Source: Mytilus edulis (lineage: Eukaryota). From it: DNA of 64,000 nucleotides. This document shows, one piece after another, positions 1 through 64,000 of the stretch; position 1 is the first letter of the stretch; every line of letters starts with the position of its first letter. The notes under the pieces were generated by a model, which saw nothing but the letters and a program-made list of their open reading frames with translations, searched no databases and was not told where the DNA came from. A program made the translations under genes and the position numbers. The stretch is from assembly GCF_963676685.1 (NCBI RefSeq), contig NC_092356.1, forward strand, positions 63,426,001 to 63,490,000, given 5' to 3'.

Positions 1-649
1 ACATCTGTATAGAAAATTGGTACACAGTAGTGGATTAGTAATAGTCGCATTTTGATGATCGTTTTCCAATCCACTACTACTGATAAATCTTCTAGCAACA
101 CGTTTCCAGTAAAAACGACCGTCTATTTTACGTTTTGACAATAAATCAACGGAATTTCATAAAAATCATTCGTATTTTGTATATGTTATTATAATAGTTG
201 TAAATGATTAGATCCACTCGACATTTTAACAAAGGTTTGATATAACACAAGTGGAGTATTAGTTCTCTATTTAACTCCAAATTTCATATTGCTTAATAAA
301 TACTTTTTTAATGTTAAGTAATTACACACTTTTTTAAATTTAACAGTTTTCAGTATTTATGATTTACTTAAAAAACATACATTGATAAACAGAATTTATA
401 AAAGATTAAAAATCTTAATTGCCAAATTTAGAATGTTTGCAAAAAATCTTTTCATGCGGTCGAAACGCTTTCCTTAATTAACCTTCATTAGGAACGATTA
501 AAGCTAAATTTTTCAAGGATATGCAATTTGTGCATGCATATTTTTAAGAAAAAACATATATGATGTTATTCGAGAGTTGTTGACCAATTATCCGTACCAA
601 TTCAAATAATAAGGATAGAAAACCCTAATAATTCAAATCTTTAATGTTA

Positions 650-1883
650 CACCGGCAATATTTTCCAACGTGATTTTAACATGAGGATCACGTGATATAC
701 ACGTTGTCCACACAACGTGAGTAGAACGTGAAACGAGCAGAAAGGTAATATTTACGTTGTGAGAACAACGTGAACAAAACGTTGGTCACACGTAATATTC
801 ACGTTGTGTATATTGCTACGTGATATAAACATGATAATACAACGTGATATTCACGTTAAATATATACCACGTGATATAAACGTCATAATACAACAGGACA
901 TTTATGTGAAGCAGTCATTTGGAAAAATTAAATATTCTTTGTTGTACTTATTGACATGCCATTTTTTTCTTGGTCATCTCTATTTGAAGATGCTTCTCTG
1001 GTTCATTATCTTAAAAGTAGGGGAAAGTGAGTTAAACATCAATAAATTGTCTTGTAGGTTATAACTGATTATCAGCAACCTCAAATAAAAAAAAAAAGAC
1101 CCACTCATCAAAGAGCATAACAAAGCATAATTCAGAATAACTCATGTGAAGGAATAATATTGCACAGTAACAACATACAATAACGTACAATTTCATTTTT
1201 TGCAATTGCTGAATTTTTATGTTGTACTTTCAAAACTATGGTTACAGTACAGTAGTCTGTTTTCTATTAAATATTAATAAAACTTCAGAATTTTAAACTT
1301 TTGCTTCAAATCAGCGCAACACTAGTGATAATAACTGTACATTTAAGTCTTGTTTGAACTGAAAGTTAAGGTACATGTACATGTATATTACTACTTTTAT
1401 TGTGACGGTACTATTTGAAGATAAAATTTATATGATTATCATTGATGATGCGCATGCATTACCTTATATATTCACTTGAAGCATGAACACCAAACATGGC
1501 CAATGAAAAAGCAACTTGCACTTACATATGTTATACATGTGATATTGATATAAATTTATATCATAATCATGTGAAAAAATAAACTTGAAAATAACAAAAA
1601 AAAATTTACATGTGAAATTAACACATTATTTACACGTTAAACGTTAAAATCACGTTCAAAAATTTACATGTGAAATTAACACAATATTTACACGTTAAAA
1701 TCACGTTAAATTTTTTACATGTGATAATAATGTGATATTTTAACGTGAATATCACGTGAGAATATAATGTTCGTAAAATACACATGATATAAACGCTTAA
1801 CCCATGTGATACACACGTGTGAAAAACGTTGTTCCTAGTGAGGAGCACAAACGTGAAACACACATTGGAAAAAATTGCATGTG
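650..1883. mobile_element. Non-autonomous TIR transposon with CAC...GTG ends, TA TSD and CACGTG-rich subterminal arrays
   Basis: TA|caccggcaatattttccaacgtg ... cacattggaaaaaattgcatgtg|TA. Confidence 0.72.
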
Positions 1884-2726
1884 TAGCACTGCATCAACCA
1901 TTTTGTTCCATTTCATGTTGCTCCATTACAAGTTGTTTTCCAAAATAAGGAAGATTATGTGCTGAATGATTTTTTAAACAATTATATATAAATTTTGCTC
2001 AAATTGTTTCCGTTTTATTGATAATTTTAGCGCTATAACCTTTGATATCCGTCGTCAATCAGTCAATTAATAAGCTAGTTTAAGCTATGGTACATAAAAT
2101 TGTACGCATTCCTGAATCCCCAGCAGAATTGCTCCTGTTACAGATGTATACTAAAACAGTACTTATTTTGATGTTAAATAATTTCAATCAAGCTGTTCAG
2201 TTGTTTTTGCTACCAACATATTGTTTAATCTTAGAGGTACAAATGTATCATCACGTCAACATTGTACAAACTCTAATTTGAATAAAGTGTGATATAAAAG
2301 TCACGACCGTTAAACTGCTTCTTTCAAAGTAACAACACAAACAAAACCATCGCCATTACATGACAATGAAATATATAATACCTATAAGATTAAACAATAT
2401 TTTAGTTGCGAAACAATTTACGGTGTTTCAGGGTACACGGCCACGACCGTTAAGCCACGTCTTTGTAAGTAAAAGTACATACAAAATCATCGCATAGTTC
2501 GCAATGAGTCAGCAATCAATTACATTGACACTTAAGCGCTTTTAGAGTAGACTTTAAAGATTAATGTATTTCGGCATTCGTGCTATTCATTTAACTCGTT
2601 TGCTATGCTCGTGTTAGAAGTGATGTCTTAGATTTTTTAATGAGCGTAATCTCTGATATACCGGTAAATTATCAAGTCAGGGATTCCACAAATTATTAAA
2701 ACCTTTACTAAATTATTTCATAGATA

Positions 2727-2942
2727 CTGTGGATTTACTTATTTTCGTGGGAACCAATTTTCATGGAGTAGGAAAATTTACATGTTCGTGGATATTGATA
2801 TGTCATGGTTTTGCCGAAGTGTGCCTTCAACCATTCACAAGCTGAAATTAAATGTTCAACGAATGAGAAATTTCATTTAATTGTTCACCAATCCTCGAAA
2901 TCTCTAAAAACTGGTATCCAACGAAGAATAATGAATCCGCAG
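2727..2942. mobile_element. Short related TA-target MITE
   Basis: TA|ctgtggattta...atgaatccgcag|TA. Confidence 0.7.
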
Positions 2943-2959
2943 TACAAATATTTGGTCTG

Positions 2960-3515
2960 CAAATTTACGGTAAAAGTACATTCCAAATTTTACGGTGATT
3001 TTGTAAACCGAGTCTGGAAATTTAGACACAATCTGGGTAAGCCTATTAATCGTTTGAAAAAACTTATTTTAAACGGTTACCTAATAAGCTCTGAGACTAA
3101 ATCATTGGTGTTGATATTGATTTTATTATCAATGACTGTTAAAAAACAAATATTACACATAATTATGTACTATCATTTGTCATTGATGAAGATGATGTTT
3201 TTAGCTAAATCCATGAGTTGTTGGATGTGTCCTGAATGATATTTTAGTCAGAAGCCTGTGATTCAGTGGTTGTCGTTTGTTTATGTGTTACATATTTGTT
3301 TTTGTTCATTTTTTTATATAAATAAGGCCGTTAGTTTTCTCGTTTGAATTGTTTTACATTGTTTTATCGGGGCCTTTTATAGCTGACTATGCGGTATGGG
3401 CTTTGCTCATTGTTGAAGGCCGTACGGTGACCTATAGTTGTTAATGTCTGTGTCATTTTGGTGTCTTGTGGACAGTTGTCTCATTGGCTATCATACCACA
3501 TCTTCTTTGTATATT
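2960..3515 (+). mobile_element. Degenerate copy of the second Penelope-like family with its attached repeat
   Basis: VHSKFYGDFVNRVWKFRHNLGKPINRLKKLILNGY is homologous to ORF 39108-39560. Confidence 0.6.
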
Positions 3516-4699
3516 ACATACATGTTCTTTTGTAAGTTGTTATTTGCTTTGATGAGTTATAAACCTCTTCATTTGATAGTTTTTTCATATGTTGTACTGT
3601 TACACTACTGTCCAAGATAGGGGGTTTGGCGTTAACAAACATGTTAACTCGCCCCATTCTTCATGTACCTGTCCCAGTTCAGGATCCTGTAGTCTAGTGG
3701 TCGTCGATGGTTCATGTTTGTCATATTTGTTTATCGTACTCTTTTATAAATTAGGTCGTTTGTTTTTATATTTATTTATAATTGCTTATACCCTTTTTGT
3801 TTGAAATTTGGTGAATAATGTGTACACATACCACATCTATGGCAAGCCGTTGTGGAATTTATTCCCTATTTATTAACAACGGCTTGCCATACACATATGC
3901 TTAATTTTATATTGGAATGTTTCATCCGTCCCCATTGACTGAAATATTTAGTTCCATTTAAAAGAACCATAAATTCATACTAAAACTAGCTCCACCTGCC
4001 GATTATTAGCACTTAATAAATAAAATGTTCAAATATTTCTGTAATTTTTCACAAAGATAAGAATTAACAAAATCGATCTGCAATCCACTTATACATATAA
4101 ATTTGTGGTTTGTATTCCATGAATACTCAGATATTCATTTTATCCCCTATACTTTAATCTTGCCAAAAAAACTGGATGTGGTTTCTAAAGAAATTAAATT
4201 GCATACTACAAAGCTAAATGTTAGCAAACCAGAGCCTAACATAAGACATATTAAAGGCACATTAAAGCTATATAGATATAGTTTACACAAATAACAACCG
4301 TTTGTCATGTCTGTACTCTTTAAATCTTGACTAATAAATGGCCTTTAAGGCTTATAGTGAATTCAGCATATAAAACCCCTTATTGTAAGTGATCCTTTGC
4401 AAAAATATCAAATAACTGACAGTATAAAGTCATTTAAAAGCATCAGATAAATGTCCATAAAAGGCAGACGATAATATCAACTAGGCTATTAAGATACCAG
4501 CAAAGAAAACACAACACCACTTTCAAAAGAAACAAACTCCGGTCATGGCGTATAAATAGATGTATAAAATGGTTCGAATCATTTAAAATCTATCTTTTTA
4601 GAAATGACATTTCTAGAAATGACTCATATTTGATAACAAATTGTGTTGGCTTACGAAAGAAACATCTCTCTGTTTTCTCTTAAGGAATGCAAACAAGTA

Positions 4700-5461
4700 C
4701 TGTGAAAGTACTTTAATTCGTGGGTATCAATTTTCGTGGTTTGATCAATATTAACATGTTCGTGGGTTTTTAAATTCGTGGATTTTAGTTTTCTAATAAA
4801 AAAAATAATTGAAAAACTAAAGCCTTTAGAAACGAAGGTTACAAATAGTCTTGATTGAAGGAAATTGCAAAGTAAACATTGCCCCGTGTAAATCGTAGTG
4901 ATAACACTAACTAACCCATGATAAAGTGATCAACAGATTAAAGACCATCAGAGGTGTTAATTAGGCCATAAATATGTCACCTAAAGAAAACAGTAACATA
5001 AACAAATGCTTTAAACGTACCTTGAATTGTCAAATAATTCTTATCAAAATCAAGCCCAGCATGAAATTATTATTTCCCATATGTACGAGAACTATGAGGA
5101 TATAAAATGAACACTTTATCATACTGGCATATCAATACCGGAAATCTGACGTTCGTCGATCAAAAATATCTTTTATGAGAATAAAAAGATCAACAGTTGT
5201 ACAGTTTAGGTTTTTAAAGATTAAATGGGTATAATCCTGCATACGGTTCTAGTTCTGTGACTGCTATTAAAGTATTCTCAGATTTGGCGTTATTCAATAT
5301 TTCTCTAGATCATATCAATAGTCAAACCTACCGATGGGGATCTTTCCATGACTTGATTTGGACAATGGTTGTTTTATTTCGTTGGACACTTAAATTCGTG
5401 GATAAAGTCATCCACGAAAACCACGAAAATTGGTACCCCACGAATAAAAGTACTTTCACAG
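4700..5461. mobile_element. TA-target MITE (Tc1/mariner-like)
   Basis: ~40-bp TIR ctgtgaaagtactttaattcgtggg / cccacgaataaaagtactttcacag flanked by TA. Confidence 0.85.
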
Positions 5462-5805
5462 TATTTAAAGTCTATAAATTAGCATGTCCAAGATAAGTGT
5501 TGTCAGTTTTGTCTAGACTGATATTTTGATATTAACTGTATCCATTTTTTTTTTTATTATTTCTGATATTATTGTGGGTATAGTATTCAAAGTTAACTAT
5601 CTATTTCTGCAATTGGTTTTCTTCATGATATCTTTTTTTCCCTTTGAACTGTTTCAAATACCAATTACACTAATTATTACTCACCTCTATGTGTTATGTT
5701 ATATGTTATATATAAAACAATAAATTGACACAAAATAAAACACATAGTAAAAATTGTATTATTACTGAAACATAGGTTTAGAAAGTTAAAATTTTCACGA
5801 CTTAC

Positions 5806-5818
5806 CTTTTAGAAGCAT
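5806..5818 (-). CDS. Coding exon 1 (MLLK+G) of a further paralogue; downstream exons not found in the window
   Basis: cttaccttttagaagcat is identical over 18 nt to gene B exon 1 and its donor, and the flanks are weakly similar. No exon 2 was seen in 1-5800. Confidence 0.6.
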
Positions 5819-6319
5819 TTTAAGCTGATTGTTGTGCATTCTTAAAGATTTAAAATGTCTAATCGATGAAAAAGAAAGCATGTATCTATTGCTTAGTATA
5901 AACTATTTCATGTGTTATAGATATATTGGTAAAATGATATACAAGGATTGTAAAATACTGTCACAACAAATCAAAATTTAATATCACTTGCAACTTTAAA
6001 ACGTGTAATGTTTGATTTCGAGAACTTAAACTTAAACTGACAACAATTGTAACAGTCAATGAAAATGTTTCCATCGGGAGTTACAGAGTGGTGTTCAGAT
6101 GCCGTAAACATGTAATGAAAGAAAATTTATTATGAAATATTGAGCGTCGACAAAATGTGTGCATATTAACCGAAATGTATAAAAGTCAGTACTTCATATA
6201 AAATTAATAATGTAATAAACAGAACAAATATAGAACAAAGCGTGTACCGATGAATAGATAAAGATTGTGATAACTTTGTAAATTGACAAATTTGTTTCGA
6301 AAAAAAATATACCTTTATA

Positions 6320-6941
6320 AACAAAATTTTACGATAAAAGAGATGATTTCAGCTTACAAATTGTACTTTCCATTTCTTAGTAGCAACAATTCAGGAGCAC
6401 CTGCATACGGGCCGGGGTATATATCTCCCAATTGAAGCAATATTCCAGTGCTTGTATTTCTTATCTTGATTTTCTTGATAGAGGGTTGCTGCTCACAAGT
6501 AAGCTGTTAAACCAAAAGTTCCAAATGGGGAAGTTAAAATCATAATTTCGTAAATTTTACTGATGCCATCACAAGTTGGTTGACCGTTATGGAAAAACCG
6601 TTTCACAGATAATATCGGATATGTTTCTCACGTCGTGCCTACAATCCCCTTTCCTTTCGTGAATGTGACCTACAGAATAAGACTATTTACCGGGTATGTA
6701 ATAACATGAGCTACACGATTGATGCCACATGTCGAGCAGAATATGCTTACCCTTCTGGAACACATGCGATCAACCCCCAGTTTTTAGTGGGGTTGGTGTT
6801 GCTCAGTCTTTAGTTTTATATGTTGTGTAATGTGTACTATTATTTGTCTGCCTGTCTTTTTCATTTTTAGCCATGGCGTTGTCAGTTTATTTTCGATTTA
6901 TGAGTTTGACTGTCCCATTGGAATCTTTCGCCACTCTTTTA
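6320..6941 (+). mobile_element. Older 5'-truncated Penelope-like fragment
   Basis: Degenerate homologue of 23126-23731. Confidence 0.85.
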
Positions 6942-8434
6942 TAGAAAATACTTTTTCTAAGTTTTTTTTAAATGAAACTTGTCCACAAGTTATACAATAC
7001 TGTATTTGTGAGAAACTATAATAATTGATTACTACAAATATGAAAGCAAACATAAGAAATTTCGTAGAAAATACTTAAATGTAAGATGATTATTAATGAA
7101 AAATGAATAGCAAACATTTTGTAAATTTATGATACAATTTACATAAATATCTACAATTTTGATTGCTAGATATAATTTAATTATATATATATGGTTCCTT
7201 TGATAACCAATTAATTAATTTTCTATTCAGAAGCTGTTTTTGAGAGTAAATATGACAGAAACGAGACTGATGCCAGATGATCTCTCGAAATCTCTTGCTA
7301 CTTTCAGAGGTTGACGCAAGTTTGTCTTATAACCATTATACTGTGTAGTGATCTTTATCCTCAACTTGATAATGGTTTGGCATTTTTTGAAGACAGCTTT
7401 TCCATTTATGTGATGAACTAAAGTCTATGTAAATAGGTATAACAAACATTTAAACTCATACAAAAACAAGTTCGAAATATTATTGACTTGTAACAGGCAT
7501 TCTTTTTTGAAATTATGTGTTAAACCTGGTTTTATAAAGACATACTACATGTACTACACGACTGACTGAAATATTTAAACCAGCTCACAATTTAATATAA
7601 CATAGACGACATCATAAAATAGGTGCAGTGGATAGAAAAGTTGGCAATGACGTCACGCTAAAAGTTTTTATACATTTTTATACATTCATAATGACTTTAG
7701 TACGGCCTTGCATCCTGTAATGTTATGACATGTAAAGAGTAGAAATTTTTCAAAACTGTTTTGATATCTTTACATGACAATTGGGTTGTGTGCAGAATGA
7801 TAGTTGAGAATCAGGGGGGGGGATATTTTTTAGTTACGATTGACTGCATCATTACTATAAGAAAGCTTTTTTGTGACATAGGGGTTCTTTTCTTGATTAT
7901 TTGATTTGTTGGTAACTGTGAGTACTCTCAAATCGTATTTTGTTGTTAATTCTACCTGTTGTTACTGTTTTTTTGTTATTTTATACTAATATGAATGTTG
8001 TCTATATACCAGCTTTGATTATTTGGAATATCTTCTAATTTTAACTTCTTCGTACAACATCTGTATGAACATCAAGATTATTCTTCTTAAATCTGTACAG
8101 GGAAGTTTTAGCTAGCTCTGATTGCATAGTTTTATCATTGATTTTCACCCTAATTTGTATCTAGTGTTATATTATGCATTTATATGACAGAACTTTCCTG
8201 GTATTCTTAATTATTGGAAAAATTCTATACACATAGTACTATACATAAAACGACAAAGCTATTTTTCATTTACCTGTATATATTACTAAATCCACAGGGA
8301 CTCGGTTAGCAGATTAAAATTTTGTAATTCAATGTTTTTAATTTATTTTTTATTATTTCCTGTCTATTTGCATTACTTTATTATCGTAATTAACGTTGCC
8401 ATCACTATTTCTTTGTTTTCTGGCAATGTGCAGT

Positions 8435-9049
8435 TTACAAAACTTTACGACAAAAGAGATGATTTCAGCTTTCCAATTGTGAACTTTCCATTTCTAAGTA
8501 GCAACATTCCAGCAGCACCTGCATACGGGGTATATATCTCCCAATTGATACGATATTTCCGTGCTTGCATTTCCTATCATGGTTTTCTTGATAGAGGGTT
8601 GCTGCTCACAAGGAAGCTATTAAACCAAGAGTTCCAAATGGTGAAGTTTAAATCATCCCTTCATAAATTTTACGGACGCCATCACGAGTTGGTTGACTGT
8701 TATGGAATAACCGTATCACAAATGATATCGGATATGTTCCTTACGTCGTAACTACAATCCCCTTCCCTTTCCTAAATGTGACCTACCGAATTAGACTATT
8801 TACCGGATTTGTTATCACATAAGCAACACGACGGGTGCCGCATGTGGGGCAGGATCTGCTTACCCTTCCGGAGCACCTGAGATCACCCCTAGTTTTTTGG
8901 TGGGGTTCGTGTTGTTTATTCTTTAGTTTTCTATGTTGTGTCGTGTGTGCTGTTGTTTGTTTGTCTTTTTCACTTTTAGCCATGGCGTTGTCAGTTTGTT
9001 TTAGATTTATGAGTTTGACTGTCCCTTTTGTATCTTTCGTCCCTCTTTT
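8435..9049 (+). mobile_element. 5'-truncated copy of the same Penelope-like family (RT C-terminus and 3' region)
   Basis: Near-identical to 23126-23731 (KLYDKRDDFSFPIVNFPF...MISDMFLTS*). Confidence 0.92.
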
Positions 9050-10789
9050 ACTATCTATATCCGTATGCTGGAAAAATCGTGAAGGGATCTAAGTCGCCAT
9101 CTTGAACTGCCTTCCCTACTTTAGATAGAAAATAATTAAAAATATCAACAAATTACTATATACCTTACAAAAGCACTCATTTTCTTCCGAAATTATTCTT
9201 CTATCACATGCATGTTTTGATTTGTGGATTAACCCTTACGTAGCTTCAGTTGCATTCGTGTCAGAATATTAAAATTTCCCAGGAAAGCAACGTAACTGCC
9301 AAACATGTCGTTTTCAGTATGATAGACGAAATGGGAGATAACTCTTGTCATTCGGAAACTTCCGGGTTGATTTTATGTAATTTATACGTGTTTCTCGTTT
9401 CCGGTTTTTATATAGATTAAACCGTTGGTTTTCCCGTTTGAATGGTTTTACACTAGTAATTTTGGGGCCCTTTATAGCTTATTGTTCGGTGTGAGCCAAT
9501 GCTCCGTGTTGAAGGCCGTACATTGACCTATAATGGTTTAATTTTATAAATTGTTATTTGGATGGAGAGTTGTCTCATTGGCACTCACACCACATCTTCC
9601 TATATCTATATAAAGTGGCTACCATAAACATTATAGACGTTTCATAATTATTCGTATACATTGTACAGCTTGTAGAGTACAGATGGGTTATTGCTATTCA
9701 TAAGATCTTCAAACATTTATGTGTTTGTTTTTTTTTCCAATAGATGCTTCGAAATCATTTGTCTACTTTCGTCTATTGCTGAAATTATATAATACAATTT
9801 GTAGGCTATAACATAAGAACAAATACAATTGACTTTCCATATACATTTTGAAGTTTGCCCTCTTCTATTTTAAAAGGGAATTTTTGTGTTAAAAGTTATA
9901 AATCTACAAAAGGAATCAATATTTTGTCTTTTAGAATATCAATGTCGAAATTCAAACTGTTTTTAATAATAAAAGCGAATATTTCAGAGAATATTCATAC
10001 ATACTTTCATTATTAATACAGTAATCAAAATATTATCACATTTAATAGTAATGAATTAATAACCTTACTGCATGCATGGGGTATATAAAAAAATTGGAAC
10101 AACATACAAGTTAACCCTTTATGAAACAAAGTATAGACAATACATATATCTAAAGACACTGAATGTAAATTTCTAAATATTCCAATACAAGTATTTACAA
10201 ATCTTGACGCATGTACTCACCGTTTCAGAATAACTTGACATGTATGTTTTATAAAAAGTAAAATTACAAAAACACTGAACTCTGAGACAAATTAAAAACA
10301 GAAAAGCCCTAATCTTATTTTCCTATATAGATTCAGTTTTGAGTTCTGCTGACTACTCGAAAAAAAAGCAGTATCATTTGAATTGTGTAAAACTGAATTA
10401 TTTATGCACTTTATAAATTTTAACAACATATACGAATGTTTTTATTACAATAAATCAAACAGTTTTTTGGCAGAATGTTCACTTGTTAATCCCTTTAATT
10501 TGCAAATTGCACATTTCGTTGCAAACTTCGTCGCTTTTAGTTTTGCTTTTCCCGTTTACTGCTAGTAGAAAAGAAATCGAAAAGGTAGATCGGAGTTCGG
10601 TACTTTTGTAATTTTATTTTTCGCCTGATGTGAATTACTGTGATCAGATCGATGTAAAACAGTGTTTATCTAAGTGATCTTAAAATATAGGGAATAACTG
10701 ACTGTCATGCCCAGTCAATTAACTCTTATTTCATGCTTTGTTTCAGTTTATTTTTCCTTTTTTTTTTGTATTTCTTCTTTAGTGCACTT

Positions 10790-10959
10790 CTATTTCTCTG
10801 TGCGCACTTTATTTGTCTTTGAACATTTTTGACAAATGTTGACACAGTCAAATGCTACAAGCACTCCAACAACGATAACAATGCATGCTGTTCCAAATAA
10901 ACCCATCGTTCTTGCTGAATATCTATTGTCCGGCACACTTATTAATGACCTTTTGTGTT
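10790..10959 (-). CDS. Gene A exon 8 (TM helix, tail, stop)
   Basis: 170 nt ending in TAG. Hydrophobic stretch GLFGTACIVIVVGVLVAF. Confidence 0.9.
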
Positions 10960-13900
10960 CTACAAATAAAAAGACATAATCATTATCAATTGAGCATACA
11001 ATAATGTCAGGCATGATTTAACCCTTTGTTATGATAATAAATCATTTAAATTTAATGCAATACAGTATACCGCATTGTCTTCTTTAGTTCAATCCATAAA
11101 TAAAAAAAAACAGAAACTATATTCCTTGTATTTCAAAGCCGGCAATAATGTTACGGCTGTTGTTTTTATAACAACATTAAAAAATTCAAAACGAACGGAA
11201 AACTTTTCAATGTTTGATAATAAAGCATAACTTTGCTTTGTAGTTCAAACTGTCATGCGTATGTTCCTGCGTTACAAAAACATGGACAAATAATTTTCAA
11301 ATGAATTCTCATTATTACAAAAAATATGAATTTGTGATCAATAAAGTATAGCCAAAATATTGAATTAAAATGAACCAGAGCTTAAATAGAACACTACACA
11401 TATATGTTCTAAGTTAAGGATGTACTTAGGTAAGGTGTTGGAAATTTGTGTCAAATGTTCGGTCTTCCTTGTTTCTTTCCAACGAGTAAGGGTAAAATAT
11501 TGTGCCCGAAACACCCATTTGTTTTCATTATAGACTTTTGAAGCTCATGAAAGGATATTTTCCAAAATTTAAGCAGATCCTTGATTTCTATTCTTTCGAT
11601 TTGAGACTGATATAAAGCCAATGCTAATTTAAGGTAAAAGTCCGAGTCAGCTTTTTTCCGCCATGTTTTAAAACTCAAATATGTCAAAAAGTAGCTCCAT
11701 AACCTATCAGTATTTTTAGCTTACGTCTTTCCTTAAAGGAGGGACGAAAGATACCAGAGGGACAGTCAAACTCATAAATCGAAAATAAACTGACAACGCC
11801 TGGCTAAAAATGAAAAAAACAAACAGACAAACAATAGTACAAATGACACAAAATAGCAAATTAAAGAATAAGATTAACTTAACTGATGCTCTTTCAACTT
11901 ATTTTATCAATTTTAATGTCTCGAATTTTTAGATTTCACTTAAGTACATCCTTAAGTGTGCGTAAAGCAGAGTCAATGCCTAAAGGCAAAATTTAGTCGA
12001 AATTGTATGATACATCGTTTTCCCACTACGTTTGTAATCATTTAGAACTCGTTTAAATGTATCTGAACTCCGACATATGATATGTATATAAAAAAAGATG
12101 TGGTATAAGTGCCAATTAGACAACTCTCCACAAGAGACCAAAATAACACAATTAAATAACTATCGGTCACCGTACGGCCTTCAACAATGAGCCCATACCG
12201 CATAGTCAGCTATATTATATAATGTATGTAAAAGAGTCAACATTTCACTTTTGATGCCATCAAAATTGAACAGACAAAATCTACTTGTTTTTCGCATGTT
12301 CGTAAATTAGGATTATAACGACAAAATAAGCTGTCGGTTTCACGCTACAAAACGGCAATTTGTTTCAGTTTACTCAGGTGTATAAAAAGAGAAATGTGTA
12401 AACCAATAACGAACTATTTAAAAACAAAGTGTTCTAGTGGGGGTTCTGGGAAATCGAGATTCAAAATACTGATTTTTTAAATATTTTCAACACATTTATA
12501 GACCTATTTTACAAATTGGATATTGACTACAAATATATTTTCTATTGTATTGTATACTAGCTACATAATCATTTAAACATTCAGATTTCTGATTCAACCA
12601 AATCTAATAGATTTCGGAAATATTGGGAACTTAAATATTATACTTTGCCTTAACCTTCTAGTTATGTAACCCTCTACACGATTAACAATGATGCCTGACT
12701 CGAAATAAATACAATCAAAGCTTACTATTAGTTTCTTTCTTACTGACAACCAGCTCTTTCTCCAGTTTCTGAATTTTTTCTTGCAGGTTGGTCTCTGGTT
12801 TAGTCGTGTTACATAACTTGTAGCAATAAATGTTATAACCTAACTGAACAGGGGTGGAACACATATCAGTTTGCTGAGTTAACGGCTGGCATGTCCATGA
12901 TTTAACTGATAAAAATTCATAAAAAGCATTTGATTAAAGATAATTAAGAGCAGAAACATGCACCATTAACGTTTAGTTGGTCCCTTAAAACAATAAGATA
13001 CAAATACACAATTCATAAAATGACGTTAAAAAACATCGCAATGGTTGTTCTTTTTTTACTTGAATTGATACAATTTCTTATTACATTGGTTGCAATGAAT
13101 TACATTGATCTCCCAGTTGAAAAATAAACCCAAAAATTTCACATGTGAAATAAACGTGGTTATTTCACTCTCTGACGTCATACAACAATAGGCGTCGTCA
13201 AGACGTCGATAACGGCGGATCAAAACAAATGGTGAATGCGTAGAAAAAAGATATAGTTCCTTACATGTTTTACATTAATTTAAAAAAAAAGCCATTTGCC
13301 AATGTAATAAAAAGATTAATTAATTAAAGAATTCAAATATCGAAAATTTTCAACTCGTGACCGAACAACACTGAAAATTAACTCATGCGCTTCGCGCATT
13401 CGTGAAATAATGTGTTGTTCGGTCACTCGTTGAATATTTTTCTCTATTTGAATTCTTCGATTAATTATTCTATAATTAACCTAAATATTCATCTATGACT
13501 CTCTAGATTATATCCAAACATCTCATGATAAAATGGCGGAATTATTAAAGTTTTAACATAAGGTTAAGTGCTGTACCCCAATTTTGAACATCTGAATCTA
13601 TTACAAACGTGTGTTACTTTTTTGCCACACATTGTTGTCAATATAATAGAATTTAATATTGTGACTGTCATACAAGAGACAGCTATCATGAAACAAGGTT
13701 TAATCCATCGTAATCTACATAAGGAAATGCCTGTACTAAGTCAGGAATATAATAGTAATTTTCCATTGTTTTGATATATTTTAGATTTTGATTTTGCTAT
13801 TTGTCAAAGAACTTTCTGTTTTGAACTTTCCTTAGAGATCGATAATTTTGTCATTCAATTGTTTTTAGATGCTACCGACAAAATTAAAATTATCTGATAG

Positions 13901-16900
13901 CAAGAAATATTATGATCCATAAAAGAGTTGTATTCCTTGAAGTCGCCCGTTCAACAAAATACCAAGTTACCAACTTATACATCTCTATGACTTACTCTTT
14001 ATTGACTATACTTATAATACTAGTACATACATTTGACAAATATCGCCAAAACATGTGCTCTGTTCCCTCCTATGTACACTGGAAATAGAAACATTCTGAC
14101 TGTTTACGTGATGTCTACGCACAGAATATAAAAAGAGTTAACTTTATTTTCTGAAAAATCAATTATACTACACAGCATGTAGTCAATTTTCTTAATCTAA
14201 ATAAGTCGCAAAAGATTGTTAAAATGATTATGCAAAAAAAAAACAAAACAGTCCAATCAGCAGCTTTCAACCACCAAAGTATGCTAATAAAGATATTTTG
14301 AATAAAATGTTTTAATTTAGTAAAAAAAGTCATCCTGGTAATTTTAAACATTTCTGTTTCCTTTATAAAAGTTATTTACTATTTTATTGATTCTTGTAAG
14401 ATCATTAAGCTATCATCCAAGAAAAAAAATGAAAAAGATGTTTCAGTTTTGAAGTCCTTTACTGTTTTGTTAACATTAATAATGGTATACGTACTTTCAT
14501 TGTATGACATATATGTACTTGTTGGACTATAAAGCAACACCAGTTTATCATGTGACTCGTACGAACAAACAAAAGTTCGTCCTTCGGAAACAAGCAACCA
14601 ACCAGCATCCATAAAACATCCTCCCCAATTATTGTTCACATAGAAACGTCTTGGGGAATAGTGAGACCTGTTTAAACAACAATACTGCATATGCTGTAGA
14701 CATCAGGTATCATGATCTAATTTTCTTTTAATCACTACCGTATATGCAAGTTGCAGTTAATATCCCATATTTCGTTATCTCTTTATCTAAATATTTTGTT
14801 CTGTATATCATTGATGTATGTCTATTATCGACATTCATTGAGAGAAACGTAAAAAAAAATAACGTATTCTAATGCAATTTGGATGTAACAATTTTGTTCA
14901 TTAGCTAAAAGTTGCCGTCAAATCCACAGTTGACCAGGCGTAAATAAGGAGGGACCCGCCATTTTGAATTGATTGAATCAACAAATGTTCGATTACTACT
15001 ATATAATCGAAAATAAAACATCACCTACCTCGAATTTGGCGTTTTGATGTACTTTTATCCAAATTTGAAGCGTACGGGTAACGTGATAACCTCCAGTTTG
15101 TAAGTTTTCATTTGTATGACGTAACGTTTAGCCATGACGTCTTTGTGCCAAAATAGTTCATGAAGTTTCGCGGATTTTTTTCTATTAGTCAAATTTTGAT
15201 GTTCTTTTTGAAGTTTTTTCTTTAGAATCGGAATAACAGTACTGTAGTTGAAGAGTTGACACCGTCAATTTTAATTTGACGATTGCAAATCTCCATTTTA
15301 CTGTCTCCGCTACGTGTCGCCAGTAAAACTGCATTTGCGACCGTCAAATCTACAATTGACAATGGCAACTCTTCAACTACGGTACTATTATTCCTTAATT
15401 CGCCTGTCATTGGATGGATTTCCATTGTTTTTATAGTTTTAAATCAATATCAAGTGTTTAGTGTACGCTTTTGAAAATATTACCCAGATTGCATTATATT
15501 CTGAAACGGTGAATTGACATTGTTCACACTTGTATGTAAAGGAAGTAATCGTTTTTGAATCTAAGTTCAATCGACGTTTAATACTTTTACTTGACTGTTT
15601 AATATGTTGATTGGCAATGGTTTCTTCTGTTACTGTCAACAAATTGCATTTTAAGAATATTGTTCATTCAACTGTCAAACTTCTACATACGTTGCATAAA
15701 CTTTTAAACATCACTTCAGTAAAAAGAAAAATGACAAAAATACAAAACTCCGGGCAAAATTCAAAACAGAAATTCCCTGGTGAATGGCAAAATAAAAAGC
15801 TCAAACACGTCAACCCAAAGGAAAACAGCTGCTGCCATAAGCCTGACTTAAAGAGGGACTTTATAACTACAATCACGGAGAGCTAATGTTTGCAACGTAC
15901 ATATATTTTGATATTCACATTTGGGTGAATAGGTATTCATATTCTATGATAGTTCTTATAAAGTGTTAAAATGAACAAAATTGAATGTAAGTAAAACCCA
16001 AATAACAACGTTCCCAAATGAATAATATTTTTAACATGTCTGTCCATCCGTTTGGTCGTCCAGCCGATAATCCTAGTCTTGTCATCACAACTCAACTCAA
16101 CCACATCACATAAATACACGGAACCATGTAAATAACAAGGACATACTATTAAGATGTGCAGATCGACATGACAATATTATTCAACGGGTTTTATAGGAGT
16201 GATATCAATTTCAACAAATAATTTTGGACTAAGTTTTCTTATGCATCAGCTTATCATCGCAATTTCTCTAAAACCGCACAAGAGAAATGTGTGAAACCTT
16301 ATAGATAATAATGACATGCTAGGGGTTCTCTAATTCAAAATTCAAAGTGTAATCCAAGTGTTATCGCTGTTTGAAATTCATTAATCTATTGAGAAAAAAC
16401 AAATCCGGGTTACAAACTAAAACTGAGGAAAACACATCAACTATAACAGGAGAACAACGACGCAACAGAAACACTAAAATGCAACACACTCATAAACGAA
16501 CTTTAAGATAACAATAGCCATTTTTCTAACTTGTTACAGGACATTTTAAGAAATAGTGGATTGAACATGGATTTGTGACTAGACAAACATCCCGCTTTAA
16601 TAACAATGTTAAAATGACATCATTACATGACATGACTACAATACAAAATCATTATAAGTCATTAAAAGTTTTTCTATGTGATATTTGTTTAGATTTCTAT
16701 GATGAATCTTTCCTTACCCTTCAATAGAAAAATAATAATTACTCCCATGATTGGCCGTCTTTAAATCTGAATAGGAACTATTCTGCAGCCTCTCTTGACT
16801 GAACCAGTTCGTCTTGTCTGTCCCAGTTCCGTTAAAATCGAGAAAAACTCTCTCCACACCATTTTGATAAACAACTACCTTTACCTACAAATGTGGCAAA

Positions 16901-19900
16901 GTAAATCATTTAATAAGCCTACATTGATATTTTATTACCTATGCATCTTATCTTCTGAAGACTTTTGAAAATCATTGCCTAAAAGACCCCATTGGTTGCC
17001 ATGTCTCTTGAATATTATGTTTGTGGTTATGTTTTATTAAAAAAATGTGTAGGTGATACAGTTAAAATTGTGAAATCAAGATTTTAAATATGTTTAAATT
17101 CCTAATATAAAGATGAAGTCGTCAGGATAAATATGTAACACAATGGTTTAGCTTCATTCGCTGTCGATCTATATATGTATTGATCGTATCAGATTACTAA
17201 CAACTAACAAGGTAATAATATTACCATATGTTTCATTTTTGTTAAAAACAACAGATTGCAACAGCAAATATATATCCATTAAGGTATATTTTGTAAATAT
17301 TCAACATTCATTATCATACACAATTAGCATGAATAATGCCGAAGATATTTGTTCAAGGAATTCTACTAAGGGTACTAAGTTGTGAAAGGATTAATTATAT
17401 TACAAGACATATGTGTTAGAACTACTTCAAACGGCTTCATTATTAGGCGAAATTGATATAAGCAACATTAGTATACTGCTGTTCCAATGTCATAAATCGT
17501 TACGACATACTGATTACAAACTGAAACCGCGAGAAACACATCGGAAGAAAAATCAACGGAACAACAGAACGCTTAAGTGCGACAAAAACAAAGTCATCAT
17601 ACATAGAAACGGACTTTTTGATAAATCAGCTTCCATGTTCCTGTTTTATTAAAACAAATGGTTGGTTGACCCTGGTTTTATGACTAGCCATACCTCATAT
17701 TGTTGTTATGTAATAAACCTGACTAATATATATTGACATGTTAACGATAAGAGACATGAACAGACAAAACGTTTCAAATCAAAAGTGCCAAAAAATAAAA
17801 TAAAACACGAAAAATGATCCCGACATACAGAAAACAACGATATACTTTTGCTAAGGTCTTCGTCAGTAAATCTGTTATATTCAAACAAATATAACAAATA
17901 TTAAAGTTAGAGCATTTCTGGTAAATGTTATTTATCAAAAAGGCTGAGTGTTATTTTCTATTTAGAACTAAATGAAAAATTGCTTTGTATGTTAAATGTC
18001 TTTAACTTGCATGCAACAAATTCAAAATTTAGAACGGATAAACATTTTGTGTTTTTAAAGAGTGACCGATTGAATTAAGCATCGTCAATGCATTTGTATC
18101 TCTGCTACATCATACACGACAATACAAAATTCGAATTAAGAATATGTACGACAATTTCAACGGGTTGCGTATTTATCTATTTATCCAGTTTCTCGAAATT
18201 AAATGTTGTTTTTTTTACGATGTCGATATATATATTATGTATACTTCAACTGTGAAAAAGGCTGAAATGTACTTAATATTTAAATCAAATATGACAAATA
18301 ACATTTTATCGATTAAGACATCAAATTTATCTAATATATATATTGTACACTTTTAAGGCGTTTATTTTATTAAAAATTAAATACACAAAAAAGAGTTTTA
18401 AAAGCAGCATTGTCTAGCGCTTTCATCCATCTTGGGACTTTTCAAGACCATGAACGTCGTAATACTAATGTGTTCCCTATAACGACATTCATAGTCTTGA
18501 AAAGTCCCAAGATGGATGAAAGCGCTAGACAATGGTGCTTTTTAAACTCTTTTTGTGTATTTAATTTTTAATATATAATTCTGTACACCGCTTGAAAAGA
18601 AACTTTTTTCTGTATATATATATAACTCGTCTAAACATCAACCCAACAATGTTAGATCTGTAAATTTGCTTCCGCAAATTTTTTTTTGTTCTTCCCTCGC
18701 CAGGATTCGAACCCATACTACTGAGATATCGTGACACCAAATCGCCTGCACTGTAGCCGTCCCGCTAGACCACACAACTACCTGGGCTTCACATATAATA
18801 AAGCTTTTGGTGGCCGTGTGTTACCTTTCCTCGTCAATTATAATCTAGCGTCGTATTACATGTATGACATATAAGGCATGGAGATGTTATATATATACAT
18901 ATTATAAAACGTCTAGATATTAGTCAACGATCTGTCTTACGAGAGAACTATACCGTTACGCAATAGATAAGTTATATACACGCATAAAATGTGTACAAAT
19001 AAACTTATCATAGATATCAAGATTAAATTTTGCATTTACACGAGATGTTCGTTTCGTCTACAGAAGATTCATCAGTGACGCACGAATAAAAAATAGGTCT
19101 AAATTGCCAATTAATGAACGAAGATGAAGAGCATTTAGGACTAAAGTTCCAAACCGTTTTGCCAAATACAGTTGAGGTAATCTATTCCTGAGATAGAAAA
19201 GCCTTAGTATTTCAAAACTTCAAAAGTTTAGTAAACAGTTAATTTATAAAAATAACCATATTAATGATAATTCATATCAGTACAGAAGTGCAAACTACTT
19301 GGACAGTGATACCCACTGGAAATTACAACTCCACCAGCAGTGGCGAAAACACCAATATTTAAAAAGGAAACATCAAAAGAATTTATCTATAAACATTTCG
19401 GATAACGGATATCCTTCATCAGTATGATTATGATGTAAAATAAATCATAGCAATAGATTCTTATTTAATTATAACAATCTTGAAATTCAAACAATTAAAA
19501 CCAAACACAAAAACGCTTGTAAAAACTCAAATTTAAAAATAATGCTTTACAATAAATAGGTATTTACAACAAATACTGCATAAATTTGGTATTGGAATTG
19601 AGCCTTTCAATATTTATCAATTTGTTTAAATGATATTGCCATAGAAATGTTTAAGTAAAATTTATTACACTATTGTCACGATAGATGTTCTTTGATCTTT
19701 ACAATTCTTACCTGATCAATGTCAATAACCGACCAATAATTTATGACATCTGACTTGAAATGCTTGCCGTGTGGGTGAGTGAGATTTTGAGCCTCGTTGT
19801 CATTAATATTGTAGGTTACCTCGCTGTCCATATATAAATCATATATATTGGTATTTGTATCTTCATAAAACAGAAATAACACTTCATAATTCTAGAATTC

Positions 19901-22900
19901 AAAAAGGTAGATAGTAAGAAAAGAAATAATTAATAAATATAGGTATACTAGTCTAATCACAAACGGGAATACGATTTACATCATTGAATTAATAATAGGA
20001 CCTACTTTGTTAAAATCATATGTTTTTCTTGCATGTGATTAAAGTATTATAAAATAAGTAAAGTATTGAAATTTTCAAATCCATTACCAAATTCTATTTA
20101 AACAGTAAAACAATCAGTTTAAAACAAAGAGAAAAGGAAGTTAAATGGATCGTCACTAAGGCCAAATAACCAAATTAACTTTTCCGTAGTTCTCATTATG
20201 GATTTTATCTCCTAAGACCAAAAATATATAAGGCGTCAAACTCTTAGTTTGGTGAGTATGCAATTTGAATGATTACATAATACAAGTGTCAAGCAGACGC
20301 AAATAGGTATCTTATTGATTTATATATGTGTGTCTATCTATAAGAAAAACTACAGAATATATTGCAGTACTAACCTTCGGTATCAATTTTGAACACAAGT
20401 TCCCAATCCTTCGCAGCTGTTATTATTAGACTGTCAGTCAACAGCCAGAGAAGTCCTTTGAATTCATACAAGATATTGTAAAATGTATAAATATGTGCTA
20501 CCAATAATCATTAAAGTCTGTCTTCCCCTCAGATATACAGTCAATGTTATAGCATTATAAAGATTTGTCGAAATTTATTACCATGGACACGGTGTCGTCT
20601 GATACGGCAGGTGTCCCCTAATCACCAGACATGACAAATATCACAAACATGACAAATTCAGATCATCGTCCTAGTGACAACAGCAATATTACACATATAC
20701 AGTCATGTTCAGTTCTCCTTAAAGACATTTTGGTTTTTGATGACACAGTACAACACTGTCGCATTTCGAAATGTGAGACCAAAGGCTGCAAAACTTGTGC
20801 AATTTTAATTACAGATGCTGAATTCACTAGCAATTTGACCAAGAAGTCATATTTTACCAGAAGTTACGATGATCTGAACTGTAAATCGATAAATGTCGTC
20901 TACGGATTAGAGTGCAACCTTTGCGGATTGGTATACGTCTGTGAAACGAAAGGAAGGCTAAACAAACGTATGTGCGGTCATAGATCAGACATTAACCTCA
21001 ATGCTAACGACATTCTATACCAGCATTTCAATCAACCCGATCATTCCATCGTTTCCTTGTCAGTTCGCATTATCGAAAAGACATACCATAGCTCTAACAA
21101 TCCTAATCTTTCAACAACTCTCCGTAGACAAAAAGAGGACTACTGGATTAGACAATTGGGAACTGCGACACCTTATGGTTGCAATGACAAAATTGATGGT
21201 ATAGGTATTCTATCTAGTCCTTCGTGTAACTCGGTGAATGTGATGAATATTTTCAACTCGACTCCTCGACGTAGACGCGGTCATGGTCATCGTCATTATA
21301 CATCACCTTCTCTGCATGATGTATCTATTAATGACTTGCTGCCATTTATACAAAAGCCGTTAGGTATTCATCACATTCTCACGAAACTTTATTCATTACC
21401 CCTTTCAAAACTTCATTCTCTGTTCAATTTATGTTTGGAATCCACCGGTACAAACCCTCATTCAAACCAATACAAAATTACAGCTATAATTTCGGATATT
21501 GCAAGTCACAGACTTTTCAAGCCAGTCCGCATTGGCAAAGAAGAAAAAGAGAAAAGATCTTTCCTTAATCTTTCCTTTGCCAACAAAGGTATCGATGGCG
21601 TCAACTTAGGCAATATCCTTCATCATAAATTAGTTCAATCGAAAAGACCTCCTTATTTCAAAGACCAGTCTGTACCAATCATTTCTTATACCTATACCAA
21701 ACCTATTGCAACTAAAATTTTCAATTACAAACACGTTTTGCAGGATCTCGATATTGACGACTTCAAGTCTAAACCGGTGACCTCAACATTGTTAATAACA
21801 CTTCTCTACGAAATGTGTTATCGAAAGGTCCGAAATATCGTGAGCCTAAATCCATCAATTGGAAATACAACTTTAAAATTTTGATGGATTCAGTTGAGGA
21901 TTATGCCCGGCAATGGGCTAAGCGCGAGAAGGAAGACGTAGACACTCTTTCCGAATGAATTAAGGCAGTGAGGTCGTTGATACAAATCAGAATTAAGAAA
22001 CTGAATGGGTCTATCAATGCCCATGCTACGTCAATCTTTAAAGACTTAAATGTTGCAAAACACCTATCCTACCTCCATGACAAATATGTTGTTGTCCCCG
22101 CAGATAAAGCCCCAAATAACATCGTTTTTGTATGTAAAACTCATTACATTAACTGCTTGATAAACGAATTAGGTATTGACAATTCACTTGGAAACTCAAC
22201 ATATACCCTCACGCAGTTACCAAAGAGGAAATCCTAGATAATCATAGGTCTGTTCTGTGTTCCTTTGGACTTTCAACCAAAGATGAAGAACTGGATCTGC
22301 CATCACTGTATTGGATACTTAAACTACATAAGTTACAACTAACTTACAAACAACGGTATATTGCTGGGTCTTCCAAGTGCTCCACGAAACCTCTTTCTAA
22401 ATTATTAACATCTATTTTATCAGCAATCAAAGACGGGCTTCAAAGTTATTGTGAAACTGCCTATTCTAGAGGGGGCGTGAATCAGATGTGGATACTTAAA
22501 AATTCCAAAGATCTTTTAGAATACATACAATCTATCTCTCTTTCATCTTGTAACAGCATTAAAACATTTGACTTTTCTTCTCTGTACACTAGTATTCCAC
22601 ATTCCAAACTAAAAGACAAATTGAAAGAGTTGGTATTGCTCTGCTTCGTAAAAAAGAATGGCCAACGTAGATACAAGTATCATGTCTTAGGGAGAGATAA
22701 ATCCTACTTTGTAAAGGATCACTCTGATTTGAAAAAAAAATTCTCCGAAACTGATATTATCAAGATGTTTCATTTCTTGATTGACAACATATTTGTTACG
22801 TTCGGAGGACGTGTTTTTCAACAGACTGTCGGCATTCCAATGGGAACAAACTGTGCCCCTCTACTTGCCGACTTGTTTCTTTATTATTATGAGGCTGACT

Positions 22901-24022
22901 TCATGCAGGAACTTCTTAGGAAGAAAGATAAGAAGTTAGCAATATCCTTTAACTCTACTTTTCGCTATATAGATGATGTTCTTTCAATAAATAATTCAAA
23001 ATTTGGTGACTATGTGGAACGCATCTATCCAATCGAGCTAGAGATAAAGGATACTACAGATACAGTTAAATCGGCCTCATATCTTGACTTACATCTAGAA
23101 ATTGTCAATGAGGGTCGGTTGAAAACAAAACTTTACGACAAAAGAGATGACTTCAGCTTTCCAATTGTGAACTTTCCATTTCTAAGTAGCAACATTCCAG
23201 CAGCACCTGCATACGGGGTATATATCTCCCAATTGATACGATATTCCCGTGCTTGCATTTCCTATCATGATTTTCTTGATAGAGGGTTGCTGCTCACAAG
23301 GAAGCTATTAAACCAAGAGTTCCAAATGGTGAAGTTGAAATCATCCCTTCGTAAATTTTACGGACGCCATCACGAGTTGGTTGACCGTTATGGAATAACC
23401 GTTTCACAAATGATATCGGATATGTTCCTTACGTCGTAACTACAATCCCCTTCCCTTTCATGAATGTGACCTATCGAATTAGACTATTTACCGGATTTGT
23501 TATCACATGAGCAACACGACGGGTGCCGCATGTAGAGCAGCTTACCCTTCCGGAGCACCTGAGATCACCCCTAGTTTTTTGGTGGGGTTCGTGTTGTTTA
23601 TTCTTTAGTTTTCTATGTTGTGTCGTGTGTGCTGTTGTTTGTTTGTCTTTTTCATTTTTAGCCATGGCGTTGTCAGTTTGTTTTAGATTTATGAGTTTGA
23701 CTGTCCCTTTGGTATCTTTCGTCTCTCTTTTATTATAGTTTCAATGCTCTCAAACTTTGTGTTTGGTATAGCATTTCCATCGTTAGAATCAAACTTCTCT
23801 GGTGTAGTAGAATAGAGAGTATATTCTCTTACGATAAAAGTCTGGTATTTTTTTTAAAAGAAACTGTATACCATTTATTAATCGTTCTATAGCACAATAT
23901 CATTGATAATGTTTTTCATTTAATATTTACAAAACCATGAAAAAAATGAACTTTTTTTAGGTTTTAAATGCAATTTTGCTCAGTTTCATAGAAAACAAAT
24001 ATGACTTACCAATAAATAGCAT
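10790..24022 (-). CDS. Gene A: intact 8-exon gene, 326-aa predicted type-I membrane protein (signal peptide, unnamed ~190-aa ectodomain, Cys-rich linker, coiled coil, TM, Cys-rich tail)
   Basis: Exons 24022-24010, 20455-20375, 19860-19712, 16884-16718, 14667-14495, 14078-14031, 12905-12726, 10959-10790. All introns GT-AG, phases 1,1,0,2,1,1,1, total 981 nt with no internal stop. Protein: MLFIGLLWLLTDSLIITAAKDWELVFKIDTEDTNTNIYDLYMDSEVTYNINDNEAQNLTHPHGKHFKSDVINYWSVIDIDQVKVVVYQNGVERVFLDFNGTGTDKTNWFSQERLQNSSYSDLKTANHGSNYYFSIEGSHYSPRRFYVNNNWGGCFMDAGWLLVSEGRTFVCSYESHDKLVLLYSPTSTYMSYNEMYIGGNRAHVLAIFVKFKSWTCQPLTQQTDMCSTPVQLGYNIYCYKLCNTTKPETNLQEKIQKLEKELVVSKKETNKHKRSLISVPDNRYSARTMGLFGTACIVIVVGVLVAFDCVNICQKCSKTNKVRTEK*. 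Confidence 0.85.
11418..11951. mobile_element. Kolobok-like MITE (TTAA TSD) with a nested Penelope 3' fragment
   Basis: TTAA|ggatgtactta ... taagtacatcc|TTAA. Confidence 0.72.
12726..12905 (-). CDS. Gene A exon 7 (Cys-rich linker and coiled coil)
   Basis: 180 nt, CAG/GTAAG. Four Cys, then LQEKIQKLEKELVV. Confidence 0.9.
13318..13468. repeat. Imperfect inverted repeat, probably a transposon end
   Basis: aattaaagaattcaaata..ttcaactcgtgaccgaacaacac / gtgttgttcggtcactcgttgaa..tatttgaattcttcgattaatt. Confidence 0.7.
14031..14078 (-). CDS. Gene A exon 6 (MYIGGNRAHVLAIFVK)
   Basis: 48 nt, CAG/GTATGT. Same length in B and C. Confidence 0.85.
14495..14667 (-). CDS. Gene A exon 5 (RRFYVNNNWGGCFMDAGW...)
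   Basis: 173 nt, CAG/GTACGT. Lies inside track ORF 14379-14690. Confidence 0.9.
15229..15396. mobile_element. Palindromic MITE-like hairpin; second partial copy at 44851-45012
   Basis: ggaataacagtactgtagttgaagagttg ... caactcttcaactacggtactattattcc. Confidence 0.75.
16718..16884 (-). CDS. Gene A exon 4 (VKVVVYQNG...YFSIEG)
   Basis: 167 nt, TAG/GTAAG. Same length in B. Confidence 0.9.
18368..18573. repeat. Near-perfect ~95-bp-arm palindrome
   Basis: cattgtctagcgctttcatccatcttgggacttttcaagac and its exact reverse complement, with a short loop. Confidence 0.92.
18620..18790 (-). mobile_element. tRNA-derived SINE-like element
   Basis: Minus-strand A-box-like TGGTCTAGCGG and B box GGTTCGAATCC in the head at ~18693-18788. 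A fragment of the adjacent sequence recurs at ~55632-55700. Confidence 0.65.
19003..19345 (-). mobile_element. Retrozyme copy with a degenerate hammerhead ribozyme (gene A intron 3)
   Basis: Minus strand gcgtca-CTGATGA-atc-ttctgta-gac-GAAA-cgaacatc at ~19040-19081. The remainder is homologous to 46740-47016. Confidence 0.7.
19712..19860 (-). CDS. Gene A exon 3 (...HFKSDVINYWSVIDIDQ)
   Basis: 149 nt, AG/GTAAG. Same length in B and C. Confidence 0.9.
20375..20455 (-). CDS. Gene A exon 2 (signal peptide core and DWELVFKIDTE)
   Basis: AAG|GA...GAA G|GTTAGT, 81 nt, same length as gene B exon 2. The acceptor has a weak pyrimidine tract. Confidence 0.8.
20581..23728 (+). mobile_element. Penelope-like retroelement with N-terminal GIY-YIG endonuclease and RT (Naiad-type), decayed, antisense in intron 1 of gene A
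   Basis: CKTC, NVVYGLECNLCGLVYVCET...H and EDYWIRQL..P.G.N (GIY-YIG); PADKA, FDF, GIPMGTNCAP, RYIDD, YLDL, YDKRDDF (RT). Frameshifts at ~21775, ~22220 and ~22340, and TGA at 21956. Candidate TSD TTTATTA at 20574-20580 and 23729-23735. Gene B intron 1 shows the empty site. Confidence 0.93.
24010..24022 (-). CDS. Gene A coding exon 1 (MLFI+G)
   Basis: ATG CTA TTT ATT G|GTAAGT. Same 13-nt phase-1 layout as the paralogous first exons. An alternative in-frame ATG lies at 24031. Confidence 0.7.
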
Positions 24023-27000
24023 ATTCAACATAATGATAAGGCTTCACTCTAGCGAACCACTGCAAATTATATGAGTAATTGTAACCATCTATTGAATTAT
24101 ATATATTGATTGAATAATATACATGGAGCAAAAAGCGTACGATATGATATAATTACCATTATTTTTTTTCTTTTTCCCTATTGTCATTTATAACAGACAC
24201 TTAATGTAAAAAGCAATTGAACCAAATACATCTCCAATGGAGTTTTTAAACTTGTGCTGTTGTCCTCATAAACACATAATTTAAATAGCCTTTTCCAATA
24301 TATATAAATGATAAATAATAAACTCATCATGGATACCAGGACTAAATTTAGTATACGCCAGACGCAATGGATATTTTGTGAAGCCAAGAAAATACTATTT
24401 ATTAAAATAACATATTTTGTATTGAGGGAATTAATGCTAAGTATTCGGCTGTGAAAATATGGATGCAAAGAGATGTCAGATAGACATCCATATCAAACAA
24501 AAAGACAAGACAAAAAGAAAATAACACATCTAAATCAATACCTTATGTAAAGCTCTACATTGCCTCGAGTCTAGAAGACTGCAAAACACATTTAATAAGT
24601 TGTATCTATAGTTTCTATTGTCTGGTTCTTAAACCAACCATAGTAACATAAAAATATTATGTAGTTGCATAATATTTCATGCAAAGTATATTAAATGTAT
24701 GTTTCACTTGCAACTTCCAAACATACAATCCATCACAAGCTTTCAATTCATTACACAACACTATTGTTTAATCTATATAATTGTCGCTCTAATAACAACA
24801 ATAAGAAAGGCAAACACACAACGATCGGCTTTAAAGGTGTAGAGGAGTCCATGTCAAATATTGACAAAAAGCCTATACGCTGTACGACTTAATCAATCAA
24901 TTCCAAGGGTTATTTTGAATTATTCAACATTTCATGAACAGAAAAGTTACACAAAATGAACATATTAGTAGTAAGTAAGATCGTTATATGTTTGTCGTTG
25001 ATATATTGAACTATGTCTATTTGATATGTTAGCTTCTTGCAAAATATATTTTTAGATTGTCTTCAGATATACTAATGCTTTGCGGTCTGGTATTTTTGTT
25101 ATTTTACTGTTTGCAACTTTGATTCAAATTCCTGCACTATGTTCATTTTTGAGAGGAAAGAGAAGTATTTATAAATGAAACTGACTAAGATTACATCAAT
25201 GCGGAAGCACGTTTGATTGTCAGTTTATTATCGATTTATGAGGTTGAATGCTCCTATGGTATCTTTAGGTCCTCTTTTAAAACAATCATACAGTTTATAA
25301 TTGAAGAACTGTGAACCAATCAAGTACTTCAATTGTCAAATCTTCAAATTGTTGTTCCTTAACGTGTTTGAAATGCATAAATGGTTTGATTATTTTCAAC
25401 AAAGCAGTCAAAAGGGCGCATTTGAAAAGTGCAAAAATATGAAAATGCATAAAAGGCACTTTAACTAGTTATTGATACTTTTAAGAATTGTGACACAATC
25501 GTGTTCTTCGGTCCACTCTATTAATTATACAGCTTGTTGCCTATATAAGTTTTCTATGTATCGATAAACATAAAAATCATAAATGACACTTTCTGAAAAT
25601 TCAATACAGATATTATTTTCATCAACTTATATTTAAAGTATACTATATAGTATATTTAAAGACTCTTAAACTTTGAACCTCTCTATTTTTATAACACAGA
25701 ACCACCATCGTCTTTAAAACCGTTAGTGTTTGTATGGGCCGACAACGCAACCCAGAATTGGGGCTAATATGCAGTAAATACAACACGGACGATCCCAAGA
25801 ATGAAATGTTAATTCATCTACATTTATATCCCCACGCTCCATGGGGAGTCACCCTTGCCTCTAGCAATTGTTCTACAATTAATCAGTCGGGCACTTCTAA
25901 CTAGTTTATAACTAGCTTCAAACTTTTCAAGAACTTATCATTACTTTTTGTAATTAAATGCATGACAATAACGATATGAATCTATTTTTGGAGTGTAAAC
26001 AATTTTGTGGATTTCTTCAATACATTACATGCTTTTGATGGTCCTTTTGACCCTATTGTCATTTTGACTTGTCAACTCGTTACGCAACATTTCATGTTTA
26101 TATATCTGTTTAATTTATGGTGATTACGATAATAACACAACGGTACCCCTATTTTTGAAATTTTACCTATTATTTCGGTATGTTTTGTTCACACATCGTT
26201 GTCAATATAATGGAATTTTTTATACGACTCGCATACAAATAAGAGGTTTAGTTAGCTTTTTGGCAAACGAAAATGCATGAACCTAGTCAGAAATATTTAA
26301 TATGACAGTTGTTGTCTATTCGTTTGATGTGTTTGAGCTTTTGATTTTATAATTTGATGAGAGACTTTCCATTTTGAATTTTTCACACATTTTTGTCAAT
26401 TTACTTTTGTTCCACACAATCTTATCAAAGAAATATTTTCCTGTTTTATAAAATGGTCGTGTGGTATATCTTTGGTGCAACTCATTTCAAACGTAATTCT
26501 CTTACATTTGTATAAGGAGACCTATAAATATACGAGATATACCTGATGAGATGATAGAACTGTTATGTTTTCTCCTGGAGAAATTTTATGTGCGTTTCAG
26601 CAAGAAGATTTATCAAGTTTTAAGGTTTTTCGATAGACACCAGTTTCAGTCTTTTGATATCCAACTTGTTTTTGTTCTGTTATGAATCACACTGTATGAC
26701 CAAACTTAGTAAAGTAACGTAGATGCATTTAATTCAAAAACGTTATATTGATAGTTTTGTGTTAAATAAAAAATCAATGGAAAAAGGCTATACTCATCAG
26801 ATGGATCAAAATAGAAACACATATAAAATAAACACGTGGACATGACCCGGTACTTGTAAATCCCAACAAGAAACAGAAAAACAAGTAGAGATCTGAGACG
26901 ATCGCAGCTACGGACCGCAAGTGCAAAGTTAATAACAACTTATATAAAACAAATAATGCTTTTAAGACTAAAAGTCAGTTTTGAATTTCAGCAACTCTCA

Positions 27001-27247
27001 GAAAAAGATGTCATGAGGGAATTTTCATTTTGAAATTTCATTTGGGTTCAATATTTTTTGTCTTTTTTTAAATTATTATAATGGAAAAGTAACATACAAA
27101 TTGCCCGCGTATTGTACTCGATAATATATTTAAGATGCATGTAGAAATATGGTCATCTTAGCAACACCAAATGAATAAACAACTTTTAACGTCGTGCAGT
27201 TTCATTTGTTTTGTTCTAGTTGATTCCTTTTTTTTTGTACTGCAATT

Positions 27248-27417
27248 TTATTTCTCTGTGCGCACTTTATTTGACTTCAAACATTTTTGACAGATGTTGA
27301 TGCAGTCGAATGCTGCAAGAATTCCAACAACAACTGCAATACATGATGTTCCAACTAAACCCATAGTTTGTGATGAATATCTGTTGTCTGGGGCACTTGT
27401 TAATGATCTAATGTGTT
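27248..27417 (-). CDS. Gene B exon 8 (TM, tail, TAA)
   Basis: 170 nt after a GCAG acceptor. Confidence 0.9.
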
Positions 27418-30400
27418 CTGCAAATTAAAAGACATACGAATTATACATACTATATATTGAGCTACAACACTACAAATAGAAAGACATAAACATTATTCAT
27501 TGAGCATACGCTAATGTAAGGTATGATTTGAAATGTGTAATTAGATTGATTGCAATAAATACCACCGCATTATGTTTTTTTAGTAGAGATCGATTAATAA
27601 AAACCAACAATTATATTCCATGTATCTAAAAGCCGCCATTAATGTTGCGTTCACAAAATCCAAAAGTAAAATTACGTAAAACGTGTAAAGAATTCGAAAA
27701 AGAACAGTTTTATCTATCACAACTTTTTACGCGCATGTTCCCCTGTAACACAGACACGGCCAAATAAATATTAAAAGAGGTTGTACTTTACCCTGGATTA
27801 TCAATATAACAGGAATTATTAATTTGTAATCAACAAAGCAAAACATATTAATTTAAAACGGAGGATAAGTTTATAACGTACACATGTTATGAGTTTAATG
27901 CTCGTAAAGTAGAAACAACCTCTTATGACAAAAAGAAAGATTTAATTAGGCGACATGTCATGTTAATTCTATGTTGTATGCAATTGCACTTATTAAACTG
28001 TATTTAATTAGCGGCTAATGATGTATGTCTCATTTAAACGTCGGGTGATACAACTATTCACAAATCTAGACAAACATTGATGTTCACCGATTAGGCTAAA
28101 ATTTTTATGTCTGTTTTACACATACTAAAACCTGTTTCCATAGTACAAAATGTCAAAAATAAACAATTAACATTACATATGGACTCGATTAAATGTATCA
28201 GAATTTCATGTGTATTGTTATCTAGACCTCTTTTAATAAACATAAAGATAACTTTAAAAGATTGTTGACAGTCAGGTTACCCGATATAAACAAAAAATGA
28301 ATATAAATAGACATCAATTACGTGTATTTCGATTTTTCTAGGTCTGTTTGATTTCATATTTTAGTTTATCGTTTTAAGTTTATAGGAAAGCTTTTTCATG
28401 GATTAAGCCAGTCAACCAAACGGCATCGTCCTTGTTTCACTTTCAATGTTGACATGTTTTCTCTTTTCATAGCTGGATACACCTTTGCTTAACCCATCTG
28501 CATACAAGGCCTTAATTAAAGCTTAATGTCACATACATACGGATTAAATGAGGTCAAATTATTAACTTTTAAGTTAATAGTTCACCATCGAAGCAAACAT
28601 GCTGTTAGAGAGCATATTTTTTTGTTTTTACAATTTCACTTTCATCAATGATTGATTTATTCTATAGAAAAACATTGTTTCTCGACATCACAATTCAATT
28701 TATATGAAGAAATCAACTTATTCTCGACAGACAATAATCAAATAGGCATAATACATTGATCTTCACAATGTAGAACTGTTTTAACATACATCTCCAATAC
28801 CTAAATGATTCGAACAAAAATAACGAACAAGTTGACCCCTTAATATTTCATCAAGTTAAAACGAACATATGTATACCGAAAAAAGATTATATTTAAAACA
28901 AAAATGCTCAACCGATTTTTGAGAAATAGCAAAATACAATAAAACATAGCCACATATATTATTTAAATATTCAGATGCTGTTTTACTTGTTCTATTAACA
29001 CATCCCTTCAAATAAACATTTGACTTTATAAGAAGGGATATAGTTACGATACTGTCATTAAAGATTGCATATTTTGGCTTAATATTGATTTACTTATAGG
29101 GTCTTTGCATCAGAACTGAACACATTTATTTAAAAAAAGCAGTTGGTGGCATGACACGGGTTATGTTCTTCTCATATATTTTATGATAGTATGATACTAA
29201 ACCCCTAACGGGAGGGATTGTGCCTGATATTTATATGATGAAGACATAAATTTTCAATCAGTTTAATTGAGGTCTGGAGCTGGCATGTCAGTTAACTGCT
29301 AGTAGTCTGTTGTTATTTATGTATTATTGTCATTTCATTTATTTTCTGTTGTTACATCTTTTGACATCGGACTCGGACTTCTCTTGAACTGAATCTTATT
29401 ATGTGCGTATTGTTATGCGTTTACTTTTCTACATTGGCTAGAGGTATAGGAGGAGGGTTGATATCTCATAAACATGTTTAACCCCGCCGCAATTTTGCGC
29501 CTGTCCCAAGTCAGGAGCCTCTGGCCTTTGTTAGTCTTGTATGATTTTTAATTTTAGTTTCTTGTGTATAATTCGGAGTTTGGTATGACGTCCATTATCA
29601 CTGCACTAGTATACATATTTTTTAGGGGCCATCTGAAGGACACCTACGGTTGCGGGAATTCTCGCTACATTGAAGACCCATTGGTGGCCTCGGCTGTTGT
29701 CTGCTCTATGGTCGGGTTGTTGTCGCTTTGACACATTCCCAATTTCCTTTCTTAATTTTATTTACTTTAACTTATATAACCGATCATATATACCAGGATC
29801 AAATATGAATAACAATAGTGCTTTTCGTTTACAAAAATCTCATCATTGACGTTCGAGTTGAACCTACACAAATAACAACATGCAATTAAAACAAATTCGA
29901 AATATGAAAATATCTAAACAATAGCTTACTATTAGTATCTTTCTTACTGACAGTCAGCTTCTTCTTCAGGTTCTGGATTTTTTGTTGCAGGTTGGTCTCT
30001 GGTTTAGTCTTGTTACATAACTGGTAGCAATAAATGTTATATGATAACTGGACAGGGGTTGAACATATATCAGTTTCGTCTGTTAACGGCTGGCATGTCG
30101 ATGATTTAACTAATAAAATATTTAAAAAGCGATACATTAAACTAAATTTGTGTAACACATTTGAAGATATTTGCACCATAATATACTAGTTGATCCCTAA
30201 AAACAAGAAGATATTAGTAGAAAATTCATAAAAGCACTGAAGATTTCCTCGGCAAAATGCACAATGATTAAGATTGTTTTTGTACTGAAAGAATGTCTAT
30301 GTGGGAAGTTTAGCTTGCTATAAAACCAGGCATATATATTTGTTTAGGGACAAACTAAAGGAAGCCCCCTGGTGCGGGAATTTCTCGTTGCATTGAAGAC

Positions 30401-33400
30401 CTGTTTGTGACCTTCTCCTGTTCTATGGTCGGGTTGTTGTCTCTTTGACACATTCCCCATTTCCATTCTCAATTTTATAGTCGACCTTTATTTTCCTGGG
30501 AAAATGAATGTTCGAAGTCAAAAATATAACAATTGTTTGTTATTCATTCCATTGGATGGTTTGTGTCATTTTGAAAAGTACCGGTGTTTGGTTTTGTCAG
30601 GTCTTTGTAAGAATCAGGCAAATTAGACAAATTTCAGAACAGATGTTTTGTTTTGTACAATGTTATTTGTCTTTTATTTTGTACTTTTATCCTTTTCAAT
30701 AACCATAACCATAACACAAATTGTTATGACTTATAAGGTTTAATAAGATACATACATTTGACAAAGATTGCCAAAACATTTGCTCTATATCCTCCTTTAA
30801 TCACTGGAAATACAAAAAAAAAATATCTGACTGTTTACGTCTTGCCTAAGCATTTAAGTAAAATTTCATTATGAACAGTTAGTTTTCAAACTTGAAAACA
30901 TACATATAAAGATGTTGATATCTAGATTTGTTTTTTTTATGTCAATAAAAAGTATAATAACACAATTAGATAATTCAGAGAAACAAATCAAATTTAAATT
31001 AAGACATGATAGTATTTTTGAATTTTTCTGCTTACTTTATAAAAGTTATAATCCTTTTTCAAGATGCAAATTATTACAAATCTTAACGTAGAGATGAGAT
31101 TGTTTTGAAGTGTTAGACTCTTTTTATAAATAAAGGTGTACGCACTTTCATCATTCTTCATGTATATACTGTTTGGACTATATAGTATCACCAGTTTGTT
31201 ACTTGATTCGTAATGACAATTAAAGCCTTGGCCTTCGGCAACAAGCAGCCAACCAGCATCTCCTACATAACATCCACCCCAACTTTTATTTATGAAGAAG
31301 CGTCTTTTGGTTATATCAGACCTTAAAAAAGAACAAAATCATACATGCTTTACAGTATCTGTGATATGATTTAACCGTAAATATGAAGTGCGGTATTATC
31401 CAATATTTTTATATCTATCAATTCTAAACTTTGTGTTTTTTGGTAAAAAAAATCTCTATATTTTTGCATTTCTTTAATACATGTAGATGGAAAATGTAAT
31501 GAACTGATATTTTACACAATTGTCTGGCATCAAAGGCATTATAAGTTTCATATAAATTTACCATTCAACATTTCATACATGAATCTTCGGACTTTGAAGT
31601 GCATGTATGATAGATATACGAAGATGTGGAATGAGTGCCAATGAGATAACACTTCGTTCAAGTCAAGATTTAGAAGCGAAAAAACATTCAAGGCCAAAGT
31701 ACGGTCTTCAACACGGAGTCTTAGCTCACATCGAACAGAAAGCCATAAAGGGCAGAAAAAATGACTAGTAAAAAACATTCAAACACTGTCAGATTTTCGT
31801 TCATTATGAAAATATTTCCTTTACAACCTACCCTTCAACTGAAAAAAAATATCCGAAATTATGACTAGCTTTCTTTAAATCTGAATAGGAACTATTCTGC
31901 AGCCTCTCTTGACTGAACCAGTTTGTCTTGTCCGTTCCGGTTCCATTGAAATCTAGAAAAGCTCTCTCAAGACCATTTTGATAAACAACTACCTTTACCT
32001 GTAAATGTTTGTGAAGGAAATAATTAGATAAGCTTCAATTGATGGGTCTGTATATATGTAAAAGGAAAATGTGGTATGATTGACAATTCAAAACTTCTTC
32101 ACAAGAGACCAAATGACACAGGAATTAACAAATATAGGTCACCGTATAGGCTTTAACAATGGTGCAAATCCCTCACCCGCATATTCAGCTATAAAAAAGT
32201 TCCGAAGTGACAAATGTAAAACAGTTCAAACGAGAAAACTAGCGGCCTGGTTTGTTTACGGTCATCTATATTTGCTAATTACTGTGTCATACTCTATCTT
32301 GTGAAGAGTTGTCTTATTGGCTATCATACCATATATTTGTTGTTGCTATAGTGTATATACATATGTTTATATATGTCGTGTACAAGTTGCTATTTTGTAC
32401 AGGTTATAACATGTACAAAAATATTGTACACGTTATAATTTGTACAATGCTAAAATACAAGTTATAACATGTACAAAAGTACCTCGTACATGTTATAACA
32501 TGTACAAAATATTGCTTAAAAATGGTTTTTAACCTGTACAAATTTTAAAAATAATAATAAAGCAGAATATACATTCACGATACAAATTGATCAAATAATA
32601 AAAAACAATAAGTTAAATGCAAAAGAAGGGGCATTAATTACAGCATGCATTAAATAATACATTTTCATACATTTTAGAAACATTTTTGTTTACTTGTTGC
32701 TACAAGACAGAGGCGTGTAATACCTTTCAGTTGCACAGAACTTTCATTCTTCTACATTTACACCTACCAGACTTACAACTGCCTTTCAAACACTGGCAAT
32801 GCACAATACTTTGCCCTCCACTTTATGACATCTTACGCACCATCTCTCTCACATTCATGTCACTCAATGAGACTACAGACTCATTCAAAGTTGCATTTGC
32901 AAGAAATTGAACCTGGTTTCTAATCAGGTATCCCTTTATTTGTCCAATTCAGTCTTTAGTTCCAATTTCATAGCCGGCATGTTTATTCACATTCATCACC
33001 ACGTCTGTTGTGTTTTTCTCATCGGCAGGGCCCATATCAATGGACGGAATAGGAATGATAACTTTATCACCTTGGGAGAGAACAGTTACTCTAGTTTTTT
33101 AGTTTTTGTCAAAGCATCAGGTTGTACCTGCTGGTCAGAAAGGGCCCTCTTTCGTGCACGCTTGATGCCAGTATTTGTAATTTCAGACAAAATCTCAGTG
33201 GTATTGACAGCAGGAATATCAGCACCAGAAAGCGCCCTCTTTCGGGGAAGTATACCAGTAGATGTCATGCATGCTGATAATTCATAAACAACAAGTGTTA
33301 GCATTACTTCATTCAATTATCATTGTTTCTGTTTCTAACTCAATAGTTTGTTCATTGTTTTCTGCTGAATCATGACCATTCAATTCATCATCAGTTTTAG

Positions 33401-36400
33401 TGTTTGTGTCAGTAATAATGTCCATCTCTGACATTCTTTTGTCAGTAAAAGGGTATTCTCCGTGTTGAAGACCGTACCTTGACCTTTAATGGTTTACTTT
33501 TATAATTTTGACTTTGATGGAGAGTTGTCTCATTGGCACTCATATCACATCTTTCTATATCTATTCACTGTCAGTATTATTGGATACAGAACTTGCTTCA
33601 AGTATTGCTTCTAAGTCTTCTATTTGAATACCAGGTAAGAATACCACATAATATTTATTGACAACATGTGTATTTTAAAAGTCTTTAAGATATTAAGTAA
33701 TTATAAAAACTATTTATATGTTCATTAACTGTATCAAAAAGGTATCACACTAACATGAATGGACAATAACAAAACAAATGAAGAAAATATAATTGAGGTT
33801 AATGGCATGTGTTTTAATGATAGAAACATACTTCTATTTTCAAATTTTGTACAAGTTAAAACCATTTTTACGCAATATTTTGTACATGTTATAACATGTA
33901 TGACGTACTTTCGTACATGTTATAACTTGTATTTTTGAATTGTACAAATTATAACATGTACAAAAATATTGTAATTTGTTATAACCTGTACAAAATCGCA
34001 ACTTGTACACGACATATAGACGTCTATAAATGGACCAACAAGCAAAATCAATGTATACCGGATCTTCTACACGATACTGCTCAGATAAGGAAAAAAGTCA
34101 TAAAAGTCTAAAGATTTTCGCAACAGTACTAATATAAGATGGTAATATACAAAGTTGATATTTGTAAATCATGTTAACAAATAATTCGGATGAACAAATA
34201 GCCTTCTTATGTTTTACTTTTACGCCATTGTCCCAAGTTACGGGGAGAGTTTGGTTCCCGTTAACATGGTTAATCTCTCCACATGCTGTATGTATGTGCC
34301 TGTCACAAGTCGGGAGCTTGTATTGCAGTGGTTGTCGTTTGTTAATGTGTTACATGTTTGGTTTTCGTTATTTGTTTGTACTTGAATTAGGCCGTTTGAT
34401 TTCTCCTGTGGATTGTTTAACATGTTTCATTTCGATGGCTTCTTAGCTGACTTTGCAATTGTTTTGACACAGCGTTGAAGACTGTACAGTGGCCTATACT
34501 TGCTTTTTTCTGTATCATGCTCTTTCTTGTGGGGAGTTGTCTCATAGGAAATTATATCACATTTTCTAATTTTATATACATAAATGGACGTCTATAAAAG
34601 GACCAACAAGCTAAATCAATGTATACCTAATCTTCTACACGATAATACTCAGATAGGGAAAAATGTCATCAAAGTCTAAAGAGTTGCGCAACAGTAGACT
34701 GTACAAATATAAGACGGTAATATACAAAGTTGATGCTATGAAATCATTTTGATAAATAGTTCGACAGAACAAATAACAATCGTCAGTTTCAATATTTTTA
34801 ATAAACGTACATATTTATGTTTGAAGATTTTGCATCGAAAATTAGCCTGTCATTTTTACCAATTTGTTTTTACTTTCATTGCTGATAGAAATGTATGGTA
34901 AATATAACTTACAGGATAGTACCGACAGCGGTTCTATGGACTAAATAATTCTTACCTGATCAATGTCAATAACCGACCAATGATTTATGACATCTGACTT
35001 GAAATGCTTGCCGTTTGGATGAGTGGTATTTTGAGCTTCGTTGTTATTAATATTGTAGGTAATCTGGTTTTCCATATATAAATCATATATTTCATTACGG
35101 CTTTCTTCGTAAAATAAGAAAAAAACCCTCAAATTTGAGATTTTAGAAACTTGATTATATGACAGAATATGATAAATAAATGGAATTATCGTTTAAATAC
35201 CAATGGGAATTTGAAATGAAATCGTTCTTAAACCCATCATTTTTCTTAAATTGTCCTGTAACAAGCTAGGAATCAGGCAGTTGTTATTTGAATGTCCATT
35301 GCTTTGTATGCTTGTGGGTTTTTTTCTGTTGCAGTTTGGTGTTTTTGTTGTTACGTTGTTTTCCTCTTATAGTTAATGTATTTTCTTTGGGTTTTAGTTT
35401 GTATCCCGGATTTGTTCTCTCTGAACCGATTAAAGACTTTTGAACAACTATACACTACGGTTGTCATTACTTATTGCATGTGCTCATAGTAAAAATGAAA
35501 TTACCCCATTCAAATAACACAGCTAGCTAAAAAGAGAGGAGAAAAGAAAAGGATTAAGAAAGCAACATAAATCGAATCTAAAGCAAAATAACATGATTCT
35601 CGTTTTGGTAGTGCTTTAAAAAATGTTTTTGGTTCTTAGACTTTTTAAGATTTTAGTTGTTCATCTTGCTCTTGTGAAGACAATGGAGATTTATCACGTG
35701 TCGAGAGAAAAGTAATAAGTATCTGTTTGGTTTATAAATATCTACATATCTTTGTCTATCTATTAGAAAGACAGTAGAATATGAAAAAACTAACCTTCAG
35801 CATCAATTTTAAACACAAGTTTCCAGTCCTCCGTAGCTGTCTTTATAAAACTGTTAGCCAACAACCACATGAGTCCTATGGATTTGTATAATATCATATC
35901 AAATGCAATAATGTAAGCCACAGACACTCAGTTGGATGTATCGTACCAACAGGTATTAAGCCAATAATCGCATTATAAAAATTTGATGCAACTTATTTCG
36001 GTTTCAATGCTCTCCAACTAGATAGTTAGCATAGCAATGTCAAAATAAGAATCTAAAATCACTGTTGCAGAGGAAACATGAGTATAGTTTTGTATATTTA
36101 CAGCCTATAATTCAAGATACTTTTATCAAATAGACAGGTTATTCTATATTATATTCTTTGTATAATAATTTATCTTACCTTTCATAGATTTATGGGGATA
36201 GGATTGGTAAATCGACTACCCGTGATGACTATGTATATTAAATATAGGGTGACCTAAATTACACATGGTTAGTTACCATATAGGGTTACCAACCATATGT
36301 AGTTAGTAAGGAGTTACTTCCCTTTCAAAACAAAAATGACATCTAAAAGGGTTAAACACACGACTAAACTGATAATAAACGATTTAAATACATCCATGGA

Positions 36401-37014
36401 ACAATTTGAAAGTTAACACGTTTTTATTGTTAGCATTTGTTTTTGTATAGAAAAATGGAAGTAGGTTCTTAAACATGTTAAAACTAAGTATTGAAGACAT
36501 TTAAATCACTTTGATTGGCCGCTAGTCAAACACACATGTGGAGGTATTATGTAAGATAAATTCGTTTCACGGTGTGCTAGTGACCTAACACGACTTTTAT
36601 ATAGGGTCAGTAAATTTTCCATGGGGATTCGAGCTTCGCTTCCACCCCATATGAGTTTACTGACCCATATATATAGTATTAGGTCACTATCACACCATGT
36701 AACTAATAATATCATTGATAGTGGTTTGTAATTTATGAATCACAAAAAAGAAAACAACAAAAATACCGGACTATGTGAAAAATTCAAAACAGAAAGTCCA
36801 TAATCAAATGGCAAAAGCAAAACCTCAAGCACATCGAATGAATGGATAGCAACTGTCATATTCCTGACTTGGTACTTGTGATTTGGTATAGTAGAAAGTT
36901 GTGGATTAACAAATAAGATAATGTATTTTCTTCTAGGTTGAAATACAAAGTTAAATGTACGAAAACAAAACACAGCTGTGAAGATAAGCATGATACCTTA
37001 CCTTTTAGAAGCAT
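27248..37014 (-). CDS. Gene B: intact 8-exon paralogue, 327 aa
   Basis: Exons 37014-37002, 35875-35795, 35104-34956, 31998-31832, 31321-31146, 30803-30756, 30109-29930, 27417-27248. Total 984 nt, same phases as gene A. Starts MLLKGLMWLLANSFIKTATEDWKLVFKIDAEE and ends GLVGTSCIAVVVGILAAFDCINICQKCLKSNKVRTEK*. Confidence 0.87.
29097..29762 (+). repeat. Dispersed repeat in gene B intron 7; partial copy at 30335-30478
   Basis: Shared segment gcgggaattctcg..cattgaagacc...ctatggtcgggttgttgtc..tttgacacattccc. Confidence 0.7.
29930..30109 (-). CDS. Gene B exon 7
   Basis: 180 nt, inside track ORF 29886-30179. Confidence 0.9.
30756..30803 (-). CDS. Gene B exon 6
   Basis: 48 nt, MIKGGYRANVLAIFVK. Confidence 0.85.
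31146..31321 (-). CDS. Gene B exon 5
   Basis: 176 nt (one codon longer than in A), SDITKRRFFINKSWGGCYVGDAGW... Confidence 0.9.
31832..31998 (-). CDS. Gene B exon 4
   Basis: 167 nt, CAG|VKVVVYQNGLERAFLDF...YFFSVEG|GTAGGT. Confidence 0.9.
32374..34014 (-). mobile_element. Ginger-like (integrase-type) DNA transposon deletion derivative in gene B intron 3
   Basis: ~175-bp TIRs with TGTCGTGTACAAG...CTTGTACACGACA ends and TATA TSD. Internal remnant GGQSIVHCQCLKGSCKSGRCKCRRMKVLCN (~32725-32825) resembles KRBA2/SCAND3-type integrase C-termini. Confidence 0.78.
34017..34770. repeat. Local direct duplication (~170 bp; 34017-34190 and 34585-34770) bracketing a dispersed repeat
   Basis: gacgtctataaa.ggaccaacaagc.aaatcaatgtatacc...aatatacaaagttgat occurs twice. 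Confidence 0.85.
34956..35104 (-). CDS. Gene B exon 3
   Basis: 149 nt, ESRNEIYDLY...HFKSDVINHWSVIDIDQ|GTAAG. Confidence 0.9.
35795..35875 (-). CDS. Gene B exon 2
   Basis: CATAG|GA CTC ATG TGG...GAA G|GTTAGT, 81 nt. Confidence 0.82.
37002..37014 (-). CDS. Gene B coding exon 1 (MLLK+G)
   Basis: ATG CTT CTA AAA G|GTAAGG. Confidence 0.72.
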
Positions 37015-38711
37015 ACTTTACAGATTGGTGTGACTCATGTTATAACAAACCAGTGCGAAATTTATCATTCATTGTAGACAACTGTTTCGAACGGTTCTAT
37101 GTTTATGGATATAGATGTATATAATATTGATGAGGCAATTTACATGAAACAAAAAAAAAACAATAACAAAACGAAATCAACCATCATTAAACATCTTATA
37201 TATTTCCCTATTGGCACTTATTGCAAAACTTGAATGAAAAAAGCAATTTAACCAAATGCATGTCGAACAGAGGTTGACATTTAATTCTTTTATCCCTATA
37301 GAAAGTAAAATCAAAAAGCTTTTTCTATTAGATTTTCATCAATATTACATTTCATGTTGAGCAAACAAATGCATTGTATTATAAAAACATCTTTTGTATT
37401 TACGACATATGTTCTGATCATATTTAGTTTTCATTACCACGCTTAATTCACACGTAGAATCAGAGTCCTTAATGTAAAAAAATAATGACAGTGAAGATAT
37501 CCATCTGAATTTGAATTTGTGGTAAAATAAAACAAAAATAAAATATCTAAGGTGCATATCTTCAAAAAGGTTTTCATCATAAGACAACAGTCTATACACT
37601 ATGAGGAGTTCAAAATTGCCGCAAGTCTAGAAGAATAAGGATAACATTTAATATAGGGAAAATTGGTCTTCCTATAAAACCAAAGAACAAAAATGATTGG
37701 ACTCTAATGTTGCCCTTAAAATTGCAAAAATAGATTTTGACATGCATTCATCCTTTGAATATATTATGTTTAATCTTTTGTTCCAATAATTTCAATAAAA
37801 AATATAATCTCAACATGACGTTGCATAAATAACGGTTCAATGTTCCAATATAAAATCAAGAAGATGAAGTATGTTTACCAATGAGAATATTATCCACTAG
37901 AGACCAAATAACAAACACGAGTGTCATTCAGGATATCGAGAAAACCTAACGGTGGTCAAGTATTACGATTGGATCGTAAAAGCTCTGGTATATAGGATCG
38001 TGAAGCAAATATTAACGAGAAAACATATGCAAGGTCAATTACTAAAATCATTTTACGAACCTTACGGACATGTTTACCAAAAAAATAAAACTGCCTGTCA
38101 AAATGGTTATCCGACATGATGGGAAGTATCTATACAAATGAAAATTTAAAAGTAAATCTTTTTTTAAACTGCAAAAGGCAATTTGCTCCTCGACATTTCA
38201 ATGGCGTTAAAGATGTAAATACACCAGATCTTGTGTAAAATTAGAATGACTAAATAACTTTTCTTTGAAAAATGACTTTCCTTTTTATTGATTAAAATGA
38301 TTTGTGAAATTAGTTTATGTTAGCATGATGCGAAATTTTGAAACAAATGAATTATATACAAAAGAATATTGTTTGGATTATGAAAGATCTTGTACTACTT
38401 ATTTAAGATGGTGATAAAGTTTGTGAAAGATCTGATGCTACTAAAACGTTCAAATCATTATCTAAATATAGGATAATTGATATTTTGACTTGATACATAC
38501 AATACTGGGTTTGCATCACGCAAGCTGATTTTACTTTTGTTTGGGAAAAGGCCTTATATCGTTCAAATCCAATGCATCTGATTATCTTATAACACCACCG
38601 ACTATGTAGTGTATACCAAAATCAGTATGTTTGTCCGTCCATCATAAGTTTTGATTTCCTAAACAAATTAAGAGTACGAATAGAATCTAATCACCTAAAT
38701 CGCAGTTCAAA

Positions 38712-39520
38712 TATAAAAAAGAAGATGTGGTAATGAAACAACTGTCCACAAGAGACCAAAATGACACAGACATTGGCAACTATAGGTCACCGTACGGCCT
38801 TCAATAATGAGCAAAGCCCATACCGCATAGTCAGCTATTAAAGGTCCCGATATGACAATGTAAAACAATTCAAACGAGAAAACTAACGGCCTTATCTATA
38901 TAAAAAAATACCGAAAAACAAATATGAAACACATAAACAAACGACAACAACTGAATTACAGGCTCTTGACTTGGGACAGGCACATACATAAATACTGTGG
39001 CGGGGTTAAACATGTTATTGGAATCTCAATACTCCCCCAAATCTGGGACAGTGGTATAACAGTACAACATAAGAACGAACTATAAAAATCAGTTGAAAAA
39101 GGCTTAACTAATCAGATGGACAAAAATACAAGTGGACGTGGCCGGGTATTTGTACATCCCGACAACAAAAAGACACTAGGAACAGATCTGAGAGTACTCG
39201 CAGTGTAAAGACGTCATAAACAGTCAGGGAAAAAGATGACCTTGTGCAATGCCAAGTTACAGGTATCGACAGATTGTAGATCCATGAATGTATATATGTA
39301 TATAACATACCAGTAATAGTTAGTCTGCTTTTTAATTTACTGATAACAAAATCAATATTTATACCAATAAAAACAATATTCAATGATCTTATTACAGTGT
39401 TGAATTGGTAACCTTTTAGAATAAGTTTATTTAAAGGAGCGATAAATTTACAAGGATCATTTCTAAATTTCCGGGCACGGTTAACAACATTTCCGTAAAA
39501 ATGAGGATATGCTATCCCGT
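38712..39520 (-). mobile_element. Second Penelope-like family: RT C-terminal remnant fused to an abundant dispersed repeat
   Basis: GIAYPHFYGNVVNRARKFRNDPCKFIAPLNKLILKGY... runs into the 'aagatgtggtatgattgccaatgagacaac' repeat. The same linkage occurs at ~2960-3515 (+). Confidence 0.65.
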
Positions 39521-40394
39521 TGCTGCATGCACTATCGATTGCGTTTTTCGATTTCCCCACTTAGTTACTATAATGAGGTATAGTTTTTGTAAACATGCTT
39601 ATGAAACAATCAGGTAAAACTAATCTTATCTTGGTGCATTTTTGGTTATGTCAGCGCAGTCGCAATAAATAAACAACAAATTAGCCGATATTGTCACATG
39701 ATGTACACACGAAAAACATTACATATAACTGAGGATAACAACCATTACACGACAAAAAAATGTGCACACATGCATACATTTCTAGTGCGAATGCATTTAG
39801 TATTATAGATCTTTTATCTTGAAAATCTACTTATTTAGACACGTTTTAAGTTAATTGATTTACCTTTAAGGAAAATTGTTGATAAAGTGAAAATTATTAA
39901 AGCATTAATGTTCGTTATCGTTATAAAGAACTTATAACCAATATTTATTTCCGCGGATACTTACTTATTTTGTCTAACTTCTTTAATATATATTTTTAGT
40001 TATGAATTTGTGGGTTCGGTATATGTTTGTTGGAACTCTTCCAAGTTTGCAGGCTGATAACATGTTACGCTATACGGGTTTTTTTTTCTACACAACGGTG
40101 GAGGCCTGATGCATTTCAAATGTTGTAAATGACTTCAGATCCGATGATTTCAGGCGTCATTCCACCATTAATTTAGGGATGGTTACCAATTATATTGACT
40201 CTCAAAACATAAAATACAATTACCCACATTGAAGGTCAAAATATTTGCCGAGGACATTCCTACCGATGATTGAAATGTATTTCGCGACGAAACCGGCCCT
40301 TCAGCTTCAAAACAATATAGTTTGAAATTCAATTTTGTAATTTTTTTATCTATTTTTTATATTATTAAAAAGATGTCTTTTCTAATGAAGGTTA

Positions 40395-40592
40395 ACATGA
40401 TCAACACGACGGATGCCACATGTGGAGCAGGATCTGCTTATCCTGTCGGAGCACCTGAGATCACCCCTATTTGTTGATGGGGTTCGTGTTGCTTGTTCTT
40501 TATTTTCTATGATGTGTCATGTGTACTATTGTTTGTCTGTTTGTCTTTTTCATTTTTAGCCATGACGTTGTCAGTTTATTTTCAATTTATGA
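40395..40592 (+). mobile_element. Penelope-like 3'-terminal fragment
   Basis: caacacgacggatgccacatgtggagcagg...gtcagtttattttc matches 23510-23695. Confidence 0.8.
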
Positions 40593-41379
40593 ATTATGCA
40601 TATTTGCTGTAACAATTTACTAAGTTTACAGCTTGTAACTTAGTATCCCTCGTGTTACTTTACCTAATAGTTTAGGGAAGCACTATTTGGTAAGATATAA
40701 TAACTTATTCATAATATTAGTATCTATACTATAATCAGTTTCACAATTATATATAATAAATAGTGTGAATACACATACAGATCTTTGTTAAAAATTTCTT
40801 TCCTTTTTTTTATACATAACTTTTCCAGAATCCTTTCCGTTATCGATTTGATCAAATGATCCGTGTTCCATTTGAAGAAATTGGGCTTAGTGCTAGTTCA
40901 GCAAACATCGGATTATCGATTGTGTCTAAATTTTCTTATATAAACAGGATTTAACTTATTTTATAATATTTGGTGAGTATCTAATTTTTGTTTAAGTTTT
41001 CTACTGATCTATTGTATGTCGTCGTGTATATGTATTGCACAAGTTAAATCATTCATTTAGCGTGCACAATTAACAATTTCTCTACACTATACATAAATTA
41101 TTAAATAATCGTGATTACACATGTTTATCTTTTTTTTTCTTCTTATAATGTTTAAGAATCACACATGAAGAAATCTGATAAAAAAAATCAATATGTACAA
41201 TGTCGTTACTTATGCATGGTTGAACATTCTTACAAACCTGTGAATAAACATGATCATATGTGGCTTGTAAACAATTAACAGTTGTGGTTACAGTGTTTTG
41301 TAATTTTTATAAAATAATGTTTCAAAACGTTTGAAATTGATTCAATTCTGATTCATTGGATAATCTTCAATGACTCTAT

Positions 41380-42338
41380 TTGTTTTTAGAATTGTCTTAC
41401 TATTATTTTTGTTATTAAAATTGTTCATTTCAATAATATCTTTTTAGAAAATTTTGAAAATGTTTTTTTGTTTTGTCTTTTTTACTATGCTTTATATTTT
41501 GAAAAGGATATCATTGTTAGTATGTAGTTAATATCAAAGTATGCTGAGTCTTCAATTGTATACCCTATTACTAGATTTTCAAGACTTGTGATGTTTTTGT
41601 CTATACCTAGGGAGTTCATTAATTTCATTGCTATTTTTAGGAAGTCTGTATTAAATAAGCAGTTGACAAAAAGTGTTCTAGTTATCTTTTTCTTTACAAT
41701 GCTTACATAAGTTGTTCTCAGTTATGTTCCACTTTTTTAAAAGTTCATAACATGGCAGAATATAGTGAATAAGTTTCCGTCTAAATATTTTCAATCTGTT
41801 AAGCCCCAGTCCCACTAGACCACGCTCTCGTTACGATGGTACAGCGACCTTTGCGATCTTACTACGACCTTAGTGCGCTCTCACTACGCTTCTACTACGA
41901 TCTGATTTCGCCACGACCGCACCACGATTGTTTTTAACATGTTCAAAGTTGGCCACGCTCATCACGATCTTGAAGACCTCACAACGACCGTGATACGACC
42001 TTACTAAGATCTAGTGGGACTAGGGTATTATCATTAAGATATTCGAAAATAAAAAAAAAAAGTTATTTTTGAACTTGTAACTTAAGTTTTTGTCAAATAA
42101 TTTTTCCCACATAAGAAAACCGTTTGGTTTTTCATGATTTTTCATTGATTTGAACATTTTATAAAGTTCTCTTGTCCTCATTCATGAAGTTATTGTTATG
42201 TATCTAATTTCTAAGTCGTTAACAACTTTAACTTTAGTTTTGATGGATTCTGCAGTACGAATAATTAATTTCAAATTCATTGGTATAGCTTTTTTTAACA
42301 TATATATTTGCTTTATCCAATTTTTTTTATATTTAAGT
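41380..42338 (-). mobile_element. 3' part of the same LINE ORF2 (zf-RVT-like end)
   Basis: KLKYKKNWIKQIYMLKKAIP...KLIHYILPCYELFKKWNITENNLCKHCKEK...LVIGYTIEDSAYFDINYILT. Confidence 0.8.
41802..42027. mobile_element. Harbinger-like MITE nested in the LINE
   Basis: TIR ccccagtcccactaga / tctagtgggactaggg, TTA TSD. Removing it restores the LINE frame (YLNDNRLKIF). Confidence 0.75.
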
Positions 42339-42339
42339 T

Positions 42340-43975
42340 TAGATAAGATAAAACTTAATAAAGCTCCTTGGCTTGATGGATTAAATGTTGAATTTTACAG
42401 AATATTTTAGGAAGAATTAAAAACTTTTATAGTTGCTACTTTTAAGTATTGTTATAAAAAAGGAAATCTATCAAACACTCAGAAAGTATCCTTGATTTAT
42501 AAAAAAAATGACCCTCTTTCATTAGATAATTATAGACTTATAACTCCTTTAAATTATGATACAAAATCACTAGTGTATGCATTAGCACAAAGATTAAAAC
42601 CCCTGCTACCCAAAAATTATACATTCTGACCAAAATGGATATGTAAAAAATAGGTATATTGGTTTAATATTCGACAAATACAAGATGTAATAGATTACTC
42701 TGAAACTTTTAAAATAGATAGGGCAATCTTATTCCTTGATTCCTTGACTTTACAAACACATTTGACTCGTTAGAATGGGACTTCATGTATGAGACTTTAA
42801 AAACATTTGGCTTTAAAACTAATTGTATTAGGTGGGTTCAGACAATGTACTCGAATATAAAAGGATGCATCATTAATCATGGGTGGGTTTCTACTCAATT
42901 CAGTGCTTCTCGTGGAATCCCACAAGGATGTCCATTATCATCTTACTATTTGTTCTAGCAGTAGAAATAATGGCAATTAAGATAAGGGAAAATAAAAAAA
43001 AGTAATTGGAGTAGAAAGAAAACTAGACGGTAAAGGATAAACTCTGAAAATTTGCCAACTAGCTGATTATACTACTTTATTTCTTCAATCTAAAAAAGAT
43101 GTCACTCTTGCAATTAATTTAATAGAACTACTTGGTACATTCTCAGGTTTAAAATTGAATAAAACAAAAACTGACGGGACATGGCTAGGCCAATTGAAAC
43201 ACTGTCGTGATAAATGTGAAGATATAAATTGGTGTACTACACCTATTAAAAGTCCTGGAATTTATTTTGGCCACAATAAACAAGAATGTCAAAATTGAAT
43301 TTTGAAAACTTTTCAAATGTAACAAAATAATATCTGATTGGAGTAAAAGAAATCTCTCTAGTATAGGAAAGATAGTCATCATCAAATCACTTGCTTTGAC
43401 AAACCTAACATATATTGCATCAAACACTATAACATGTACATGTATAATTCCTAAAGAAACGTTGCAAGATTTTAAAACTTTGATATATAATTTTATATGG
43501 AAAGGCAAAAAAGACAAATAAAAAAATCCACACTTTCAAAAGATTTTTTTGGTAGGTGGACTAAAGATGACAGACATTGATGTTTACATAAAATCACTGC
43601 GTATCAATTGGATTCAAAAATTAAGCGAAGATAAAAATGATAATTGGGCAATCATTCCAAATTTTTTTTTTAACTAATTAGGGGAAAATCTTCCTGTATT
43701 CAAAATCAATTTAAAGAGTATTAAATAAATTGATAAAAATAAGTAACAAAATGTGCCAGACTTTTACAAGCAACTAATTAAAGATTGGATTAGTGAAAAA
43801 GGAGGAAACACAAAATATCCAAAAAGTCTTTTTGAAATTAGAAAACAAGTTTTGTGGGGAAATGATAATATTAGGTTTAACAGAAAATGTCTAAACTTTG
43901 ACGATTGGATAAAAAGCGATATTATTAATATAAATGATATCACTGATGAACAGGGTAAAATCTCTGAAACTATTA
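42340..43975 (+). mobile_element. Tx1/L1-clade LINE RT segment, degenerate (inverted 5' part)
   Basis: NKAPWLDGLNVEFY, NYRLITPLNYDTK, IIHSDQNGYVKNRYIG, FDSLEW, RGIPQGCPLSSLLF, QLADYTT; many frameshifts. Confidence 0.9.
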
Positions 43976-45309
43976 AATTATTTGTGTTGTGTCTTATATG
44001 TAATATAATTCAACTTTGGGATGTTTTATATAATGCTGTTGTCTTTTCTTTGTCTTTTTTTTCCATGATTGTGTCAGTTGTTTTGCGTATGAGTTGTACA
44101 TGTACGCATTGGCTTCATTTCCATTTCAAACATATTTTTTCACATTTGAAAACAACTTTTGTACGAAATAACGAACTTGCAAGTTACTTACAATGTCATA
44201 CTGTACTCCTATTTTCGACATTTTCAGCTATTTTTTTCACACATCTTTGTCAATATAATGGTCACTCAAGTGAGAGGTTAGGGTAGCTTTTAAACCAGGT
44301 TTTATCCATCACCTTCTCCATCAGAAGAGGCCTGTACCAAGTTAGGAATAAAACAGTTGTAATTCACTCGTTTGATGTGTTTGATCTTTTGATTTTTCCA
44401 TTCAATTAGGAACTTTTGGTTTTGAATTTTCCTATCAGTTTTTTTGTGAATTTAGTTTTTAGAACTTCTTAAGCGGGTTTATAACTGGTTTTGTCGTACA
44501 AGTTCTTGTGTTAGTATTTGTTAATGTTATAATTTGCATGGACTCATCGGTGATGCACGAGATCAAAATTGACAAAACGTAGACAAAGCAGGGCAACGAA
44601 TAAGAACTTTGCTTGAAGAAGACAAATGTTTTATTTCTTTAACTGAAATTAATTTCCATTTTTTTTAATTTTCTGTTCTTTTAAACACAATATCCGTATT
44701 TTCACCTATTAAAAGTACTCTTACTTTGTGACTTGTCCTTTTATTAATATTCCCTTTTAAATTCCTTTTAGCGTTAAGTGGTCGTCATTTGAAAAAAAAG
44801 CCAAATTTTATGTTTTCGAGGTGTAACGTATTATTTCTCTTTATAATGTATTAGAATCGGAATAACAGTACTATAGTTGAGCAGTTACCACCGTAAACTT
44901 TGATTTGACGATTGCAAATTTTCTTTTTACTGTACTCGTTTCGCGTCGCCAGTAAAACTGTATTTTCAACCGTCAAATCGACAATGGACGTTATTCTTTA
45001 ATTATATTCCTTGTATAATACTGTATCAATGAAGTGTTTTGAAATTTAAATATAACAAAAAAAGTAAAATAACATAAAAACGGAACTTTGCAGAAACGGA
45101 AAATCCATAATAAAATGGCGAAATCATACATCAAACATATCGAACGAAGGGATAACAACTGTCATTTTCTTGACTTTGAACTTGCAATTTGGTATAGTAG
45201 AAAAATTATGTGATTTTCATATAAGATAATGAACTTTCTTCTAGGTTTAAATTCAAAGTCGAATTTACGAAAACCATTCTCAGTTGTGAAGAATAGAATT
45301 TTAACTTAC

Positions 45310-45322
45310 CATTAAGAAGCAT
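45310..45322 (-). CDS. Orphan coding exon 1 (MLLN+G) in a duplicated promoter block
   Basis: ATG CTT CTT AAT G|GTAAGT. Surrounding 45060-46690 is colinear with 36740-38270. No exons 2-8 lie between it and gene B. Confidence 0.65.
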
Positions 45323-46716
45323 ACTATACATAATGGTTTGACTCCTGTTATAGCAAACCAGTACATATTAAATCATTCATTGTAGACAACTATTTCGAAC
45401 GGTTCTATGTTAATGTATATATATGTATATAAAATTGATGAGACAATATACACGAAACAAAACAAAAAAATAACGAAGTTCTATCAACCATCAATAAATT
45501 ACTTTTTATATATTCAATATTGGCACTTATCGCAAACCTTAATTGAAAAAAAACAATTTAACAAAACGCATGTTAACCAGAGGTTGACATTTAGTTCTGT
45601 TATCCTTATAGAATGTAAATGATGTTTGTCATCAATTATTCACTCCATGTTCATGCAGCAAACAATTGCTTTGTATTATAATAACATCCTGTGTATTTCC
45701 GACATCAGTGCTAATTTTTCAGTTTCAATTAGTAAATTACAATCACATGTAAAATTGTTAACTGTAAAAATATGAATGAAAAGAGATGTCAGAAAGACTT
45801 CCTTTCAAAACAAAATGACAAGACAAAATTAAATTAAAATAAAACATCTAAGTAGTCTGGCGTACTAAATTATAATCCTGGTATCTTTGATAACTACTAA
45901 GCCGATGTTTTCATCATAAAACAATAGTCTATACACTTTGTGGAACTCTAAATTGCCGCAAGTCTAGGAGAATATCGATTACATTTAATAGAGAGTAGGG
46001 GGTCTTCTTATAAAACCAAAAAAAAAATAAAAAATGAGTAAACTCTTATGTTGTCCTTAGAAGTGCAAACATAGATTTGCACATGCATTCATCCTTTCAA
46101 TATTATGGTAAATCCTTTTTCATTAATTTCTAATCAAATCAAATCAAATTATTTTCTTTGTGTAAAATCCAAAGATGACAATCATTACAAACATACAATA
46201 TTTAAATTTAAACAACTTTCTACGAAAAATATAATCTTAACATAATGTTGCAAAAATTAAATTTTAATGTCCCCATATACAAAAAGAAGAAATGGCATGG
46301 TTACCAATGAGTACACTCTCATCAAATGACATACACGGATGGCATTCAGTATATCGAGAAAAAATATCGTGAAAGGTGGTCAAGTATTCAAATTGGATCG
46401 TAAAAGCTCTGTTTTAGGATCGTGAAGCAAATATTATCGACAATACATATGCAAGGGCAATTACGAATCTAATTTAACGAACCATACGGACAGATCTACC
46501 ATAAAAATATAACTGGCTGTCAAAATGGTTAATCAACATTATCATAAGTATCTGAAAAATGAAGATAAAAAAGTAAACCATTTTTACAAAACAAAAGGCA
46601 GATTGCTCCTCGACATTTAAATGGCATTAAAGATGTAAATAAACAGGATTTTGTTACAAATAAGAAAGACTAAACAACTTTGTCATTTCATTTTAAAGGT
46701 TTCTAAATTAAGTTTA

Positions 46717-47958
46717 TCCTGGTACCTTTGATAACTATTTACACCACTGGGTCGATGCCACTGCTGGTGGACGTTTCGTCCCCGAGGGTATCACCAGCCC
46801 AGTAGTCAACACCGCGGTGTTGACATGAATATAAATAAAGTGGTCATTTTTATAAATTTCCTGTTTACAAAACTTTGAATTTTTCGAAAAACTAAGGATT
46901 TTCTTATCCCAGGCATAGATTACCTTAGCCGTATTTGACACAACTTTTTGGAATTTTGGATCCTCAATGCTCTTCAACTTTGTACTTGTTTGGCTTTATA
47001 AATATGTTGATATGAGGGGTCGTATTTGAGTTTTTTTTGTGTACTGGCTAGCCGGACCAGTTGACTGAAAACTCTACTGGTCCGGCTCCAAATCTACTGG
47101 TTCTGCAAAAATAACATTTATTTGACAAACACTAATATAAATGATAGATGTTTAATTTTATTTTGATGCTTTCGTTTACATAAGTTAGACAGGAACAAAG
47201 GGATAGTCTTGGTTATGATTTTGATAAAGGCTTTGATTATCTCAATGATTTTCTTTATCTAAATCAGGATCAAGGACAGAAAAAATATCAACATTGTCTT
47301 CCACATCATCGCAATCCTCACGACGACCATATGGTGTCTGACTGGGTCGTCTAGGGCGCTGTCCAGAAATATTCCACATTTCAATAGCCGGGACCGGATC
47401 AAATGATGCTTTATCTTCAGTGTGAAACATAATGAATAAAAGATCTGATAAAACAGTTGGACGCAATTTTGATCGCGAATCATTCTTCACAAGTTTCATC
47501 TCAGAAAACCCTCTTTCTGCATCAGCAGAATGAGCAGGAAGGGAAAGAATTAAATCCATAAGTCCTTTTGATTTTCACTTGTTTTATTTTTTTGTCCGGT
47601 GGATTAACTCCTTCCAAAAATTTCCACATTTTATATTGTTGTGAAGGACGCTCACCCGAGATATTAATTAACTTGATCAATTGTAATACCCCCAGTACCG
47701 TGTAATTGATTTCACAGGTAAATTGTTTTGTAAACAAACGGAGATTGCGATGCAATCAGTGATTTTTATCGACAAATTTCTACTGGTCCGCCGGACCACC
47801 AGCTGACAAAATCTACTAGTCCGACGCACATTCTACTAGTCCCGGACCACCGGACCAGCGCTACTTTTGACCACTGATTACTGTGACGAGTCTTATGTAG
47901 ACAAAACGCGCGTCTGGCGTACTATATGATATAATCCTGGTACCATTGATAACTATTA
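46717..47958 (+). mobile_element. Retrozyme-type repeat (~360-bp monomer) with a type I hammerhead motif, split by the hAT element
   Basis: Terminal direct repeat tcctggtacc(t/a)ttgataactatt. Degenerate HHR ...TGACGA-GTC-ttatgta-GAC-aAAA-CGCGCG-TC-tggcgt at ~47880-47920. Confidence 0.75.
47016..47876 (-). mobile_element. hAT transposon deletion derivative (hATC dimerisation-domain remnant)
   Basis: ORF 47242-47559 LILSLPAHSADAERGFSEMKLVK...RSKL; CAGTGGTC-type terminus; subterminal ctactggtccgg/ccggacc motifs. Confidence 0.85.
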
Positions 47959-48041
47959 TGTCAGCATAATGGGAAATTTTTAAGAAAAAATAAACATATG
48001 TACAAAAAAATGATTTTTTGGATAATGAAATATCACGAACC

Positions 48042-51000
48042 GCTTATTGAAGATACTAATAAACATTTGTGAAAGGTCTGACGCTTATTGAAGATACTGA
48101 TAAACATTGTGAAAGATCTGACGCTTATTGAAGATACTGATAAAGATTGTGAAAGATCTTATGATTATTGAAGATACTGATAAAGATTGTGAAAGATCTT
48201 ATGCTTATTGAAGATACTGATAAAGATTGTGAAAGATCTGACGCTTATTGAAGATACTGATAAAGATTGTGAAAGATCTGATGCTTATTGAAGATACTGA
48301 TAAAGATTGTGAAAGATCTGATGCTTATTGAAGATACTGATAAAGATTGAGAAAGATCTTATGCTTATTGAAGATACTGATAAAGATTGTGAAAGATCTG
48401 ACGCTTATTGAAGATACTGATAAAGATTGTGAAAGATATTATGCTTATTGAAGATACTGATAAAGATTGAGAAAGATCTTATGCTTATTGAAGATACTGA
48501 TAAAGATTGTGAAAGATCTGATGCTTATTGAAGATACTGATAAAGATTGTGAAATATGTTATGCTTATTGAAGATACTGATAAAGATTGTGAAAGATCTT
48601 ATGCTTATTGAAGATACTGATAAAGATTGTGAAAGATCTGACGCTTATTGAAGATACTGATAAACATTTGTGAAAGATCTGACGCTTATTGAAGATACTG
48701 ATAAACATTGTGAAAGATCTTATGCTTATTGAAGATACTGATAAAGATTGTGAAAGATCTGACGCTTATTGAAGATACTGATAAAGATTGTGAAACATCT
48801 GATGCTTATTGAAGATATTGATAAAGATTGTGAAAGATCTGATGCTTATTGAAGATACTGATAAAGATTGTGAAAGATATGACGCTTATTGAAGATACTG
48901 ATAAACATTGTGAAAGATCTTATGCTTATTGAAGATACTGATAAAGATTGTGAAAGATCTGACGCTTATTGAAGATACTGATAAAGATTGTGAAAGATCT
49001 GATGCTTATTGAAGATATTGATAAAGATTGTGAAAGATCTGATGCTTATTGAAGATACTGATAAACATTGTGAAAGATCTGATGCTTATTGAAGATACTG
49101 ATAAAGATTGTGAAACATCTGACGCTTATTAAAGATACTGATAAAATTGTGAAAGATATTATGCTTATTGAAGATACTGATAAAGATTGTGAAAGATCTG
49201 ACGTTTATTGAAGATACTGATAAAGATTGTGAAAGATCTTATGCTTATTGAAGATACTGATAAAGATTGTGAAAGATCTGACGCTTATTGAAGATACTGA
49301 TAAACATTGTGAAAGATATGACGCTTATTAAAGATACTGATAAAGATTGTGAAAGATCTGATGCTTATTGAAGATATTGATAAAGATTGTGAAAGATCTG
49401 ACGTTTATTGAAGATACTGATAAAGATTGTGAAAGATCGTATGCTTATTGAAGATACTGATAAAGATTGTGAAAGATCTGACGTTTATTGAAGATACTGA
49501 TAAAGATTGTGAAAGATCTGACGCTTATTGAAGATACTGATAAAGATTGTGAAAGATCTTATGCTTATTGAAGATACTGATAAAGATTGTGAAAGATCTG
49601 ATGCTTATTGAAGATACTGATAAAGATTGAGAAAGATCTTATGCTTATTGAAGATATTGATAAAGATTGTGAAAGATCTGATGCTTATTGAAGATACTGA
49701 TAAAGATTGTGAAAGATATGATGCTTATTGAAGATACTGATAAACATTGTGAAAGATCTTATGCTTATTGAAGATACTGATAAAGATTGTGAAAGATCTG
49801 ACGCTTATTGAAGATACTGATAAAGATTGTGAAAGATCTGATGCTTATTGAAGATATTGATAAAGATTGTGAAAGATCTGATGCTTATTGAAGATACTGA
49901 TAAACATTGTGAAAGATCTGATGCTTATTGAAGATACTGATAAAGATTGTGAAACATCTGACGCTTATTGAAGATACTGATAAAATTGTGAAAGATATTA
50001 TGCTTATTGAAGATACTGATAAAGATTGTGAAAGATCTGACGTTTATTGAAGATACTGATAAAGATTGTGAAAGATCTTATGCTTATTGAAGATACTGAT
50101 AAAGATTGTGAAAGATCTGACGCTTATTGAAGATACTGATAAAGATTGTGAAAGATCTTATGCTTATTGAAGATACTGATAAAAATTGTGAGAGATCTGA
50201 TGCTTATTGAAGATACTGATAAAATTGTGAAAGATATTATGCTTATTGAAGATACTGATAAACATTGTGAAAGATCTGATGCTTATTGAAGATACTGATA
50301 AAGATTGAGAAAGATCTTATGCTTATTGAAGATATTGATAAAGATTGTGAAAGATCTGATGCTTATTGAAGATACTGATAAAGATTGTGAAAGATATGAT
50401 GCTTATTGAAGATACTGATAAACATTGTGAAAGATCTTATGCTTATTGAAGATACTGATAAAGATTGTGAAAGATCTGACGCTTATTGAAGATACTGATA
50501 AAGATTGTGAAAGATCTGATGCTTATTGAAGATATTGATAAAGATTGTGAAAGATCTGATGCTTATTGAAGATACTGATAAACATTGTGAAAGATCTGAT
50601 GCTTATTGAAGATACTGATAAAGATTGTGAAACATCTGACGCTTATTGAAGATACTGATAAAATTGTGAAAGATATTATGCTTATTGAAGATACTGATAA
50701 AGATTGTGAAAGATCTGACGTTTATTGAAGATACTGATAAAGATTGTGAAAGATCTTATGCTTATTGAAGATACTGATAAAGATTGTGAAAGATCTGACG
50801 CTTATTGAAGATACTGATAAAGATTGTGAAAGATCTTATGCTTATTGAAGATACTGATAAAAATTGTGAGAGATCTGATGCTTATTGAAGATACTGATAA
50901 AATTGTGAAAGATATTATGCTTATTGAAGATACTGATAAACATTGTGAAAGATCTTATGCTTATTGAAGATACTGATAAAGATTGTGAAAGATCTGACGT

Positions 51001-51441
51001 TTATTGAAGATACTGATAAAGATTGTGAAAGATCTGATGCTTATTGAAGATACTGATAAACATTGTGAAAGATATTATGCTTATTGAAGATACTGATAAA
51101 GATTGTGAAAGATCTGACGCTTATTGAAGATACTGATAAAGATTGTGAAAGATCTGACGCTTATTGAAGATACTGATAAACATTGTGAAAGATCTTATGC
51201 TTATTGAAGATACTGATAAAGATTGTGAAAGATCTGATGCTTATTGAAGATACTGATAAAGATTGTGAAAGATCTGACGCTTATTGAAGATACTGATAAA
51301 CATTGTGAAAGATATTATGCTTATTGAAGATACTGATAAAGATTGTGAAAGATCTGACGCTTATTGAAGATACTGATAAAGATTGTGAAAGATCTGATGC
51401 TTATTGAAGATACTGATAAAGATTGTGAAAGATCTTATGCT
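48042..51441. repeat. Minisatellite, ~85 copies of 40-bp GCTTATTGAAGATACTGATAAAGATTGTGAAAGATCTGAT
   Basis: Directly visible head-to-tail array with variant units and a 678-bp higher-order duplication. Confidence 0.98.
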
Positions 51442-53090
51442 ACGAAAACTTTCAAATCGTTATCTTATTAAAGGATAATTAATACTTTTGCTTGATACAT
51501 GAAATACTGGGTTTTCATTATTCATTCTGTCTCTCTTCTGTTTGTGAAAAGGTCTTATATCGTTCAAATCCAATTGATCTAATTATCTTATAACACCACC
51601 AACCAGGTGTTTTATAGCAGAATCAGTCTATTTATCCGTCCTTCGTCAGTTTTGATTTCCTAAAAATAAAAAGAATAAGAATAAGAATAGAATCTAATCA
51701 CCTAAATTGCAGTTCAAACTGTGCATCGTGCACTATTGATCACGATAATGTCTGGTGCACTCTTTGTTATGTCAGCGCGGCAATTTAATTTCGCGATTTT
51801 CAAATGTGTATGATGTAGTGAAATAGGGAACAATCCGAGTTTTTGAGGTATTCGCGACGTTTTACATTCGCGTTATTATATACTCTCGAATATCCAAAAA
51901 TAAAACGCAGGGAAATTTTTCAATTTGGTAAAAGCTAAAAAGCATCAACCGTTCTCAGTCATGCTGGTGTTAGATGAAAACGACAACACTCCAAGAGAAA
52001 GGATTGAAGTAAATTCCTTATAATAATCATGACTCTTTCTTAAAGGTACACGTTTAGTTTTTAAATAAAATTTCGGTCTTCATAAATTTAACAAACTAAT
52101 ACAAACTATGATGATACATATAAAAAAAAGAAGATGTGGTATGTTTGCCAATAAGACAACTCTCCACAAGAGACTAAATGACACAGAAATTAACAATAAT
52201 AGGTCACCGTACGGCCTGCAACAATGAGCAAAGCCCATATCACAAAGTCGGCTATAAGAGGCCCCGAAATGACAATTCAAAACAATTCAAACTAAAAAAC
52301 TATACCGAATATTTTGTTCTAGATCCTCCAAAAATATATAAGTATATTTTCATAACTTTTGTAACTATTCTATAGATTTCAGATACACTTTTTAAAGGTA
52401 AAAAGTGTATATAAATGTAAGTGTAAATTCTGTTCAGGTGTTTCAAAGTTTAAAACGCAAATGGCCTTTCGAGTTACAGGTAAAAAAGCACATACGTCTT
52501 TTTTCTCTCTGGTCGCGCATTGTCTTTCACGATCACGTTGATGCATTGCCTGATCCCTCTGGATCAAATCAACAATATTAGATGTTGCCTAAAACAAAAT
52601 AAACGTTTTCAAGAGGAGAACTTTAATTTTACTTTACTATCTTGCACACCAAAGATTCAGTTCAAATATATCATTATATATAGAAATGTGACCATTGTAG
52701 GTACAGAACGTGTTTTTCTTTTCTTTTTTTTTTAACGGACCTCGTAGACTTATGTTGCGCCTTTTGTGTTTTCTTTGAAAATACTGAATATTTCCTTTAT
52801 CTTATTGCAAAGTATTATTGAAAAAGGTGTATCATTTTGACAGACAGATTTGTTTCTCGTTTTCAAAGTACAGCAGATTTGACACAGATAATGTAGTAGA
52901 ATTACAATTAATTACATTCACAATCCGTAACAAGATCCTTCACGATACGATCGCAATACTTGACCACCGTTAGGTATACTTTCACGATACATTTTCCAGA
53001 TATACCGAATGTGGTTTTCTCTAGCAACTTCCTAACATCTAACCATAACAAGCGTTAAATTTGTTACACACCACTCCTGTTTCAACTATA

Positions 53091-54296
53091 CTAGAACACA
53101 CCCGTGATATCGCGGGTCCGTGACTGAATTCAAGTATACAACTATGCGTATGCCTTATTTTAGTATTGGTATTGTCATCTGATAAAGTCATGCCGATTAT
53201 AAGATGCCCAGTTTTCTCTGCTTTCAAAATCTTTCGGATTGAACCCGACAACCTGGAACCCATCAGTTATTGGTAATATTAATTGAAAACAAAAGGGCCT
53301 GGAATGGAGTATTTTTTAATCAATAGCATTGTTCAATATAAGTTATAAATATAGTTGAATTCTTTGATTCGCTGTTTTACGTCATGCCGGCTTACAAATA
53401 ATTGAAAATTGTACATCTTCTTTTTTTATACTATACGCCTTATTTTAAGTCCAGATTTTTAGTATTCGTATTGTCATCTTAGAAAGTCATACTGATTAAA
53501 ATACTGCAATAGGGAGAAATGTGACAATGATTGAATTTAGTAGTGTCAAACCTTTGATGATGACCCGTGTATATAGCAAAATTCTAAATACACCGTTTAG
53601 TGGTGTGCCTGTCAAATGCGGAACGTACAGATAAGGTAATAGGTAACAGGTGAATATACTATTGGTAACGGTATCGGATTCGACCCTGAACTTGTTAATT
53701 ATTGGCAATATTAATTAAATGGAAAAACAAAAGGGCCTGGAGTGGTGTAATTTTTAATCAACACCATTGTCCTATATTAGCTATATATAAAGTTGAATTC
53801 TTTGATTTGTCGTTTTTACCCGATGACGGCTGATAAATTGGACCTCGTTATTTTAGTATTATAGATACGCCTTATTTTCAGTCCAGATGTTTAGTATTCG
53901 TATTGTTATCTTAGAAAGTCATACTGATTAAAATACTACAATAGGGAGAAATGTGACAATGATTGAATTTAGTAGTGTCAACCCTTTGATTATGACCCGT
54001 GTATATAGCAAAATTCTAAATACACCGTTTGGTGCTGCGTATGTCAAATGCGGAACGTACAGATAAGGTAATAGGTAACAGGTGAATATACTATTGGTAA
54101 CGGTATCGGATTCGACCCTGAACTTGTTAATTATTGGCAATATTAATTAAATGGAAAACAAAAGGGTCTGGAGTGGTGTAATTTTTAATCAACACCATTG
54201 TCCTATATAAGCTATGTATAAATTTGAATTCTTTGATTTGTCGTTTTTACCCGATGACGGCTGATAAATTGGACCTCGTTATTTTAGTATTATAGA
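53091..54296 (-). mobile_element. Non-autonomous Helitron with a tandemly duplicated ~431-bp 5' segment
   Basis: 5' TC(TATAATACT), 3' hairpin ACCCGCGATATCACGGGT then CTAG, inserted between A and T. Units 53435-53866 and 53867-54297 are near-identical, with a degraded partial unit at 53145-53435. Confidence 0.85.
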
Positions 54297-56609
54297 TACC
54301 AGTTTCGCACTAATTAAAACAGTATGAAGGCAAACCAAAACTCGAAAATGAAGATAATTACATGTCAAACATTTACAAAGGGCCAATACGACTCACACAA
54401 TCCATTCCTGAGGTTACTCTGAATTATTCATATTTCATGAACAACAAATTAGCACACAATTAACATATCAGTGGTAAGTAAGATTTTTTTTATGGCTTTG
54501 GTGTTGATACATGTAACAAGGACTAGTTGATATGTAAGATATACGTTACAGTCTTGTTTCAAATTCCTACATTATGTTCATTTGACAGTGAAGCACGTTC
54601 TTTAAACATGATAAAGATAACATCCAAGCGACAGAATTTTAAACAATCATACTGTTATTGTTCAGGAAGTGTGAATCACTGAAAGGCTTGTTTTATTTTT
54701 CAAATCCTTGTTGTTAGATGTATTCCTATTTTTATCCATCTGATGAATAAAGCCTTTTTTAAATGAATTTAAAAGTTTTTTTCCTATTTTGTACAGTTAC
54801 ACCTAGTGTTTCCCATATCACACAAAAAGGGCATGGTAACTGCAATGAACAGGAGCACCTAGAGCACCCAAAAGGGGACATCGGTTATGATAAGAATTAA
54901 AAAAAAGAAATGAATGGTTATATTGCATTGGTAGAGTATGAACTGACAGTTGTTGATGGAATCAGAGCTCAAGATAGCAATCAATAAAGGTGTAATGTTT
55001 TTCATTTTTTTCATTTTTTCAAATCTCCCGCCTGTCCAAAAATGCTGTATTTATATTAAAAAGGTCCCTGTTAATATACAATGCATTACACTTTTATCAT
55101 TAATTTATATATGCTAGTACATATGTTGGATAAATGTTTTCTTAAAATTTAAAAGTTAAGGTAAAGCTCATATGGAGGTGCTCCTAACTGAAGGAGGATT
55201 ATACTAAGAAATATAAGTTTACTTCCAGTTTACTGGTTTACTAATTTTACATTACAAGAAAATTAGTCGAAGGACCAGTTTAAAATCTAGGAATTAAATC
55301 CTATATAAAATGGAATGGTGTTTTAACAAATAAAAAAAATCGAAGAATTTTAAAGTATTTAAAAAAAGGAGTCAAAAAGGGCCTGTCGTCATTAAACAAT
55401 GCTAAACATATATTGGGGAACACTATACAGCTCTTTCCAATAGTAGTAGGAGGGTGTTGGTTTCAAACTTGTTTGAGCCCGCTTTATTCTTTGTGTGCTT
55501 GTTGTGCTTGTCCGAAGTTAGAAGCATGTCATATTGGTTTTTGGTTCATTATTTTGAACATCACAAAGGCCATTAGTTTTCTAGTTTGAATTGTTTAATA
55601 TTTGTCATTTCGGGGCCTTTTATAGCTGATTATGTTACCTTTCCTCGTCATGAGAATCTACAGTAGTACATAGTACATGATATTTTATGCATGAAGATAG
55701 AATTGATTGCAGATTAGCTATATTATCTGTCTTAAAGGAACGTAAGATGCAGTCATAGACATAACTACGTCTGAACAAGTGACAACTCTACGACAGATCT
55801 AGCCTTTGGATCACAAGTGAAGGTAATACACGTCTTTATTTCTTAAATTATACAATGAGGTTAAGATGTGTTGCATACAGAAATAATAAATAAATATCAA
55901 TCAACGTTACAAAACGAGGTAAACAAATATTTAGACAGTATTTAAACCCTATTTGATACAAAGTACATAAACTGCATGTATCGTTAGTCACAGGATGCAA
56001 ATGTCTGCTTATTTTAATAGGTGCACTTATAAATAATGATACTGATGTTCAAACATTTGTTTATAATCACTGGACATGTGATTTTGTTTTTTTCATTTAA
56101 AGTCAGTTTGAGCCAACTGTCCGAAAAAAATATTGTTTTAAAATTGTGTACAACTGAATCACCCATGATAAGCATTTTTTTTTTTCTATATCAAAAATGC
56201 CAATATACATGTACCTAGAAATGTGATCGAAATTTAAAAATATCTGTAATATTGATACTAAAAAGAAATACTAATGACTTTTATATCATGTGTTTTGTTC
56301 TAGTTGATTCCCCTTTTATTTTGTTAGTGAATTCCTAATTCTTTGAAGTCACTTTATTTGTCTTTGAACATTTTTGACAAATGTTAACACAGTCAAATGC
56401 TACAAGAACTCCAACAACGATAACAATGCATGCTGTTCCAAATAAACCCATAGTTTGTGATGAATATCTGTTGTCTGGGGCACTTGTTAATGTTCTTCTG
56501 TGTTCTAGAAAAGGAAATACAGATTATTTATTGAGCTTACTAAATTGTCAGTTATGAATAAATCCTTTAGAATGGGAACAGCTCGAAGTAATTAAATCAA
56601 AAATAATAT

Positions 56610-56876
56610 TATATAGATATAGGCAGATGTGGCGTGAGTGCCAACGAGACAACTCTCCATCCAAATAACAATTTATAAAAGTAAACCATTATAGTTCAAT
56701 GTACGGCCTTCAACACGGAGCCTTGGCTCACACCGAACAACAAGCTATAAAGGGCCCCAAAATTACTAGTATAAAACCATTCAAACGGGAAAACCAACGG
56801 TCTAATCTATATAAAAAACGAGAAACGAGAAACACGTATAAAGTACATAAACAAACGACAACTACTGTACATCAGA
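56610..56876 (-). repeat. Abundant dispersed repeat family (other copies at 9375-9610, 12085-12215, 31615-31785, 32065-32250, 33455-33563, 34225-34575, 52118-52300, 63590-63970)
   Basis: Shared core gatgtgg..tgagtgccaatgagacaactctcca...gtacggccttcaaca. Confidence 0.8.
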
Positions 56877-59800
56877 TTATGGTCTTTTTCATTGTGGTTT
56901 AAAGTAACAAATTGCACTTACATACACTACTGATGTTATAGCATTTAGTATAAGTTTGATAAAAACATGATTGACATACACACCCAACACTTAAAATTTC
57001 CGAAGGAACAATAACTTAAAATTTCCGAAGGAACAATACCTAGCTTATCTTAATTAATTGAAACAGCTGTGCAGGTGAAGTCAACTTTGATAATCTTACT
57101 TGTAGTCTGAATCGAAATTTATGAGTAGATACTTCAATTTAGAGTTATATCTATTTAGAACGGCGGCCAACTTGAAATTCAAGTGGAGATGCATTCTAGA
57201 AGCTTGCACTCATATATTCGTATTCTGTTAATAATTAATTATATCGTGAATTAAACAACCGACAATATTGGTACGTAATTTGAATAAATAAAGGTAGTTA
57301 TGATTCTCCATGGAATTCTAAAATTTCAAAATTTGATTGATTTGTGAGCAAAGAGAATCACAAAATATAAAATTCAAACGCAGGAAAAAGGTTTTTAGAG
57401 AACCAAACTTACATATGTTTTAAGTAATTGTATTTTGTTTAATTTTTGATAATGCACTTAATTGGGTTTTTTTGTTTGTTCAACAATAAAAACGAGCACA
57501 GTAACCTCAATAATATTTTTATATCGTTAAAAAAGGACATGTTTATAGTAATGCAATATTATTTTTAAAAAGGTGTTCAAGATGGAGTTTTGAGATATAG
57601 CTTTTCAAAATAACACAACATAAATTTCGCTGATTTCTAAACTTTTTCAACACATTTATACACCTATTTGATACATTCGTTTTTGATTGTAATATGTTTT
57701 ACTGGAAGTATATTAGCTTCATATACCATTTGAATATTCATATGACGTTCAACTGTTTCTGATGCATACAAATCAAATAAAACTCTGAAGTATTAGGAAT
57801 TAACATGTACATATCATACTTTGCCATGAACATATATGAAAATGTTTCCCCAACAATGATATAATAATGTAAGACTCAAACTATTGACAATTAAAGCTTA
57901 CTATAAGTATCTTTCTTACTGACAACCAGCTCTTTCTCCAGGTTTATCTTGCAGATGGGTGTTTGTTTCTGTCTTGTTACATAACTTGTAACAATAAATG
58001 TTATATGCTAACTGGACAGGGGTTGAACATATATCAGTTTGTTGTGTTAACGGCTGGCCTGTCGATGATTTAACTGAACAAAATTTAAGAATGAAAGTGA
58101 ACCAGATGCCAGATATTTAAGACATCCCACTCGATTCCTAGAAACAATGTAATGTTAGTACGCAACTCAAAAAATATCTTCGGATTACATCGGCAAACTT
58201 TAAAATGTTTAAACGTGTGTACTTGTATTGACCAAATAGATAAGACTAGTATCTATTGAGTCATTTTATAATCCCTCTCAATTTACTATCCAAAGCTCCT
58301 ATGATAAAATGACGAAATGATCAAGTTTTAACACTAGGTGAACTGCTATACTCTGTTTTGCATATGTTTACCTATTATATCAATTTGATTTGCTCACATG
58401 CATTTCTTCGGTTTTACTTTGTTACACTGATTTGTTTTCTCTCAATTGATTTATGACTTTTGAACTCGGGTATACTATTATTGCCTGTTTTAATGCAATT
58501 CTGTCGACGTTAAGAAATGCCGGTACCCAGTCAGAAATTTGAGTTTTTTTTTATAATTGTTTAATGTGTTTTAACTTTTGATTTTGACATTGTTTTAAAG
58601 AACTTTCCATATTCGATATTTTGATATTTTACATTTTGCATTTGTATTTTCGGTTATTGTTCAAGCTTTCTTTAATGATTTTTTATAATTGTTTTCATTC
58701 TGGGGGTTTTGTGCGCTAATTATACGGTATAACATGTATAAGTTTCACCTATTACTGGAGGTCAAATGACGATCTGTTGTTGATCACAACTTCATTTATA
58801 TGTTTGCAATTTACGAAGTATCCTACCGTAATGGAATTAAACAATATTTTAGTATATTTTATAAACACATTGAATTTCACAATTAGGATTCATAAGCAAG
58901 CATCAAGTGCTTATATTATTAATTCTGTCTCCTACCATGGGAAGCCAAAATATGACCAAGCAAAAGTTAAGAAAAAAAAAAACTGAAACACGAACAATTA
59001 TATTTCGTGACTTATATTTCTATCTCCTTATTCACTTTACAAATAATAGAAATACATACATTTGACAAAGACCGCCAACACATTTGCTCTGTACCCTCCT
59101 TGGAACACTGTAAATAAAACAAAAAAAAAGTGTTATCATCTTAATTTACTGAAATACGAATTATAATACAAACCGCGTCTTGATTTCCTTAACTTATTGA
59201 AGGAGTTAAAAGTTGATAACATATTTGGCCAAAACAAAACGTCAAGTAAGTAGTAAACTTTCGATCACAAAGTAACAACAGATGCAAATAAAGATGTCAA
59301 TATCTTGAACTAAATGTATTAAATCAGTAGATTAAGAAATTCTCGTAACATTAAATATATTTGTTTCCTTTACTTTTTATCAAAGTAATTAACTATTTCA
59401 TGTCACGTAATATTGTCATTTTAATGTTATATTTAACATTGCTATAAAAGCAGGAGGTTTGGCTAGCCACAAAACCAGATTCTATTCATCATTTGTTTTT
59501 TAAAATGTCCTGTACCAAGTCAGGAAAATGGCCATTGTTTTTTATAGATCTTTTATGTGTGTGTTACATTTGGGTGTTGTGTTTCTGTTGTGTCGTAGGT
59601 CTCCTCTTTTATATGATGTGTTTCCCTCAGTTTTAATTTGTAACCCGGATTTGTTTTTCTCTCAACCGATTTATGAATTTGGAACAGCGATGGAACAGAA
59701 TAGAAACTTTTGTTAACTGACATGTCATACGATTAATGTTAAACAATGTACTTATCAGCTTATTATATAATTGATCAATCACAGTTACTTTAAATTCTAT

Positions 59801-60105
59801 CAATCGCATGAGCGTTTAATGTTTTGTGATGATTTTTTTTTTTTGCTGGCAAGAAACGCAATTTCAAAATGAGGTTATTGAATATATGTATGTCTAACTT
59901 TCGCATTCAATATTTTCAAAACATCTCTGAATGTAAAAGGGATTTATTGTTACAAACATTATAGGGTTACCGGATTTCACTCCCGGTTTTTAGTGGAGTT
60001 CGTGTTGTTTCTAATTTTTTATTTATAACTGTTGATGTAAATGTCCTTTGTTTTTTTGAATCTTTGTTTACTCTTTGGTTTTGATTGTTATTGTCTTACA
60101 TTTGA

Positions 60106-60158
60106 TATATATATATATATTATATATATATATATAGATATATATATAGATATAGATA
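60106..60158. repeat. Imperfect (TA)n microsatellite
   Basis: Directly visible. Confidence 0.9.
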
Positions 60159-62220
60159 TTGTAAAGGAGGGGCAAAAGATACCAAAGGGACAGTCAAACT
60201 CATAGATCGACGAAATCTACAAATGTGGCAAAGTGAAAAATTTACTAAGCTTACATTGATGTTTTATTATATAATTATTGTACCTCGTAGGAATATTATT
60301 GGTGATAGTATATTTTTAGCATTAGGTCAGTAGGTGTGTTTCAAACGCAAAGTTATTAGCAGAGTTACGTACCTTTCAGAAAGTAAACAGGTGTGTGTAC
60401 TCCAATTAACATACATTGTTAATATACACATTTATAAATCTAAATCGATACATCTCCGCACTTATGAAGTATTATCATTTTTAATGAAAAGCTCTTATGC
60501 AAAAATGCAATGTTTGTGTAGTTAAGATTACATGGAAAACTTGATGTATATTTTCCTTTTGAACTCATGAGTAACATGGAACATGTTGTGAATAGGATGG
60601 CTTTCTATATAAATTGATATGTTTATGTTTTGGTTTGGTTTGAAATCAGCCGTTTTTAATAAATTGCTGAAGGTCCAAGCTTCTTTTCTCCTATCTAAGG
60701 GAGTAAGATAATCGTCTTATATTGTTGATTTGCGTCTTTGATACACCATGTTTAAAAATCCGATGACAATGAAAACAAAATTGTATGGATTCATTGAAAA
60801 TGGAATTCATTTTTTTTTATCCGGCAGTGAAGTGAAAAAAAACAAAGAACAACACTCGGGGACGTTCTCTGCAATTAACATAAAGATTCGAATATACGGA
60901 ATCGAAGAACAAAATCAAACACTATTTCCCCAAATTTAACAGAGGGATACCATTGCAAATGTGTTTAATGTATTTAACCAGCATTTTTGAAAAATTGTAT
61001 ACAATCACATGGAAATTATTTCTCCTCTTGGCACTGATAAGAAATTGAGGCTAATAAATAAATGGTTGAACAAGTCAACCCGAGATCAAAGAAGACAATT
61101 TTTCTTCATCAAATAAACTTTTACTTGTGTATTTTTCCCTAATGATAGAAAGTGTTTGTTTAAGTAGTCCCTCAATATATCTAAAGAATTACAATGTATG
61201 CTTAGCCATGCGTTTTATGTTTTTAAGTTGGTTTAATTCAAACTAGTTATTCGAACAATGATAAGTTTTGTATGCATCCCGAAGTATTTAAGGGGAATCT
61301 GTACTATTAATGTGTGGTGGTATCTCTGTCAACGATAGGTATATGCTTGCTTGTTGTTCTACGTCATATATTGTTTATATGCAAACTTGCAATTAAATAA
61401 TATATGTGTAAAAAACACCAAGCCGGGGTTATGACACCAGGTTATCCAAAACCTATCCGAATTATAAATTATAGAAACTTAGCTTGAGATAAAAAAAAAA
61501 CTTTAAAAAAAACTAGCTAAGAGTATTTGCTAAAACTGGAACTGCAAAATATATCATTTGCTGATAATCCTTGACAGATAGTAAGACTTATATTCCGAAG
61601 CGTATAATCTGGGACTAGTACACTGTGTTATAGAAGTCTCAGGTATAATGCACAAAACAAGGTATGTTGTGTACTCTTAAACTAAGTAAGGGGGTATTTT
61701 TCTTGAACCTAAATGTGTTAACAGAAGTGATCCGTGTGGTACAGCGGAATTATTACTTCAGATGTGATAGTACGCACAAAAATAATATGTCTAATTTGGT
61801 CATTGGAAATGCTAACCCTCATATTTGTATTCGATTTAAGTCGTAAATCTAAGATATTTTGTAATCAATTAAGGAAGCTTAAACGAGACGTAGATCCATT
61901 TAGATATGATTGTTTTTTTTTCTTTATTTCACAAATGAACAGCTGAAGTAGAGACATATAGGTAGTCACGCTAAGTTGGAATTCCAAATGCTATTTTACA
62001 AGTTTCCCGTTTTAAATCAATATTGTAACAGTAATGATGACGAATTCCCATAACTGTCCTAGAACATTTACAATCGAATTGAAATATAAATCTGTGATTT
62101 GACGTCGTTTATGTTCACAATTTTGAGGAAACAGAAAAAGTTAGAAATCGATCTGAATTAATTCACATTAGTTTCGGAGGTTTCTTTCTTTCTTTTTGTT
62201 TTAAATACATATTTAAGTGT

Positions 62221-62398
62221 AAAAGAGGGGCCAGAGGGACAGTCAAACTCATTAATCGAAAATAAACTGACAACGCCATGGCTAAAATTTAAAATGACAA
62301 ACAGACAAATAATAGTACAAAAACACAACATAGAAAACTAAAGACTAAGCAACACGAACCCCACCAAAAACTTGGGGTGATCTCGAATGCTTAGGAAA
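62221..62398 (-). mobile_element. Penelope-like 3'-terminal fragment
   Basis: Reverse complement of ~23550-23730. Shorter pieces lie at 11735-11875 and 60162-60216. Confidence 0.8.
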
Positions 62399-64000
62399 AG
62401 AGGTTTGAAATATGTATCATTTTTTCTAAAATGTAAATTCTGACGGATATATATACATAACGGAACTAGTATAATATGTAATATATGAATATGATGTTAA
62501 AAAACATGTTTACAAATATTTCATCAAAACAAAAAGCCTTCGTCAGTGTTTATAATTGTATTGCTGATAGAAAATTATTTGAAAAAAATCAGAAACGATT
62601 GTTACGATAGCAATCCTATTGACTAAACAATTCTTACCTGATCAATGTCAATTATCGACCAATAATTTATAACATCTGACTTGAAATGCTTGCCGTTTGG
62701 TTGAGTGATATTTTGAGCTTCGTTGTTATTAATATTGTAGGTGATCTCGCTGTCCATATACAAATTATATATATCGATATTGCTGTCTTCATAAAAAAGA
62801 AAAGAAAATTCAAAATTCTATAAATGCAACATATTCGACAATCACAAAAGTAATTATAAAAAAATGAGTATTGTGTAAAATGACTAAAGGAAAGTGATTA
62901 AATATATTCTTTCTTTTCTTTGCATTATGTTAATACTTCCTTCGTTTAAATACAAACTTGTATTATATTGCATTTGGTTTAAGTGAAAGTGATAACGCAT
63001 TGCTATTCACCAATCAATAACTACATAAAAATAAGGCAATAAGGTTCAATAAAAAAAGAGGAAACAATGGAACATTGCTCACCACCAAGACAAAATAACC
63101 TTATTGGAAAATGGCCATTGTTATAGTATAATTCGTTTCTGTTTGTGTCACATTTTAATGTTGTGTTTCTGTTGTGTCGTTGTTCTCCTTTTATATTTGA
63201 TGCGTTTCCCTCAGTTTTAGTTTTTAACCAGGATTTGTTTTTTTCTCAATCGATTTATTACTTTCGAACAGCGCTGCGGTATACTACTGTTGCCTTTATC
63301 TAATTCAATATTTGGTACTTCATTTTTATGTTCTCAGACCTTTTCAAATTTTAAGTCTTTATTCTCTTGGTTTTTGTGAGTATCCAATGGAGTTTATTGC
63401 ATAGCACAATAGTTATCAAAGGTAACAGGCTTAAATATTAAAACAAGTGTCGAGCGAACAAAAATGACTGTTTTACTTTTACTAGAAATGAGTACCTGAT
63501 TGATGTATAGATATTATTGATAGACTGCAGAAAAACAGTACCCACCTTCGAACACAAGTTTCCAATCCTCCGCAGCTAAGTTACAATTAGATATAAAACA
63601 ATATGGTATGAGTTTCAATGACACAACTCTCCATCCGAGTCACATATTTTTAAAAGTAAACCATTATAGATCAAAAGTACGGTCATTAACACAAAGCCTT
63701 GGCTCACATCGAACAGCAAGCTATAAAGGGCCACGAAAAATTACCATTGTAAAACCACTCAAACGGGAAAACCAAAGGTCTAATCTATATAAAAAACGAG
63801 AAACACTTATGAACGACATCAACAAACGACAACTAACTAACATCATATTCCTTACTTGGGACAGGTGCAAACGATTGAAGCGGGTTTAACGTTTGAATGG
63901 TACCAAACCTTCACCCTTATCTGTAACAATAGTGTAACATCACAACATAGAAAGACCCACTATAAAATATAAGTCTAGCTATATCGATATTATCTTTTAA

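What the first reader, a model, noticed from the sequence alone, without database searches (positions are those of the whole stretch)
5806..63590. Hidden tandem array of an unnamed single-pass receptor family undergoing birth and death
Seen: two complete 8-exon genes (A 326 aa, B 327 aa), one pseudogene and two extra first exons, all on the minus strand with the same intron phases. The architecture is signal peptide, a ~190-aa domain (W.LVFK ... HFKSDVIN.W ... VKVVVY ... TDKTNWFS..RL..SSYSDLK ... FS.EG ... RRF..N..WGGC..DAGWLLV ... C.YE ... LYSP ... A.VLA.FVK), a 4-Cys linker, a coiled coil, a TM helix and a Cys-rich tail. I recognise this motif series from uncharacterised invertebrate proteins but cannot give it a named domain. 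Inference: the W.LV start and C..D.GW motif recall fibrinogen-related/intelectin folds. With a coiled-coil stalk, this would be an oligomeric membrane-anchored lectin-like recognition receptor cluster, plausibly immune or chemosensory.
Basis: partly seen in the sequence, partly recalled or inferred. Interest (0 to 1): 0.85.

Follow-up and report, generated by a model that had tools for sequence, protein, structure and literature searches.

The report
Mussel membrane-anchored fibrinogen/intelectin-like gene cluster
This stretch of a mussel (Mytilus) chromosome holds three tandem copies (one intact, one without a start codon, one wrecked) of a small gene family for single-pass membrane proteins. 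Their outer domain is an unannotated, very divergent relative of the fibrinogen/intelectin sugar-binding domains, so it is a new variant of a known kind rather than a new kind of receptor.

Summary
The motif series and the minus-strand tandem copies are real. I find 7 coding exons per gene, all GT-AG, with identical phases. Copy B (27248-35897) is intact at 330 codons. Copy A (10790-20477) is open over 329 codons, but AAT replaces the ATG and a retroelement sits 150 bp upstream. Copy C (56341-63591) is a pseudogene. The "two extra first exons" were not found. More copies lie just outside both window ends.

Spliced contigs from two public runs confirm five B junctions. One uses an internal donor that removes 19 residues, including the LYSP strand.

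The ~190-aa ectodomain has no Pfam or PDB sequence match. It belongs to a wide domain family: at least 62 exon matches in this genome, plus gastropods, amphioxus, a hemichordate and Myxococcota. In bacterial and some eukaryote-type members the same body follows directly on a canonical fibrinogen YCDxxxxGGGW subdomain. The mussel W.LVFK motif aligns to GGGWTMV.

The fold inference is therefore supported. Lectin, oligomer and immune roles remain inference.

The parts
35795..35897 (-). Gene B exon 1: ATG, hydrophobic signal-like N-terminus and the W.LVFK strand; ends in phase 1
   Evidence: The joint to exon 2 is seen in a spliced contig of run X1.
34956..35104 (-). Gene B exon 2 (HFKSDVIN.W motif)
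   Evidence: The e2-e3 joint 31998/34956 is in an X1 contig.
31832..31998 (-). Gene B exon 3 (VKVVVY ... TDKTNWFS ... SSYSDLK ... FS.EG)
   Evidence: The e3-e4 joint is in an X3 contig. At least 62 related exons exist in the genome.
31146..31321 (-). Gene B exon 4 (RRF..N..WGGC..DAGWLLV ... C.YE ... LYSP). The transcripts seen end at an internal GT donor after 31203, which drops 57 nt (19 aa) in frame
   Evidence: Query.
30756..30803 (-). Gene B exon 5 (A.VLA.FVK, last strand of the domain)
   Evidence: The e5-e6 joint 30109/30756 is exact in X1 and X3 contigs.
29930..30109 (-). Gene B exon 6: 4-Cys segment plus short heptad helix (stalk)
   Evidence: Only 7 related exons exist in the genome.
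27248..27417 (-). Gene B exon 7: juxtamembrane segment, TM helix, Cys-rich basic tail and stop codon
   Evidence: This junction was not covered by reads. It is supported only by annotated homologues.
10790..20477 (-). Gene A. Seven exons (20375-20477, 19712-19860, 16718-16884, 14495-14667, 14031-14078, 12726-12905, 10790-10959), 329 open codons and the same phases as B. AAT stands in place of the initiator ATG
   Evidence: The nearest database protein, VDI51648.1 (M. galloprovincialis), is annotated from the internal Met of exon 2.
56341..63591 (-). Copy C, a pseudogene. It has an e1 remnant (63547-63591), e2 (62638-62786), e5 (59060-59107), a frameshifted e6 with Cys>Gly (57906-58073) and a last exon (56341-56504). 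Exons 3 and 4 are missing
20631..23439 (+). Retroelement: a 417-aa ORF with no family match and a 320-aa ORF with a reverse-transcriptase match. It starts about 150 bp upstream of gene A's first exon

Best explanation
The window holds three members of a tandem, same-strand cluster of paralogous Mytilus genes. With the flanks there are at least five. Each encodes a ~330-aa type I membrane protein made of a signal peptide, one ~190-aa globular ectodomain, a short disulfide-rich segment, a short helical stalk, one TM helix, and a ~15-20-aa Cys-rich basic tail.

The ectodomain belongs to a large extracellular domain family that has no curated model. It is a deeply divergent branch of the fibrinogen-related/intelectin superfamily. 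In its full form, seen in Myxococcota and in some EGF-bearing proteins, the domain starts with the canonical fibrinogen YCDxxxxGGGW subdomain. The mussel proteins have lost that part and begin at the following beta-strand (W.LVFK).

By analogy with ficolins, intelectins and the membrane-bound FIBCD1, the most likely job is to hold a ligand-binding globule, probably glycan-binding, at the cell surface. The tail is short and may be palmitoylated, which suggests tethering, endocytosis or signalling through partners rather than autonomous signalling.

The cluster evolves by duplication and decay. B is intact and is transcribed and spliced at low level. A has lost its start codon next to a retroelement. 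C is a wreck.

Shown: the copies, exon structure, phases, splicing of B, membrane topology features, family spread, and continuity with the fibrinogen A-subdomain in relatives. Inferred: the shared fold of the domain body (moderate structural evidence), ligand binding, oligomerisation and any immune role.
For: - Gene models and phases.
- Spliced contigs with GT..AG joints in two runs from two organisms.
- TM and signal hydrophobicity, sequons and Cys counts. Helices 250-274 and 290-318 in the model.
- Family spread: at least 62 exon-3 matches in the genome. Homologues occur in Mytilus spp., Pomacea, Elysia, Plakobranchus, Batillaria, Ptychodera, Branchiostoma and Myxococcota. They are often combined with EGF, ZP, Sushi, TSP1, C-type lectin, SUEL or PAN modules.
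- Bridge to FReDs: PF00147 positions 4-62 and NF040941 lie immediately before the family body in P0023, P0018, P0004 and P0151. PDB sequence hits of that part go to tachylectin-5A (1e-7), tenascin, fibrinogen beta, FIBCD1 and intelectin. In the alignment, mussel DWKLVFK sits under GGGWTMVAK.
- ESM Atlas structural neighbours include clusters auto-named 'Fibrinogen C-terminal domain-containing' (TM 0.84) and PF00147-bearing Myxococcota proteins (TM 0.56). UniRef names two Pomacea members this way.
- A versus B dN/dS is 0.34, meaning purifying selection since duplication.
Against: - No Pfam, NCBIfam or PDB sequence match for the mussel domain itself.
- hhalign of a 56-domain family profile (from the W strand onward) against five canonical FReDs of the same genome gave probability 0.4%.
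- Foldseek found nothing below E 0.04 in PDB or BFVD.
- From the family motifs read by eye, the fibrinogen-type Ca2+/acetyl-pocket motifs look absent. This was not tested, so ligand chemistry cannot be transferred.
- The only B transcripts seen lack 19 residues of the domain core. Two deep raw RNA runs showed no reads on the exons.
- The oligomer job gave no verdict.
Confidence: 0.65

Rival explanations
1. The ~190-aa body is an independent domain, not a fibrinogen/intelectin homologue. In some proteins it merely sits next to a fibrinogen-type YCDxxxxGGGW module. It resembles FReD and TLDc globules only through a common beta-sandwich-plus-helices arrangement. Its function would then be open, for example protein-protein adhesion or matrix binding.
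For: - hhalign is negative against canonical FReDs.
- Foldseek is not significant.
- The domain occurs in matrix or adhesion-type architectures with ZP, EGF, TSP1 and Sushi.
Against: - In four independent proteins the GGGW strand runs straight into the family body with no linker. The mussel domain still starts with the homologous W.LV strand, so that strand is part of the domain, not of a neighbour.
- All seven top structural hits in two independent models are FReD/intelectin, and they cover 148-173 of about 195 residues.
- Intelectins show the same pattern: they are a fibrinogen-like domain distinct from ficolins (PMC9434060).
Confidence: 0.2
2. None of the three window copies makes a working protein, so the window is a decaying edge of the cluster. 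A lacks a start codon. The B messages seen delete a core strand. C is a wreck. Any function would reside in paralogues elsewhere (left flank, C13 63.90 and 69.39 Mb).
For: - A has AAT in place of ATG, and a retroelement sits 150 bp upstream.
- The internal donor at 31203 is used in both spliced contigs that cover it.
- Two raw RNA runs have zero exon depth.
- C has multiple lesions.
Against: - B has a fully open 330-codon frame with consensus splice sites.
- Contigs drop minor isoforms, so the full-length form cannot be excluded (tool note).
- A versus B dN/dS is 0.34.
- A keeps all 329 codons open, which is unlikely after long neutral decay.
Confidence: 0.25
3. The ectodomain is a TLDc-like domain, the fold of the V-ATPase regulators OXR1, NCOA7 and TBC1D24.
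Against: - TLDc always ranks below all FReD/intelectin hits and aligns fewer residues.
- TLDc proteins are cytosolic. This domain lies behind a signal peptide, carries sequons and a conserved Cys pair, and is combined with extracellular modules.
- There is no sequence link to TLDc, whereas there is one to the fibrinogen A-subdomain.
Confidence: 0.03

Closest known systems
[quoted passage not shown]
   Same: A single-pass membrane protein that presents one fibrinogen-type globule on a coiled-coil-containing stalk at the cell surface. It has a short cytoplasmic part. It is described as a tetrameric transmembrane endocytic receptor that binds chitin (PMC9994688, PMC10825690).
   Different: FIBCD1 is type II, with the TM at the N-terminus and the FReD at the C-terminus. 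It has a canonical PF00147 domain with an acetyl-binding pocket. The mussel proteins are type I, with the domain first and the TM last. They lack the A-subdomain and any PF00147 match. Their oligomeric state and ligand are unknown.
Intelectins / X-type lectins (e.g. human intelectin-1, PDB 4WMQ)
   Different: Intelectins are larger (about 280 aa), secreted, Ca2+-dependent and so far chordate-centred. Identity to the model is 6%, and there is no sequence-level hit to the mussel domain. Ligand-site residues were not compared.
Canonical invertebrate FREPs, ficolins and tachylectin-5A (PF00147)
   Same: They belong to the same superfamily by the A-subdomain bridge in relatives and by predicted fold. 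They are also greatly expanded in this genome, with at least 99 PF00147 exon matches.
   Different: The body of the domain has no detectable profile similarity to them. By eye, the Ca2+-site and acetyl-pocket motifs are not recognisable (not tested). The mussel proteins are membrane-anchored through a C-terminal TM.
Bacterial 'fibrinogen-like YCDxxxxGGGW domain-containing proteins' (NCBIfam NF040941)
   Same: P0023 and P0018, and on partial evidence P0004, carry a domain body after the 46-residue NF040941 part that is clearly homologous to the mussel ectodomain. Conserved motifs are NWF, FS..G, R.FF.N..YGGC..D.GW and C.WE.
   Different: The bacterial proteins keep the YCD...GGGW subdomain. They are large multi-domain surface or secreted proteins (TIG, PKD, Big_9). 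They have no eukaryote-type stalk, TM and tail.

Membership tests
Fibrinogen-related domain (Pfam PF00147 Fibrinogen_C) | Significant match to the PF00147 profile | tested here: not met
   No PF00147 hit for any window exon at E<=10, nor for the Mytilus homologues scanned, P0001, P0002 and P0010. Only relatives that keep the A-subdomain match, and only at profile positions 4-62.
Fibrinogen-related domain | N-terminal A-subdomain with the YCDxxxxGGGW motif (NF040941 / PF00147 N-terminus) | tested here: not met
   P0034 has no NF040941 hit. The mussel proteins start at the strand that follows it (W.LVFK aligned to GGGWTMV). The feature is met in the family relatives P0023, P0018, P0004 and P0151.
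Fibrinogen-related domain | Profile-level similarity of the B/P-subdomain body to canonical FReDs | tested here: not met
   hhalign of 56 family domains against 5 single-exon FReDs of the same genome gave probability 0.4%, E 0.15, 18 columns. The FReD profile was shallow (Neff 2.7), so this is a weak negative.
Fibrinogen-related / intelectin superfamily (fold level) | The predicted structure superposes on solved FReD/intelectin globules over most of the domain | tested here: inconclusive
Fibrinogen-related lectins (ficolin, TL5A, FIBCD1 type) | Ca2+ site and acetyl-group pocket residues in the P-subdomain | not tested
   No residue-level superposition was available. By eye, the family-wide conserved residues (R142, C153, D156, G158, W159 and the conserved Cys near 167-170, in P0034 numbering) do not reproduce the D-x-D Ca2+ motif.
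Intelectin (X-type lectin) | Sequence similarity to the intelectin CRD beyond the GGGW segment | tested here: not met
   A profile search of PDB sequences found no intelectin. P0023 matches 4wmq only over its A-subdomain.
FIBCD1-like membrane-anchored FReD receptor | Type II topology with an N-terminal TM, then coiled coil, then a C-terminal FReD | tested here: not met
   The order here is signal peptide, domain, stalk, C-terminal TM, i.e. type I.
TLDc domain | Fold match better than to other families, and a cytosolic context | tested here: not met

The most novel reading that the evidence does not exclude
The ectodomain represents a third, ancient and unrecognised branch of the fibrinogen superfamily, beside classical FReDs and intelectins. 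It is shared by Myxococcota and marine invertebrates, has no curated model, and has its own conserved site (R..FF.N..YGGC..D.GW ... C.WE). It would therefore have a ligand chemistry different from acetyl-group or diol recognition. Mytilus has put this branch on a private type I stalk-TM cassette as a cell-surface recognition molecule.
Probability: 0.35. Interest if true: 0.6.

Novelty: new variant of a known kind. Interest (0 to 1): 0.45.

Why it matters
Bivalves survive on germline-encoded recognition molecules, and their expanded lectin families are central to that. This work gives a name and a likely fold to a domain family that is abundant in the mussel genome (at least 62 exon matches) and widespread in marine invertebrates and some bacteria. 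The family is invisible to Pfam and is annotated only as 'uncharacterized'.

The work also shows a membrane-anchored form that is analogous to vertebrate FIBCD1 but in the opposite orientation. If the domain binds glycans through its own conserved site, it would widen the known range of fibrinogen-type recognition.

As a locus, it is an ordinary example of tandem duplication and decay.

Tried and rejected
- Pfam on single exons and on homologues: no model covers the domain body.
- A weak DUF7922 hit in an amphioxus homologue was followed up by a whole-genome search and found nothing.
- PDB sequence search with the family profile found nothing relevant.
- Foldseek against PDB and BFVD gave no hit below E 0.04.
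- The first profile search (A2) was contaminated. I had included three repetitive ENA proteins (P0015, P0021, P0027), and most hits belong to them. Those rows are disregarded.
- hhalign against canonical FReDs was negative.
- Complex prediction on three copies of the stalk (P0034 residues 213-290) gave no answer, so it is neither support nor evidence against oligomerisation.
- Rfam on the whole window gave no match.
- Literature searches found no paper describing this family.
- My idea from memory that 'GGC..DAGW' equals the FReD 'NCA....GGWW' motif was not supported by hhalign and is dropped.
The stalk exon has only 7 matches in the genome, the six strong ones all on C13, so it is not broadly shared.
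- Joined spliced models were translated only inside local scripts, to count codons and check frames. They were not sent to any search or folding tool. Searches used single exons by reference and database proteins as proxies, chiefly P0034 (M. californianus LOC127710920).
Full report
**What is in the sequence.**
The window is AT-rich (about 31% GC) and comes from a 1.37-Gb genome, contig C13:63426001-63490000. I did not verify this. The nearest database proteins are from M. galloprovincialis, M. coruscus, M. edulis and M. californianus.

Self-comparison shows three paralogous copies: A at 10.8-20.5 kb, B at 27.2-35.9 kb and C at 56.3-63.6 kb.

**Gene models.**
I read the exons by eye from three-frame displays and checked the frames in a script.

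- Gene B has seven coding exons: 35795-35897, 34956-35104, 31832-31998, 31146-31321, 30756-30803, 29930-30109 and 27248-27417. All are GT-AG, with entering phases 0,1,0,2,1,1,1. They give 330 codons from an ATG to a TAA.
- Gene A has the homologous seven exons with identical phases and 329 open codons. At the position of B's ATG it has AAT. An in-frame stop lies upstream, and the first Met is residue 45, inside exon 2. The M. galloprovincialis database model of this gene (VDI51648.1) starts at that internal Met.
- A retroelement lies on the plus strand only about 150 bp upstream of A's first exon. It comprises a 417-aa ORF and a 320-aa ORF with a reverse-transcriptase match.
- Copy C keeps exons 2, 5, 6 and 7 with their splice sites but is broken in several ways. 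Exon 1 is reduced to about 45 nt with a 12-nt deletion, and its 5' half is replaced by a dispersed repeat. Exons 3 and 4 are gone. Exon 6 has a Cys>Gly change and a frameshift.

I found seven coding exons, not eight, and no extra first exons.

The joined models were used only inside scripts, for frame and length checks.

**Beyond the window.**
Fetching the flanks shows one more complete-looking copy to the left (window coordinates -10912 to -2832, the counterpart of VDI51647.1). A divergent copy lies to the right (71206-76350). Both are on the minus strand. The array therefore has at least five members in about 87 kb.

Genome-wide, exon 3 has at least 62 matches, in clusters on C13, C5, C8 and C6. 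Exon 4 has 11. The stalk exon 6 has only 7, the six strong ones all on C13. The membrane-anchored architecture is thus a small subfamily of a much larger domain family.

A versus B gives dN/dS 0.34 and dS 0.47. Exon-wise dS ranges from 0.19 to 0.82, which hints at gene conversion.

**Transcription.**
One search for runs and one read-laying run were allowed. I laid B's e1-e6 region.

Assembled contigs of two runs from two organism labels carry intron-less joints with GT..AG ends.

- e5-e6 is exact.
- e2-e3 is exact after the tool's +4 shift.
- e1-e2 and e3-e4 fall within the alignment ambiguity.
- e4-e5 is joined from an internal donor (CAA|GTAACA, last exon base 31203), 57 nt upstream of the donor I had chosen. 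The phase is the same, so 19 residues including the conserved LYSP strand are removed in frame.

Contigs hide minor isoforms, so the full-length message is not excluded.

Two raw RNA runs (6% and 18% of each run was read) had zero depth on the exons, so expression is low or tissue-restricted. The e6-e7 junction was outside the laid stretch. It rests on annotated homologues, which show the same residue join.

**Protein architecture.**
- Exon 1 encodes a hydrophobic N-terminus.
- Exon 7 encodes a segment with Kyte-Doolittle 2.3-2.6 over 19 residues, followed by a basic tail.
- Five N-x-S/T sequons (four in A) lie in the predicted ectodomain.
- There are two Cys in exon 4, four in exon 6 and four around the membrane-cytosol boundary.
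- The AlphaFold model of the full-length M. californianus homologue P0034 shows a compact domain (residues 21-213, pLDDT 80-95), a small hairpin, a helix at 250-274 and a TM helix at 290-318.

This is a type I membrane protein with a very short tail and no recognisable signalling motif.

**What the domain is.**
No Pfam, NCBIfam or PDB sequence match exists for the mussel domain.

An exhaustive HMMER search with exon 4 found 28 representatives. They include Mytilus proteins, gastropods, a hemichordate, amphioxus (there with EGF, fn3 and ZP) and a Myxococcota protein. Further relatives carry Sushi, TSP1, SUEL, C-type lectin or PAN modules.

The key observation concerns P0023 and P0018 (metagenomic, bacterial by domain content), P0004 (Myxococcota) and the EGF-bearing P0151. 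In P0023 and P0018 the family body is preceded, without a linker, by a canonical fibrinogen A-subdomain. In P0004 and P0151 the same subdomain lies just upstream of the family-body match.

- That subdomain matches PF00147 positions 4-62 and NCBIfam NF040941, 'fibrinogen-like YCDxxxxGGGW'.
- It hits tachylectin-5A, tenascin, fibrinogen beta, collagen C-propeptide, FIBCD1 and intelectin in the PDB.
- In a local alignment, the mussel DWKLVFK strand lies under GGGWTMVAK. The rest (NWF, FS..G, R.FF.N..YGGC..D.GW, C.WE, A.FV+) is conserved from bacteria to mussels.

**Fold evidence.**

The ESM Atlas independently lists 'Fibrinogen C-terminal domain-containing' clusters and PF00147-bearing Myxococcota proteins as structural neighbours.

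Against this:
- Foldseek finds nothing significant.
- hhalign of the family body against five canonical FReDs of this very genome is negative.

I put about 0.7-0.75 on superfamily membership, and much less on any particular ligand.

**How it most likely works.**
By analogy with ficolins, intelectins and especially FIBCD1 (a tetrameric transmembrane chitin-binding endocytic receptor, PMC9994688), the protein would display a ligand-binding globule on a short stalk at the cell surface. The Cys-rich juxtamembrane tail is a candidate for palmitoylation. Signalling would need partners.

All of this is inference. The oligomer prediction gave no verdict, and no tissue or challenge data were reachable.

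**Verdict.**
The exon count, product lengths, completeness of A and the 'extra first exons' are not.

The fold inference is the best-supported reading. The functional labels are untested.

The finding is a new variant of a known kind: an unannotated, deeply divergent fibrinogen/intelectin-type domain on a Mytilus-specific type I anchor, in a cluster that shows ordinary birth-and-death dynamics.

Noticed in passing
window 31146-31321 (donor after 31203): In both spliced contigs that cover it (runs X1 and X3, two organism labels), gene B's exon 4 ends at an internal GT donor. This removes 19 residues in frame, including the conserved LYSP strand. Gene A has no GT at the homologous place.
   Followed up: partly
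window 30418-30478 (intron 5 of gene B), second copy 29701-29761: A ~60-nt element is enormously abundant in RNA runs: contig word depth is about 25,000-28,000, with hundreds of raw reads. Every read lies only partly on it and has variable flanks. It is a transcribed dispersed repeat. There is no Rfam match.
   Followed up: partly
window 20631-23439 (+): A retroelement with a 417-aa ORF of no known family and a reverse-transcriptase ORF. It lies directly upstream of the start-less gene A, so the insertion may have taken out A's promoter or 5' end.
   Followed up: partly
window 48042-51441: A 40-bp satellite with about 85 copies and 93% matches. The GC skew is strongly positive (0.29-0.43).
   Followed up: no
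window 53281-54299: A 432-bp unit repeated 2.3 times. Each copy carries the same 72-aa open frame on the minus strand.
   Followed up: no
window 47242-47559 (-): A remnant of a hAT transposase C-terminal dimerisation domain (PF05699, E 4e-5).
   Followed up: no
window 63506-63592, 9523-9608, 33479-33563, 56614-56699, 12085-12169, 31611-31702, 52115-52206, 3428-3512: An ~87-nt dispersed repeat (MITE/SINE-like). One copy replaces the 5' half of copy C's first exon.
   Followed up: no
genes A and B, exon by exon: Synonymous divergence between A and B differs about fourfold between exons: 0.19-0.20 in exons 2 and 6 against about 0.8 in exons 1, 4 and 5. This suggests patchy gene conversion within the array.
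   Followed up: no
G000 C13 63.90-64.06 Mb, C5 1.1-2.7 Mb, C8 85.07-85.27 Mb, C6 33.0-33.3 Mb: Large further clusters of exons related to exon 3 of this family, most without the stalk exon. These are probably other architectures built on the same domain (the Atlas points to PAN/Apple-linked forms in molluscs).
   Followed up: no
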